This document shows, one piece after another, positions 1 through 64,000 of a stretch of DNA of 64,000 nt. The notes beneath the pieces were generated by a model that saw only the letters and a list, made by a program, of their open reading frames with translations, was not told where the DNA came from and did no database searches. Positions within the stretch are counted from its first letter, which is position 1, and every line of letters begins with the position of its first letter. Where the stretch lies: NCBI GenBank assembly GCA_041652815.1, contig JBAZGN010000002.1:77570-141569 (forward strand), written 5' to 3'. The position numbers were made by a program, and so were the translations under genes. The DNA is from Candidatus Omnitrophota bacterium (lineage in GTDB: Bacteria > Omnitrophota > Gorgyraeia > Duberdicusellales > 4484-171).

Positions 1-2
1 TA

Positions 3-3000
3 AAAATAGAAGAAGTGTTTACTGGCATAGAGGTACCAACTTACCCCTCAACCTTACCATTTAGGGAATCGTTACATGCCATTCTCCTTTCTCGGTTTCT
101 ACGCTCAACTCGAACCTTAGCTCATCATTTAAGCGGACAGGAGCAAAAATATTTGCATGTACGCACATTTAATCCGGAAGGTTTAACCGGCTATCCAAAA
201 TTAAAGGATATTTTCGAGAAGGTGTCCTTATTTGTTTATTATGAGCAAGATGGCAATACCATACACAGCTGGATAATTATTGCTCCGGATTTTATCGCAG
301 CCGCCGGCGAGGATTTAACTCGCAGGATGCATTATGTATTCTCGGTTATACACAACGTAGAACAAAAAGTTGTTAGAGACGGAAAGCCTATAGCAGATTT
401 GGATTTCACGGCGATTGATAGAGAAGCGAACAAATTTGCAAATGAAAATATGCAACCGGGAAGGCCTATGGTAGTTAGCGGTTACATATCGAGTCCGGCG
501 GCAGAGGAATGGTTTATAAGAAATTCTTCTGACACTGTTTCTTCTCCTACGGAGGCAAGCAATCATGATAGACTTAAGAGATTAAAAAATTTCATAAATC
601 AAGGAAGTGGCTTTTGTGCTTATGAAAGGCAAGTTTTATTTAATTACTTTGAGGTTTTAAAGAAAACTTTACGGGGAGAGATTGTCTTACCACGCCAAAT
701 AGAAATTCATACAACCACTCGTTGCCAGTTGCGTTGCCGTTGGTGCATTGGAGAAAAGGAAAGGCTTGCCGTGTCACCAACCGATTTAGGCATGCAGACA
801 ATTTTTAAATTGTTGGATGAAATAAAAGCGTATAACGCGCGTCAAGGCGAAGATACTAAAGTTGCATTAGTTAGATTTTCCGGATATTGTGGCGAACCTT
901 TACTTAACCCCGCAACATTACCAGCTATGAGACGGGCTTTAGATTATGATTTGGAAGTTGGTTTAGTTACGAATGGGGTTTTGCTTAGCGAGCCTACTGT
1001 TCAAGGAGTGGTGGCACAAGCAAAGTATGTCCATGTAAGCTTAGACGTAGGGTCCGATAAAACCTATAAATTGCTGAAAGGCGGCGTACTTGGAGAGTAT
1101 GATCAAATTATAGCTAATATTAAACAAATAGCTATGCTTCGTAAAGACTCAGGAGTAAAGATTCAAGTTGGTTTTATTGTGCAGCCGGAAAATTATAAAG
1201 AGTTTCCGGCATTAGCTGATACGTTAAAGGGCATTGGAGCTAATTATATCCGTGTACGGGCTGCGATGCGTGAAAAAAAGGGACAATTAACTCCTGCGCA
1301 GTGGCATGAAGCGTATCAAATAATCCGAGATGTTAAGCAACGGTATACCGATGATACATTCCGAGTGATTGTGATGTATGACGAAAAAGAAGCACAAAAT
1401 TTACAAAGGCCAGACTATCGTCTTTGTTACGCCCATACGTTTTTGGGTGTTATCGCTCCTGATGGAGAGGTACCGCCGTGTTGTCACTTGACGTATAAAG
1501 GAGCAGTGAGTTTTGGCAATATAAGTGAAGCCTCTTTCGAACATATTTATAGAAGTTTTCGTAGGGCAGAGGTAATGCGGAATTTAGATCCAGCTGTTTC
1601 CTGCTCAATCTGCCCGCCCATGGCAGACAGAGTTAACCGATTCATGGAATTTTTGCAGGCAGAATACGTAAAAGACCCCAATTTTATAGAGTGGCTTGAA
1701 TTATTTGTCCGGGAACATAAAAAAGAAGAATCTTCAAGCCCGGTTTCTCCGGATATTAATTTTCAAAATGCTTTCACCGCGCAACACCTTCTTTTGGAAG
1801 AATTACAGCCAGAAGCTGTTATTTTAATGCGGGGTATGTTGGCGGAGGCAAGAGAGCGCTTAGAAAAGGAAGCGGCTTTTATCAATCGGAATAACATAAG
1901 TAATGCGCAACAAAGAATAGCAAGGCTTAATGCCATTATCGCCGATATTGGCAATTTAACTTTCCAAGATGTAGAAAATATACTTAAGATTTGTAAAAAG
2001 TATTTTACTCAGGCGACCGCTCTTAGTAAATCTCTCTGCCAAGAGTTAAGAATAGAACGGAATAAGCTTGCAGGGTTATATCGTATTATTCAATATCTAA
2101 CGGAAATTCAAAACTTATTTGAGCACTATTCTTGTCAGCGACGAAGAATAAGTTTCTTGCGTGAGCCGCTTGTTCCTGAAAAAATCAGGCGTCTTAGGCC
2201 TATTTTTGAAGGAGGAAAGTGTTTGCCTTCGCATGTTGAATTTCATTTAGCGTTGGGGTGCAATTTAAGATGCGAAGGTTGCCCTAATACCGAAAAAGAT
2301 GAAAATGGCAAAATGCGTTTCATCGGCTATTCTAAAATAGGCGATACACTGACCGAAGAAAGAATGAAAATGCTAATTGATATGTTTTTTAATTATGGTG
2401 TTCGCAGTTTCAGTTTTGCCGGTGGGGGTGAACCTTCACTTTCCCCGTTAACTTTTAAAGGCATTCAGTACGTCGGTCAAACTTATCCAGAAGTATTTCA
2501 AGCTATATATACTAACGGCATTTTTCCTAAAAAGTTAACGCCTTCTCATTGGGAGACATTAGCTAAATATTTGAATAAGATTAGGTTTAGCGTCGATGCA
2601 ACAAGCAGAGAAGATTGGTCAAAGTATAAGGGCCGGCCGGCGGAATGGTTTGATATGCTTTGGAGTAATATCCGTCAGCTTGTAGAAATAAGAAATACAA
2701 TAAAAACTAAGTTAAAAATCGGCGCTAGCTGTCTTGCTTCACGAGTAACGCTTGAAAATATTTCAAGATTTCTCGAACAGGCACAAGCAGCGGCAATTGA
2801 TTTTTGCGATATCAAAGAATTGGCTGTTTGCACCGAAGCTAAAGAAGAATTTAGGCCCGATAACAATAAGGTATTACAAGTAGTTAGGAATATATCAGAA
2901 AAGATTAGAGAAGGCGTTTACCAGCCGCTACATATCGTCTTTGACGATACTCTTTTAGCCCCTCTTTCTGAAATGCAGCCTCAAGATTTTCTTTCAGACA

Positions 3001-6000
3001 GATGTTGGTGGGCGATAACCGGCCGCCTATTGACAATAACTCCATATGGCGAAATGTTTCCTTGTCCCGATGCAGCTGATCCTGGTTCTCAGAAGGCAAT
3101 GGTGCATAACCCCGGCCTAGGGGTTTTGAGGCGCTTTGAAAGCATTGAATCATTACGGGAAGAATTCGAACGGCTTTGGTCAGAGGGGTGTGAAAAGCGG
3201 TTATTGATTTCAAGGGAAAACTGCCATTACTGCGTTCCGTCGCACTATAATTACAATTTGGCATTGGAAAAACTTTTTCAAGATTGGTATTTCGGTATAG
3301 AACCAGAAGACCAGCCATTTGCCGGCTTAGAAGATGAATATTTACGTTCACGCGGTAAGGGGCCGGCTCTCAAGGTTCAAGGTAGTTCTCCTTCTTCGTC
3401 TGTCGTTGTCGGTCACTCGATAAAAGGAACAGCCGGCCCCATTGAAATGGCTGTCCGAAGCATTCTGCATCCCGCCTCTTCTCCCGTAACAAAGGCCGGA
3501 TTTTTTGATATTGATGGAGTGTTATTTAGAAAATGTGACAAAGATAGATATGAAACATTAGGCCGGGATTTTGTTTCTCGCGGTATAGCTAAATTACTTA
3601 GCACCGGAAAGATTTGGGAGAGCGTTTTTGAAACACAAAAATATATGCAGATGATTTTAAGAGGAAGTATCGGCGAGCAAGAATTTATCAGTGCCGTAAA
3701 CGCGAGATTAAGAAAACGCGGCCTCAAAAGAGAGTATCAGACCGCCGAAGAACTTTGGCGAGTATTCTTTAGAATCTTAGAGCCTAATTTTAAAATAGTC
3801 AGGATTTTAAAAACTATGCAGGCTTTAAATATGCCTTGCGGAATAATTTCTGACCGCTTTTTGGGTGATGTTCCAGTTATGATGGAGGCTATTGATGATA
3901 CATTTGTTGGCTTATTTGATAGGGATTTAGTTTTCCATTCCTGCGAACATCGCTTTACTAAGCAAGATGGGGATTTGTTTACTATGGTTGTTGATGTTTT
4001 ACGAGGTAAGCATGGTTTAATTAGCCCTAGTGAGATATTCTTCGTGGACGATAATGAAGATATTCTTACAGTTGCTCGGCAGGTTGGTTTACAAACAGTC
4101 CATTACGTATTTGCTGATGCGGTTGCGCCTGAACTCGACTACCCGATTTTTAGAGAAATTCTTAATAGACTCGCTTCTTCTCCCGCTGACGCCACTTCAC
4201 CTAAACGAAAAATATTGCTTAGCACTGACTTAGGCTTTTTCCCGGATGATTATGTGGCACTGGCGTTACTGCTAAATACTCCTGGAATTGATTTAGCCGG
4301 CGTGTTTTTAAGAGGAACGAAAAAATTCCCAGCAGAACCAGAGCAAGCAGAAAGAATTTTAGCGCTAAGCGGCAGAGCATATATTCCTGTGTATTCTGGC
4401 GTAAAGAAAACTTCTGACTCCATAGCAGAAGCTATAACTAAGGCTAAAGGCAACATAGCAATATTATCTATTGGTTTGTTGACAATTCCCTATAAAGCTT
4501 TATCAAAAGTAATAGCGCAGGGAAATGAAAGATTTCTTAAGAATTTGCGCATTGTGATTATGGGCGGGTCATTTAATCCCTGTGAAGATATGGATGAATC
4601 TGGCTTGACCGAATATAATTTCCGCGGAGATTTAAAATCTACCCAAAAGCTATTTAATTTATTTGAAGCACACCGATTTGCCGATGTCAGGATTACGCCC
4701 TATGAAGTGCTTATGCTAATGAGTGTAAATGAACAGATTAAATTTTTAGCAGGCAAGAAAAATTCTGCGGGCGGAATAGTTGCCGGTAAAATCATTGCGG
4801 CTATTAAATATTTTCGCAGAATTAAAAAACTTTTACCCAAAACCCGTTATAATTTCTGTTTGTTTGACCCGGTAGCAGCAGAAGTTTTAGTTAATCCCGA
4901 TATGTTAGTTTGGCAGCCGGTTGAATTTGCAGAGCTGCCTGTTACAGAAGTGCTCGGAAAAACATTCTTTGGTTTTAAACCCAGCAAAAACAGAAATGTT
5001 TTATGCGCTCTCGATTTCGCATCTAAAGTTAAAGAGGGCGAATTCAGAAAGAAACTTGGCAGCCTTTTTGATGATTTAGCAACGAAAGAACAGATTTCTT
5101 CACCGATAGAAGATAATAGCGTCATTGCTTTACTGCAAGAAACAATGCAGGGGCAGGAAATTTCTGAAGAAGGAAAGAAAAAAATAAAGGAAACCGCCGA
5201 AAGCAAGCCCGAGCTTTTTGGAAGAGTGCTATCAGGAGAGCGACGTGATGGCAATTTTAGAAATGCCGTAGATGATGATGAGCAGATGAAAGCATACCGG
5301 GGCGAGATTGAAGGCAAAATAAGCGAGATTGCAGAAATTGGCCGAAGATTACAAGTAAGAGTAGATATCAGGGATTTAATTGAAGACGCCCTGCAGATGG
5401 TCTTTGCGCTGACTCCGGAATATTTCTTTAAGACATATTATTTGGGCAAGGACGCAGCTAAAGAGCATGGCGTGCTGCATGCCTTGGAGGACTTATATTA
5501 CGGTTTAAGGATTATCGAGAAAGATGAAGAATTAAGGAATATGGCTATTGATTATGAATGCCTGATTTATGCCTGCCTTTTACACGATAGCGCCGGGATT
5601 ATTTCTAGGGTTAACCACAGCACCACCTCGGGTTATTTCGCAAAAGCGTTCCTTGAAGCCATAGGCAAAGAAACATTAGCTGCCAAAACATGGAAAGTAG
5701 CGAATGCACATCACGGTATAGAGGTTAAACAGATATGGGGAGAGGCCGTATATGATAATTGCCCCGAAGCAAGGATTATTAAAGACGCTGATTCGCTTGC
5801 GAGCGGTTTAGACGTTGAACGGCTTTGCAAAATGGTTATTTTATGGAAACCGCAACCGGGTGAATATAAAAACTATATTTTTGACGAAGCATACGGCAAG
5901 AAAACAAGATTAGAGCATTGGAACGTAAGATTTCCGCGGAAAAACGGAATAGTGGTAGAGGCAGAAGAAGAAAAATGGGTAATTAGCAAAAACGACAGGG

Positions 6001-9000
6001 ATTTTATACAATTTTTGCTCGATAACATAGTTTTCAAAACTATGCCTATTTATTATATGACCAAAGGCGCAGCAAGAATTTTGCGTGAAAACGAAAAACA
6101 TAGCGCCTTAGGATTTATTTTGGAGAAAGTAGATGATTTGATTGGCGAGTGGGAAAAGAAATGGAAAATTAAATTTAGCTCCGAAGAAAGAGTTGAAATA
6201 AAGAAGATAATTTCCGATTTATATGAAGAGGCGTTAAGAATAGTATGCGAAGAAAAAAATCTTGACTATACGCAGTTAAGGAGAGAATTTCCTGATATCG
6301 GCCAACGGGCAGTAGGTATATTTAAAATGTGCGCTTCTTCTTCCATAAGCTCACCGTTTACCGGCACAGCAGTAGCGGCCTTGAGCGATGAAAAAGGGTT
6401 TGCGTCTTCGCCATTAGCGGGAAGTTCGAGCGACGCAGAGAAAAGAACGCGGAATTTGAAATTTGCGTTAGGTTTATTATGTAAAAGCGGCGATTGGCGC
6501 AAGGCGGTTGAAGTTATAAATGAAATTGGCGAACTCAAATCGCCCGTTGCAATCACAGAAATAATACGTATTCTTTACCGGGATGATTTAGAAATATTGC
6601 ATCAGGATGCTGTTGCGGCTCTTCACAAAATTGATGTTTCAAAGCTTTCCGCCAAACACTACCGTTTTATCGTCACATTAATTTCCGGATTGATACGCAA
6701 CAGAATTTCCGGCAGCAATTTCGTCGGCATAGACCCGCTTTCCAAAGATTTATTTGAATTATTATGCCATACCACTCGTTCATGGAGCGATATCGAAACT
6801 TTCAGTAATTGGATGCTTACGCGGATAAATATGGTTTCCTACTTTGCGGACGAATATTCACAATCGATGTACATTATGTATTATATGGTTGAAACAGCCA
6901 AAATGTTTGCTGAGCCGGCAGCCGTAGAACTGGTTGTTAAAATCAAAGATAAAGCAGTAAAGTTCAGAAGTTATTTATCTGCCACAAAAATTGTCCGCAA
7001 ACACCGGCTGATTGAAAAGTTAGACGGCCTTATTGATTATGCCGATAGAGTATTAACTTATTTAGAGGCTGTGCCGTTTAACCCGGATAAATTGCAACAG
7101 GTATCTTCGCCCATAGGCAGAAGAGAAGTAGAAAGAATAAGAGGGCTGATTGAAAGAGTTGATGCCCTTGCTGCAGAAGTGAATAAATTAGCATGGGATT
7201 TTTCTCCCGCCGGCAACGAGCACACAATGCTTTCTACGAGAGGTCAGCAATTAATGAGCTTTGGGGAGATAGTCAGGAGCTCGGACACTCTCGACGAAAA
7301 ATATTTTGACTTTTTTAACATTTGGGAAAATTTATTATCTTGTTGGATGAATTTCTTATCCAGGCGTGTACGTAACTCACACGAGGCAGCTTTTAAGAAA
7401 GCAGAAAAAATGCTTCGTTTGAAAATTATCCCGGGATTTGAAGAAGCAATCAAGATGTGGCTGTTTACGAGCGAAGATTATTTAGGCAGATTTTATTTGG
7501 ATTTAGCCATTGTTAGGTTGGAAGAAGCAGAACGTTGCATAGACGAGTCGCAAGGAAAAATTCTCCTGCACAGAGAAGCTATAAGCCGTAGATTCAGACG
7601 GCATCATCTAAGTAATTTAGGAAGCAGCAGATACGAATTGGCAAAATTTGATAATCGCGTTGCTGATTTAGAAAAAATTAAAGCCGAAATAATTAGCGTC
7701 AACGATGAATTAGAACGTTGTCGTTCTGCAGGGTTTCTCGAGAATTTACCTGTAATTATTTCTTCATATCGAAGAGTTAAAAGAATAGCCGGGTTAATTA
7801 ATAGTGTAACAGTAAACGCGTTTTTAAGGATATGTTTATTCGAAAGAGGAAGCCTTATTTCCAGGGCAGAAGCCGACTTGGATGCAATAATAAAAACCGC
7901 CGCTTCAACCTCCAGCCCCCTCATAACCGGCACTTTCCGCACCCAACTTGGCATATTATCCGAAGCAATTGTTATAGATAACGTATTAATAAATACTTTT
8001 TCTTCATCGCCGGTGAGGAATATTTCTAATGGCATCCCTCGTTCCATGAACGCTTTTTTAAAAGAAGCGTTTACGCGTTATGAAAACGAAGGCGCTGCAT
8101 GGGCGAATAACTTTCTTTATCAGAATCATGAAGCCGGAGTATTTGCTGACGGAAGGTCTGCGCGGTCATTTCTTGAAGCAGTAAAAGTTATTACTGCTGT
8201 TGGTGAGCCGGATATGAGAGCCGGTGCAAAATGGATACTTTCTTTAAAGAATTTGCCCGATATCTTAAGCATGCTTAAGCCGGGAGAGCAGGATTGGCTT
8301 AATTATGCCTTAGGCATCGCTTCTCGGCTTGAGCATAACCTTCAGCCATTAAATGTTTGCAAACATAATGGTGACCTGAATAGTGCTTTAAAAAATTGTT
8401 CCTTTCTCTCTGGCGATGAAGGAAAAGTGACGGTTTCAAAATCAGATCCTTTCCACGTTACCCTATGTTATAAGAAAATCCCTGATTTTAAAGGAAAACT
8501 GTATCTTAGGTTAAAGGCTGGTAATAATAAAGAAGAAATTTTGCTTTTTGAAAATGCCAAAAATTATTCAGCAAACAATTCAGAATGCTACATTTGGCAG
8601 ATTGCCCCTTCAGCTTACGATGGATTCCTGGAATTCGATTTCATAATGTTAGATGAATACGGGTCATTTTCTTTATTGATAGACCGCAGAAGATTTAATT
8701 ACATAAATAAGATATCTCCCTTAAGTATACCTATGTTGGGAGTAAATTATCAAGCCGCGGATAGATTAAAAGAAACAAATGTGGTTGCTTATGCGATGGA
8801 AGCTGCTCTTCTGATGCAAACCCTTTCTGGAACCATGGGAGGCGGTTTAGGAATTTTGATGGGAAGTTTTTTACGGGCTTTAAGGTATTCAGGCGCCAAT
8901 GTTTATTTTCCGCTTCTAAGATACGCCAAAGGGATTGAGCAACGCGTAGCAGACGGCAAGCCCCAGGTAGTAAAAGGCGTCAGTTTGGATTATTCGGTTT

Positions 9001-12000
9001 TGGATAATTATGAAGACGAGTTTGAGCGATGGGAGAAAATAAAAGAAGCGGGGATTACGGTAAAAGTAGAAAACAAAGAATACAAAACAAGAGTATCTTT
9101 AGTTCGATTAACGGTTAAGGTAGATAAAGGCACGCCCGATTCTTACATATTATTTATTGATATACCTGAAAATTCTGATATAGCCTCAAATCTTTATCCG
9201 GGGAAACCAACCTCAAAAGAGCGTTTTAGGCAAGCAGCCTATTATTCACGCGCTACATTGGAAGCATTAAAAACTTTAGGTATCAAGCCGGATATATTGC
9301 AAGTCCATGAGTCGTTTCCGGCAGTAGCACTGGTTCCCGATTTGTTTTCCAATGAACATTCGCCTTACGCAAATGATAACTATTTTGACGGCGCAAAAAG
9401 AAATATTTTAGGTTTTTGCCATAGTATCGCCGCCCAAACAATGCCATGGATATTCCCTGGCTATATGGAGCAGATATTGGGTTATTCTCTGCCGGAGGAG
9501 TTGCTTACTACGCGAAAAGCCGACAGTAAGACATACAGAGTTTATGACCCGTTTCACGCTTTAAGCGTGAAAGCAAAAGCTATCGGCACAGTCGGCTTGG
9601 AACACCTTAACGCCATGCAAAGGCTTTTTCCTATGTTTGCGGATAAATATTTTGCGATAGAAGACTCAATCTGGCCTTATTTCTGGATGTTACCTGAACA
9701 AATTGCCAATAAAGGGAGAGTTCTTAGTTTAGAAGATATCTGGCAGGCTAAAGAAAAGACTGAAGCCAGGATGATTGGTTATATAGAGGGCCTATGCGGA
9801 GTAAAGCTCATAGCCGGAAGGCCTACGATAGTTGAAGCTCGGAGAATAGCTGATTTTAAAGACACCCTATTTTTTACCGGCCTTCCGGGAATAATTCTTT
9901 CCGGACAGTTATTATCAGGTATTTATTATCTAACCGCTGCAGTTGAAGAAGGTGGGCTTGGATTTAATCTTGTTTGCGCCGGGAAAGCTCACGAAGACGA
10001 TGAATTAGGGCAAGCCTGGGAAGGAAAACTAAGAGAATTTTCCGATGATCCGCGGCTTAAAGGAACATATGTGTATTTACCCTGGACGACCAACATTTCG
10101 AGGCCCATTATTCAGGGGGCTAAAGTATGTTTGCAAACATCAGTTCCTCCATACGAAGCCGCAGGGATGAAAGATAAAAAAGACATGCTTTGTTATAATG
10201 TGGTAGTTTCAAGTTATACCGGAGGGCCGATACAGCAGATTACCAATGTTTTATACAATAAAGCTGTTGAATATTGGAGAATCTTGAAAGGAAATTCATT
10301 GACAAAGATTATAAGTTTTCTGCTTTGGTTTTTTGGAATAGACCGAGAAAAATATCATCTTGGCAACGGATATCTATTTGAGCCTTTTAGCCAAGCTAAG
10401 CTGCAGGAGTGTATGGAAGACTTATCTGCGCGTTTTTACGCTTATATATACTATAAACAGGAAATAGCCCCGGAACAGGTAAAATCTCCCAATGAACATT
10501 GGTTAAAATTAACTCGCCGCTATATGAAAGAGGATCCAAGTGGGATATTGCAGATTATGCAAAATACTGCAAGGATGCTGCCAGTCTTTGATTCTCGTAC
10601 AGCCGCTTTAAAATTTGCAGCCATCTGGGCTTTTATGCAGGGAGAGCGTTTGGATTATTCGGGTTATGATGAATTCTTGAGAAAAGCTTTAGCAGATTTT
10701 GAAGAAAGGTTATCGCCGAGCTTTAAAGGAGAATTTGCCGCTAATGGTACGGCAAGTTCTTCCGCGCTTGAGGAAACTCGCCATGCAAGGCGCATTGATA
10801 AAATTAAAAATTTTGGCAGGAATATATCTTCCCCAATTAAGGCAGGGTTTTTTGACATTGACGGGGTGCTTTTAAGAAGCCCGCCAAAAGAAGAAAGATA
10901 TACAAGATTAGCCTTATCTTTACAAAAACTTGGGCTAAAAAGCGTTAGCGTTGAAGAACTTCACGAAGCTATTTTTGCCAATGAGGATAATGGTCAACGT
11001 AAGTTAAAGCTTTTGTGCGGGGATATAACCGAAGCTGAATTTATTGCCCAGATAAATCATAACCTAAGGAATCTTGGCTTAAGAACAGATTTAAGCCCCA
11101 AAGAGTTTTACGGGATGTTTTTCAGCGATAGAATGCCGAATTGGCAATTACTCGAACTTTTACTAATAATGAAGGCGTTAGAAATGCCAAGAGGCATTAT
11201 TTCTGACCGCCTTCCGCAAGACGCAGCAATAATGATGGGAAAAGTAAAAGGAGGTTTCCCGAAATTATTTAAAAACCACCGCCTTATTTTCCATTCATAC
11301 GAACATCATCACACAAAACACGAGGTTGAGTTTTTCAATCTGGCCGCCAAAGTATTATATGAACAATTTGGCATTACGCCACAAGAAACTTTCTTTGTTG
11401 ACGATAAGAAATCTATTATTGAAATAGCAAAACAAGCCGGTTTTCAAGCCATTCATTATGCTTTTAACGATAAGATTCCTCCGGAACTCATTCACCCTAT
11501 TTTTAAAGAAATTCTTGGTATGGCTGTTTCCAGCCCCATTTCAAAAGCAAATGTTCAGGTTGAGTTTGTTCCCGCAGATAAAAAATATGCTGGCATACAT
11601 TCTTTATATCAAGTTTTTGCTGTATCCCTTGAAGGGGGTTATGGAGTTACTGTTCGTTGCGGTATACCACATCCTTTTCTCCCGGGTGAATTTCAACCAT
11701 CCTGCGGTGAGATTAGATTTATAAAGGTAAGCAAAGAAGATTTTCCTACAGCAAAGCCCCAGGCACGTATCGACGCCGAAACTAGGGCAATTGAGGTAGA
11801 CCGCACTTCTGATTTGGGTAACATTGCCAGAAGAGGCGCTGCCACGGTTGTTGTTTCAGACGGCACAAGGCCTAAAACCGATATTTTAGAAGAATGGGCT
11901 TCTGCTTTAGCAAAGAAATCACTATTAGGCTGGGAATATACGCCGATAATAGGTTCCGGGATTGAGGAAGAAGATATGTGGACTATTGCAAACAGCGCTT

Positions 12001-15000
12001 ATAAAGTTTACGCTGCCGGTATCCGCCGCAAGGACATTAAAGAATATGTCGAAGAAGAAATTCCCCACTTGCCCTTAGAAACTTCCGGCCACGTAAAGCG
12101 TAATGAGCGCATAAAAGAGATACAAAAACTTTTGCGTGAAAAAAGGTGGCATGAAGTTCCTGCCGAACTTTTTAAAAACACAAAAGGGGCAATTCCGGCG
12201 GCGGGATGCCCTGAAGACAAAGGCGGTTACCCTCCGCATACCTGGGATCTTCTTACCGCTGGTTTTATTTCCGGTTTAAGGGTTTTATTCTGGTGGGCAG
12301 GAGAGAACGGTGATAAGCTTTGCCTGCCGCACACACTGAAAAATTCCAGTTCCGATAAAGAACCTTTAGGCAAAAAACCCTCACGTTTTATTTTTGATGG
12401 CGCAGATAGAAAAACGGGGCGCCCATTAATTCGCGGCATTATGAACCGTTTCTATGAAGATGTGGCTATCGCTGGTATAAGCCAAAAAGATAGGGGCGTT
12501 TACAGGCCTTACGGATTGCCGATGCGAGTGTTACGCTACTACCTTAGCCGCATGAAACAGGACGAGGAGGGGTCTTTAGTGAATAGTTTTAAGGGGCAGT
12601 GCCAGCTAACTTTTCATAATGAGCTTTTATATCAAACTACAGATGTCCTTGTTCTTGCCGACCGCAAGCGTAGATTTACCGATGAAGACATTGAACTTAT
12701 CAATGCGACCGTAGTTATGGAAGTTGTTCCGGGCGTATTGAGTTTAGACCAGATAAAAAGATTGGGCGAACGGGGAATATTTTATGTTTCTTCGATGTGG
12801 CTGCATTTGGCAACTCTTTATGCGGCCAGGGAAGAGTGGTTGCATCGTTTGGTAGCAAGGGAACGCCAGCATGTTAAAGATATGCGTACCCACGTTGTAA
12901 GCGTAATAGAAGGATTAGCAGCAGCGCTTATGTTTGAGGAATTAGACCGCTGTGAAAAAATTGGAGTTGCTTCCATACATTTAAAGGCTTGGACGGTCGG
13001 CAGGGAATTAGCAGCTACCATACAAAAAAATAGGGTATTACTATGGAAGGAAATTTCGAATTTTGCCGCAGAGTATGGCCTAAATTTAGAAGATTTAGTC
13101 CAACCAAAAAATAGTTCGCGTATTGCAATGCAGAGGATTGCGGTGTCGGAGGATAAGCAGTGCCAGCTAACTTTTCATGCAGTCTTACCTGTTTTAGAGC
13201 GCGTTTCAACATACCTTGACCAGGGAAGAAATCCTACTTTAGCCTGGGTGAGCGCGGTTTCAGAAGTAGCCTGGCAAAGCGCCATTTATAATGATAGATC
13301 TTTTGGCCGTTCAATTAGAGCATTAGAACGCCCAAATGAGATTCCAAAAGATATAGTTGGCGCTGTTAAGGCTGAAGTAGCTGCTTGGCACTTGCGCTGG
13401 TTAAAGCCGAACAATCCGGAGGTAGTTAGGCAGTTGCTGGAAATTTTGGACCACGAAGGCTCACATTATTTGAAGAGAAATTGCGTTCATACGTTAGGCG
13501 CGCTTTATTGGATAGTAGATGCGAATGTCCGGAAGGAAATTGTCGCCGGCAGTATTCTTGAATCTCCCCGCGAAGGATCATTGGGAGGATTAGTTTCTGC
13601 TTTGCTTGGCCCCGCTGATGTCCATGAATGGGCAAGGTGGGCGCTTTCTATCACTTACGTATCCTTACGGGATACCAGAAATGTTCTTAAGGCTGCGGCA
13701 GATGGCTACTTAAAATCGGAATACTTAGATGAGCAAGCAAAATATCGTTCCTACGAAATGGTTGGCAAGTTATACCGCGCTCTTGCTGCAATTGATGATT
13801 ATTTTGGGAAAGATGACGATGCTAATGATTGCCGCTTTAAGGCATTAAAATATTATCATAAGTCTATGGCGGAACAATATGGCCAGGGGGCTCTATACTG
13901 CCAATTAGAAGGGGCACGAAGCTATCATCAGGCTAATAATCCTCAAGAAGCTAGTAAAAGATATCTCTCTTTGATTGTGCCGTCCAGGCTGACAAGGACA
14001 TGGAGAGAAAGAGGCGCTAGGACAGGCAGGGCGAGCATAGTAGAGATAGATTTATGGGTAAGCGGCATACGCACATTAGCCTTAGCAGGAATTTTGAATA
14101 TATATTCTCCATACCATCCTGACGAGAATATGCTGATAGCTACGAGGCTAAATGAAGTGATTTCTGAGCTAAATTATTATTTTAGAGAAAAAATACGTGA
14201 GCGAAAAACTAAATTAGAAGCAATATTCGCCCATCAGGCAGCAGACCTTGCACAGTTTAATGTTCCATACTTAGGGATTTTGCTTATCTTAAGCACGGGT
14301 ATATTTAGAGATGGGGAGAAGATTAGCAGTATTTTTAAGGAAATGATAGAACGACAATCGTTAATTGATGGAAGTGAGCCTATATCTTCGGAGAAACTCC
14401 GAGCTTCCATGGATACCAAAGAGCGCCCTTTCGATAGTTTAAGGCCGGGCGAAAAGATGCTTATTGAGCATATTTTTACTGGCTTGAAACTCATTGATCC
14501 CAACGCCGCACCTCACAAGGCTTCCTCAGCGCTTACCTTTAGGGAGGTTTTAAGAGAATTAGGGAATTTAGATGATCGGGAAGCTATGAAAGAATGGGCC
14601 AGCGAGCATGCCTTATTTCTGCCTTTACCTTTTAGAGGTTTTTACCCCTATCAAAGGCTTATTATTGATTATTTTTATAATGACCGGAATTGGCAAAATC
14701 CGGAAAAAGTTTTAGCTGGCATCCGTAATAGTAACGAATGGCCGCTCGGCCCGATTAGAAATTTTATTATAGCTTATGGAAATACAACAAGCATAATGCA
14801 AGAGGTATGGCAATTTATAAATAGAATACCGGTGGGAAAGCATGCGTATGTGCAACAAAGAAATTTTCTTATTGACAGGTTGCCAGGATACCCAATACCA
14901 AACAACATGTCTGCTTTCGAATGGGCGGTGCGAGGGTTTTGCGAAAGCTTATCAATTTATAACGGCAAGCAATTGCTTTTTGGCGCGCAGGATATAAGTG

Positions 15001-18000
15001 GCATGACATTTCCTGATTTGCCTATCTGGCCGATAGATAATTGTGGCAATGTTTTAGAAGATAGAATTCAATGGATGGCAGAAAGAGGCAGGGCGCCGCC
15101 ATTAGAATATTACCAAGAAAGAAAAGTCTCGCTTAAAGAATTTTGGCCAGAGCTATATTCTCCGAAACGCCAACTAACCCTGTTTGAAGGTATATCGGCT
15201 CAATCAATTCCGCACGTAAGCCATTCTGAAGGAGAACACTCGTCAAAGCATACTGTAGCGCCGGATTCCCGGCAACTCACTTTGCCGTTTGCCGGCTCAT
15301 CTCCTTTGAGAAATGGTATGGCTCCTCAAGCACAAAGAGCACAATTAATTCAATCTATCATCAATGTCTTCAGTTTAGGTGAAGCCCTGGTTTTAACGTC
15401 TGAAGAAATTGAAACTGCTATAAGAATAGATACCACCAATGATGCTTACCGGATTGCAAACAATTTGCCGATTGTTATTGCGTTGCACGGCGAAATTTTT
15501 AAGAATTGCCCTCTTGATGTAAAACCGTTGTTAATGGTTTTTACAGGAAGAGGCGTGGTAGACGATAAAGCGCTTATTTTTGACGATCGAAGTTCCCAGG
15601 GCCTTGCCCTTGAGGGAAGCCGTTTAAGTAATTCTATGGAAATAAAGAACGCCATTTGGGAAATAGCTTATCACGGCAAAAAAACTACTTTTATTCTACA
15701 GAATCATGATAACTGGTTGGGTATGCCTGTGCTTTACGGGCCGGAGGATATTTATCTTAAAGGGCTGCTGATGGGCAAAGGAGGAGACAGAATTACCCGT
15801 CTTGGGATTGAAATTGCGAAGAAAGAAGGCGTAGCTGACGAAGACAAAATATTTGAAGAATATACCCAGGCGATGGTTGTAGCCCGGCTCTTAGGTTTTG
15901 CCATATTAGACGGCCCGGATATGATGCGCGATGTAGACAGGCGTATGGGGATTATGGTAAGAGCTGCTCGAAAAACTGCTCATGACATTAATTTATTTGC
16001 CGCCGAAAATCCTGATTATCCTGAAATTGACGAGAAAGAAGTTCTAAAAGCTACGACTTCTAATCCCAAAGAAGAAGGCGGATTTCCTCATACGGAATGG
16101 ATGGTAACTTCCGGCGGTGTAGTGCAGGGAACTGTCACTGCGCTACGTTGGTTACAGCATGTTTCAGATGCGCCTCAAGATAGATACATAGAGCCGGTAG
16201 TTGAATTTGTCAGGAATCTTAATATTGACTTTGAAAATGCAACCAGCCTTATCCAGGGGTTCGGTGACGTAGGCAGCGGTAATGCCAAGCTGCTCTTAAC
16301 TATTTTTGAAAAGTTTAAAATAGGTATACGCGGTATTTCCAATAAATATTTTGCTCTCTATCGTAAAGCCGGCCTCTCAAGAGAATTCCTGCTTAGCGCA
16401 AGGGAAGTTGCTGAAGAAAGTCCCGATAAGCTTACCGTAAGAAAAATCCTGGATTTGGCTGATTTGTATAATGATTTAAGCGGTGCGACAATTTGGATAG
16501 CCAATCCTGTTAGTAAAACTGCAAATTTAGCTGTTTATAGCCCCGAAGAAATCGCTGATTTAACTGCGCAATTTCTCGTAAGAGGCATTCAAGCTGTTTT
16601 CGGAGAAGCTTCAATCGTTGATGAACTTATTTATCAAGAAGCAACCATACTTTTCCCGGCAGCCGGGCCAAACCTTATCAAGGAAGCTGCGCAAATCGGG
16701 CGTTTAAGGGCCCCCATTATTGCCGAAGGCGCCAATAACGCAATTACGCAAGAGCTGCAGCCGCAGCTGCGCAAAAGCGGCATACTTTACCTCCCCGGCG
16801 AGCTTTTAAACGGCGGAGGAATCAGCACTTCTCAACAAGACAACCGGCACAATCATATTGATGGTACAGAAGCAATAGTACATAACCAGACTTATTATCG
16901 TATTCATGTTACCGATGAAATTGATAGTTTAGTTTTGCACAGGACAATTGCTTTCTTAGAGCGCTGGACAGAAAGCCGCGCAAATTTTGCATTGGAATTG
17001 GCTGAACATGTGCGTATTGTTGCCAGAGGTATTTTTACGCGGGCTGACGCATTAGTGCGCACAGAAGACGGTGATCTTATGCATTTTACCGCAATAGACC
17101 AGGAGCGTACCAAAGACCCGCATACGGGTATACCCAGATTACCGCGCCGGCATTCCCTTTATGAAATTGCGATAGAAATGGCGCCGGTAGGCATTCTTTA
17201 TCGCCCCCAGGAAGTTGCAATGTATTTAGAAGAACTTAGGCAATTGGCGTTTGATGTTAGAGAAGATGGCCGTCTCAATAACTATGCTATTTGCAAATTG
17301 AGATTTCGCCTTTTCGTGCTTATGAAAATGAGTTATTTCTTAAGCGCTGGCCAGCAGGCTGCCTTGATAGATATTCTGTTTAACATAATATCTAACAATG
17401 GCTTAGACGATATTGTCAGAAAAGAAGCAATGGTTTGTTTGGCGATGGCGCTTAAATGGAAACAGCAGGCGCATCAAGAAGATATTCAAAGAGCTGAAAG
17501 GCTTTATAGGACTATATTGGCTGACCCTTCAGAGCCAACCCGCCTCAATGTCTGGGCGCAATATTCGCTCTACCGGCTTATGGGTATTGGGTATCTTGAG
17601 GAAGCGAGAAATGGTATGTTTCCAGACTTTACGCAAGGAAAGGGTTGGGTTAGTTCACCGGTGGAGTGGGGTTGGGTTAATGGGGAATGCTTGCAATTTA
17701 ACGGTAAAGAAGGGTTGCTGATTCCGGGTGAAGTTGGTATCGGCAAAAGTACTCTTGCTATACAAATAATAAGAAAAGATCCGCGTTGGAAAGTTGTTGG
17801 TTGCGGTGCAAGTTACATCGGAGTTGATTATTTCGGCGCAAAGCCTGCGCTTTTAGCTAAATCAATAAGCCGCGGCAATATTATATTTTCCAGGCTTTTA
17901 GGAAACATACCTGTAACTATGGCTGGGAAAAATCCAGTAAGAGTAGATTTAATAGTTGCTTTAGATGAAATAGGCATTGAGATTCTTGGTCGCTGGGAAA

Positions 18001-21000
18001 CTATGAAATTATCATTTAATGATTTGGGCATAACTCTTATTGATGCCCGCGGGATAGACGCAACACGCGAAGCGGATAGGATTTTAGAAATCATTAGCAG
18101 TATGCTTGAGGAAAGAAAAGCAAAGGGTTGCTCGCAAATTTCTCCAACTGAAGCAAGCTTAATACCGCGTAAGGTTTCTTCTTCAGTTGGGCCATGGGAA
18201 CAAAGCGATTTTACAGCAATTAAGCCAGGAGAAGAATTTGGTAAATTTGAGAGGGATGTTTTATGGAGTGCAATGCGCACAAGAGGAGAATATGCCGTAG
18301 TGAGCATTAAAGATAACAAAGCCACAGTTCTTGCCTTTAAGCATGGAAACTTGGCAAATGATTCCTTAAGCACTGATGAAAAGTTAAAGATTGCTAGAAT
18401 ATTTGCGGTTGCCAGAAATCGAGTTAAGCATTATTGCGACGAAGAACAGGGGGAGATTATTGTCCCGGCACAATTATATGTAGTATTTGCCTTGCCGGAA
18501 AAAGTTAATATAGCTGTTTATCGTGGCCGTCCGGCAAAAGAATGCATTTTGTCAATTGCTGTAAATGGAGAAATTATAGTAAATGGTGCGAGAACGCGTG
18601 GCACCCACATAGAAAGTATGCCCGTGATTTCAAAAGTTGCCTTTAGCGATATTATTACTTTTTATACTGTCCTTGCTCACATAGCGAATGCTTCCCGTGA
18701 AGCCAAGACAGTAGTTGTGGAGGGAAATGCAATAAGAGGACCCGCGAAGTACGAACTCCACAAAAACGGCCTTTTTAGACAATTGATAATTTTGGGTGGA
18801 TTGAGAGCAGAAAAAATAATAACTAAAGAAGACTACGCCCGCGCATACGGCATAATCGCTAAGGATTTGGAGATCACCGAGGCAATGCGGAAAGCGTGGG
18901 ATAGAACCGAAGGAGATTATTCTGCAGGAAGAGTTTGGCAAAACGAAAATAAAACTTCCTCACCTGCCAATGAGAGAGATATGGAATCACAAATAGCTGG
19001 CTGGCTCAATAAAGCAACTCCAGAACAAGAAATACCAGCCAATGGAATTGAGCAGCAAACTCAGGAACTTACCCGCTGCATAATAGATGCCCAGCTGCTT
19101 GACGTCGATGCAAAAGGTTTCCTGCGTGAACAACTCACCGATTTTAGACAAAACCATTCACGAGCCCCGATATTACAAACCGCCGCAATAGCCGCACTTG
19201 AAACAATTTATGCGGATAGGCCTGTGGAAATCGGAAGAGAAGGGCATATAACAAATAGGGTTTATATAAATGTTTGTCCGATAGAATGGCCAGAGGCAAC
19301 ATTTAATTTTCCCTCAAAAAATCCAACGGCATTTCATTTCTTGCATAACAGCCTCGATGAAGGCGAAAGAGTCGTCGATATCTACATAACTCAAAGAGCT
19401 TGGCGTGAAACCCCGGCAAGAAAATTATTCATAGCCATAAGCGTAGAAATCATCACTGTTCTTACCAAAAAATCTCCCCGAGAAATTCTTCTGCTCTTTA
19501 AAACCCCAACTAGTCAACAACCTCAAGATACTCAAGGTACCGGAGAAGAGGTTTCTTCATCTGTAACTTCGGCTGCTGCGATAGAACTGGCTAATGCTCT
19601 TTCTAAAATGGATGACGCCGAATATACCGGTTTTCTTTTAGGAATACTGCGTTCTGCACCGCAAGATTTAGATGTTGTTGAAACTGCGGTAAGATTTTTG
19701 CGATACCCTCTCATTTTCGGTATGCGCCCAACCGCAATTATCAACGCCTATATGCGGGCTTACGAACACTATTGCCAGGTACGTATACGCTCAGTTATCT
19801 TAGATTCATTTGCTTTAGCGAAGCAGAGAGTACGAAACCGAATAAAAGTAAAAGATTGGCTTTTAAGGATTACACAGGCAGAAAAAAGAAAAAATTTAAA
19901 CCATCTTGCTCGGCAGCTTTTAACTTCCCTTGAAAACCAAAACCTGCGCCAGGACGAAAGTTCTTCACCCCTTGAGCGTGAAGTAACAGTAAAAAGAGGA
20001 GAATCATTTAAAGCTTTAAGCAAAGGGGATGCGGGAGAAGTTTTATATGTTGCAGAAGGAGAATTAGAAGTTACGCTTGACGAAGCCGAAGTTATTCTAG
20101 GCCAGGGAGAATTACTTATATTATACATTACCCCAGATAGCGAAAGAGTTTCATCGAAGATAAGAGGTTATCAAGCAGTAGCGCGTAGGCCGGCAAAGGT
20201 AAGGCAAGTACAGGTTAATAATGGCACAGTCAAGGTAGATTTAATGTTACAAAGAGAATTGCTATTGACTACGGGTGATATAGTTGAAGAAGTCCGCCGT
20301 GCAAAAGATGGCGCACTTATAGCGCATATATATAGAAATCCCGATTTTCAGCTTAGAGTATTTGACCCGGAACGCGCGTCTTCTTCGGTTACGCATAATA
20401 CTAAGTTAAATCGGTTGCGGCAGTTTAAAGAGGGTGGCCTCTTTCCGTGGCTGGTGGAGCCCCCTTCTGCCGCAGCCGTTTCTTTACCCCATAATTACGC
20501 TAATCTCGTAGGTTGGAATTTGCTAATTAGCCAGGGGTTAGGAAATTCAGGCTCCTCACCCATCGAATCTAACTTTGCCCTGGAAGATTATCTTAAGCGG
20601 AGTAATGAAATTGTAGAAATAGATATGACAACGAATATATTGGCAGAGCAAGATAAAATTGTTGATAACTTGATGGCAGGAAAAGTTTTGAAATTAACAA
20701 ATTGGCCGCAAGGCAAAGCCGCGCCTTATGAGGGCAAATGTTTACCTGCCACGAAAAATGCACTTGATTATTTTGCCTATGTAGTCACCATGGCTTTTCG
20801 TCTTTTGATTGACACTAACATTGAGTTTCTTAGCTTTCAAAGAGTGCTTACTGAATTGATTGCTAATGCTTTAAACCACGGCAATAAGTTCTTTTTGCAT
20901 TTACCAGTTTTTATGCACATCGATACGCAGAAGAAGCAAATTACAATATATGATTTAGCCCAAGAAAGAGCAGAGGATGACGAATGGGACAAGCTAGTTG

Positions 21001-24000
21001 TAGAGTCGGCGGATGTATTGTTAGGTGGTGGCACTATAGGTATGGAACTTATCGAAGAATATTTTAGTTATGAGAGGAAAACTTTATTCGAACCAGTATC
21101 AGGAGTAAAACTAGGAACAATGGTTTTAGCTACCAGGAAAGCTTCGTCATCGCCAGCTTCTTCGCCTTCTTGGCAAGACGCAGTTTCTGCATCAAGAAGC
21201 ATTCAACCATGGACTATTGGCGGCGGTAGTTATTATTTTGTCGAAGTTAAAAAAGGTACGGCTTTTGATGTTTATGTATCTACAGATTTTATAGACATAG
21301 ACCCGGGCCTTAAACAGGCAGGTTTTAGACCGGGTTTAAATATTCAGAGATACGAGAACGTTGTTAATGCAATTAGGTCCTCGGTAAGGGGAGATTTAAC
21401 CGTGCCAGCCGGCATAGACCCAAGGCCTATAGCGATGGATTTAGCCATAAGCACATTTTTTAATGCCGAGGAAAGAGCCGTGTTGGAAGATCGAGGCATT
21501 GCCGGTAAAGCTATGCGCGCGCAGATAGAAGATGTTTCTGATTTATTGGCGGAGCTGTTTAGAAAACAAAATATAGTTGAAGGCTATCGTGGGTTATTTG
21601 AAGAGCAGCGCGCGCGCTGGAAGACAAAAGAAGTTTTGGAATATTTTGATGCGCCCGAAGGCAAGTATTTTATCCCACGAAAAATTACAAAAGATGATCT
21701 GTGTATGCTTGCGGCAGGCTTGGTGCATTTGGGGGCGGTGGATATTAATAGAGAAGTTGACTCTATGCGCGAGTTTCTTAGCGGCGTAGAGGCGTTGAGG
21801 AAGAGGCTTGCTCCTGTCGCGCTTTCTATGGCTTATACCGTCTTATGGATGAAGGATTCACGTGTTTACCTTCCTTACAAGCCTGGGTGGCCTTATCGTT
21901 ATCTGGTAAGCGATGAACTTTATGTGAAAGAAATAATCAGGGAAGGAATGGTTATCTCAGGCATAGGCAAAACGCCTTTTATGATTTTTGCCGACACTGT
22001 TTCAAGGGCTCATCTTGAAGATTTACATAGGCATTTGAGGGCGATTGATGATTATCGTGATATTCGTTTTTACGTTTTTCCCGCAAGTTGGGTAACCGCA
22101 AGGATTCTTATTGACGATGAAGGTAGGAGTATCCCAGTTGAGTTCTTAATCGATAATTCACACCTTGACTGCGTAATGCAATTTATCCCCAGCCATTGCC
22201 GCCATAACCAGCAGGCAGCTTTAGAAATAGACCCATTGTATCATAACGAATTAATTGCCAAGAATCATCCTGAATTCTTACTCTTCAAGTCCGAGCAAGG
22301 CCTTGAGTTTGTCACAATCGATAGTGATGAAAGGCATCTTAATCCGGCTAATGCCGGCCGGCCAACTCCTGAACGCGATTTCTTTGTCTTTGCTCCAACG
22401 CCTACAGGCCGCTATAAAACAATAGAAAACTTAGGGTTAAAACAGGGCCACTTTTTAGTTCTTCCTTCAAATCCCCCTCTTCGTTACCTTTCTTTGGGCG
22501 GAGGCTGGATTGATTGCACTATGACTCCGGTTGAGCGGGATTTACGAGGAATTTTACCTTTTATCCTAACGGAAGAGTTCAAGAAAGCCGTAGCAGAAGG
22601 AGAATCTTCATCGTCCGCTGCAGCCATGTCAATTGCCTGGCTTAATGTGCATGGGTTTGTTGAAGACGTGGCGCAAAAAGGAATTCTTGAAACGCAAGTG
22701 AAAACTGCATTAGATTGGTCGAAGCGCCCCATGCAGATTTTTAACATCCCGTCTTCTATACCTCACGAAGAAATCCGTGCCCATACTCGATATCTTTTTA
22801 GAGATGTTAGGCACCAGGTCAATACAATCGTTGCCTGTGGCCATTATTTTTATTATATGAGAGATGAAGGTGGATGCATGGAGCAGGCAATCAGAGGCCT
22901 ATGCGATACATTTGGAAATAAGAGTTTTAGTTTAATATTGCCTCTTGATTTGATTGAGCATTTAGCGCGAGAAGGTTATGTAGTAAGCAGAGAAGATTTA
23001 TTGGATGTTTTAAGCTCTACGCAGTTAGCCTGTCGCGCTACGCGTGTATTCTTTGACGGCGTTGTTTCGCAAGGCTGGAATCCATTGGAAGTTAGAAACG
23101 AAGCCTACTTTTATACAACTTCTCAAGCAATGTTGCAACATTTCATGTCTTTACCCTCAATCCCTGTAGCTACCGTTAACAAATGCGCAAGACAGAATGA
23201 TGGTAGTTTTTATCATAATAGAGAAGAAATTTCATCGCCGCTGTATACAGGAAATAATTTCAGAATACTTTTCGTCGCTTTGCCGGGATTTGATACGATT
23301 AATCCTTATGCCTATATGACTTTTGCATCTTTGATTGCGCCGCTTAAAGATAAAACATTTTTGAATAGGTTGTTAGAAAAGGCAGGCTTATCGAAAGTAA
23401 TTCTTGATAGGCCCATTGAAACAAAAATAATTTATCCTAAGAACTTACGCCAATTTAGCAAAGATTTAAATTCAGGGGGGCGCTTTGATGCGTTATGCGT
23501 ATCTGCTACAAGCCGCCAAATAGAGGAAGCTCTATTGGTAGGGTACGCCTTTATGCGGGCTCAACCTCAGGCTTTACGTATTATCGGCGGAGCTCACGCA
23601 AGCGTAAGGCCTTCCCATTTTCTAAGGAATAATATTTACCAACTTGTTTGTTTAGGCGAAGGGACTGAAACTTTAGCGGAAGCTTTAGCTCTTCGCGCGG
23701 CAGGTTTAAATGATTTTAGAAACTTGGAAGGGGTTGCTTTTAATGATGAAAAAGGAATAAATATTAACCGCAGGAAAAGTTTTCTTTTTGAGCTTGATGA
23801 GTATCCCTGGTTTTCAATTGTATTAAATGATTTGTTGCCTTTATCTACAAAGGCAGAACTTGCTGATACGATGTTAATTTTAGGCGGGATAGGTTGTCCG
23901 AATAACTGTTATTTCTGTGCGCAAAGAGCTATCCATGACGGGAAAGTAAGGCTGCGTAGCGGAGCAAGCCTTTTAAAAGAAATGGAATATTGGCTTGAAA

Positions 24001-27000
24001 GGAAAATCAGTATGTTTTTTATTTTACACGAAAATTTTACTGCCGATAAAACGCGTTTAAACGAATTCCTTTCTTTGATTGAGGGCAAAGGATTTGACTG
24101 GCAAGTCGAAGCTGACGCAAGATTAACTATCGAAGAATTACAATGTATGCAAAGATGCGGTTTAAGCGCCATAGAATTCGGCATTGAAAACGCAGACCCA
24201 AGAGTGCTTGCGGCAGTAAATAAGCATTTTGACGTTAACCATGCTTTAGCTTTGATTGCGGAAGCCAGGCGTTTAGGAGTTGTGGTAGGCGCATACTATT
24301 TAGCCGGGCTTCCTCAAGAAAGAAGCGACAGCATAAACGTTACGCGCAACTTTATGAGGCAAGCGGGATTCAACGGAAAAAGCACAACCGCAAATTTTGG
24401 CATCGCTATCCCCTATCCCGGAACAATAGCGTTAGAGGAAGGTTTAATTAGGCTGGTTGGAATGAAAGATGACGGAGAAACCAATTTTCCACCGCGCCGG
24501 CCTGCCGCCAGCCAATGGACTTATACTGAAACTGACGCCGCAACCGCAGGAGAAATTGGAACGCATTACGCTTCTTTACGGGCATTATACAATCTGCTTA
24601 CCCAGCAAGCAGATGCAGGTTTTGGCTCATCACCGGTTTCCTATTATTTTGGAAACAACCCCCTTGCCTTAACTACTTCGCCCCTAGCGCAAAGCCAAAC
24701 AGCTTTCTTAGTTAGAAATGGCGATGGGAAGATGGCGCGTCAATATCGTCAAAGTAATGTTTTTGACAGCTATATGTACCCCTGGCTTTTAAGTCAAGAC
24801 GATACTTTTAGAAGCGTAACACGCGTACGATTAATAGTGAAACCTGTGCATATTTTTGAATCAAAAAATTCTTCTGATTGGGAGCTTTTACCTGAACATA
24901 TCAGGCAAATATACGAATCCGGAAACGCTCTTTTTACCGGCTCAACAAATGAAATCCTTGCCAATCCAAGCAGATATTCAGCGCTGATGGTTTCAGGCAG
25001 AGATGAAGGTTTCAGAGGGCGCACAGGAATTTTGTTTTATGACAATAACCCGGTAATCGTGAGAGTCAACGGACTGGAATTTTTTGTAGAAATTAAAGGT
25101 TTAGGGGTAGCCGGCGGAGGATTTCCTTCGGTTCATATCCGGGATGGTTTTGATTATCAAGTTACCGGAGCACAGAAGCCGGCTTCTTCAATGAGAGAAT
25201 TTGAAAATCTGGAATACGAAAGAGCAGCCGATACTGCGCTTTTTTCCGCAGGGAATACTGCCCGCGCGCTTAGGGCGTTTACCTATGAATACAATGGTAT
25301 AGATTCCCTTATTGCGAGAAGTAATTTACATCCCAATCAGCAAGACAGTGCTTTATCTGAATTAGGCAACAAGTTAGGTATGGTATTAAGGCTTTCTCCT
25401 TCCAGTTTAAGATGTGCTTACGGGTTAGAGCTGCGCCATGCAAAGCTTTTGGGCGTAGCTTATAGCCAGTGGTTGTGTTCAGATGCGCCGCGTATTCATC
25501 AATTTCCGCATTTCGAAAATCTTATCGAATGGCACAAAGGACAAGAAGTCGCCTGGACAGATTATGCTGATGTGAAGTTTATATTCGAAGGATATGATTT
25601 TCACCCGCCTTGTTTTCATTTCGTAAGCCGGCTTCTTTTTACAGATTCAAACGAGCATCTTAACCGGCATATAGAATTATTTAGAAAGTTAGGAATAATC
25701 AAACAGGGAAGCGAATTTATGACTGGATTCTACAAGGGTTTTGCCGAATACGCCCGTTCAATAAATTGGATATCAGATGCTACAGCAGCCCGCATAAACG
25801 CCTGCGGCGACTTAGACGATTTTATCGATATTTTGGTATTTGAAGTTATGGCGCTAAGTATATATAAGTGGTTTATGGTTCTACCTACGTTACGGACAAT
25901 CGAAATTGAACGTAAGGGCAGATATGAAAATTTATTAAGCGCGCTTAATGCAGCTTTGGTGCGGGCGCAGGAAACCGGGGATAAGGAAACTACGGCAGCG
26001 TTAATTGCTGATATTGATAAATTTAATCAGGGAGGAGTTGTATTGGGTTGTCGGGCTATACGTAAGGCTTCTTCTTCACTTATGGCTGAATATCTCACCA
26101 TCTCCGGCAAGCTCCGCGCACCGCCGGTTACAGATGTCAGATGTCAGCTATTGGCTTTGGCTGAAAGGAAAAGCCAAACCACGGCCCTCTGGCCAGCAGC
26201 GGTCAGCGGAGAAGGGAGTTCGCCTGTTTCAACAGATTTAACCGGGCAAAAAATAGCAAGCCAACCCTGGAGAGATATTTTACAATTCAGTTTATCCGAA
26301 GACCAGTTTAGGAAAAGATTAATTTACTATTACGAGCGCCAATCTCTGAGAGATTTTATTCTTTCTCTGGATGATCCAATAGCAAGTCAATTATTAGATA
26401 CATTACGGCAAACTCAGGCTACTGATTTATATATCGACCCTGAAATTACCGTCGAAGAACTCGCCAGATTTTTCCAAAACCCTGCAACAAGCGATATTTA
26501 CACAGTTTTATATCAATACTCAACTGGGTTAAGACTTGAATTTAGAAACTATAAAACTCTGGGAAAAGCCATAGACAACATTGCGACTAAGACAATCGAG
26601 ACAATTGAAGGCTGGGATAGGGATTGTTTCAGTATGCTTGTTGGAGGCAGAGGCGTTCCAAATGCAGATTTGGCTGCAGCCTGTAGAAAGACTTTAGTTC
26701 AAGCGCGTATTCCTTTTTCCGGAAAATGCGCTTTGGCGATTGCCGAAGCGCTCCAAAGAAGTTTAGAATTAAGGCGCGCATTTTTCGCAGCTTTACCTAT
26801 AGGAAGAATAGACTGTTCCAGTGAAGCCCTGTTACCGTTACTTGGCCAAGAGGAATATCTGGGAAATATTTCGCGCTTGCTCGATATAGAACTAACGCCT
26901 CACTACGCAGAGAACGGTGGGAGAGACCCTATGCGGGTGAAAGACTTGTTCTGTAAATGCGCTGACGTAGCATTTAGCGAGCACGTATTAAGGCGGGTAG

Positions 27001-30000
27001 TAGAAATCGCTACTGCTCCGGTAGATCGCTTCAATAATTTTTGTTCTCTTTTAGCAGAGAAAAGGCAGCGCGAACAGGAGATAGTATTACATACCTTAAC
27101 CGATAACGAGCCTTTTGAGTTTGGAGAACCTGGAGCTGTACGGAAAGTTACATATTGGAATGACGGTACAGCTGATTTGCCTTCGCCATACCCACGTATT
27201 GCTGCTTTTGGCGATACGGGTACCTATAGAATTGCCAAAATAGTATTTCCTGATTATCGGCCGGGAATAGGAGATTTTTCAGATCTTTTGGAAGGGTATC
27301 TACTTTTAAGCAATCGCCAGAGACTGGCGGAATTAGCCGCAACCAACGAAAGTATTTTTTCAAAGTTTCCGCCGCACCTGCTTAGGGCGCTTGCCGGAGC
27401 TTTTTTCATCAGGGATATAAAGTATCTAACCGGCGGCCAAGACCAAAGCAATACTTTTACTGCGGTGTCAGATTTATTATTGAAGTTGCACGATGGTTTT
27501 GGAAGCCAATGGTTTAATTCTAAAAACAGAGTTACACAACCATTGCCGGAAATCTTTAATAGGGATTTTGATTACTTTACACCTACCCAGACCTACTTTT
27601 CTCCCGAAGAATTTTTAGCAAGCCATGATATAACCGTTACCGGGCCGCTTTGGGCTAGCGGAAGAGCGCTTTACGGAAGGCTGCCCGATGGTAACCGAAT
27701 TATGTTTAAGCTTGTTAATGAAGAAATTGCTCGTAACAAAAGTAGAAGCCGCAGTGAGGAACTGCGAGAATTAGAAACAGAAGCCAAGCTTCTTGCTTAT
27801 GTAGGGTCTAATAGAGCCGAAGTCGGACTGGAAGGCAATTATCCTGTTCCGGTAAAGGCTTTTCCCGATAGTGAAGAATACATTTTTGGGATGCATTCTT
27901 TAGGCGCTCTTTCGGCTGGACAGAGAAGAAACCTTATGTTTAATCCGGCCAATGAAACTTGCGGTTATACTTGCATATGTTACATCGCCAGCGAAGACTG
28001 TTTTGTTTATCTGGATGACCCACGTCAGGAGTATTTCCCAGAAGAGTATTTATTGCGGGGTATCCGCGACCGCAGCCGTTTGTTGGCTAAATTAGGGTTA
28101 GCTTTAAACAATTGGGATAGTTATGTGCATCGGCCTGGCTTGGTATACGATTGGTCAATTGAACGCGGTGCAGGCACAATTCCTAACTGGATAAATAATG
28201 CTCGTTATACCAATTATAGAAGAGCGGGAATTCTTGACTGGGGCCATGCGATAAAATTGGGTACTAATTGTAAGTTTAAAACTGTACGCAGCCACTGGGG
28301 CAATATTCCGTTTTTCGCCGTACTTAGCGAAGCAGCTAATATGTGGAAACATTACGATTTTACGTTTAAATTTTACTATCCCGAAGAAAGAGCGTGTTTC
28401 ACGCAATTTATGCGGCAGGCCTACAAACATTCTTACGAACAAACTACCGACACCTATACATATCTTTTTGACGATAATCGTTTAATTGATTGGGATAATA
28501 TTGCGGACAGGTTTATGTATGAGGCAGGTTCGGTAATCCGGCGTGAAATATATATGCCGGGCGATGAAGCCAAAGAAAGGAAAGAGAAAGAAGGCGAATT
28601 TATGAATTTTGATTTGGGTTATGGCCACGGAGTTTTCCCCTGCCCTGAACTTATCCGGGCAACGTTTATTGTAAGCACCCTTGCACTTATCGAAATGAAT
28701 GTGCGTAACGGCGTAAGCTCATCTTCGGTTATTCTCCAAAGGCCTTATCTTATTCAAGGCAGGGTTTTGGAGCGATACACAAAAAGACGCATCACAACGC
28801 CTTTAGCAATTTCCGGAACAGAGTTCTTAGTATCTTCAGTAGATATTTTTTCTCCGTCTTTCGAGCGCCCCAGAGGCATTATTGAATATGTAAACGAAGC
28901 TAAGTTTATTCTTGTCGAGATGGAAACAGAAGAGGCAGTAAGAAAAGCTTACTTTTATCCTGGAGGCCCGGCAATAGCTGTTCATGGTGAGACCCAGGAA
29001 GAAAAATTATGCGCAGAAGGCATACCTCTTAATCTAATTATCAATGCGATGTTCAAAGGCGCCGACATATCCAAAGTTTTAGTTATTAGCTGTAATGATA
29101 ATAACGGAATAATAAAAGATACAATCGTTCCTTGTGTATATAGCAGTCAAGGTATATCAAGATTACAAGGAGAAAGTCTAATGACACCTATCAACATTTT
29201 CACGCATATAACGCTGGAAAATACACAAGTTGTGCCGGTAGATAAAGATTGGCATATAGCTTTTTGCCGCGCTGGAGGCCTCTGGTTAACTACCGACAAT
29301 AAAGAAGGCTTATTGTTTCCGATTCATTCCTTTAGCCCAACAACTGCGGTTCTACAAGGAATAATGTCAGAAAATCTTCAAAACGATAATATTTCTTCCC
29401 CGGCAGCTTTAACTGGTAGCCTCAAAACCGCAAAGCGCGCACCACCGGTTTCAGCTATCAGCTATCAGCTTTCAGATATTAACTCAAGCGGCAGTTCGCC
29501 CCTCGCAGCCACCCCAGAGTTGTCGAAAGCCATTTACCAACTTACCTTAAACGCCCATCAACCGGCTGGAACGCGCTGGTCAGGCGAACATTTCTTTGCT
29601 ACTTATCTGCCTACTTTAGCTTCGCTGCTTTTGCCTAAGGAGGAGGGTACGGTTCAAATCGTAAGAGGCCGCCGTAGACAGGTTAAACTTAATTACAGTA
29701 TTTCTTTAACCTTGTCAAAAGAAATTCAGGACTATATTCAATCGCTTCTAAAGATTACAGGTAACGGCCCAGCCGCATTTTCCTGGAAGAAGAAAGAAGA
29801 AGAAATAAAACAACTGGTAGCGGAACGAAAACTATATGAAGATATCGAATTAATATTGAAACCCGTTAATCTATGGACAGCCGATGATGTCCGTTACGTG
29901 CATAATTGGCATTGGCAGATTGCCTGGGAATATAAATTCGGGCATAACGAAAACGGCAACCAAGTTCCCTGGTGGCCGGCTTTCACCCAACTTTACAAAA

Positions 30001-33000
30001 GTTTAACCCAAAAGGGAGAATTGTTTGAGGAAGGTTCTGAATGTAAAGCCGAAATTTCTCAAGACGATAAAATAAAAGCCAAAGCTATGCTACTGGGGAT
30101 GAATTTAACTCTTTTTAACCGTTATCTTTTTATTAATCGGCCGCAGTTTAGCAACGAACTGATGCTTTTAGCCGGAGTTCCGGTTGGCGCTACACTTTCT
30201 GCCGGCAGAGGACAAGAACTGCGAGAGCCATTGTTTTTCCCCGGCGACAAAAAGACGTATGTAAATGGCGAAGAAGGTTTAAAACACCTTTATTTTGAAC
30301 GCCGAATTGATTTTACCGAGTTTTTAGGCGTTGAAGGTGTTGAAGGGCTTATCGCTTTTGCCGGTAATAACAAGAAGTGTGCACGGTTAGTATACGAAAT
30401 GACAAAAGCAATGGCAATATTCCCTAATTTAATAGCTTTGCTTTCTATAGAAGATGAATTAGCTATAGCCGATAAAGAAGGGATTAATTTGGATGAAATT
30501 ATGGAGCGTGGTGAACGAGAAGGTTATGGAAAATATTATAAATGGCAAGAAAGAGGACAAATCGGATTTAGCGTTACTCCGCATATCATTTCTGCAGCTT
30601 TGGCTGACCAGAAAGGTTTAGTTGAAGAAAGTGAAGGCTCACGCTGGGGAGTTTATCCGATGAAGCGGCCTCAGGATGTAGACAACCAGATTATTATGGC
30701 TAAAGAACATTGCCGCAAAGTGTATGGGCAACAGACTATGCGTTGGATATGGAATGCTGAAGGCAATATGGACAGGGTATTTGCTGAGTTACTTGCTAAG
30801 CATGGTGTACAGTTAGCTTATGCCGGCAGTGAATATTTTGAGGAAAAAGTAAAACCAGCTAATGGCATGCAGGTTTTTAACCGGATGCAGCCGGTTATTT
30901 TTCAAAGAGGTGTTTACCGAAATAAAGTGTTGCGTTTATTCGGAAACTTTGATAATTCCTGGAAAAAGTTTTTTGAAAACCCCGATAATCCCGATACGCA
31001 AGGCCGTATTCAATTTAAAAGAGGTGCTGAGCAGTTACAGCTTTTCCAAAAATTTATTTTGCAGCCTCACGGCATGCTCGATAATCACCGTCGGCATAGC
31101 CTTTTCAGGCTTTGGCAGCAGGATGCTATGGGCTTGATTTTATGCCCCTATTCCCAGGATGATAAGTATGTAGATTTTAAAGCAGCCGGAAATACCAGGG
31201 CTCAAGCCGCGGTAATGGCAACTCATATTTACGGATGTTGCGATATGCCTATTTCTTATGACAGTGCTAGCTTTGGCTGCTCGCAAACTCTAAAAATTAT
31301 AACTGAATTCACCGATATGGAAAATTGTGTTCAAAAACTTGACGAAACATCAATGGTTTGGCTAAGAATGATAGCCGCAGTGATTAATGCTGACGTAGCA
31401 GAAGTTATGACCAGCGGCGAGGTCATTAATTTAGTTCATAGCTTACAGCGCCAAGGCGAGCCTAACTTAGCACGGATAACGCAACTACCTTTAGGCACTT
31501 GGCATCCGCGCGGAAGCACCCGTGATTGGATTGGAGGTTGTGATGAGCATTGGTGGCTTTATGATTATTTAGATATGACAATAAGAGCATTAGAACAGGC
31601 AGGTTTGCCCAATTGGCGTGCGCAAGGCGCAACCGAAGATACAAACCATATCTGGGAAAAAGGAATTTTCTTAGGTGCAGAGGTAAGTTGTTTTGCCTGG
31701 CACCTTGTGCGGGGAGATGGAAAACAACAGGATCCGATAGCTTTTACGGAGCTTTTCTTCAGACACTTAGCCTGGACAATAGAACAAGCATGGGAGATGG
31801 GATATGCGGTTGTCCCGCCTTTGGTTAATGGAGGAAAGCCTGGATTCAGGATGGTTGTAGAAGGGAAAGAAATTATAGTCTTACTAAAAGTTAAAGGGCA
31901 AATCGCCAAAAAAGCTGCATTAAAAGCGCACGAAGAAGAGATAGAGTTTCCGCGTTTAGGTCATACACGAGAATCAAGAAGAAAAGTCAGGCAAGCACTT
32001 TTAGCTATTTCTGCTATATATGATGCTTGTGCAGAAATATTGCAGAGACCGGGGCCGCAATTATATAAGAATATGTTTGAGGGGGAGGAATTAAATTCAC
32101 AAGATAGAGAAAGCATCCAAGAGATGCAGGCTTTGGATGCAAATTTAGCCGGATTTTTGCGCCAAGATTGGCAAAACCACGATAGTACAATTGCCAGTCA
32201 CATTGCCCAAAGAGATGATGTGACTTTGGCGGCTTGGATGACTAATGCCCCCAGAAGTTTTATTGAGTTAGCAGCGGCAGCGCATATGATTTCGGGCGCG
32301 CAACCGGAAGCACCAGCTATCCGGAATAAATTTAAGACCTTCTTTGAAGAGGTACGCAACAATGCTGAACGCCAAAAAGCTTTAGGCGTTTTAGCGGGAG
32401 AGCTATTCCGCCTTATAGAAGAAGAGATAGCGCAGGGTGATGGTATAGAAGGATACCGCCGCGCCATGGAAGAAGTAGCCGTATTATTAGGTCCGCGGTT
32501 TGCGCCGGCATTAGAGATAGCGCTTATTAAATGTAATGGCGATGCCTCAAAATTAGCAGAACTATTCAACTCACTAAATATCCAGCAGTTTAGAGAGCTA
32601 TTAGACGCGGCTTTAGGCAATTCGAGCTCTCCGGTAGAATCTTTGAGTTTACGTGAGCTTACCGCCCGAAGTTTGATTGTTATATTAGACTCAGAGGCTA
32701 AAGAAGGCCGTTTCGGTTTCTTACGCAGGTTATTAGGTGAAGCTTATTTGCCGATGGACAGGCTAATGTTGCTTTCGCCGGAAAAAATCATTCCTACGCT
32801 TGCCGATAGTATCCGCGGCGTTGCTAAATTGATAGATAAAAATTCTCCGCAAGGAATTCAATTACCGAAATTATTCAATTATGCAGAACAATTCGGACTG
32901 CAAATTGAAGAAAATAACTGTCCTCATAATGTAGCCGCTACAGAGTTTCCTAAGGCTGAAGGCGCTGTAAAAAACAGCCAGGGTATTCCTTTGCAGATTT

Positions 33001-36000
33001 GCCCGCCGCAGATTACTGAACGCGGGGTATTATTTAGAGTCTATGCGCCGGGAGTAATGTGGATTTCCGTGGTTGGTGATTTCTTTAAGGCAATTAAAAG
33101 AAAAGATGTTTCCTGGGGTTGGGACCCGGCGCAATTTTCTATGCACAGGAATGACGGCGATATTTGGGAAATAACCATTCCTCTTGAACCGTCAGATGAT
33201 GCATATGAATACCGCTATGCCGTTGCAGTTGAAGGCAGAGGCGGCTGGGATGAAATTAGACCGGCTGCGGATGTTAATTTCCGGCTCAAAGTTACTACCC
33301 CTTATGTGCCGGGCACTACCGAACTGCCACCATCTATTAAACCGGGTTCAAGAATCTATGAATTATTTTTGCGGGTATTTGGCAATTTCGGCCCTAAAGA
33401 GCATATGGAAGAAGGAATAGACATAACTTCCCAGCGTTTAGGAAAGGACGATTTTGATATAGCTCAAATAATGCCGGTGCATCCAGTAGGCATAGAGCAG
33501 AGAAAAGGCGAACCCGGCTCTCCTTATGCGGTTAGGAACGATTTTCAAATCCAGAGTATAGAAACTGTACCCGGCGGATATTTTGGCGAAGAAGGGTTGC
33601 TGTATTTAATCCAGAGTTTAAAAAGTCAGGGAATATTGCCAATATTCGATGTAGCGCTTAATCATACTTCGCCCGACCATTTTCTCATTGGCCTTGTTCC
33701 TCAGATGTGGGTAAGAATTGCCAACTGGGCAGTCCAGCCGAATGAAACTTTTTCTGATATAAGGCAGCTTAATCCTTTGAATTTAGCTATGCGCGATTTT
33801 TCACTTGTATATTTAGCCTGGTTAATTACCCGTTTCGGCGCAAGAGGTTTTCGCTGTGACCTGGCTGAATTCTTACCGATAAGTTTTTGGCAGGAATTGT
33901 TTACAGTCTTAGAGAGATTTGAAGTTTGGTTTTATCCCGACCGGGAAGGCGGCAACGGCTTGCTAAAAATTATGGAAGGGGGATATCTCTACGACCAGGA
34001 AAAAGACAGGGATGATTTAAGATACATCGGGGAAGGCAGGTTTAACTGCGCTTATGGAGTGAGGTTTATGAATGTGGTGGATTATTGTATTAAGGAGCGT
34101 TTGACCGCTTTGGATTTAATTGAAGCAGTGAAAGAACAACAGGCTTTCGGCGGAGCTTCTCTTCTGCAGTTAAGCAATCATGATTGGAGCGCCACAACAG
34201 CAACCGCTGTCCGTTTAGGCAAGCATTTACGTTCCTTTGCCTTTTTCCAGGAAACCGTAGGCGGACCTAAGAATTTAACGTTGACTTTCAGCGGCGATGA
34301 ATATGCTTACCCGTACGCTATCGGCCATATCGGGTTGCATCATTTAAATTTGGAAGCCGGCGACGTGGAATATCATAAATGGCTGCTAAATCTTTTAGCT
34401 CACACCAGAGCGCAGGAATTGGCGGATTTTAAAGCAATCCAACCCGTATTCTTAACCGATAAATTTTCTAAAGAAGACAATAAACGCTGTGTAGTTGCTT
34501 ATTCCAAAACTGCTCAAGACAGAACGTTATATTATTTATTTATCGCCAGAGAGAACGAAGAGCGCTGGGTTCCGGTTGGCGAGCTTATCGGAAGAGAGCT
34601 CACTGGCAATGAAGTTTTTTATGATATAACCGGCGGCAAGGCTCTTGAGCGAGGCGCTCAAATTTGCCAAGGCAAAACCCCGGGCGAAAATAAAGAATTT
34701 ATTATCCTTAAGCCCGGCGCGCCGCTTATGCTTGAGGTAAGATCAAAACAAGGACAAGCTACAAGTTCACCCGTGAAAGTTATAGCTAATAATAGAATTG
34801 AGTTTATAGATCGGTTGCGGCAGGATAACAGGAGGAGCCTCTTCCGTGGCTGGTTGGACCCTCTTGCTGCCGCAGCCGCTATATATATAGGTAAGAGAGG
34901 AGGTTTTGTTCTATCTCCTTTTGAGAAATATTTTGTTATCTCCGGTAAAAACCACGCCCCACCTACGCACTACGCGCTTCCTTCTTCGTTGAAACTCCGC
35001 AGGACAGGCTGGCGGACAAGCCCGCCTGCTGTTTCTTCACCTACTCTTGAGACCAAATTAGAAATCGCATTAGCTACAAACGAAGTTGATAGTAATCCAA
35101 GTTTAGTAATTCCATATTTGGGAGATTGGATTAAAGAGAAACGTTGGTTCATAGATAAAGAAACAACTATTTTAAGCCTTGAAGTAGCCGATACCTTTTT
35201 CTTTTTAAACGATAAACGTTTACAGGGTGCAGTTGTGCAATTCGAATTAAGAGACCCGGAAGGAGCAGTTTTTACAAAACGTTATTTTATACCGGTAATT
35301 ATTTCTATACAACCCGTCGAAACTGTTCCTAAAGCTGATCTGATAAGCGTTACACTCAACGATGGCCAACGTTATTTTTGCTTAGCCGAAAACACTATTA
35401 TTTATCAACGTGCCGTGGTTCAGCTATATCAAAGTAGAGGCTCGCTTAGAACAGACAACGGTGCAGTTATCACTTTTGAATCAATAGAGAAAAATGTCGC
35501 CGCTATCGATGTTAATTCCTTAGGAGTTGAACTGTTAGGTTTGCGTGAACCTTCAAGTAATGCTTTAGTACCGGTTACTGCCAACGAGGACAGGCTAATG
35601 AGCAAAACATATAAAGATATGAGAGGCGATGGTTTTCCTCCTAATTTTGAAGCGCCACGATATCAAGCTTTAGCCCAGGCAGGTTATCCTTATATACCGC
35701 ATATATACGGCACAGCGTATTACACATTAAGCGGTTCAGAGAATATTCCTTTGCATGCTCTTATGGAGGGAATTCAAAAAGAAAATCAAGTTGGATACGT
35801 TTTTTATCGTTCGCTAATAGATATCTTTAATCTTTTTGATACTACCCAGCCTTCTGATTGCCATCAAAGGTATCAAGATAAAATTTTCGCTATTGTTTAC
35901 TTTGCTTATGAACTCGGAAAAACAATCGCCCGCATGCATGCGGCATTTCTATCGAGTGATAGGCCAGATTTTCAGGCAGTATGCGCGGGTAGCAATGATT

Positions 36001-39000
36001 TTCAGAAATGGTCTGGGTTAACCAAGCATAATTTTTCAGAAGCGATGGCAACTTTATGCAACAGGGTTCAACGCGGAACACAATTGGAAGTATTAGCAGA
36101 ATTAGTTAGAAGGCTTGAACAAGTATCACCAGTGGTTATGGATACAATTTCCGGATTCAGGAAGCTTGAGGGTACAATAATGAAAGCGCAGGGCCATGGT
36201 GATTTGCATACTGACCAGGGGTTGATTAAAACTTCAGAATTTTCCCCGTTGATAGAGGCATTTATGGATGCGGTAAATAATGGCGATAAAGCTCAAGCTC
36301 AAAACTTAGCTTGTAATCTTGCTTCAATGGTGCGCTGGCTTGATTTTGAAGGCGTACCGGCAAAAGATAAGGTTGGGCCGGATTATGATTCGCGTTTAAA
36401 CCCATTAGCGGATTTAGCCGGCAGTATCGGAGGAGTCAGGTTTATGCTTCATGTGGTGACAATGCATGACCGTCTTGGTTTACGGCGGGAGAATATTCAA
36501 CATCATGAGGCACAGCGAAAAGCTTCGCTGGTGCTTTCCGGGCAGATACCTGCAGAAGAAACAGCGATACCAGGATTAACTAGCCCGATGATTGATATTT
36601 TCCATATTTGGTTGAACGATATCACTGAATATTTTATCGAAGGATATCTTGAAGAAGTCGAAACTTTAGGCACAGAGGGAAGTATTTTAAAGAAGTGGAA
36701 CAGGGCTCAAGCCAAATCCCTGGTTTATTTCTGGAGTTTTGCAAGGACTATTCATGAATTGCGTTACGAAACCTATGCAAGAGATTGGGGTTGGGAGGGT
36801 ATACCGGCAGGTAATTTGTTGCAGATAATGCATTTACGAAATTTTGCTGGTTTATTGGAAAATGGTTCTTCTCCCGTTGAGGTATATTCCCTGCCTAAAG
36901 CCTCAAGGTCATTCTTGGGTATGCGCACTTTTGGATTAGCTGCGCCTATTTCATACTGGCGAAGTGATTTTGATTTGGGAACGGGGGATTTGGATGGATA
37001 TTTAAAACTTGTTAAATTTTATAAAATGGTAGGAGTCTCTATAGGGTCAAACTTGCCTTTAAATATACCGTTAAGTGATAATTGCCCGTATAACAATGCC
37101 AGCGCCTATATGATGGACCCTGTTTATATTGGAATAAATATGCTTTTAGATTATTTAGGGGTTAATGGCGAAAATGCCCAAAAATATCCTCGCATATTAG
37201 AATTGGTTAATTTAATAAGCGAAGACTATGGCCCGATATTAAGAGCCAAGGCTAAAGCCACTAATTCTTTAACCAGGCAGTTGAAATATTGGGTTTTTCA
37301 ACCGCTTTTTGAGGCATTCAGGGATAATGAATTGCAGCAAGAAGCTTCTTTGATTGCCGATTTCATTATTAATTCCGATACGGATTTAGCTGTAGATAGA
37401 GGAAGCGGGCTCGCCAGAAATTTTAAAAATTACTGTTTACGTAACCCATGGCTGGGAGACCATCTTTTGTTTTTCGTTTTGGCAGATAAATTTAAGAGTT
37501 ATGATTTTAGGCGCTGGCCTAAAGAATTTGCCACACGGAATGCCGCAACAATTACCCAGGCTAAAGTAACATACCAGCAGGATATTATGCTGGGGGCTTT
37601 TCTGCAGTGGATTCTGGCTGAACAGATACTTGAAATAAGAAGGGTTTCCGGCGAGGGAGATTCTGTAGTCGACCATATGTTTGATAAACCTTTTAGCTTT
37701 GGGGCTGCTGATGTTTGGTGTAACTTAGAAGCATTCTTAATTGACCCGGTAACTTTAAAACTGCCATATACACAAGGTGTGCCTCCGCACAGGCTTGATA
37801 TCCCCCAGCATTGGCAATTTTATCTTCTTAATATAAGAAATCCAGCTGCAAAACGCCTGTTGCTTGACCGGTTACGTTTTATGCTGCAATTTTGCGACAT
37901 TTTACGTATTGACCACCTTATCGGATATTACCGCCTTTATCATATGAGCGAAGACCCAGGGTGGGAGATGACTTTAGAGAATCTGGGCATTTGGGCAAGA
38001 GTGCAGGAAATTATGAATAGCAATATGGATGCGGCTGGCAAGCGTTATTGGATTTTTGATGCCATTATCGCCGCCATAAAACAGCATTTTCCTCAAGATG
38101 TTGTAGCCCAGGTTTTCGATGCCAACGGATTTATGCATCATGCCCATACGGTATTAGCTGCCCGTAAGTCTTATGACTTTGCCCAGTGGAATGCACAGAC
38201 CGGCTGGTACAAACAACATTCTTCCGAGCACAGGCAAGATTTACTTTACTGCATGCTTAATCCCAGCGAATACGGCAGCGTGGATTATCTTGAGAAAATT
38301 ATCCAGGAAAATAACGATAAAGGAATGTTTTTGCAGCCGACAGATAGTATACGGGTTTGTTTCTTTAGCCCGGGATTGGGAGAAGAAATAGTATCTGAAT
38401 TCATGCAAATTGCTCAAGAGCAGGGAAAAGCGTTGGTTTTTGAGGATTTAGGAGTTGTGCCGGATAAGCTTGCTCATTCTTTATGGCAGTTACGAGCGAA
38501 GCGTTTTCGAGAACTTTATTTTGGTTATAAACATTTCTTAGGCGACACCAATCCTTATTGGTTTGACCAGATAAAATCTCACGATTTCGCCTGCTTTTGT
38601 TCCCCGGACAGAGTAACCGCTAAAGGTTGGTGGGAAGGAACTGGTCCTCTTTCGCTCCAGAAGTTTTATTTTGCGAGAGATGAGCAAAGACAAAAGGCAC
38701 AAAAGAAACCTATAATCAATTGGCTTAACGACCACGGATACCTGCCTTTAGATTTAGCGCCTATAAATGTTGTTGAGGGAGTGCTTACTTCAGTAGCTGA
38801 TTCCGATGCCCAAGAAGTGGTGGAATTGGCTCCAAACATATTTGATTCCGGAGATGAGGGTATAATTAATTTGCCGGGCTATCTTGATATGTGGACCGCC
38901 CGGGCACCGGTAACAGTGGAAGATTTAATTTATGAAGCCGGCAATCAAAATGAGCCTCGTAACGCAATTGCCGCAAAAGCAGTTAGGCGCATAAGACGTC

Positions 39001-42000
39001 TTTCGCAAATGCGTAACAGAGATTTGTTTGCCAAGCAAGTTCAGCATTTTGACCCCTCAAGGCCGCACATCCTTGCTGTTTATGCTGTCACAGGCGACGA
39101 TTCGAAGCAAATACGCTTCCAAGGAGAGAAATTTTTAGTTGATGTAGTTGTGTATGGTGACTACCGAAAAGTTTCTTTATGGCTTTCTGATGCGGCGGCA
39201 GTTGAGATGAGAGAGGTCCAAGTTATGAAGGGATTGCCGCCGAAAGTTAAGATTGTAAGGGCATATGTTCCTGCCAATTTTATAGGGACACGTGTTTATG
39301 AAATTGATTTATTTGGCCCAAGCCACTATACTTCCAGAATTAATGCTGCCGGCAGAGGTTATCTAATTAGTTTGCCTCAAGGCACAGATTGCAATCCTTT
39401 ATCCAGCCGCTATGGCCGGCCGAAAGCCGGCTCGTCTCCTCTAAGCACAAAGGGATGGAAATCGCCGGCATTAGAAGGGTTTGTTTATTCATTATGGCAT
39501 AAGTTATTTTGTGAAAAAATCGATATAAAAGGTTATTATAGGCAAGAGCTTATGTATCTTGCTGAACAAGAAGTAATGATACCCGCGCTTGGAGCTTACC
39601 TTCTTGACAGCAAATATCTTATAGCCCTTGAAGCCCGGGCAGCTCCCCACCGTATACCTAAAGACCAAATTATGTGGTTAGGAGGCCTTGAGGTTGTTGA
39701 GAGATTAGATTTATTATTACAAGGAAAAGGCTTTAGAGATTTGAATAATGAACAACGCGCTATGGTTCGAGTTATAGTGCGCAATACACTCCAGCATGCT
39801 GTCTCGCAGGGTTTATATAGAGATAGCGATGCAAAAGCGTTAGTGCTTTTGTTGTCTGAGGACAAAGAACCATATATTTATATAATTGATTCAGGTCCAG
39901 GCATGCCGGTAGCGGAAGTAATGGAGAAGGGTTACCTGCGTCAAGCTAGCACTGTGTTCGGAAAAGATTTATTAAGTTTTCGTAAACAGTATGGAGATGT
40001 TAAGTGGGTTATCGATTCAAGGGGGAATGAGGAAAATGTTCCCCAGCGTTGGGATGGAGCGCTTGATAGATTAGCAGACGAGCGTAATACTCCACAAGAC
40101 ATGCCGTCTCAAGGCACGCTTTTTGGAATGGAATTAATGCTTCGCAGCTTAGGTTCTTCTCCGGCCAGTAGCTCATCCGGCGCAACAGTTGCTGTCAGTT
40201 CAGCTGTGATTATTGGTAAAGCTAGAAACAGAGAATATAGGCAGAGCCGCGCCCGCAGGGGAGATGTCAGCTATTCTTCAACTGGCTATATGGGGAGAAC
40301 ACTGATAGTCGATGAGAATGAACCGTTTGAATTAGCCCCTTCCGTTATGCGGTGGCATGATCGGGAGAGTATTGAAGGGTTTGAGCGGTCATTGGATAAC
40401 GCTATCGCTCTTGATTGCGTATCCACGCTATACGCGTTGCTTTCTCTCGAAGCCCGGGATGCGGCCAGGTATGATAAAGAGCCTGATACGTTACCCGAAT
40501 GGATACGTTTCCGCCAGCATCTCGAACAAACAATATTTCGTGTACAGGTAAACCAGCTAAAAGAAGCAGTTGCCGCAGGAAGTGTTAAAGCCATAAGAAG
40601 AGTTTTACGCCGCCTTGTTGATTTAGAAGTATGGTCGGAAAGCCTCCTTGAGCAATATTCCCGGACTCTTGGGCCGCATATTAGCGTCACAAAGGAATTT
40701 ATAGTTTTTAAGAAAGCGCTGCAGGAAGCTTCAAGAATTTTATTCCGTAATAACGCCTCCAGCCCAGCGCCAGATAGAACCGATAATATTGTGCCAATCA
40801 TTTTGATGGAGATTAGTAGAAGAGCAGGGGGGGCTGTGGAGAACCCGGATAGGGTATTAAGTGTAAATACCCCGGAATTTCATCAAACTATCACTAAAAA
40901 TTATGGTGTTAAAATTGGCTACCGTGAATTTATCAGAGTTCTTGGGAGAGATGATTTTACTGATTTCAACTTGCGGCCGTACGGCCAGTGTTGTTTAGTT
41001 TTTACAGATAATGGTAAAGATGAATTTGTAATTACAACATGGGATGAATACTCTTCCAGCCCTGTTTTAGATGGTGTGATGAGCTTGTTTCTGAGGAAAG
41101 AAGGTGTTTCATCTCCCCCCAATATCACTAATGAAGCCATCAGTCCATCTTATGGTGATTTGGGTTTATCGTCCAGAGAAATGATGGGTTTTTGCGGTTC
41201 ATCGCCTGCGCCGGACAAGGAAAATTTATTTTCTGCAAACGCATCCAGCCCCTGCGATGAGCGTCGGAGCCTCAAAAATCCTTGGGCATATTGGGATTTT
41301 AGATACTTGAATCCCGAGACTTTATCAAGACTTAAACAAGACCTTGAACTATGGAAGGCATATTGGAGGCGGGAGAGGTTTTTCTTATTAACTAGAGTAC
41401 CTGCCCACTTAGCCGCCGTGCTGCATAGGGAATATTATGGTTTCGTTGACAGGATGGAAAATGAAGGCCGGAGATATACAGATGCAGAATTATTGTTTGA
41501 GATGATTATGGAGCATGGAAGAGATATAGTTGATAACAATGCGCGGCATGTCATACGGGAAGCTGAAGGTAGAGAACCGGACATAGAAGATGTGCTGGAT
41601 GAACACATTAAAAATCCTGTTTTTGAAAGGCTTTTTATCCAAGAGGAACTATTCGCAGCTGATTATTTAGACTTAGAAAGTATTGCGTTTGATTTCCCGC
41701 CGTATCTTGCGCATCAAAAAAAGGAACCTTTGTTAGATTATCAAGAGATAAAAAGACGCCAAGATGCTGTTCATGAGATTAAAGAACAATGGCTCAAAAC
41801 CAAGGCTGGCGTAGAGGCTGTCTCGAAGACCTTCGCAGATTGCCTAGATGGCTTGCACTGTTTTTGTGGACATCATTTAGGGGGGTGGGTAAATCCCGTT
41901 TCGTTAATCAGTAACGAATTATCAAATGCTATGCATTATAAAAAGCCTTTCGATTCTGCCTGTGAAACAGTAGTTGGTATTGTAGGGGGAGCCAGAATCA

Positions 42001-45000
42001 TTTTAAACTATCTTAACAATGTTTCTTCAGACCGGTTGAAGCAGCTTCGCCGGGTGCTTGAATCTTTGACTGATTCATCTCATCCTTATGGGATTTTTGA
42101 ATTGGGGAATAGCCAAAGCTATAGGACATTGGCTAAATTATCTGAAGGAAAGAACGAACAAATAAGTTTTTTACTTAAAGCGCTTTTTGAGCTAAATACC
42201 TATTTTCAAATCGCCAGATACAATCAGGAGAATGGCTGGGATACTTTCCCGACGGTTTTAGACCCCAAAGACGGACAAGTTCTACGCATAACAAGGGGGC
42301 ATTCGCTTAGAACTTGGGAAGAAGCAAAGTGTGATACGAAAAAAATTTCTGTTCCTAATGATGTTAACTTGGGAGACGGTGATTTTCTAAAAGCTATGGT
42401 AGTGCTTGGGCCAAATGGTAATGGAAAATCTACCTATATTCATATGATTGCGCAATTTTTAGTTTTAATGTCTATGGGTTCTGCCGTGCCTGCTGAATCT
42501 ATGGAAGCTACTCCTGTTGCGTTTACCGCTCTTATTCAGTTAACTAGTAATACTAAACAAGGTGCAAGTCTTGGCTTAAATACTTTCGATAAGCTTAGCG
42601 ACATTCAACGTTTTGCCAAAGTATATCCCCGTTCACTTGTATTTCTGGATGACGTTTTCCGTGTCAGCGATTCCGGGGTTGACTATGCAGCGGAAGAATC
42701 TAACATACGCTACCTTATAGAACAAGGAAACCTTGCAGTTGCAGTTAGTCATCATACTGGTAGCCGAGGGTTACGGGAGTTATGCCGGCAGCAAGGTTTT
42801 AATGCTTTCTATGTTACCGAAGGCCATGAGCTTAAAGAAGGGTGGATACCGGCAGAGGTATTAGTTGCATATCCTAGGGAAGCAATTGAAATGGCAGAAA
42901 AGGTAGGATGGCCGGAAGGATTGCTCACTGATTTTAGAAAAAAACTGGTTAATAACTATGGCAAAGAGTGGTTATTTACTCCGGATTACTTAAAAGATAA
43001 AACAGATAATGCCAATGGAGAAGAAAAAACTAGCTCGCCAACGGAAGATAGAAAATATTTATCAGCAGCGGCTCCGGTTGCACAAAAAATAATAAAAGAG
43101 CCGCAATTTTCAGGGAAGGCAAGGATTATCAGGGAAGGATTGGAAGAATTTGGAATACACGGCCAGCCGGAAAAATTCGCTAATGTTGATAGGCTTGAAG
43201 GAGTTTTAGAGGAAAGAAATTTATTAGCTGTTGAGCCATATGAAGCAACTTCTGATGGAAATAGGAGGAATGTCTACGTGGGCGGTATGTTTGAGGACTG
43301 TATCTGGCGTAAGGTATGCTATGCTGTTTATGAAGTGACGCTACCTTCCCCCGATAATCATTTAAAATTTCTGGAAGTGCTTATGAGTTACGACACTCTT
43401 GTCTGCGGTAGCGAAGATAACAACCCGGTATCACTTTGCTTCAAGGCAGATCCCCCAATTAAACTTTATACGGATTATCTTAGTCAATTAAAGTTGAATT
43501 ACCGTGCATACGACGATGAGGGTAGAATAGTAAATGAAACTGTTAATAATGACACGCAGCACTATCAGGTTGTGTTTAGATTCTTTAATGATATCGCATC
43601 TCTCGTTGCATATCTGGAAGCGACAGCTGTTAGTAGCGTGGTATTAACTCATTATGGTAGAAGAGAATCTTTATCCGGTTCTTCGCCGTCGGCTAATGAC
43701 GGAAAGAAAAAACACGTTGGCCCCAATGATCCTTGTCCCTGCGGAAGCGGGAAGAAATTTAAGAAATGCTGTCGTAGCAAACCATTCCTTCCTTTTGGGG
43801 ATAAGCCTTCTATTCCAGCTCCATTTGTATTACCGCCTCAGCCCTTAAGGCAAGTAACAATAGTAACGGCGGAAAAATTATTAAGAGACGCCTGCGGGCA
43901 AGATATGCAAGAAGGTATAGTGCTTCCCCGCCGCCGCGGCAGATACACATTTTATGAGTTATCTAGACAAGAGGAACATGAATTACGTTCTCTTAACAAA
44001 TGGACCCCAGATTCCGATGACGTTGAAGTAGATAAATTACGGCGCATAGACATGGCAGCTTTAAAAGAAGTAGTTAGGGCACCGTTTTTAATATTTGGCA
44101 TACCGCAGATAGGCCTTTTTGTAGTTGATATTATGGCAGGCAGCGGTTTTCTTGAAGAGGTCTTAGGAAAAGAATTTATAAGCAATAATGGGGTTTTATT
44201 ATTAGACCACAGCTTGGTGCTTCTTAAACAAGCTCAAGATAAAGATTTAGCACCACGCATTGCTGTCGTTAACGTAGAAACTGATTTTCCCGAAGTCGCC
44301 CGAGGGGCCGATGTTTATATGACACTGGACGGTTGGGATATTTTAGTGCGTCCTGATATTGCGGCACGTAAGCTTTTTGAAGCAGCTATACCCGGAAGTA
44401 TTTTGATGGCTTTTCAGTCCGTTAAAGTAGCAACAGGGCCTTTAATGCATGAGCTAAAAGCTTTAGGCTATGGTTATTGCGGCAACCTCAATGCTTTTTT
44501 CATTTCGCAGGAAGGCTCTTACCTTATACATAAGGCCGAAGCAGAGTTAAAGAAAGCTTCAGAAAGAGGTTTTAGTTCTTTAGAGTATTCCCATGCCAAA
44601 GAACGCCTAAGAAGCTTATATAATAATTATACCCTTGACGCGAATCACTATTTTATTCTGAAACTTGCCTGGTGCTTGGAGCAAGCAGGATTTGAAATTC
44701 TTCATAAAGGTGAAATTTGCCGAAGCGCAATAGTGCCTAGAGAGGAAAGGCATAATAAACTTCCTGACGATAAGGGTGGTCTTCGTGAGATGTCGCCGGA
44801 TATAAATAGTACAACGTCAGTGCATGGTTTTGGTAGGGCTTTGCCAAGTGCAGGAGTTTCAGAAGGGAATTTTTATGAGGAATTAACGGTTGGTGCTGTT
44901 GTGGCGCGTAAACCCCTGGTTTTAGGGGGTCAAAAAGCAAAAACCGGCACACAAATTACCGCACGGCTGCCTTTATTATGTAGTTATCGAAATCACTTAA

Positions 45001-48000
45001 GGCAAGCTCAAGGGAAAGATTTAAGAAGCCAATGCATCGCTGAAATGAATTTAGCGCTTTTTGAGAGAGGGTTTGCTGAAAACATAATACATGATGAATT
45101 ATTACAACGGTTTTTCGGCGCAATCGGCGGGCTGCTTACTTTCGAAAATTATTTTTTACAATTTGCTGCCTCAGGAAAACTTGTTGATATGATTCGAAAT
45201 ATTATTGGGATTATGGTTATGCATTACAACCTAAGCTTAGAACAAGCTCAGCTTTTCAGTAACGCTATTAATCAGTTTGTTTCAGCTAAGCTGCGGGTTA
45301 TACAGGGTGTTGAAATAGTTGGGGAAGAGCATTGGGGATTGATAGACGATGAAGCTAGTTCATCGCCGGTACCGGCTGCAAACCATACAGAAGGTTATTT
45401 TAATTTTTATGCCGGTAACCACAGTGAGCAGTTAGAGTTTCATCAAAAGCAAGGCAGAGCGCGTTTACCTACTTCGCAAGAGAACAGATATTTAGCGCCA
45501 CAATTAGAAGCGGCACTTAACTTTTTACGCAGAGAAGATGCTAAAAATTCCCCGGCTTATGCGCCGCCGATAAAAATTATCGATACTGTTGAAATTACTT
45601 TCGGTGTTTGTTTCGACGGACAATATATTTTTGTCGAAAGTCCCCTAATTGATAACCCTCTTTACAATTTAGACGAAATATTCGTTTATATATTTAAATC
45701 CGGTTCAGATTTTTCCAGATGGCGGGTTCAGGCAAAATTTGCCTTATTTGAAATATTTGGCTTAAACAAAAAAACACCGCACAGGATTTCTTCCCCGGTA
45801 AATCTTAGCGACCTAGACCTGATTAAGCAAGTTAAGATAGGAAGCGGCGGTTGGTCTGATATCTTTGTTGCCCCGCACAAGGTGACGGGTATTAGGTATG
45901 CCATTAAGGTATACGAGGAAACCATTGTTAGCGGGTTCAATATGATGCGCGTAGCAGGAGAGGAGCGTTTTCGTATTATTAACCATGTTATGAAACTTTG
46001 CCGTCAACACCCGGAACTGGTAGAAAAAGGTTATATGTTGCGCTATTATTCAAGAGGAGTTTGCTATGTCGAAGAAGATAAAATAATAGAAGAGTCCGCT
46101 GGCAGGAAGGAGCGCCCCTACGTTATCATGGATTATATTGAAGGAGATAACTTATTTGATTTGATGATTAAAGAGGAACACGCGGCTGTGTTAGACGAGA
46201 GAGATACCCGACAATTCCAATTTGATTATTGGACAAAAAGGCTACGTTTAGCCCTTAATGTGGCAATAGCCGTTTCAGCATATCATCATAGCGGATTATT
46301 AGTAAAAGAACTGAAGCCAGGAAATATCATGGTACGGCCGGATAGAACCGTCTGCCTGATAGATTCGGATGGCACGGTGCCAAAGGATTATGATTGGGTG
46401 AGCAATCCACAAGGCATTGAAGATAGGGTAAGGCGTATCCATACGGACTGGTATTCTGAAGGCCACGAGCCTTTTGGTGCTATGTACGACAGGCAAGAAC
46501 AGCTTGAGGAATCTGTAAAGCTATTCACAGAGCAATGGGATATTTATAGTTTCGGATTAACGATGTTTGAGATACTATGTTCGACTTTTGTTATGCGTTT
46601 CATGCCTACAGATGATGATAGCGATATGGAAACGGGTATTCAGGCACTGAGAAATTACCTAGATAGAATGATAGAGGATATCAAAAAAAGATGCAGGTTC
46701 GACCCATTAATGTATGAAACTGAGTCAGAAGTATGCCGTATTATAAGAATGTGCATCGAAAAAGAGCGCAGCAAGCGTTACGAAAATATGCAAAAGGTAA
46801 TAGCGGATTTTGAAAGACAATTACAGAAATTAGAACAAGTGTTTCCTAAAGCCAAAGTTCCCCGTGTCAGCTCGCCTACGGAAAAAAATCAGCTTCAACC
46901 ACAATTTGCGGTAAGCTTTGATGCCGAAAGATTAATTTTAAACAACGCCGCAGATTTAAAAATTGGCGAACTCCCAACGAAGGATATTATTGATATTGCT
47001 CATTTAACTATGCCACGCAGTACAATGCCGGACAATAGGCTTTTTACTTTCGCAATTCAAGAATTAGAAAAAAGAGAGTGGAAAAGTTATTGCGGTTATC
47101 TGCTCGATTCCGACTTGGAATATCTTACGGTGTTCGGAGACAATATTTCTAATTTAGATGGTTGTTATGAAACCGGAGATTATGATGAAGTTATACAGGC
47201 ATTAGGCCTTTGGGACTATATCCATGATTTCTTGCTTGGCAATGCCGCAGGCGTTTATCAACACGTTAAAAACGGCTGCTGGGTTTGTTTAGGTAAACAT
47301 ACAATTATTGCTGATAGCAACGACGTTATTGAGGTTGTAACTTTTGACAATGGAAAGGGGTTTAGGAATCGAGCTGGCAGGCAAGCCAGGATAGCAACTG
47401 CTCTCAAATATGGAAAAACTTTTGATGATGAAGGTATGGGCACAGGATTAAATCACTCTTTACGTTTAAGCGATTTGTTCAGAATTACCCAAGGAACCGA
47501 AATTGCTATTTACCAAAACCGCGGTTATGCGCTTGAGTGGGGCAAAGATAGGCGTGTTTTTTACGCTGATAAATTACCGCTTCAGCCCGGCGTGCTTACC
47601 GAAGCCTGGTTTTATAAAGAAACCCCAGAAGGAGATTATTGGCAGCAATTAGTTACCGAAGAGCAAGAAAGGCTTCCCCATTTGTTATCAACCGCTGGCC
47701 GCACTAGCTCGCCCAGTTTCGATAAAAGCACGTCAAGTAATTTTTATGCTTATATTCGTCAAGGGCTTATTGATACGAATACCCTTAGCCCCGATATTGC
47801 AAATAGAATTAGCGATGAAGAATTAGGGGCATTGGTGCGAATTACAATCACAAGGGAGCGCATAGCCATAGATGATAATACCCAATGCATGTTAAGTATG
47901 ATTACGCGTTTAAACTTGGCTCAATCAGAGTTGTACGATATTATGATTTTTATTGCGCGCTACCTGCCCCGTATTATATCCAATATATTTAGTGATGAAA

Positions 48001-51000
48001 TTGTAGATAATGAAGACGAGATACGAAAGTTTTTTAGTGGAAATCTTTGGAATGCCGAGCGGCAAACTTATGGTGTTGGGGGAGGTAGAGAGCTTGTTCG
48101 TTTAGCTATTGGACGCACTATCAATTATGTAATTAGCAATGGCTTTGATGCTGCGACCAGAACAATCATAGATGTTGGCGCCGGAGAAGGGTTTTTGGAA
48201 ACACTTATTACGCCCTGCGCAATCAATAACGCGGAGGTCATACCATTTGATATTAGTCCTCATTTCCTTTCGCGCATACCCAAGCAGGGGCCCGTTAAAA
48301 GATGTGTAGTTGGGGATGTTTACAACTTTACGCAATGCCTACAAGACAGGGGCATAAAAGAAGCCGATGCAATCATTGCTTTGGATAGTTTTGATACCTT
48401 TGAAAATCTTCCTGCGGCAACGCAGCAATGCTTTAGCCTTCTTCGAGAAGGAGGCAAGATATTTATTTTTCAATCACTTCGGGCAGACCCTCGGCCGAAT
48501 ATAAAAGCAGCACGCAAGCAGGGCGCTGTATATTGCCCAAGGATAGACGCATTTTTCGAAAATCTTGAAGCAGCAAAAGCTGTTATGTATCCTTATTTTG
48601 TTGCAGAGACTAAAGGAAGAAGCGTTGATCCTACTGAATTTTTCTACGCGCAGTATACAAAATTGCGCATGAAGTTAGAACTTAATATTACCACAACTGT
48701 TTATTTCCCACGGCTTATTCAGGCTACAGAAAAAGCTGGTTTCAACATTTTGTACGCAGCAGGCCAAAAATCAAATATCCTCACAGAACGCTGCGCCCGT
48801 CACGAACAGGCAAAGACAGACGATGGGGCTATGATTGTTCCGGACAGGGTTAATATGGTCGATTCTTATTATGGTCAGATAGGCTTGTTAGATATTCCTG
48901 GCGTGCCGCCTGGGAAAATACTGGAGCAGGCTGAAGTAATGATCGTCATTGCGGAAAAACCATCTGCCAGCTCACCCTTAGTACCAGATTTTATGACAAA
49001 AGATATGCGTAATTTAACTGATATCGCACATAATGTTATGCCAGGTACGGCTTCTTTTGATATGGAAAAGTTCAGAACAGCAATGCGTTCCTTACGCCGA
49101 AAAGGTTTTAAGGCAGGATTTATCTCATCCAGAGGTGCCGTGAAACTCACAAAAACAGTATTAGGCAGAGAAGTTGTTGATTTTGTATTCAGTTATGATG
49201 GCTTTGATTGGAGCGGCAATGACGTACCTTTTAAAATTATAAGCAGACATTTAGAAATAGGGCATTTTTGCCAGGGCTTTATTGAGCATCATTTTGATAA
49301 TTTTTTCACTCATGTAAATAAAGGATACGACGTAATTTTAGTGAAACAATTCATGAGCGGCAAACAACCGCCTCTTTTTGTAATAGTATCTTTCGATAGC
49401 GGAAGAGGGTTTCAAGACAAAATATTAAACAGGATAAAGATAGAAGAGGTATTAATTAAAACACGCTCTGCAGGTTGGGGAGGTGACTGCGGCGTTGGTA
49501 TTAATTATGCTCTTGAGCGCTGCGCACTTTTTAGAATAATGCAAGGAACAGAGTGTGCAATATATAAAAATCCCGTTTATAGGCGTCACTTTCCTTTGCG
49601 TCAGCAGATATTCTATGTAGATAGTTTGCCTGAACAAATAGGAGTTTTTACCGAAGCCTGGTTTTATGAAAATAAGCCACCAAGAAATTACTGGCAAGGT
49701 ATGGTAAGCAATGAAATAGAACGGTTTAAGGAAAATTACCCTCAAGCTGCGATAAGAACGCCTGCGCAGGTTTCTTTGCCGGAAGGCGTTTCTTCCCCCG
49801 CGCAAGAGCTTACTCGGGAGGATATTGACAGGAACATTACTGCAACTTTAAGGCGCTTAAGAAACTGGAGGCATCGGGTTATTCATTTATCAAGAAGCAG
49901 CGACATTATAAAAAGATTCTTTAGCAGCCGTAATCTTTATGAAAGAATAGCCGATTCTTTAAATAATATGGCAATAGAAATACATATTCTAAGAGCTTTG
50001 CCTCATAGCGGATATTGGCAGATAGAAGAAGGGCGTCTATTAAAGATTTTTATAGAGAGAAAACTCTGGTCTAACGGCCCGTGGCGGGGAAAAGTAGTCT
50101 GGTTAACAGCTGCTGCCATAACCGCAACCTTTCCTGAGCCGAAATCACGTGAGATTCGGCCTACTTCTCCTGAAACTAATCAGGAAATTGAAGAAGATTT
50201 CCAAGATTGGTACGCTTGCGAAGCGCGTAATCTTGCAGGGGAGGAGAATGATAGTTTGCCCGATGGGTTTTCCGAGAAAGCTTTATCCGAAATCGCCGGA
50301 GAGATGGCAGGCATAGAGGATTTGTTTGTTTCCATAGAGGTTTCTTCCCCGATTATTTATACTATCGGCCAGACTGAGTTAAGTTTTAGGCGAGGCAAGG
50401 CAAAATTTAATAAAAATTATTCTTTATCTTCCGCCGTATCGTCAGCAGCTATCGGAGCAGAACCGGAATTTCCTGCACAATCATTGCCGGATGCTAAGCG
50501 ATTCTGCCGCGCCTATGAAAGTTTTGAGAGCGTAATTAGAGAAGAAGCCATTAAGGAGAGGGCGCTATTTGTCGAATCGTTAGGTTTAAGAAATATTTCT
50601 TTGTCTTTTGCGAAAGTCCGCTTGCCGGATGGTTCGGAAACAAAAGACGATGATTTTCATAATTTCCGAGACCTCGAAGCATTGGTCCAATACCTGGTCA
50701 AACAATTTGTTATGAACGGCGTTCACGTAAAAGATTATATTAGCAAGTCATACCCGCTTAAGCTTGATATTATTATGGTGCAAGAAAAAGATTTGACGGT
50801 TGAAGTGGTAACCCCAGGGACAACGATGGATCTTGAGAAAACCAGCGCTTTTGGGTTTTCTACTATGGTGAATCGGATACCCGGCATAGGCGGCAGAGGC
50901 ATTGCCCTTTATTACATTTTGGCTTATTTTAAGCAATGGGGCATCGGAAAACTTGAGGTATATTCCGGAGAAAGTAAATGGGAGGCATCGAAAGGCTTGA

Positions 51001-54000
51001 TTAAAAAATCAGCAGTTCCTTTTAGGGAAGGAGTTAGTGTAAAATTTTCCATAAAGGCAAGCAGCCACGATATAGCTTCAAGCCCTGCTTCCATAAAAGT
51101 TTATTTGGTTTATCCTTATGGCGATACAGTTTCAATTAGTAAAACCCCATCCCCTGTTCTTTCTAAAAGCGAATACCCAAATGGTTACAGCCTTACCGTT
51201 TGGACATTCAATCATTTAATAGAGCCGGGCCTTTGGTGGGATAATGAGCGGTTTGAAAAAATAGTAAGGGCGGTTAAGCAAAATCAACCGGACATTTTAT
51301 TACTACAGGAGACTACCGTAAGATGGGGCGGGAATACAATCTTTAATAGCGGTTTTGAAATTGCCCGTGCATTACGGGCGGATAATTGTCAACCTGGTTG
51401 GCAGGAGCATCTCAAAGATACAGATTGGGGAAGAACGGGTAATGCTATTATCTGGAGTGATAAACTTGTCAGGATGGATGACAATGAAAAATATTATTGT
51501 GACCTTACTTCCCGCAAGACCGGCGAGAATTTTCTGTTGGGAGTCCGCCTGGCAGTAAAAGCTACCGGTCACGAATTTTATGTTTTAGCAACCCATCTTT
51601 GCCCTTTTTCAAGCCAGGAAAGGGGATATCAACTTGAACAGTTGATTTCATATATCGAAAATAATCTTAAAGCAGGAGTCACTATTATCCTCGGCGGCGA
51701 TTTCAATACTGCGAGCGAAGTAGAAACAAAGGCTATGGTAGAAAGATTAAGCGCCAAAGGTTTTAGAGATGCCGAGCAGGGTTTATATGCCGGTAGATAT
51801 CAATATACCTGGGAGCCTACTAACCGTTACGTATCGGGGTACGATAAAGCCCATTTTGGCCCTAGGGGCTGTGACCGGATTTTTGTCCGTGGACCGCCGG
51901 AAGTTAAAAGTTTTGAAATAGGTTTTAGCAGCGAAGAAACAGCTCTTTCTGACCATAGTGTTCCCGTAGCAACATTGAATATTCCTTTATTTGACCCGCC
52001 TCAAATACCTTGGCTGCTCTGCGCAGGAGATTCGATATTACATGGCCAAAAGTATCCACACGGCTATGTTAATTGCCGGACGCCCTTGGAGCATAATTTG
52101 CGCAAAGCAGAAAGCCCCTATGTCTTTAGAGGCCCTTTTCATGATCCTTACGTTGTCAAAGACCAACAAGCTAACGCTCATCTGGCTTGGAGCGGTATCT
52201 ATACTCATAATGTATATGAAAACCACCCCTTGCTTCCTTATGGGTTGTACGAGCTTATAGAAAGATATCTTGCCGTATCTATGCCGCTTCGTAACCACCC
52301 TCGTTCGGCAGTTTTTATCCATATCGGCACCAATGACGTATCTGATTTAAATGTTTCTTTAGACGAATCAGTTGCTTACGTTAAGAAGATGATTGATTTC
52401 ATCGATAGCTATGACCCTACCATCAGCGTATATGTTGCCTTGATTATCCCTAGAAACGGCGATAACTCAAGAACCGAAGAATATAACCGAAAACTTAAGA
52501 AGATGCTTTTAGCCTACAAAAGGGGAAAAACCAATCTTTATATTATTGATATCTATGGCGCATTTTTGAGTAACCCGGACTGGAGAGGGAATTATTTTTA
52601 TCCTTGGGACCACATACATCCTAATGGCGCAGGATATAAAGCCATTGCCAGAGCCGCTTCCGAGGTAATAGTTAAGTCATCAAGCCCTATCGAAGACAAT
52701 GTCCAGCTACGGCAGGGTGGGGTGCGATTTAAAGATTTTTCCGCTTTTTCGCAAAATGAAGCGATTAGCTTATTCCCTTTAACGCAAATTAAAGCAGTGT
52801 TTGATTTTCTATCGAACGATTTGTATGTGGCAAAACATCTCGGCGCTAGAATATCTTTCTTAACTGACGGCGATTGTCGTTGTTTCGCAATTCCCTTAAC
52901 GCAAGATGGTTTTGTTACCCTAGAACTCCTTAATGGGGTGAATTGCTTAGCCAAATTAGAGGCGGCTATCGATTCCAATAAAGGCAATATTTATTTTAAG
53001 CCTTGGTTAAGTGAAACACCAAACCTGCGTCATAAAGGGGTAGGTTCGGCATGGGCCAGAGAAATTATTTTGCCTTATTTCAGCAGGCAAGGCGCGAAAA
53101 AAGCAATCATTTATTGGCAATGCTCACATTCTGAATATGAACATCTATTGGGAAAGCTCGTCGGCGCTGTAAGCTATGTAACTTCAACTCAAGGCCGAAC
53201 TGCCTATATGGTCGGTGAAATTGACTTGAAAGATTATAGTTCATCTCCCTCTATGCTTTTGTTGGAATGGTCATTCAGCGGAGAAAAAGATAGAAAAAAA
53301 GCAGCAGAGATGGCCACATATTTTGGTAATGAGCTAAGGAGGAAGTTAAAAGAGAAAAATTTTGATTACCTTACTGCCGGGGTAGGAAACGCCTGTTGCG
53401 AAATGGCTTTGAATATGATGGTGCATGCCGGAGGCGGAAGCATCGAAATATTCTACGATGAGGATTTAGAGGGCGTACAACATCTCAAGGCAATAGGCGT
53501 AGACAATGGCCCGGGGATGGACAATCCGAATGAGTTATTGCAGGAAAGCATAAAAATACACAGAGCATGCCGCGCCGGCACAGGCGATGGATATGCCGGT
53601 ATAGGCATAAGAGACATTGTGATATATCCAAATGGGGTTATTGTTAATACAAAAATCGAAACGAAACCGGTAGCTGAAAAGTGGATTAAGATAGGCGCAA
53701 GCTTAAGGTGGCCGGTTGGAATTAACCGGATAAATATGGTTGAATTACATCAAGAGGAAGAAAGGATAGAATCAGGTCTCGCATTAAGATGCGTTGGTAA
53801 TCCCGAAATCGAGAGAGGGACCGAAATTATTCTAACCTGGAAACAAATGCCGGATGAGGAAATGTTTGAGCTCGAGGAAGAATTACCTGTCGAGGAAAGG
53901 ATTAGCTCGCCGTTAAACCGTAATACTACTTACATTCAACAACCGATAGATAGTAATGTAAACTTCAGCGCCTTTGATATCAAGGAATTAGCCGCGATAA

Positions 54001-57000
54001 ACCCTGATGGCCTATATCTTAATGTGTCGTCAAGTTGTATCTCGGACGCGACTATACCGGAAAAAATAGAGCTAGAAATTCCTGTTGAATGGTATTCGGA
54101 TGATTCCGTGGTATCAATAAAATTGGCTACCCCCCTGGAAGGGGACCCTATAATCAGATATGCACAGGCATCAATTACTCCTCTTGAATATCAAGTTGAT
54201 TGCCTTTTAGAAATCGTTGAGCATATTGAGCCTAATGCTGTGATGCTTAATTTAGGCTGCGGTGTAAACCTTATACGAAACAGATGGAAGCTACGTGTTT
54301 TAGTATATAATTTCGATTATCAATATTCAGCAGTATGCCCCGAATATGAAGCGGCACGTATCGGTGCGAATTACAGAAAATATGATTGCAGTGAATTATC
54401 TTCTTGGGTGGAAAGCTTTAAAGTCGGTAATCCCCATTGCTTAATACAATTCATTCTTCTTGCCAAAGATATGTGTTTTTGGTTTGGCCAGTATTTTTCG
54501 GACAAACGGTCATTGTACCAGGCCAGGCATATTCACGGGATTTTGAGAAACGCCTGGAAAGCGCTTGAAGGGCCTGCTGCCTATATAATCGTAACTTCTC
54601 CGGGTTGCGATAAGTATTTGCAATATCTTTCAGCTTTTTCTCCCGGATTGACGAAAATTATTGTTGTCGGTGCAGCGCTTGGAGATTTCAAAAAAGCAAA
54701 AGCTGTATTATTTCAAAAAGAGAGCACCAGCTCACCTCTTTTTGCCAAAACTTCTCAGGCGAGCCAGATGGTTTTACGCTGCGTGGACACTACCAAAGAG
54801 CCTTGTTGTATCAACCATCAGGCAGTCAGGGATATCGTTGAGTTATGCGAGAAAGATAATAGTTTTCTGGGAATATTTGCTGATGTTATCGTTAAATATT
54901 TAAGTGACGATAATTTATTATTGAGAAATGTACTCTATGAAATCGTTGAAATGTTAAATGGCCATAGTTGTGCCAGGAAGTTGCCTACGCTTTTCGCTGA
55001 GTTATTAGCCAGAAGGCTTCCGGGGGATGAATTGGTAAAATTATTAGCTAAGTGTTCTCATGTAAACGCAGAAATGGTGCCGGACGACAATAAGACCACA
55101 TTCCCGCCATATGTTAAAAGCGGATATGTGCAAGGCGATATTGATTTAAGCCATGAAGAGCCGGGTTTAATTTTAAAATTATATAGGCATGCACGATATT
55201 ACTACATAGAATATCAGGGTAAAAAGGCAGAATATAAAGGAAAAATAATTGGCTTTGTACAAACCTACCGTCCCAGCGTAGAAGACATAATATTTTTAGG
55301 CATTCGTGTTTTTGAGAGAGTTGAACCGGGAATAGGCACTACAGTAATGCGTTGGGCCGCAGAATGGGCAGGCAGTAATGGTAATGTTGTTTTTCAGTAT
55401 CCTGTTGATGAAAACTATATCAGATTTATGCTGCACTGTGAGCGCGAAGGAATATTAGATGCTATAGAAATTGCACTGCTTCCTATTGCGGAAATACCGT
55501 TTATACCCCATTCTGCTTTATGCCGCTTGCCGCAAAAATATACACCGGACGAACAATCTTTCTGGCAGAGAGTAAATAATATTGAACATGTTGCGGCGTT
55601 AAGGCCTAAATTATCTCCCGGCACAAATATTTTTGTCCGGGGAAAAGTAACCTCAAAAAATACCAGTTCAACCGAGGCCAGCTCGCCGCTTACTGACGTA
55701 AATGCATATCTGACAAGTTACCTTGCAAAATATGTAACCAGAAGCAGTAAATTTGGAGAAAAGGAATTGAAGCTGCAAGAGAAATACGATAGGCAACTAA
55801 CTTTGAATTTGCCAAAATTTGATGAGTCTGATTTAGCTGTCGCCATAGAACATATTATGGATAATGCCGTGCATTTCTCACCGCAAGGAGGAGTGATAAC
55901 CGTAATGACAAGCTATGAAGTTAAAAATCGAAAAAGAAAAGCGGTAATCGCGATATCCGATAACGGTAAAGGTATTGATGTAGCGCAAATTGTAGAACGT
56001 GCGCTCGCAAGAGGGGTTATCTCCAAAGAAAAATTAAGAAAAATGACATATAGACAAATATTCCAATTGGTTTTTTTACCCTTTATTACCACCAAACCAC
56101 AAGGCTTTGGAGGCTGTGGCCTAGTTTGGGCGAAGATAGCTATAGAAAGGAATAAAGGAGCTATTAAAATACATTCAAAATGGGGTAGCGGCACCACAGT
56201 ATTTATTACCTTATCTATTATGCACATCGCTTCTAGCCCCACCCTCGAAGAAAGTGACGAACAAATAAAAGCACGTATTATGGCTGTTATAGAGGAGTAT
56301 AACTTTTGTCGCCGCCGAGCGCGTGAAATTTGGTTGGAGTTCGAACCGAATTTTGATTTACCGCTTGAAATTTCCGGAATGCTTGGAGTAGCTACTGGCC
56401 ATATTGATAGAATTCCTCCGGAATTTCCTACAGCATTAACAATGTTGAGAAAAGGCATATCTCGATATGAGCGATTTATGGATGAGCTTAGAGGGCGTAA
56501 TACAGAAGTAACTCTTGCCAAAGCCGAAGCATTAAATAGCGCATTAATTCTTCTTGATTACGCAAAATCTAAGTTAGAATCAGCTGTCTCTATGCTTGAA
56601 GCGCATCTCAGCACGAATGGTACCGAAAATACTTCAAGTGCTGTTTCGTATATAGAAGGGAGAGAATCATTCGAATATAAATCGTCCATCAGACAAAATA
56701 ATAATTCTCGGTTGCGGCAGAGTTCAAAAGGGCGGTTTGCCTCTCCGTGGCTGGTGGGGGCCGCCCTCTCTGCCGTAACCGTTTCTTCGCCAATACAGAA
56801 TGGTAATGGAGATAATTCAGAGAAACAGAACAGTGAGTTTACTACCGCAACAATGCGGTTACGACGCCTCAAGAGCGAAGCGGAAATTATCCAAAGCTTA
56901 AAGTCGCTTCTGGCGCAACTGCATTTGTTAATGCCCAACGATAATGAAAATGGCAACGGGAATATATATCTGCCAATGTTAGCCAACCAAATTGATTCAT

Positions 57001-60000
57001 TAAATGGTTGGGGAGGAATTTTGCAAAGAGTAAGAAATGATTTCCGGGGCGAGAGAGATGTGCAATCTTTAGCAAATATCTGTATGCTGGAAAAAGCTTT
57101 AGGCGTTTCTATCGACGATCAGGCAGCTTCAGAAAGCACGCCACCAGAGGCAAAAGAACAGGCATATTTAGCTTTTGTTGCGAATGCCCGCGCTGAAAGA
57201 ATACTACGTGAAACAATGCGTACAAAAATGGGGCTAAGTAGGCAACAGCTAAGACATTCACGCAAGATGGCAGCAAGGCGCGAAAAGGCAAGAATTGCCG
57301 AGCAAAAAGCTCAGCAAGCCGCAAAGCCAAGGCATAGCCCAAGAGCGTTAGCAAAAGAAACTCGAGAAGATGCGAAGCAACAAGAAAAGTTAGCTCAACA
57401 AAAAGAAAAAACGCACAACAAAGCATTAAAAAGACAAAATAAATACTATAGGGCTCACCAGAGAGAACTCCGGCGTAAACGCCGTAAGGTCTGGCTGTGG
57501 GCTAAAAAAGCTTCTCGTTCCCGGAAAACAAATACAATTATACTTAGCGATATAGAAAAGTTGGTAGCAAAAAAACATTTCAGCCCCACCTATTATTCTC
57601 TTCTTACTATTGCTAGAGAATTAAATTTAAGCCCGCCGCAGGTGTGGCTTATCGCAAAAAAAGTTTTGTTAAAATATTGGATTTCTGCTTTAGAACGGCC
57701 CAATCCTAAATATTCAATCGAAGAACTCGAAACTGCTGTAAATCCGGTTGCAACGCTTTCTCTAATTGTAAATACACCTTTTGTGCGCCAGTTACTTTGG
57801 AGAAACAATCAGCTGGAATTGCCTGTTATTCCTTTAGATTTTAATCCAGCAACGCCAGAAGAGTTTTTAACGAGGCTGCAAGCGCTTTTAAATATTCTGG
57901 AGATAATGGAAGCAACTTACCAAGAAAGTTCAATGTTTGATGAACTTTTCTTCGTTACAGAAACGCTGCAGCATTTGGCTTTAGCCGGAGAAATAAAAGC
58001 TGTTGTGCGGTATAATTTAGTGCGCTTGCGCCATACCAGTGCCTATAAAGCGCAGCCGGATAAAGCTTATCTAGAACGGCATATCTCTCGAGCAGATTTA
58101 GCTCATGAAATAGGAACTAATTCGCGCACAATTGCCTGGGTAGAAAAAGGCCAAGAGCGCGTTCCTTACTCTATGGAACTTTTAGGCAAAATTATACGTT
58201 TATTGGCATTCTCCGGCAAATTCGAATTAGATTACGCAAATACTTCATTGCCCGGCAAGGCTCAAGCTGTTGTAGGCTTACTTTGTGATAACCGAAACTT
58301 AGATTTGTCTTATAACATAGTTCTTGCTGCCAGAACAGTTAATACCGGGCTGGCTTTGCGCGCGGAAAATATTCTGATTTCTTCGCAGAAAATAAATACT
58401 AATTTTGTTGCAGCCTCTGAGAAAAGTAAACAAAAAACCTATGCCGCAAAAACTGAGCTGCTTCTTCCGCAAAGAGGGTACCCTTGGGAGTTAAGAGGCC
58501 AGGCTGCCGCTATTTTCCGATTAAATTTAAGGCTCGTATTAGAACAAGGGACTACCGTAACCAGAGCGCAGGGAAAAGGGGAGAAAAGTAATTCCAAAAA
58601 AGAAGCGCTTATGTCTTATAGAGATATAGCGCAAAGCATACACCGGCCGGTTTCTTTTGTGCTGGCAGTTGCACAAAATCGCCATGACGAAGGAAAGCTC
58701 TGGATTTTTAATGTGGATTCTATTTTGTCGTATCTTGCCTCATCACGGGTTATTTTATATGCTATCAGCCAAGACCCGCATAAAAGTTTCGAGGATGTAT
58801 TAAGGCTAATGTTTAATGTCGATAGTATGGCAAGAATGAGAGGTATTATCGAACAGGTAGAGGCGATTAATGGAAATAGGGCTGCAACTATTACTAACAT
58901 TTCACCCGAGGAAGCAGTTTTATCAGGAATGTATAAGCAAGGAAAAGAAAAGCGGTTTGCAGGCGCGGCCTTAGAGCGTTTAGGGGGAAATTTAAAAACT
59001 ACAATGCAGGCTGTTTCTATTTGCGGGAAACCTCTTACTTATAAACGCTTGGCAGATTTGTTGCACATATCTCTTAGGCAGATTAAAGGGATTGCTGCAG
59101 CCGAAAGGCCTATTACTTATCCTGCGGCATACAGTATTATCTGGACGTTTTCTGGATTACGGTATCAGGAAGGAAAAGACAGGGAAAATCTTTTTAAAGA
59201 AACAACGGATTTACTATTTTCATCCTCTTCGCCTATTCAGCCAAAGCGTAATAGTCAAGATAAAGGTAAAATAATAAGGCCGCGCAGCTCTCAACAAGTA
59301 GAAAAAATGATTGAGACGGCAATGGGACTGGCTCCTTTGCCGCGTATTTCAATGCTGTGGCATGCTAATTTGTTCCATAATTCCGAATATGATTGGAGAA
59401 ACAGTTTCATTATGACAAAAATCGCAAAAGCGTACGTTAAGCTTGATAATTATAGCAGAGCAGAAGCATGGTTATTGCGTGCCGTAAAAGCGGATATGCA
59501 CCTTTTAGCTCTCAGCCGCAGATACCCTTACGATCGTTTCCGTGAATATGCGTTTCACAGCCAGGCAGTAGGTTATTGTATGCTTTCCCAGTTTTATTTA
59601 GATTGTGCAAACAAAGGAATAGATTCGAATCGTATGTTTGAAATGGCACAAATGGCAATTATGCGCGCAGTTAAAATTGATTCTTATCGCAATAATCATG
59701 ATCTTAGGGTGGCAGAACAGCGAGATAAAGTTTTCGCAATTACAGGAAAAGCTTCATCTCCTGCGCCCAATGAAAGTGATGTTCCGGTAAATAAGCATAT
59801 CTCTATTCCTTATACCGTAAAGCGCGGCGATATTTTTCATTCAGGAAGAAAAATTGAACTGATGATTTTTGAAATTAATCGTGGATTTATTGTATTTGAA
59901 ATATGCAGGCCTAACCAGGATTTTATTGAAGGAAAAGGCCCGAGAGGCCCGCCAGCTTACCATGACAGAAGAACTGTAACTGCCAACAATCGCACCGTAC

Positions 60001-63000
60001 AAATTATTCCCGGATTTAATATACGGGTCGAGAAAATAAAAAATAGCAAAGCTTATATCCATCTTATCTCTCCCGCCAACCGTCAATTTGAGGAAGGACA
60101 AGTTCCCGAACGAGGCTCAAGCCCTGTAAAAGCTGATACAACAAAAAATAAACGAACCGCTGAAACATATCGAAGGCAGGCAAAAGTTTTTAAAACCGTA
60201 CAACGGCTTGCAAAGAGAAGGCATAACACCGCCAATTGTAATATAACAGTTTCCGAAGTGGCCGCAGAATTAAAAGATACATTAAGCCGTAGGGCTGTCG
60301 GTAAGGACTTGTTAAGGCTTGAGGAATTTCATTTATTGACAGGTAACCGCAGAAACAGAAAAAATATTTGGACATTTTGGTTGGCAAAAGATATTGGTAC
60401 CTTTACGCGTCAGGATTTAGATTGGCTTACTCAATATATTGAACGTGTTAACAATAATACGCGATACGTATCAAAGCTTTTCGAAGCAGCTATTGGCCAG
60501 TACCCGAGGGATATACGGCTTGGAGCGCTACATAGACAATTTACCGAACTTTTGCAATCTGATGATGCAGCGGCCTTAGCATTTATCCGAGACGCAGCAA
60601 AATTTTTGGATTACCGTGGCCCATACGAAAAACAAATTCAGCTTGCCGGCATGTTGTTTTTTTCGCAATATGTCCCCTCCGGCTATTTATTCATACCCCA
60701 ATCAGTGAAGCACAAAAGAAAGAATCTAAAAAAAGAACGGCTTTTAACAGGAGAGGAATTATATTTACAGCGGATAGGCGAGTACCCACTTTTATCTGCT
60801 CTCGCAGAGGTGGTTTTATGTATAAGGGCGCGATACGGCGATAAAGAAGCTACGCAAAGAGTGTGGGAGTCAAACCTGCGGCTTGTAGTAAGCATTGCAA
60901 AAAAGTATGCAAAGAGATATAGATTTGCCCTCCTGGATTTAGCGGACGTAGGAAATATCGGGCTACGCAACGCAATACCTAAATTTGAACCGCAATTAGG
61001 TTTTAAATTCAGTACCTATGCCACCTGGTGGATACGCCAGGCAATACTGAGAGAAATTGAAATGCAGCGAACGCAGATTCGTATCGCAGGGAAACAGCGG
61101 GATACAGATGAAGAATTCAGGAGACTTTGCCTTACGAAATTTGGCATTGACCCGGCAAGCCCTCAGGCATCACCTGAAGTGTCCCCTGTGCATATCGCTG
61201 AAATTACCGGCGTTCCCGTTGAAGAAGTTGAAGATTACCGCCGGCGCAGCTTGCCAATGCCGTCAATTGATCAAGCGTTTTCCGGAAAGGATAAAGATGA
61301 ACCGGAAGCAACATTTAAAGGTAATTTAGGAGAGGAAGACGAGGCCATTGATATTATGACTATCCGTAGAGTGATAGAAGAAATTATTGCAAGGACTGAT
61401 TGGGCGCTTACGCGAAAGTGGAGGAAAAGCCCCAATCGCGGAAGAGATATGTTAATTTGGAAGTTACGCGTAGCAGATGATTTATTGGGCGCAGTGGGTG
61501 CGGAAGAATCTTTGACATTAGAAAATACCGCAAAGCGTTTATATGAGCTCGGCTATACTGGGGAATCAAAAGATAAGCCATTAACAAGAGAAAGAATACG
61601 ACAAATAGAGATAAAGATAAGACGTGTGCTTGAGCCAATTGCGGTTGACGTTTTAAAAGATGCCGGCATGGGCGTAGATTTCCTTAGTCTTTACGAAAGC
61701 TTCTCGGAAAAATCTCAGGGTGGAATTAATGAAACTGCCGCCAGCTCGCCGGCACCGCAAACCGATAATTCCCATATTCCTTATCCGAGAAAAGGGTCAT
61801 CTTTAGAGCGCCAGCGTAGGCTGCAAGATTTTATTAAAGAGCATACATTTACCCATAGCCGGCTTGTTAAGTACGGCATGCATCCTACACGTTTACCTTT
61901 CGAGATATTAATCAAAGCTTTAAACGAACTTGAACTGCGCTTCGGCGGTCCCGGAAGTTTGAGAGGTAAACGGCTTCTTGATTTAGGAACTGGTGACCTG
62001 CGAGTGGGGCTGGCAGCTGCCTATCTTTATGGTATGTATGTAACTGCGGTAGAAATTGATGAGGATGTGCACAAAAAAGCATTTGAAGTTTATAGGAAGG
62101 CACAGGCACAAGGTTTTACTGAAAGACTTACCTTTATAGATAGACCCCAAAATGCCTTTGGCCTTCGATGGGAAAAGAATGGGGAGAATTTCGACATTGT
62201 ATTTTTCTTTTATACTGAGCCCGCTCAAGACGTTGCGATATGGAGGAAAACTCTTAAAGCTTGCACGAATACTTTGAAACCAAGCGCTGTCTTGGCTATT
62301 GTGGCTAATGAAGTTAATAAAAGCCAAGGGCAAAAATATAATGTTGACGAGCTTAAGGCGCTTTTTATAAATTCACCGCAGGAGATGTATATTGGCAGCC
62401 ACAATGATCTCGGTAATCTTTATGTTTTTTATCCCGATAATTCCGCAAGCTCGTCGCTTAATAATGGCAAAAGTTCCAGCATCGCCACGCAGAATCAGAA
62501 TAATGCTTTGGTAAGCTCAAGCCCCCTCTCGCAAAATTTATGGCCGGCTGTAATAAAACGCATTACAAACTCTCTTTATTATGACAAATTGGTTTCTGTC
62601 GGTATGGCTATACCAGTGTTATCGGCTGATGACACTTTATATTCCCGTTTAAGCCATATTTGTAGAGTCGAAACAGCTGCAAAGCTCTGGGCGCAAAAAT
62701 GGCGTAAAGGCTTATGCAATCGCGTTAAGCTGCAGCCGGATATAATTACATTTTTCGCTATTTGCCAACAGCTTGGCGCTGCTGCTTTTGCGAATTATAC
62801 TGGAGAGGTTTTAAAACTTAACGGAAATAATTCCGGAGAGCTTCATTTTGCACAGGCAATTGTCCATGATTTATGTCATTCCAAGAGAGCAACACTGAAT
62901 TCAATACAGGGCTATTTACAGGAAATCCAGCAACTTGCTTTGGAGAATATTCCTAATTTATCTTTTGAAGCCAAATTCGTCGTAGCCAGCAATGTGCTTA

Positions 63001-64000
63001 TAGGCTTAATTGAGGATGTTGTTTTTGCCCGGCGGCTGGGTTTAATAGATGAGCAAAACGCTAATCAACCCTTATGTGTATTTGAACAAAGGTTTGGCGC
63101 AAATAGCCTAAACCGCGTTGATACCTTATCCGATAATAATACTAATGAAAGAATAAGCTATATAGCCGTAAATTTTATAAATAGATTTAATGGCAGGCTT
63201 GATTATGAAACATTAAGGCAATTAAGTAGATTGCATAACGATGTAATTACGGTTATTAGGGAAAGGCTGCGCCAGATTTATAAGGTAGAGGCGTTTAGTG
63301 AAGCGGCAAATAAAGTCTTTATAGCTTTAAAGACGCATCTACGCAATAATTTACAAGCTGTATGTATGGAATTTCTCAAATTAGGAGAACCGCAATTGCT
63401 TAACCGGGCAGCTTGTTTGGAGAATTTGCCTCCACAACGCTGGAAACAACATTTAAAAAGAATTCAAGACACTGGTACGGCCGCAGTAGGTTTTGCACAA
63501 ATTTCGCGGATGTACTTGATAGAACATAGGCCGATAAGAAGAATAAGCGCTGAATTCGGCATAGCCGAACCCCTTGTTTGGTTAATGACCCGCCGCGCGC
63601 AGATAAGGCACCTAATGCGAAATTCTTTACCGCTGGAGGAGGCATTGCGCCGCATTGAGCCCCTCCTAACCTTGCATACAATAGTAGACATTCCTTTTGT
63701 TAAGAAAGAGCTAGGCATAAATAAAGAGTTTGCCGAATTGCCGGAAGAAATTACCGAAGCTAATGTTCGTAGCGTGCTTAAAAGCTTAGAAGAATTCTTA
63801 CAAATACTTGAAGATACTTACGCTAATCCCGCAATGCCTTTTGATAATTTATTTTCGGTTGCTTTAATGAATTATAAAGAGCGTCTCGCGCTTTGCGGGC
63901 CTCTAGCGGCAATAGTAAGATATAATCTTAGTTTTGCAAGGAATAGCGGCATAAATAAAAGCATTGCCGCAAAGTCAAAGCATGGCCATTATATAACCTG
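3..64000 (+). CDS. Internal fragment of a giant multidomain ORF. It is open at both window edges, has at least 21,332 codons and no in-frame stop.
   Basis: Frame with codon starts divisible by 3. Verified codon by codon for 3-692 ([11 protein letters not shown]...[20 protein letters not shown]) and 63951-63998 (...[16 protein letters not shown]). The remainder was read continuously with no TAA/TAG/TGA met. The supplied ORF track has zero entries in this frame, while every listed + ORF starts at a position with start mod 3 = 1 or 2. Dozens of canonical enzyme motifs read cleanly in this single frame across all 64 kb. Confidence 0.85.
690..1650 (+). other. Domain: radical SAM core with a C-terminal Cys-rich SPASM/twitch-like extension (copy 1).
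   Basis: CxxxCxxC at 723-746 ([13 protein letters not shown]). Gly-rich [10 protein letters not shown] at about 885-910. Downstream Cys cluster PPCCHLTY...SCSICPP at about 1470-1620. Confidence 0.78.
2200..3260 (+). other. Domain: radical SAM core with a SPASM-like Cys cluster (copy 2, tandem to copy 1).
   Basis: CxxxCxxC at 2259-2282 ([12 protein letters not shown]). [13 protein letters not shown] motif at about 2410-2450. Cys-rich tail CWWAITG...[11 protein letters not shown]...[10 protein letters not shown] at about 3000-3245. Confidence 0.72.
3495..4130 (+). other. Domain: HAD-superfamily hydrolase (copy 1).
   Basis: Motif [10 protein letters not shown] at about 3501-3527. C-terminal [10 protein letters not shown] at about 4040-4070. 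It follows an SSP linker ([16 protein letters not shown]). Confidence 0.7.
4210..5050 (+). other. Domain: inosine-uridine nucleoside hydrolase-like.
   Basis: N-terminal [21 protein letters not shown] resembles the DxDxxxDD aspartate cluster of IU-nucleoside hydrolases (cf. DCDPGHDDAxAL). [13 protein letters not shown] follows downstream. Confidence 0.4.
5380..5830 (+). other. Domain: HD metal-dependent phosphohydrolase-like.
   Basis: [11 protein letters not shown] (H-D dyad at about 5583-5588). Downstream [13 protein letters not shown] acidic motif at about 5775-5810. Confidence 0.45.
8700..10330 (+). other. Domain: alpha-glucan (glycogen) phosphorylase-like, GT35-like.
   Basis: [17 protein letters not shown] at about 8838-8880 resembles the phosphorylase GNGGLGRLAACFLDS motif. 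[17 protein letters not shown] at about 10140-10190 resembles the E-A-S-G-x-x-x-M-K PLP-lysine region. Confidence 0.42.
10840..11470 (+). other. Domain: HAD-superfamily hydrolase (copy 2), paralogous to 3495-4130.
   Basis: [18 protein letters not shown] at about 10826-10870. [10 protein letters not shown] and C-terminal [10 protein letters not shown] at about 11390-11415. The whole module is collinear with copy 1 (GIISDRF..., FHS(Y/C)EH..., FFVDD..., Q(T/A)(V/I)HY(V/A)F). Confidence 0.7.
15650..16900 (+). other. Domain: Glu/Leu/Phe/Val amino-acid dehydrogenase-like.
   Basis: [10 protein letters not shown] at about 15765-15795 (compare the GDH catalytic-Lys GGxKGG box). [16 protein letters not shown] at about 16250-16300 matches the ELFV dinucleotide-binding GFGNVG motif. 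Confidence 0.45.
17700..17760 (+). other. P-loop NTPase Walker A motif.
   Basis: [17 protein letters not shown]. GxxGxGKST at 17727-17750 was verified codon by codon. Confidence 0.5.
20410..20485 (+). repeat. Copy 1 of a roughly 75-nt conserved element (peptide [25 protein letters not shown]).
   Basis: The 13-nt tcggttgcggcag is shared with the copies at 34810 and 56708. ccgtggctggtgg is shared with all copies. ctgccgcagccg is shared with copy 2. Confidence 0.7.
23260..24450 (+). other. Domain: B12-binding-like N-terminal module plus radical SAM core (class B-like, copy 3).
   Basis: Rossmann-like [12 protein letters not shown]...RIIGGAHAS at about 23260-23600. CxxxCxxC at 23895-23918 ([14 protein letters not shown]). 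Downstream AIEFGIEN...YYLAGLPQE is typical of radical SAM TIM-barrel strands. Confidence 0.68.
33020..34450 (+). other. Domain: CBM48 (E-set) followed by a GH13 alpha-amylase-family catalytic domain.
   Basis: [21 protein letters not shown]...GDIWEITIP at about 33020-33200 (CBM48 pattern FxVWAP..V.V.GDFN..W...GxWE). GH13 region [14 protein letters not shown] at about 33640-33680. Region [13 protein letters not shown] at about 33843-33875. Confidence 0.65.
34810..34885 (+). repeat. Copy 2 of the roughly 75-nt conserved element (peptide [25 protein letters not shown]).
   Basis: tcggttgcggcag...ctcttccgtggctggttgg...ctcttgctgccgcagccgct. Near-identical nucleotide strings to copy 1. Confidence 0.7.
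36950..38700 (+). other. Domain: GH77 4-alpha-glucanotransferase (amylomaltase/MalQ-like).
   Basis: Three family-typical boxes. [18 protein letters not shown] at about 37085-37140 (compare SPYxxxSAFAxNPLxI). [17 protein letters not shown] at about 37900-37950 (compare the LRIDH nucleophile box). [11 protein letters not shown] at about 38433-38468 (compare the EDLG acid/base box). Confidence 0.7.
39700..39960 (+). other. Domain: GHKL-type ATPase-like (anti-sigma/Ser-kinase-like).
   Basis: [12 protein letters not shown] (N-box-like) ...[25 protein letters not shown] (G1-like DxGxG). Confidence 0.4.
42280..42900 (+). other. Domain: MutS-family (domain V) ABC ATPase-like.
   Basis: Walker [21 protein letters not shown] at about 42404-42445 closely resembles the MutS ITGPNMGGKSTYMRQ box. 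Walker-B-like [18 protein letters not shown] at about 42640-42690 (compare MutS DExGRGTSTxDG). Confidence 0.55.
43726..43776 (+). other. SEC-C zinc-binding motif.
   Basis: [16 protein letters not shown] is near-identical to the SecA C-terminal SEC-C consensus ([15 protein letters not shown]). Confidence 0.75.
44100..44460 (+). other. Domain: possible class I SAM-dependent methyltransferase fold.
   Basis: [18 protein letters not shown] (motif I-like hhDhxxGxG) ...[10 protein letters not shown] (motif II-like). Confidence 0.3.
45810..46800 (+). other. Domain: eukaryotic-type Ser/Thr protein kinase-like fold, possibly a pseudokinase.
   Basis: Gly-loop [12 protein letters not shown] at about 45834-45870. 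VAIK-like RYAIKVY at about 45895-45915. Catalytic-loop position reads [13 protein letters not shown] at about 46296-46330, where the HRD Asp position is read as Glu. DFG position reads LIDSDGT at about 46350-46370. Subdomain [15 protein letters not shown] at about 46536-46580. Confidence 0.55.
47260..47640 (+). other. GHKL-ATPase-like module, copy A of a tandem paralogous pair.
   Basis: [10 protein letters not shown]...[34 protein letters not shown]...[22 protein letters not shown]. Confidence 0.45.
48080..48500 (+). other. Domain: class I SAM-dependent methyltransferase.
   Basis: Motif [18 protein letters not shown] at about 48160-48215. Downstream [10 protein letters not shown] and GGKIFIF are motif II/III-like. 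Confidence 0.55.
49330..49700 (+). other. GHKL-ATPase-like module, copy B (paralogue of 47260-47640).
   Basis: [10 protein letters not shown]...[37 protein letters not shown]...[22 protein letters not shown]. Collinear with copy A. Confidence 0.45.
51160..51990 (+). other. Domain: endonuclease/exonuclease/phosphatase (EEP) family.
   Basis: [19 protein letters not shown] at about 51286-51320. LGGDFNT at about 51688-51710. [12 protein letters not shown] at about 51945-51975. Confidence 0.65.
52000..52680 (+). other. Domain: SGNH/GDSL hydrolase.
   Basis: Block [12 protein letters not shown] at about 52015-52045. Block [11 protein letters not shown] at about 52318-52340. Block [12 protein letters not shown] at about 52605-52635 (DxxH). 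Confidence 0.65.
53380..53650 (+). other. Domain: GHKL ATPase-like (RsbW/SpoIIAB anti-sigma-factor-like).
   Basis: [48 protein letters not shown]-box E..N...HA and G1 box DNGPGM. Confidence 0.45.
55150..55450 (+). other. Domain: GNAT acetyltransferase-like fold (tentative).
   Basis: [47 protein letters not shown] resembles GNAT motif A (V-x-x-x-x-R-x-x-G-x-G). Confidence 0.35.
55840..56220 (+). other. Domain: histidine-kinase-type HATPase_c catalytic ATPase.
   Basis: N box [12 protein letters not shown] at about 55852-55885. G1 [10 protein letters not shown] at about 55950-55980. G2 [13 protein letters not shown] at about 56095-56130. G3 [11 protein letters not shown] at about 56184-56215. 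No convincing upstream H-box was found. Confidence 0.7.
56708..56785 (+). repeat. Copy 3 of the roughly 75-nt conserved element (peptide [27 protein letters not shown]).
   Basis: tcggttgcggcag...cctctccgtggctggtggg...ctctgccgtaaccgtttct. Confidence 0.65.
57120..57500 (+). other. Lys/Arg/Gln/Ala-rich highly basic low-complexity segment.
   Basis: ...[81 protein letters not shown]... Confidence 0.5.
57560..58060 (+). repeat. Internal protein-level repeat module, copy 1 (homologous to 63500-64000).
   Basis: ...[12 protein letters not shown]...[41 protein letters not shown]...[17 protein letters not shown] is collinear with ...[11 protein letters not shown]...[42 protein letters not shown]...[17 protein letters not shown]. 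Confidence 0.55.
58070..58200 (+). other. Possible XRE/Cro-type helix-turn-helix.
   Basis: [42 protein letters not shown] (compare the Cro/C1 pattern LSQxxLAxxxGVSxxxIsxxExG). Confidence 0.4.
60750..61650 (+). other. Domain: sigma-70-family RNA polymerase sigma factor, regions 1.2/2 through 4.
   Basis: [14 protein letters not shown] (region 1.2). [18 protein letters not shown]...[43 protein letters not shown] (regions 2.1-2.4, verified codon by codon at 61002-61040). [15 protein letters not shown] (region 3). [15 protein letters not shown]...[19 protein letters not shown] (region 4.2 HTH, about 61500-61645). Confidence 0.8.
61900..62350 (+). other. Domain: class I SAM-dependent methyltransferase (second copy of the fold).
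   Basis: Motif [20 protein letters not shown] at about 61965-62020. Motif [14 protein letters not shown]. Post-II FDIVFFF. Confidence 0.55.
63500..64000 (+). repeat. Internal repeat module, copy 2 (paralogue of 57560-58060). It continues past the window edge.
   Basis: See the alignment under 57560-58060. The AIVRYNL / AVVRYNL signature is shared. Confidence 0.55.

Follow-up and report, generated by a model that had tools for sequence, protein, structure and literature searches.

A hairpin recurs in the giant genes of many Omnitrophota genomes, where it is conserved as a folded nucleic acid and not as a peptide, and the hairpin family is therefore a new structured element without earlier description. 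Its members are 67-88 nt long and share one layout: the basal stem is GC-rich and 11-14 bp long, an A/U-rich bulge follows on the 5′ side, and a variable middle stem leads up to the apex. The apical stem-loop ACCUCUYCCGUGGCUGGUGGGG was identical in every copy found; this invariance is partly built in, because both collection scans used part of the apex as a required pattern. The six copies that were found independently of the apex patterns all carried it as well. Judged from the patterns of conservation described below, the best explanation, held with about even confidence, is that these hairpins, selected for their sense-strand fold, act in cis in the mRNA at module junctions.

The window, i.e. 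the whole 64-kb stretch of DNA analysed, was found in a six-frame scan to be one stop-free reading frame (frame 3; 21,332 codons). The first-pass annotation had correctly placed the elements inside an ORF, the extent of which was corrected to the entire window, without a stop. The window covers part of a giant gene of the Omnitrophota type, in which unrelated enzyme modules are chained, with Pfam matches in frame to radical SAM, HAD, nucleoside hydrolase, Glu dehydrogenase, GH77 and MutS_V, and further to SEC-C, Pkinase, GDSL, EEP, HATPase and others. Giant genes of Omnitrophota comprise up to 85,804 codons.

All three sites reported in the first-pass annotation were present on the plus strand, and their limits were set from basal stem to basal stem (Table 1). 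A covariance model run over the whole window with filters off returned exactly three copies, with scores of 65-72 bits; next came these sites read antisense (18-23 bits) and then a plus-strand match of 15 bits. The suggested search of the rest of the gene thus yielded no fourth copy in the window. CCGTGGCTGGT gave three exact matches and one match with a single mismatch in the window, versus 0.41 expected. The hairpins were the three most stable among 12,784 segments of 80 nt (z = -7.7, -5.7, -5.5), the first of these being copy 3. RNA folding, likewise proposed beforehand, showed each hairpin to be 4-6.5 sd more stable than its own shuffles, with energies of -39.6 kcal/mol for copy 1 (z -5.0), -40.2 kcal/mol for copy 2 and -48.9 kcal/mol for copy 3 (z -6.5), and in the three window copies the plus strand folded 8-11 kcal/mol better than the minus strand. 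A potential 9-bp stem around a loop of about 40 nt had been described. The pairing was confirmed, the basal stem being 12 bp (CGGUUGCGGCAG/CUGCCGCAGCCG) rather than 9 bp, and the supposed loop contains additional helices. Copy 3 does keep its stem by means of wobbles, at 12/12 pairs instead of nine: one U·G is replaced by U-A and one G-C by G·U, so that all 12 pairs are retained. The stem of copy 2 can be extended by the flanking AUAGAU/CUAUAU, and copy 1 is translated into 22 residues between (N) and (V).

Table 1. Host reading frame, hairpin copies and adjoining peptide motif in the window
Feature	Position (nt)	Strand	Basis or remark
Host reading frame	3..63998	+	six-frame scan; Pfam module matches
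Hairpin copy 1, 67 nt	20412..20478	+	fold, covariance model 70 bits
Copy 1 P1 5′ arm	20412-20423	+	fold
Copy 1 bulge UUUAAA	20424-20429	+	fold
Copy 1 inner helices	20430-20466, loop GUGGCU 20447-20452	+	fold
Copy 1 P1 3′ arm	20467-20478	+	fold
Hairpin copy 2, 67 nt	34812..34878	+	fold, covariance model 64.8 bits
Copy 2 P1 arms	34812-34823 and 34867-34878	+	fold
Copy 2 apex CCGTGGCTGGT	34844-34854	+	read in shifted frame, LFRGWLD
Hairpin copy 3, 73 nt	56709..56781	+	fold, covariance model 71.9 bits
Copy 3 P1 arms	56709-56720 and 56770-56781 (CUGCCGUAACCG)	+	fold
Copy 3 apex	56745-56755	+	sequence
SSP peptide motif (TCT TCG CCA)	56784..56792	+	directly 3′ of copy 3

Beyond the window, about 37 further copies were collected from 12 genome bins, of which 10 carry the label Omnitrophota, and from seven metagenome loci, which ruled out a recent local duplication. 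In this sample, which consisted of loci of 8-14 kb around the matches, the family is so far confined to Omnitrophota-type sequences and lies almost always within giant multi-module genes. Viral contigs searched for the element gave no match, and the collected loci held no case of the same basal stem with a different apex, all 22 stem pairs enclosing the conserved one. A search of the whole window against Rfam 15 gave no family at the gathering threshold, and in E-value mode yielded only generic hairpin matches of 10-19 bits, far below threshold. As far as the Omnitrophota giant-gene papers could be searched, they make no mention of the element, and protein homology searches for orthologous sites and for a census of the peptide returned no matches. 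The flanks of different copies are unrelated, as had been stated for the surroundings of the three sites, and the element therefore behaves as a dispersed repeat. Elements were up to 93-100% identical despite unrelated flanks, and between loci L011 and L041 sequence identity began and ended exactly at the stem ends. Spacing between copies was very irregular (0.1 kb to 22 kb), with two identical copies 1083 nt apart in locus L051. The immediate flanks were AT-rich, and in locus L008 an assembly gap directly followed one copy.

Comparison of the aligned copies showed selection acting on the sense-strand fold, as read from the pattern of base changes. Cells assigned to pairs were paired in 95.2% of cases versus 82.6% in shuffles, none of 500 shuffles reaching the observed value, and sliding one strand out of register left 36-64% paired. 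Covariation in the stem, which the first-pass annotation had proposed to look for, was found as double changes at 14 of 22 pairs among about 37 copies from many genomes. Three different basal-stem sequences occurred, all of them pairing (e.g. CCCAGAUGCAAAG/CAUUUGCAUCUGGG at L067:4005-4083). On the sense strand, 120 G·U pairs were counted versus 11 A·C mismatches, indicating that this is the folding strand. The middle stems of copies in one genome were fully diverged, yet about 90% paired, and decayed copies were almost absent from about 270 kb of collected sequence, which together argue for selection on each resident copy. Of the options offered at first, a functional nucleic-acid structure is thus supported by the compensatory changes in these copies and by the bias of G·U over A·C; the data are the opposite of free synonymous variation with loss of the stem. 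The element is a rare clean case of a structured nucleic acid kept within a coding region, to which the protein has had to adapt.

Because it sits inside the ORF, the element must be translated. All 33 in-ORF copies were in sense orientation, lacked an in-frame stop and measured 3n+1 between the stem ends; the single intergenic copy measured 3n+2 and contained an in-frame TAA. No antisense copy and only a single codon phase were seen, although in 35-79% of copies the other five frames would lack stops too. The peptide contributed by the element is incidental. For the conserved apex, three reading frames occur (SVAGG, PWLV and RGWL), so that it holds no peptide motif, and the shared WL pattern reported earlier is an accident, CCGTGGCTGG being read as F-R-G-W-L-D in the frame of copy 2 and as F/S-P-W-L-V in copies 1 and 3. 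The identical codons had been rightly noted: all three RLRQ are encoded by CGG TTG CGG CAG (P = 9e-4 per copy under the codon usage of the ORF), and a fourth RLRQ, at nt 63264 and without a hairpin, by AGG CTG CGC CAG. Minor codons are fixed within the element, while in the SSP motif, a true peptide motif beside the hairpins, codons vary freely. The earlier option of a recently propagated peptide cassette is contradicted by the three-frame apex, by a basal-stem variant with an unrelated peptide and by the age and wide distribution of the family. Such a cassette, in which RLRQ...AAA would serve for cleavage, for recognition or as a mini signal peptide and the nucleotide identity would stem from recent duplication, would account for a 5′ arm that always encodes x-[RG]-L-R-Q or R-x-L-[WR] and for a 3′ arm encoding AAA, which resembles an AxA site. 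It is extremely improbable, since the peptide of the type C stem is AQMQRF...FASG, codons do not drift as they could in a peptide motif, and many genomes carry copies with covarying stems.

Copies tended toward short AT-rich linkers near the module-separating SSP motifs. The motif next to copy 3 is one of a total of 59, and two paralogous modules had SSP motifs precisely at their ends. The SSP motif nearest to copy 1 is at aa 6850, 24 aa after it, and that nearest to copy 2 is at aa 11587, 12 aa before it. The median distance from a copy to the nearest SSP motif was 21.5 aa, and 62% of copies lay within 30 aa of one, versus 25% of random positions. If the hairpins do act in cis in the mRNA, the mRNA would be the folded form that matters, a trans-acting factor would read the constant apex, and the hairpins would punctuate the enormous transcript. 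Candidate actions at the module junctions are an exonuclease barrier, a processing site or a pause point, akin to REP elements or to T7 RNase III sites between cistrons. New copies may arise, or old ones be homogenised, by copy-and-paste or gene conversion, as in a dispersed repeat. That a dedicated factor reads the apex and cuts, stalls or anchors a polyprotein-like giant mRNA at the junctions, or that the hairpins serve phase-matched in-frame shuffling, is speculative and unlikely; if the former were true, hairpins and SSP separators would define the real expression units of the 'archaeovorin' giant genes. Whether the transcripts and products of these genes act whole or are cut was named an explicitly open question by West-Roberts et al. 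(2023). The covarying hairpin, translated through in inter-module linkers, would provide a concrete, testable cis-signal, and the SSP separator another.

Several points speak against the mRNA explanation. The sense-strand asymmetry would also fit single-stranded DNA on the lagging-strand template, the irregular spacing is not what regular punctuation would be expected to show, near-identical copies in unrelated surroundings suggest mobility, for which no host function is needed, and the constant codon phase is not accounted for by an RNA role. The nearest analogues of the element are the RPE of Rickettsia, REP elements and the RNase III sites of phage T7. RNase III sites in T7 early mRNA are two-part hairpins with an internal asymmetric loop, which punctuate a long multi-product transcript; cutting leaves a protective 3′ hairpin, and the sites lie between cistrons with start and stop codons of their own. 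The element is a similar two-part hairpin; its genes have no starts or stops at the hairpins, so that cutting would yield non-stop mRNAs. The intergenic copy (L066:2407-2480(-); L083:311-384(-) is the same locus) is flanked by two co-directional genes and looks, from its sequence, like a terminator, being followed by the textbook tail UUAUUUUUUC. That the hairpin monitors translation coupling as an intrinsic terminator or pause site, and so aborts wasteful transcription of a gene of >100 kb, is nevertheless quite improbable. A close ribosome would melt the hairpin, and under lagging translation it would form and RNA polymerase would pause or terminate, which fits an element that is sense-only and must be translated through, and a GC-rich 12-bp stem followed by UUUCUUU in copy 1, UUUCUUC in copy 3 and similar tracts at several loci. 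However, a U-rich tail follows only about 25-40% of copies, no in-ORF copy follows a stop codon, and the U-run of copy 3 simply encodes V-S-S of the SSP motif. A simple terminator scan did not flag the hairpin sites, its counts being at or below shuffle expectation, and the invariant apex would be left without explanation.

A selfish, non-autonomous palindromic repeat of the RPE, REP or MITE kind, without host function, is somewhat unlikely. Copies would be mobilised by a hairpin-recognising enzyme, possibly of the HUH type acting on single-stranded DNA, and would persist in giant genes only since in-frame, stop-free insertions into linkers are harmless. The near-identity of elements in unrelated flanks, the identical pair in L051, the L011/L041 identity bounded by the stem ends, the AT-rich flanks and the gap beside the L008 copy all fit this reading, as does the occurrence of both intergenic and in-ORF copies, known for RPE (PMC1779305, PMC10969869). 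The GC skew of +0.11 on the coding strand also suggests that the sense strand is probably the lagging-strand template, and it could therefore fold as single-stranded DNA. On the other hand, no target-site duplications were found at the copies, the flanking di- to tetranucleotides not being duplicated, and antisense copies, a second codon phase and, nearly, relics are absent, while the diverged middle stems stay paired. Hallmarks of attC, REP or MITE were not found. RPE (Rickettsia palindromic elements), which occur in Rickettsiales, are 100-150 bp long and encode one conserved peptide in one frame (Ogata et al. 2000, summarised in PMC10969869 and PMC1779305). The element is like RPE a dispersed palindromic hairpin repeat, in frame inside unrelated ORFs (33 copies) and intergenic (one copy), and no transposase or target duplication is known for either. 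It differs in its 67-88 nt, in its Omnitrophota hosts (nearly all labelled host genomes are Omnitrophota bins), in a conserved core read in three frames with covarying stems, and in being always sense and, in this sample, almost confined to giant genes. REP/BIME and terminator-like repeats such as SPRITE are GC-rich co-transcribed hairpin repeats to which roles in mRNA stabilisation, in termination and in the binding of proteins have been ascribed, and REPs are extragenic units of 20-40 bp with a GTAG or CGTC tag, found in both orientations and paired with RAYT transposases (PMC3733652, PMC2817692, PMC10969869). The one intergenic copy resembles them; unlike REP/BIME, the longer element has no terminal tag, its 5′ end being NGGUUGCGG or CGGYCGCUG, and 33 of 34 copies are inside ORFs, all sense. 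The basal stem could pass as the terminal inverted repeats of a MITE, though without the target-site duplication.

Recombination at the DNA level, another of the options offered at first, would account for the assembly of mosaic giant genes, the hairpin serving as a phase-compatible, attC-like site in folded single-stranded DNA at which modules could be gained, dropped or exchanged without loss of frame. The copies are all direct repeats that share a single codon phase, and an exchange between any pair of them would preserve the frame. The genes are moreover mosaics in which homology has sharp borders. As in integron attC sites, outer pairing is conserved around a variable but paired internal segment with one-sided unpaired bases, folding is strand-specific, and copies follow one another in direct orientation through a series of unrelated modules. 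Such a site is very improbable, however. No RYYYAAC/GTTRRRY boxes and no R''/L'' + L'/R' box consensus were seen in either arm when the aligned sequences were read by eye, and the apex is invariant, the opposite of attC. The copies are translated, their spacing is 0.1-22 kb, similar elements share not even one common flank, and the one mosaic border examined had no hairpin. We know of no integrase for the element.

An internal translation start after the SD-like GGUGGGG was rejected, there being no start codon downstream, as was a programmed -1 frameshift stimulator, since the left flanks are AT-rich and contain no conserved X XXY YYZ slippery heptamer. A translational bypass element like those of T4 gene 60 or mitochondrial byps was also discarded, the in-ORF copies all being frame-preserving and stop-free and the intergenic copy not. 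When the sequences were read by eye, the bulge of only about half of the copies held a stop in the -1 or +1 frame. A weak link to transmembrane helices was also seen, 21% of copies, mostly of type B/C, lying within 15 aa of one versus 6% of random positions.

The first-pass annotation had placed three copies of an element inside an ORF, each with a 9-bp stem around a loop of about 40 nt. All three were confirmed, within the limits listed in the table. Each copy formed one long hairpin (z = -4 to -6.5 relative to sequences with shuffled dinucleotides), and together they ranked as the top three in stability among 12,784 80-nt windows of the 64-kb window. The stem was present, as a 12-bp basal stem (P1); in place of the open loop it enclosed an A/U-rich bulge of 5-6 nt confined to the 5′ strand, then a middle stem (P2), a short inner helix (P3) pairing CCUC with GGRG, and a CC/GG clamp closing the loop GUGGCU. 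A covariance-model search of the 64-kb window with filters off found these copies and no others. The RLRQ codons were also identical beyond the need of the peptide, as had been proposed: all three copies use CGG TTG CGG CAG, although CGG and TTG are minor codons here, serving 11% of Arg and 18% of Leu positions (P = 9e-4 per copy from the codon usage of the ORF), and a fourth RLRQ of the window, without a hairpin, uses AGG CTG CGC CAG. The common central peptide pattern did not hold, since the conserved CCGTGGCTGG is read one base off in copy 2 relative to copies 1 and 3; the pattern is thus an accident of nucleotide conservation.

Hairpin elements and other features of the window and of collected loci (L numbers denote loci from genome and metagenome collections, with coordinates within the locus)
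Feature	Location	Strand	Remarks
Hairpin copy 1	20412-20478	+	fold -39.6 kcal/mol
Hairpin copy 2	34812-34878	+	fold -40.2 kcal/mol
Hairpin copy 3	56709-56781	+	fold -48.9 kcal/mol
Open frame of the window	nt 3-63998		frame 3
RLRQ without hairpin	nt 63264		
SSP motifs (examples)	aa 1158 (nt 3477), 1391, 3608, 3842, 6850, 11587, 18927 (nt 56784-56792)		
HAD-hydrolase module	aa 1159-1394 (nt ~3477-4184)		paralogous to next
HAD-hydrolase module	aa 3609-3845 (nt ~10827-11537)		
Second paralogous pair	aa 15660-15891 / 16336-16575		
Mosaic segment, window	aa 5112-5291 (nt ~15336-15875)		
Mosaic segment, metagenome giant gene	L071:8789-9328		
Pattern-independent copy	L046:2431-2512	-	
Pattern-independent copy	L046:4171-4268	-	
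Pattern-independent copy	L008:2859-2937		
Pattern-independent copy	L023:5063-5138	-	
Pattern-independent copy	L067:4005-4083		
Pattern-independent copy	L085		second copy in locus
Type B/C lead-in	L071:7880-7910		transmembrane-like stretch + KK[AT]LS[FI]-I
Type B/C lead-in	L085:1800-1833		same
Type B/C lead-in	L067:3975-4005		same
Type B/C lead-in	upstream of L046 2512	-	same
Type B/C lead-in	upstream of L023 5138	-	same
Intergenic copy	L066:2407-2480 = L083:311-384	-	about 100 nt after TPR gene, before ABC permease gene
Imperfect inverted repeat	L083:150-320	-	3′ of intergenic copy
Assembly gap (N run)	L008:2937 onwards		
Hairpin outside family	L066:123-212	-	
Hairpin outside family	L015:6366-6455	-	

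The host ORF spans the entire window as 21,332 codons without a stop, and a six-frame scan found 768-1,859 stops in each of the remaining five frames. By Pfam, it strings together unrelated enzymes (radical SAM/SPASM, HAD, nucleoside hydrolase, HD, Glu dehydrogenase and B12-radical SAM, with CBM48, GH77, MutS_V, SEC-C, Pkinase, methyltransferase, EEP, GDSL and HATPase besides), in agreement with the Omnitrophota giant genes of West-Roberts et al. (10.1101/2023.11.21.568195) and Seymour et al. (PMC10066038). On the coding strand G outnumbers C (14,879 to 11,939); this GC skew of +0.11 is in keeping with a giant gene that runs in the same direction as replication, and the coding strand would probably be the lagging-strand template.

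Copies beyond the window were collected from 185,579 species genomes with the pattern GGTTGCGGCAGN{15,40}CCGTGGCTGG. Sixty-three loci matched, and 19 of these (20 matches) held a complete hairpin; the others were partial chance matches in GC-rich genomes. The 19 loci belong to 12 genome bins, labelled as Candidatus Omnitrophota in ten cases, Planctomycetales in one and unclassified in one. A metagenome scan requiring only the constant apical stem-loop (apex) and GCCGCAGC added nine confirmed copies in seven loci, an eighth locus (L083) being a duplicate of L066. Viral contigs yielded no copies. A covariance-model search of the collected loci revealed six more copies required by neither pattern, which brought the total outside the window to about 37; the family is so far found in Omnitrophota-type sequences only. 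In L008 an assembly gap begins exactly where the second hairpin copy ends 3′, which suggests that giant genes assembled from short reads are broken at the repeat.

The fold was conserved rather than the sequence. In a 35-copy alignment, which was itself fitted to the model, standard pairs made up 95.2% of pair cells versus 82.6% in column shuffles, none of 500 shuffles reaching the observed value, and 14 of the 22 pairs showed double compensatory changes (96 cells), so that the stems do covary. Sliding one strand by 1-3 columns lowered pairing to 36-64%. P1 occurs in three different versions that all pair (NGGUUGCGGCAG / CUGCCGCAGCCN, CGGYCGCUGYGG / CCGCAGCGGCCG and CCCAGAUGCAAAG / CAUUUGCAUCUGGG), and P2 is unlike in nearly every copy, even within one genome, yet still paired. 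The invariance of the apex is partly built in, because both collection scans demanded part of it; it is backed only modestly, by its presence in all six pattern-independent copies and by the 22/22 P1 pairs enclosing it in the collected loci.

On the sense strand, 120 pairs were G·U or U·G, whereas A·C and C·A mismatches together numbered 11, and the antisense strand folded 8-11 kcal/mol more weakly. The functional RNA structure put forward at first stood in so far as compensatory changes keep a sense-strand fold; the asymmetry itself fits both mRNA and single-stranded DNA on the lagging-strand template. A peptide cassette, also put forward, is essentially excluded: the apex CCGUGGCUGG is read in three frames as SVAGG, PWLV or RGWL, the RLRQ codons are fixed and the stems covary.

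All 33 in-ORF copies are in sense orientation within frames open along the whole collected locus, measure 3n+1 from P1 to P1 (67 to 82 nt) and contain no stop in the one phase that they share, indicating that the element is translated, neither spliced out nor bypassed. The other five frames of the same sequences are stop-free in 35-79% of cases, and single orientation and phase are therefore not explained by a stop-codon filter on random insertions. The data establish a structured, translated element whose fold forms on the sense strand and which acts as a dispersed repeat.

The surrounding domains are unrelated, as had been noted: no similarity was detectable between the 500-aa flanks on either side of different copies, and protein-database searches for orthologous sites and for the peptide gave no matches. 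Several pairs of elements are near-identical all the same. Copy 1 and L001 have in common, beyond the element, some 16 nt on the upstream side and a small downstream patch, and nothing further out. Identity between L011 and L041 is bounded exactly by the P1 ends, with few, compensatory differences, and L051 holds two identical copies 1083 nt apart. Hairpins are spaced between 117 nt and 22 kb apart, and the immediate flanks are about 80% A+T. Copies of the hairpin subtypes B and C are usually preceded by a hydrophobic stretch and KK[AT]LS[FI], and may belong to a larger membrane-anchor module that is itself repeated; the link of hairpins generally to transmembrane segments is weak.

A Ser-Ser-Pro (SSP) motif, [GAVIT]-S-S-P-[VALITS], occurred 59 times in the 21,332 aa of the window versus 3.65 expected (mean spacing ~360 aa), and SSSP 11 times versus 0.25. 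In contrast to the apex, SSP next to hairpins uses every Ser and Pro codon freely, which marks it as a genuine peptide motif. Its copies lie at domain edges: the two limits of the alignment between two HAD modules (42% identity) coincide exactly with SSP motifs, and in a second paralogous pair SSP motifs lie 11-37 aa from the ends. The motif, absent from the text of the giant-gene preprint, may be a module separator or a cleavage/linker site of a giant polyprotein. The median distance from hairpin to nearest SSP was 21.5 aa, with 62% within 30 aa versus 25% for random positions. One segment of the window shares 72% amino-acid and 71.5% nucleotide identity with a metagenome giant gene; the onset is abrupt, with unrelated upstream sequence in both, which indicates a mosaic, module-wise evolution of giant genes.

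The sole intergenic copy, of 68 nt (3n+2) and with an in-frame TAA, lies in a housekeeping neighbourhood, sense to the TPR and ABC permease genes, with UUAUUUUUUC following on its 3′ side. It might end a small transcript, since a TATAAT-like box lies ~75 nt upstream. The stretch between the hairpin and the next gene holds an imperfect inverted repeat that is long and AT-rich (CCAATAACCAA...TTGGTTATTGG).

The reading favoured here is that the element would be a cis-acting mRNA hairpin, recognized through its constant apex and set at module junctions; taken whole, this statement is judged evenly balanced between right and wrong. It is favoured because pairing is kept in each resident copy despite fully diverged P2, decayed relics are nearly absent, orientation follows transcription, and one copy occupies a terminator/stabiliser position. 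A purely selfish repeat resembling RPEs is the main rival and would account for identical copies in unrelated contexts, but it gives no account of orientation, phase or the absence of decay and is considered rather unlikely. Translation-coupled termination or pausing suits copies 1 and 3 as well as the intergenic one; U-tails, however, are found in a minority of copies only, which leaves this explanation improbable. Slightly less probable still is a phase-matched DNA recombination site, which would explain the single phase and the mosaic genes but lacks attC hallmarks, and no hairpin was present at the one mosaic border examined.

No Rfam family matched. The nearest analogues of the element are T7 RNase III sites, RPEs, which are translated in frame (PMC10969869, PMC1779305), and hairpin repeats of the REP and SPRITE type (PMC3733652); from every one of them it departs in defining features. 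Hairpins, stem-loops and palindromes are unmentioned in the two giant-gene preprints and in Seymour et al., and a literature text search for Omnitrophota with repeat or hairpin gave no paper on such an element among the ten top-ranked matches. Two very stable hairpins outside the family were also observed, one in L066 with a near-perfect 26-bp palindrome (CCCCGUUGCAUUGCGGGUAUGCAGC...GCUGCAUACCCGCAAUGCAACGGGG; -58.9 kcal/mol in a 90-nt window) and one with a 17-bp stem ~100 nt from the L015 element.

Follow-up and report, generated by a model that had tools for sequence, protein, structure and literature searches.

Background

Why should a MutS-like ATPase and a SecA-type SEC-C zinc motif be found next to each other in the middle of a chain of enzymes? 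This is the question raised by the window, by which we mean the whole stretch of 64,000 nt that was analyzed. The original prediction regarded the two as an odd pairing and suggested that the ATPase might clamp nucleic acids or a partner. The two peptides do lie in one polypeptide, ~430 aa apart: the 11-residue peptide containing Walker A starts at aa 14135 (nt 42405) in frame +3, and the SEC-C box is in frame +3 as well (Table 1). We think it probable, however, that the MutS and SEC-C motifs are each part of their own module, and that these two modules evolve independently within one giant multi-enzyme ORF. It is the accident of module order that makes them neighbours, and they are not a new machine; these are ordinary modules in an extraordinary gene.

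Table 1. Features of the giant ORF around the MutS-like and SEC-C modules
Feature	Nucleotides	Strand	Residues	Remarks
Giant ORF interior, chain of unrelated enzyme modules	3..64000	+		21,332 codons, open at both window ends
Junction mark A-SSP-C, opens MutS-like module	41244..41252	+	13748-13750	P0043 homology begins 27 aa later
N-terminal helical region of MutS-like module	41253..41660	+	13751-13886	Common to P0043
MutS domain III-like helical lever/core	41661..42233	+	13887-14077	Includes opening motif
MutS domain V ABC-type ATPase	42276..42968	+	14092-14322	C-terminal helices with GWP motif
Walker A GPNGNGKS	42408-42431	+		Domain V ATPase
Walker B LVFLDD	42636-42653	+		Domain V ATPase; catalytic Glu replaced by Asp
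H-loop SHH	~42747-42755	+		Domain V ATPase
Junction mark T-SSP-T, closes MutS-like module	43032..43040	+	14344-14346	
Independent middle module	43041..43679	+	14347-14559	Conserved core aa 14421-14557, nt 43263-43673
Junction mark G-SSP-S, opens SEC-C/methyltransferase-fold module	43680..43688	+	14560-14562	
SEC-C/SecA-like metal-binding domain	43725..43772	+	14575-14590	CXCX8CC ligands, conserved Ser, aromatic
Pro-rich stretch	43773..43922	+	14591-14640	~50 aa; AF2 pLDDT <50 (model residues 246-303)
Class I SAM-methyltransferase-fold module	43923..45359	+	14641-15119	
Parts of the methyltransferase fold		+	Rossmann 14647-14973; helical bundle 14983-15099	Motif I present
Junction mark S-SSP-V, closes methyltransferase-fold module	45360..45368	+	15120-15122	

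One reading frame across the window

The view that the locus encodes an enzyme polyprotein is borne out by the reading frame and its domains. There are 0 stop codons in frame +3 across all 64,000 nt, compared to 768-1859 in the other five frames (a stop density of 7-9% in the other frames of the + strand), and GC content and GC skew are uniform over the window. Along this frame a window-wide Pfam scan finds ~25 domains, from Radical_SAM/SPASM through Sigma70_r2. The ORF, which exceeds 21,332 aa and runs on past both window ends, has at least 25 domain matches from more than 20 distinct families; radical-SAM, sigma-70, kinase and ATPase modules are among its contents. The units can be complete proteins. 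The GH77 unit (aa 12289-13144), whose top matches are from Desulfobacterales, covers 98-100% of the length of stand-alone enzymes of 839-859 aa with ~50% identity (E 1e-266). All this fits a head-to-tail fusion of whole proteins in one frame that resembles the multi-enzyme giant proteins of Omnitrophota.

The Pfam scan of the 21,332 aa found no peptidase or protease domain and none of the SecA family domains (SecA_DEAD, preprotein-binding, scaffold/wing). A single weak hydrophobic 19-mer is present in the same 21,332 aa, with no credible TM helix. The presence of radical-SAM, sigma-70, kinase and ATPase modules together with the absence of a credible TM helix in more than 21,000 aa argues for a cytoplasmic location and tempers the published view that giant-protein domains are predicted to be mostly extracellular. 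An orthologous giant ORF was not found in a protein scan of GTDB genomes or with exact 40-mers in genomes and JGI metagenomes, and an alignment-based metagenome scan gave 600 pattern matches of which 0 were confirmed. Hence, module order was compared with two short fragments only, P0042 (NCBI MBU1125878.1, Candidatus Omnitrophica) and P0069.

The junction marks

The modules are separated by a short pentapeptide, [GASVI]-S-S-P-[VALIT]. SSP occurs 59 times in the window ORF where 3.7 occurrences are expected, and its information content is limited to positions -1 to +3. None of the 59 falls inside the 25 Pfam envelopes, where 10.6 would be expected; this was matched by 0 of 5000 permutations. 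Seven domains begin no more than 25 aa past an SSP (P=0.0008). The marks bracket units equivalent to whole stand-alone proteins. We rejected the possibility that SSP is a DNA-level repeat or a recombination scar, since the 59 sites are written in many synonymous 9-nt encodings, each of which occurs at most 3 times. P0042 is also rich in SSP (5 versus 0.23 expected). We likewise rejected the idea that the motif is common to all giant proteins: P0060, P0079, P0124 and P0131 have at most a weak, non-significant excess.

Stand-alone relatives of the MutS-like module (P0044, P0045 and P0047) stop ~28 aa upstream of the SSP at aa 14344, and the tail of the MutS-like model (residues 576-595) has pLDDT <50. 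The G-SSP-S mark lies within a low-confidence segment (residues 196-231) of the SEC-C/methyltransferase model. The methyltransferase-fold modules of the window and of P0042 both finish with ...DDE(A/S)S right before the closing mark.

The MutS-like module

If the ATPase were a generic P-loop protein, the Pfam MutS_V profile should not match it. It does match, by 2 bits: the score is 32.3 bits with a gathering score of 30.2 (E 1.2e-7), over profile positions 1-111 of 188 only. Two other searches agree with this narrow result. In phmmer against PDB the module matches MSH3 (36 bits, E 3e-8). Structure prediction, which had been proposed as a check, returned a MutS fold: all 50 top PDB matches of the AF2 model in Foldseek are MutS, MSH or MutS2 (E down to 5.5e-14, probability 1.0), and the alignments to MutS, MSH3 and MutS2 structures span 440-570 columns. 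The model is of medium quality; it was made from a thin alignment of 15 sequences and has a pTM of 0.66 and a mean pLDDT of 66, with 70-92 in the ATPase part. Further, the family profile of the clade to which the module belongs matches canonical MutS with E 1.6e-49. Sequence comparison and the predicted fold confirm that the module belongs to the MutS family and that it is not a generic P-loop protein.

Upstream of the ATPase, MutS_III gives a sub-threshold Pfam match (13.9 bits). The motif opening domain III was aligned with MSH3 QPLLKLREINARLDAVSEV, a stretch that scored -2.7 bits and is not significant alone; in the clade it is conserved as P.LD..EIR.RQ.A..EL. The region preceding it (aa 13751-13886) is predicted to be helical with AF2 pLDDT <50, and exhaustive HMMER aligned query residues 27-536 with P0043 516-1043. 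Within the module Pfam finds neither the mismatch-binding domain I (PF01624) nor the connector domain II (PF05188) nor the clamp domain IV (PF05190). The ~228 aa from the domain III motif to Walker A contain no beta-rich insertion and are roughly 90 aa fewer than in E. coli MutS. The N-terminal 344 residues of the AF2 model are all-helical, and since no beta strand occurs before residue 345 we consider domains I, II and IV to be absent. There is no KOW or Smr (PF01713) domain in the module according to Pfam, and the module ends at the junction mark past the ATPase.

Models of complete proteins do not recognize it. The MutS1 model NF003810 gives 49.7-51.6 bits (cut-off 480) and the MutS2 model TIGR01069 gives 26.6-27.8 bits (cut-off 400). 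No dedicated NCBIfam model for the module was found, all NCBIfam scores being 27-52 bits with cut-offs of 300-642. The B12-binding radical-SAM module of the same ORF made us consider a KamC reactivase (NF052383); this was rejected, as the score is 43 bits versus 300, only profile positions 226-430 of 508 are covered, and the radical-SAM module is ~6,000 aa away. A role in defence was rejected too, PADLOC returning matches of the SEC-C tail to E2-like candidate systems and weak P-loop matches.

What the module corresponds to is an unnamed clade of the MutS superfamily that has domains III and V only, and of this clade it is a complete copy. The clade includes P0044-P0047, P0050, P0053 and others, mostly of ~500-650 aa, as well as modules in P0043 (1907 aa) and P0079 (7467 aa). 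Word-indexed homologue searches are dominated by canonical MutS1 and the clade was revealed by exhaustive HMMER only, in which the best 150 of 1317 matches were inspected; the relatives align with most of the module at 27-33% identity (E 5e-51 to 1e-15). Their extent is that of the window module, with the domain III motif marking one end and the GWP helices at the C-terminus the other. The stand-alone members have a signal-like hydrophobic leader at the N-terminus and an intact Walker B DE and GT, whereas the window copy has a different helical N-terminus of ~140 aa, shared with P0043 only among the best 150 of 1317 matches. The gene context of the stand-alone and other relatives gives no functional clue. 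The recurrence of such III+V-only ATPases in giant multi-enzyme proteins (the window, P0043 and P0079) is of wider interest.

Is the module an active ATPase? The module keeps every one of the 15 invariant columns of the clade alignment. It would be expected to bind ATP, since Walker A is intact, as are the Asp of Walker B and the His of the H-loop. The rest of the MutS catalytic set is changed: Walker B DE is DD, GRGT is FRVS, and the signature STFMxE has diverged. At near-invariant positions of the clade the window copy has T387L, E469D and G473V/T474S, with another sequence in place of the signature SLFMAE. P0043 has the same DD / FR[IV]S variant. With Asp for the catalytic Glu, VS for the GT motif and an altered signature region, hydrolysis would probably be slow or nil. 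Gated by nucleotide, the module may then serve for dimerisation or as a conformational switch, and it would not be a sensor of DNA mismatches. The suggestion of nucleic-acid clamping is weakened by the change of the catalytic Glu to Asp and by the absence of domains I, II and IV, the DNA-contacting parts.

What lies between the ATPase and the SEC-C box

Between the two motifs there are two junction marks and an independent module of ~216 aa, which speaks against the pairing, as does the fact that the adjacency is not conserved. This middle module matches residues 13-144 of P0069 with 38% identity. The P0069 counterpart also ends at an SSP (CAISSPIIP), which is followed there by a different module. 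Pfam and sequence searches of PDB gave no match for it, and AF2 is of modest confidence (pLDDT 50-67). It would seem to be a unit unrelated to the modules on its two sides.

Even so, modules that adjoin in one polypeptide could work together physically without their adjacency being conserved.

The SEC-C box and the methyltransferase fold

The SEC-C box is as textbook as had been claimed. Pfam SEC-C scores 34.5 bits with a gathering score of 20.4 (E 1.8e-8), all 16 residues of the box are the same as in the metal-binding peptide at the C-terminus of E. coli YchJ (PDB 9l6b_C), and the box is close to the metal-binding domain (MBD) of SecA (1sx0, 1ozb). An MBD is defined by CXCX8C[CH] ligands together with a conserved Ser and an aromatic residue (bioRxiv 10.1101/613315), and the window box has all of these. 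In the AF2 model, which is likewise of medium quality, with a mean pLDDT of 64 from a thin alignment of 7 sequences, SEC-C is a hairpin with a helical turn between low-confidence segments on both sides; judged from pLDDT alone, it does not pack on a neighbour.

The box is followed by a Pro-rich stretch, whose low predicted confidence suggests a flexible link from SEC-C to the methyltransferase fold. The fold itself is predicted with pLDDT 75-93, and all 50 top Foldseek matches in PDB are SAM methyltransferases (E down to 1e-9). The methyltransferase-fold module is 48% identical to P0042, its closest relative among the matches inspected, and homologous to P0104, which carries Pfam Methyltransf_31/11/25. 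In P0042 the Pro-rich stretch is absent and the domain begins 15 aa past the SSP; upstream, where the window has MutS, there is a signal-peptidase-II module. The SEC-C box is missing in five homologues of the module. We would describe the module, then, as a class I SAM-methyltransferase-fold protein in which the window copy only carries an N-terminal knuckle of the SecA/YchJ type. By analogy, this knuckle may be a Zn- or Fe-binding docking tag or a redox-sensitive tag for the methyltransferase-fold module. The MBD of SecA binds ribosomes and SecB (bioRxiv 10.1101/613315), and YchJ forms a disulfide dimer, triggered by ROS, that binds DNA.

Do the two motifs form one machine?

Several other explanations can be offered for this neighbourhood. 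If the ATPase and SEC-C formed one ATP-driven clamp on nucleic acid or a partner, with the zinc motif as the binding surface, their presence within ~430 aa of the same polypeptide would be easily understood. MutS proteins are clamps on DNA or ribosomes, and the SEC-C-type KKxKKCC stretch at the C-terminus of YchJ contributes to DNA binding (PMC13377102). However, a whole independent module and two marks separate the motifs, stand-alone members of the MutS-like clade end before the first of these marks and lack SEC-C, and the SEC-C box, which sits between two segments of low pLDDT, goes with the methyltransferase-fold module. Both motifs occur together in 0 of 258 retrieved proteins, and no match spans both among the best 150 of 1317 exhaustive HMMER matches, which split by module. 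Since domain I and the clamp domain IV are also missing, we regard a joint clamp as quite unlikely. Even less likely is a link with translation, in which a MutS2-like ATPase and a SecA-type MBD would support or police the long translation, or the export, of the giant protein itself. Collided ribosomes are split by MutS2, whose target is the ribosome and not DNA (PMC10897456), MutS2-disome structures are among the fold matches (7qv3), and ribosomes and SecB are the known ligands of the SecA MBD (10.1101/613315). In Omnitrophota the genomes encode SecB, and the giant proteins often contain the DEAD and preprotein-binding domains of SecA but lack its C-terminal parts. Yet the module scores higher with MutS1 (49.7 bits) than with MutS2 (26.6 bits), both far under the cut-off; it lacks KOW and Smr as well as the catalytic Glu, the 21,332 aa contain no SecA_DEAD, and the adjacency is not conserved.

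A more sober possibility is that both are relics: the MutS-like unit would be a dead pseudo-ATPase spacer and SEC-C a captured knuckle without a specific partner, each retaining only its folding. Altered positions that are near-invariant in the clade, the marginal MutS_V score, the restriction of the SEC-C box to the window copy and the high divergence of giant-protein domains in general (West-Roberts et al. 2023, bioRxiv 10.1101/2023.11.21.568195) would all be explained. But the nucleotide-binding motifs and the 15 invariant columns have been kept, the SEC-C box is letter-perfect compared to YchJ, the unbroken frame of 64 kb argues for purifying selection, and the DD / FR[IV]S variant shared with P0043 points to a conserved subtype and not to random decay. 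We see this as a minority possibility. Finally, giant ORFs are difficult to assemble, and if the frame were an assembly or annotation error, or were not translated as one protein, the neighbourhood would be meaningless. This we can hardly credit. Neither chance nor mixed-frame chimeric joins can leave 21,332 codons with 0 stops, composition and skew are uniform, one junction peptide with varied codons is used throughout, the architecture recurs in P0042 and P0069, which are independent fragments, and such ORFs are present in published long-read genomes. Independent modules brought together by module order remain our preferred reading.

A potential role for the marks

Whatever the two modules do, the junction motif is a more interesting lead than the MutS and SEC-C neighbours. 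With it, the module boundaries of a giant bacterial gene can be defined concretely and in a way open to test, which bears on whether and where giant proteins are processed. A speculative suggestion, to which we give a rather low chance, is that [GASVI]-S-S-P-[VALIT] is a processing code. The giant ORF would be a true cellular polyprotein, cut or otherwise modified at the marks, releasing dozens of stand-alone-sized proteins. Among these would be an ATPase of the MutS-like III+V type and a methyltransferase-fold protein tagged with SEC-C, whose N-terminal knuckle would be a sorting or docking tag (SecB/ribosome) or a redox switch. The cleavage points of giant proteins have been stated to be unknown (West-Roberts et al. 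2023, bioRxiv 10.1101/2023.11.21.568195). If correct, the code would supply these missing points for giant proteins of the Omnitrophota type, and the bacterium would express part of its proteome in the manner of an RNA virus.

Comparison with known systems

With the MutS superfamily the window module shares the VPND..GPNxxGKST block of Walker A, GxPVPA, the hhhhD of Walker B, a TH/SH H-loop and the C-terminal helices, and also the motif PLLD..EI..RQdAV that opens domain III. MutS1/MSH proteins consist of PF01624, PF05188, PF05192, PF05190 and PF00488, of which domains I, II and IV are lacking here; MutS2 is III-IV-V followed by KOW and Smr, and the window module has neither domain IV nor these two. 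It also differs in being embedded in a polyprotein. The SEC-C box has in common with those of SecA, YecA and YchJ the CXCX8CC ligands, the conserved Ser (CPCGSG), the aromatic F and the KK.KK basic cluster. This one is not at the extreme C-terminus of a protein but internal, 15 aa past a junction and N-terminal to a methyltransferase fold; the motor domains of SecA were not found in the window.

We know other examples of many unrelated enzymatic domains on one polypeptide, namely viral polyproteins and the 'polyvalent proteins' of phages and conjugative elements (Iyer et al. 2017, PMC5512222). The short defined sites between domains, candidates for processing, are a further likeness. The window ORF is, however, at least 10 times larger and no protease domain was found in the window. 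Its modules are metabolic and regulatory enzymes and not effectors of replication or conflict.

A further likeness is to the giant proteins of Omnitrophota, which include the 'Archaeovorins' (West-Roberts et al. 2023, bioRxiv 10.1101/2023.11.21.568195). The main texts of that paper and of Nielsen & Lui 2026 (bioRxiv 10.64898/2026.06.07.730766) mention neither MutS_V and SEC-C nor the SSP junction motif. Of the catalogued giants, 94% have TM helices or signal peptides somewhere, in contrast to the window stretch with no credible TM helix. A C39/S8 peptidase at the N-terminus is another trait of these giants; in the window, which covers the interior of the ORF, no peptidase domain was found. What is shared is a single ORF of far more than 10,000 aa with many divergent Pfam families, GT5, methyltransferases, glycoside hydrolase, Radical_SAM, HAD, HATPase_c and kinases being found in both; the signal-peptidase-II module of P0042 also belongs to a family listed for such giants. 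In its architecture the window agrees with the 'multi-enzyme metabolic cluster' class (Nielsen & Lui 2026).

Neighbouring modules rather than a unit

Both a MutS-like ATPase and a SEC-C zinc motif are encoded in frame +3 of the window, at the places given in the original prediction (MutS Walker A at aa 14135, nt 42405; SEC-C at aa 14575, nt 43725). The family calls hold as well. Pfam MutS_V is matched with 32.3 bits, its gathering score being 30.2, though over profile positions 1-111 of 188 only, and SEC-C with 34.5 bits against 20.4; structure prediction (AF2) gives the first unit a MutS-type fold. What finds no support is the functional pairing of the two. They are separated by two junction marks, copies of a Ser-Ser-Pro (SSP) peptide that recurs between the modules of this giant frame, and by an independent middle module. 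The core of the latter (aa 14421-14557) resembles the homologous protein P0069 at 38% identity; we found no Pfam match and no PDB sequence match for it, and its AF2 confidence is modest. The order of modules is not conserved either. In P0069 the copy of the middle module terminates at ...CAISSPIIP, and what follows this SSP is unlike the window's next module. In P0042, the closest sequence relative found (NCBI MBU1125878.1, '[Candidatus Omnitrophica bacterium]', on a contig of 2.2 kb, coding end to end), the methyltransferase-fold domain is preceded by signal peptidase II, not by MutS. None of the best 150 of 1317 exhaustive HMMER matches spans both motifs, and among 258 collected proteins a MutS-type Walker A occurs in 168, the SEC-C box in 2 and both in 0. 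Taken together, the lack of co-occurrence, the two junction marks, the middle module and the unconserved order show that the MutS-like ATPase and SEC-C are neighbours and not a unit. It is possible that they cooperate physically within the polypeptide.

Features of frame +3 (window nucleotides and amino acid numbers)
Feature	nt	aa	Strand	Remarks
Giant ORF	3-64000		+	Stop-free, open at both ends
Radical_SAM + SPASM	708-1616		+	Pfam
B12-binding radical SAM	23361-24335		+	Pfam
GH77 4-alpha-glucanotransferase	36867-39431	12289-13144	+	End-to-end match to stand-alone enzymes
MutS-like module	41244-43040	13748-14344	+	Bracketed by SSP marks
Middle module		14347-14559	+	Separate unit between MutS-like and SEC-C modules
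SEC-C box	43725-43772	14575-14590	+	15 aa past junction mark aa 14560
Methyltransferase motif I stretch	44070-44141	14690-14713	+	Also the frame's only hydrophobic 19-mer
Ser/Thr protein kinase	45828-46784	15276-15594	+	Framed exactly by SSP aa 15263, 15623
Sigma-70 regions 1.2 + 2	60759-61067	20253-20355	+	Pfam, region 2 54 bits
SSP sites, examples	41244, 43032, 43680, 45360, 45789		+	59 in total

The MutS-like module

Membership of this module in the MutS family is secure. Its Walker A block aligns with MSH3 (36 bits, E 3e-8, phmmer against PDB), and the 50 best Foldseek matches of its model in PDB are all MutS, MSH or MutS2 (E down to 5.5e-14). Exhaustive HMMER matches include P0043, a protein of 1907 aa (E 5e-51, query 27-536), and a module of P0079, a multi-enzyme protein of 7467 aa with MutS_III and MutS_V among its precomputed Pfam families. 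Many stand-alone proteins, about 370-770 aa long, match too; their ends fall about 28 aa short of the SSP that the window has at aa 14344. The clade alignment conserves P.LD..EIR.RQ.A..EL, GH.PR, SVPN, TGPN..GKST, G.PVPA, LV.LDE...GT, ATH and a C-terminal GWP, and the clade profile matches canonical MutS at E 1.6e-49. In the window itself MutS_III reaches 13.9 bits, below threshold, and the putative opening of domain III aligns with MSH3 QPLLKLREINARLDAVSEV at -2.7 bits, below significance (HMMER); conservation of the opening motif throughout the clade is better evidence than this alignment. The clade is not covered by any NCBIfam model: scores for MutS1, MutS2 and KamC all stay far below their cut-offs.

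In the AF2 model (pLDDT 66, pTM 0.66; mostly 70-92 for residues 140-575) the chain consists of helices as far as residue 344 and then turns into an alpha/beta ATPase. Since the 50 best Foldseek matches are all of the MutS family, the module is read as domains III and V alone; mismatch-binding domain I, connector domain II and clamp domain IV are absent. Its Walker A and the SHH of the H-loop are intact. Walker B reads LVFLDD, with Asp (aa 14217) at the position of the catalytic Glu, RVS stands in place of GRGT/PGT, and the signature region is altered compared to SLFMAE/STFMVE. P0043 has the DD / FR[IV]S variant in common with the window, so the changes mark a subtype and not random decay. The unit thus joins an unnamed MutS III+V clade as a new member with an atypical catalytic site.

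Degenerate ABC sites and Walker B mutants of MutS provide an analogy for impaired hydrolysis. On this analogy we infer that the module would bind nucleotide and hydrolyse it slowly or not at all. If correct, it would serve as a nucleotide-gated dimerisation or switch unit and not as a sensor of DNA mismatches.

Stand-alone members of the clade (P0044-P0047, P0050, P0053 and others; for example locus L002, 67-1740) start with hydrophobic leaders resembling signal peptides. Such leaders are odd for an ATPase and hint at membrane anchoring. P0079 (locus L003, 6001-28404, on a 370-kb JGI contig) combines its MutS_III and MutS_V with PYC_OADA and methyltransferase modules, and in the ORF directly after it ECH and abhydrolase modules are part of a product exceeding 5382 aa.

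The SEC-C box and the methyltransferase fold

The CXCX8CC ligands of the SEC-C box, its conserved Ser and its aromatic residue are those that define SecA-like metal-binding domains (10.1101/613315). The box matches the C-terminal peptide of YchJ (9l6b_C) with identity over 16 residues and is near the SecA domains 1sx0 and 1ozb; AF2 models it as a hairpin and a helical turn between two stretches of low confidence, residues 196-231 and the Pro-rich 246-303 of the model. By sequence, then, it is a standard metal-binding domain of SecA/YchJ type. What is unusual for that type is where it sits: inside a polyprotein, on the N-terminal side of a methyltransferase fold. SecA-type knuckles bind SecB and the ribosome with Zn/Fe (10.1101/613315), and YchJ undergoes ROS-triggered disulfide dimerisation and binds DNA via KK.KKCC (PMC13377102).

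Downstream of the box, AF2 models aa 14647-14973 with confidence as a Rossmann domain, after which comes a helical bundle. Foldseek places this module with the class I SAM methyltransferases, to which its 50 top matches all belong (E down to 1e-9), and its homologue P0104 has Pfam methyltransferase domains. P0042, 48% identical over the module, begins this domain 15 aa past its own SSP. The SEC-C box is absent from five homologues (P0042, P0104 and segments of P0060, P0124 and P0131), which makes it an add-on to the window's copy. Motif I is D-I-M-A-G-S-G in the window and in P0042, with Met at the first Gly position, and more distant homologues retain D-V-G-A-G-E-G; this Gly-to-Met change may alter SAM binding.

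The SSP junction peptide

The frame contains 59 copies of SSP where 3.7 would be expected (16-fold enrichment), and the median distance from one to the next is 264 aa. No site falls inside the 25 Pfam envelopes (10.6 expected; reached by 0 of 5000 permutations), and 7 domain starts lie within 25 aa past an SSP (1.7 expected, P=0.0008), often only 3-15 aa. Information content is limited to five positions, [G/A/S/V/I]-S-S-P-[V/A/L/I/T], and in both AF2 models the marks lie where pLDDT is low. A DNA repeat is ruled out as their origin: the sites use many distinct 9-nt codon combinations, any single one at most 3 times, so selection acts on the peptide.

What lies between the marks can be seen in the GH77 unit. 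It has 855 aa and matches stand-alone 4-alpha-glucanotransferases of 839-859 aa over 98-100% of its own length (about 50% identity, E 1e-266), those of Desulfonema magnum and Desulfobacterales HSG2 among them. As judged from such alignments, units between SSP marks correspond to whole proteins, and the match suggests that whole genes were captured, possibly from beyond the host lineage.

Several roles can be proposed for the pentapeptide. It may mark where the chain is processed or modified (by proline-directed phosphorylation or O-glycosylation), or it may be a linker. As every junction contains Ser-Pro, it is conceivable that the kinase module phosphorylates the junctions of its own polypeptide. 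The closest relatives, P0042 (5 SSP against 0.23 expected) and P0069, share the motif, and more distant proteins of 6-7.6 thousand aa do not. P0079 has an enriched tripeptide of its own, GFG (18 occurrences, 10.8-fold); other lineages may have junction motifs other than SSP.

The giant gene and its known relatives

According to the stop-codon map of the full 64,000-nt window, frame +3 has 0 stops in 21,332 codons and the remaining five frames have 768-1859. The window is thus the interior of one gene longer than 64 kb. Pfam scans of the whole frame find more than 20 unrelated enzyme families in one polypeptide, in the order Radical_SAM + SPASM, HAD, nucleoside hydrolase, HD, starch-synthase GT5, HAD, Glu/Leu dehydrogenase, cupin, B12-binding radical SAM, CBM48, GH77, MutS_V, SEC-C, protein kinase, methyltransferases, EEP, GDSL lipase, HATPase_c, HTH, sigma-70 regions 1.2/2 and one more methyltransferase. 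Sigma-70 is a piece of the transcription machinery that one would not look for in a multi-enzyme protein; a weak HTH_3 match lies upstream of it (aa 19357-19401).

Oxygen-sensitive cofactor modules (both radical-SAM types) co-occur here with ATPases, a kinase and sigma-70. The one hydrophobic 19-mer in 21,332 aa is weak and is predicted to be a beta strand, not a transmembrane helix; no credible transmembrane helix was found in this length. These modules and the lack of such a helix argue for a cytoplasmic location of the stretch, unlike the published predictions of mostly extracellular domains in giant proteins.

The two papers on giant genes (West-Roberts et al. 2023, bioRxiv 10.1101/2023.11.21.568195; Nielsen & Lui 2026, bioRxiv 10.64898/2026.06.07.730766) speak in their main text of neither MutS nor SEC-C, and of no linker or junction motif. 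We found no description of the SSP peptide in them, and literature searches for these combinations gave nothing relevant. For this reason we regard the SSP motif as the most useful by-product of checking the flagged pair. The pair itself is of modest interest; what merits follow-up is its context, a gene above 64 kb that has a defined junction code. The enzyme chain matches the Omnitrophota giant multi-enzyme proteins of both papers: the 'Archaeovorins' of West-Roberts et al., which carry GT5, methyltransferases, glycoside hydrolases, SAM enzymes and HATPase_c, and the 'multi-enzyme metabolic cluster' class of Nielsen & Lui, which reaches 147,155 aa. With P0042 labelled Candidatus Omnitrophica, an Omnitrophota origin of the gene is probable. 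The window's gene adds to this known kind of giant protein.
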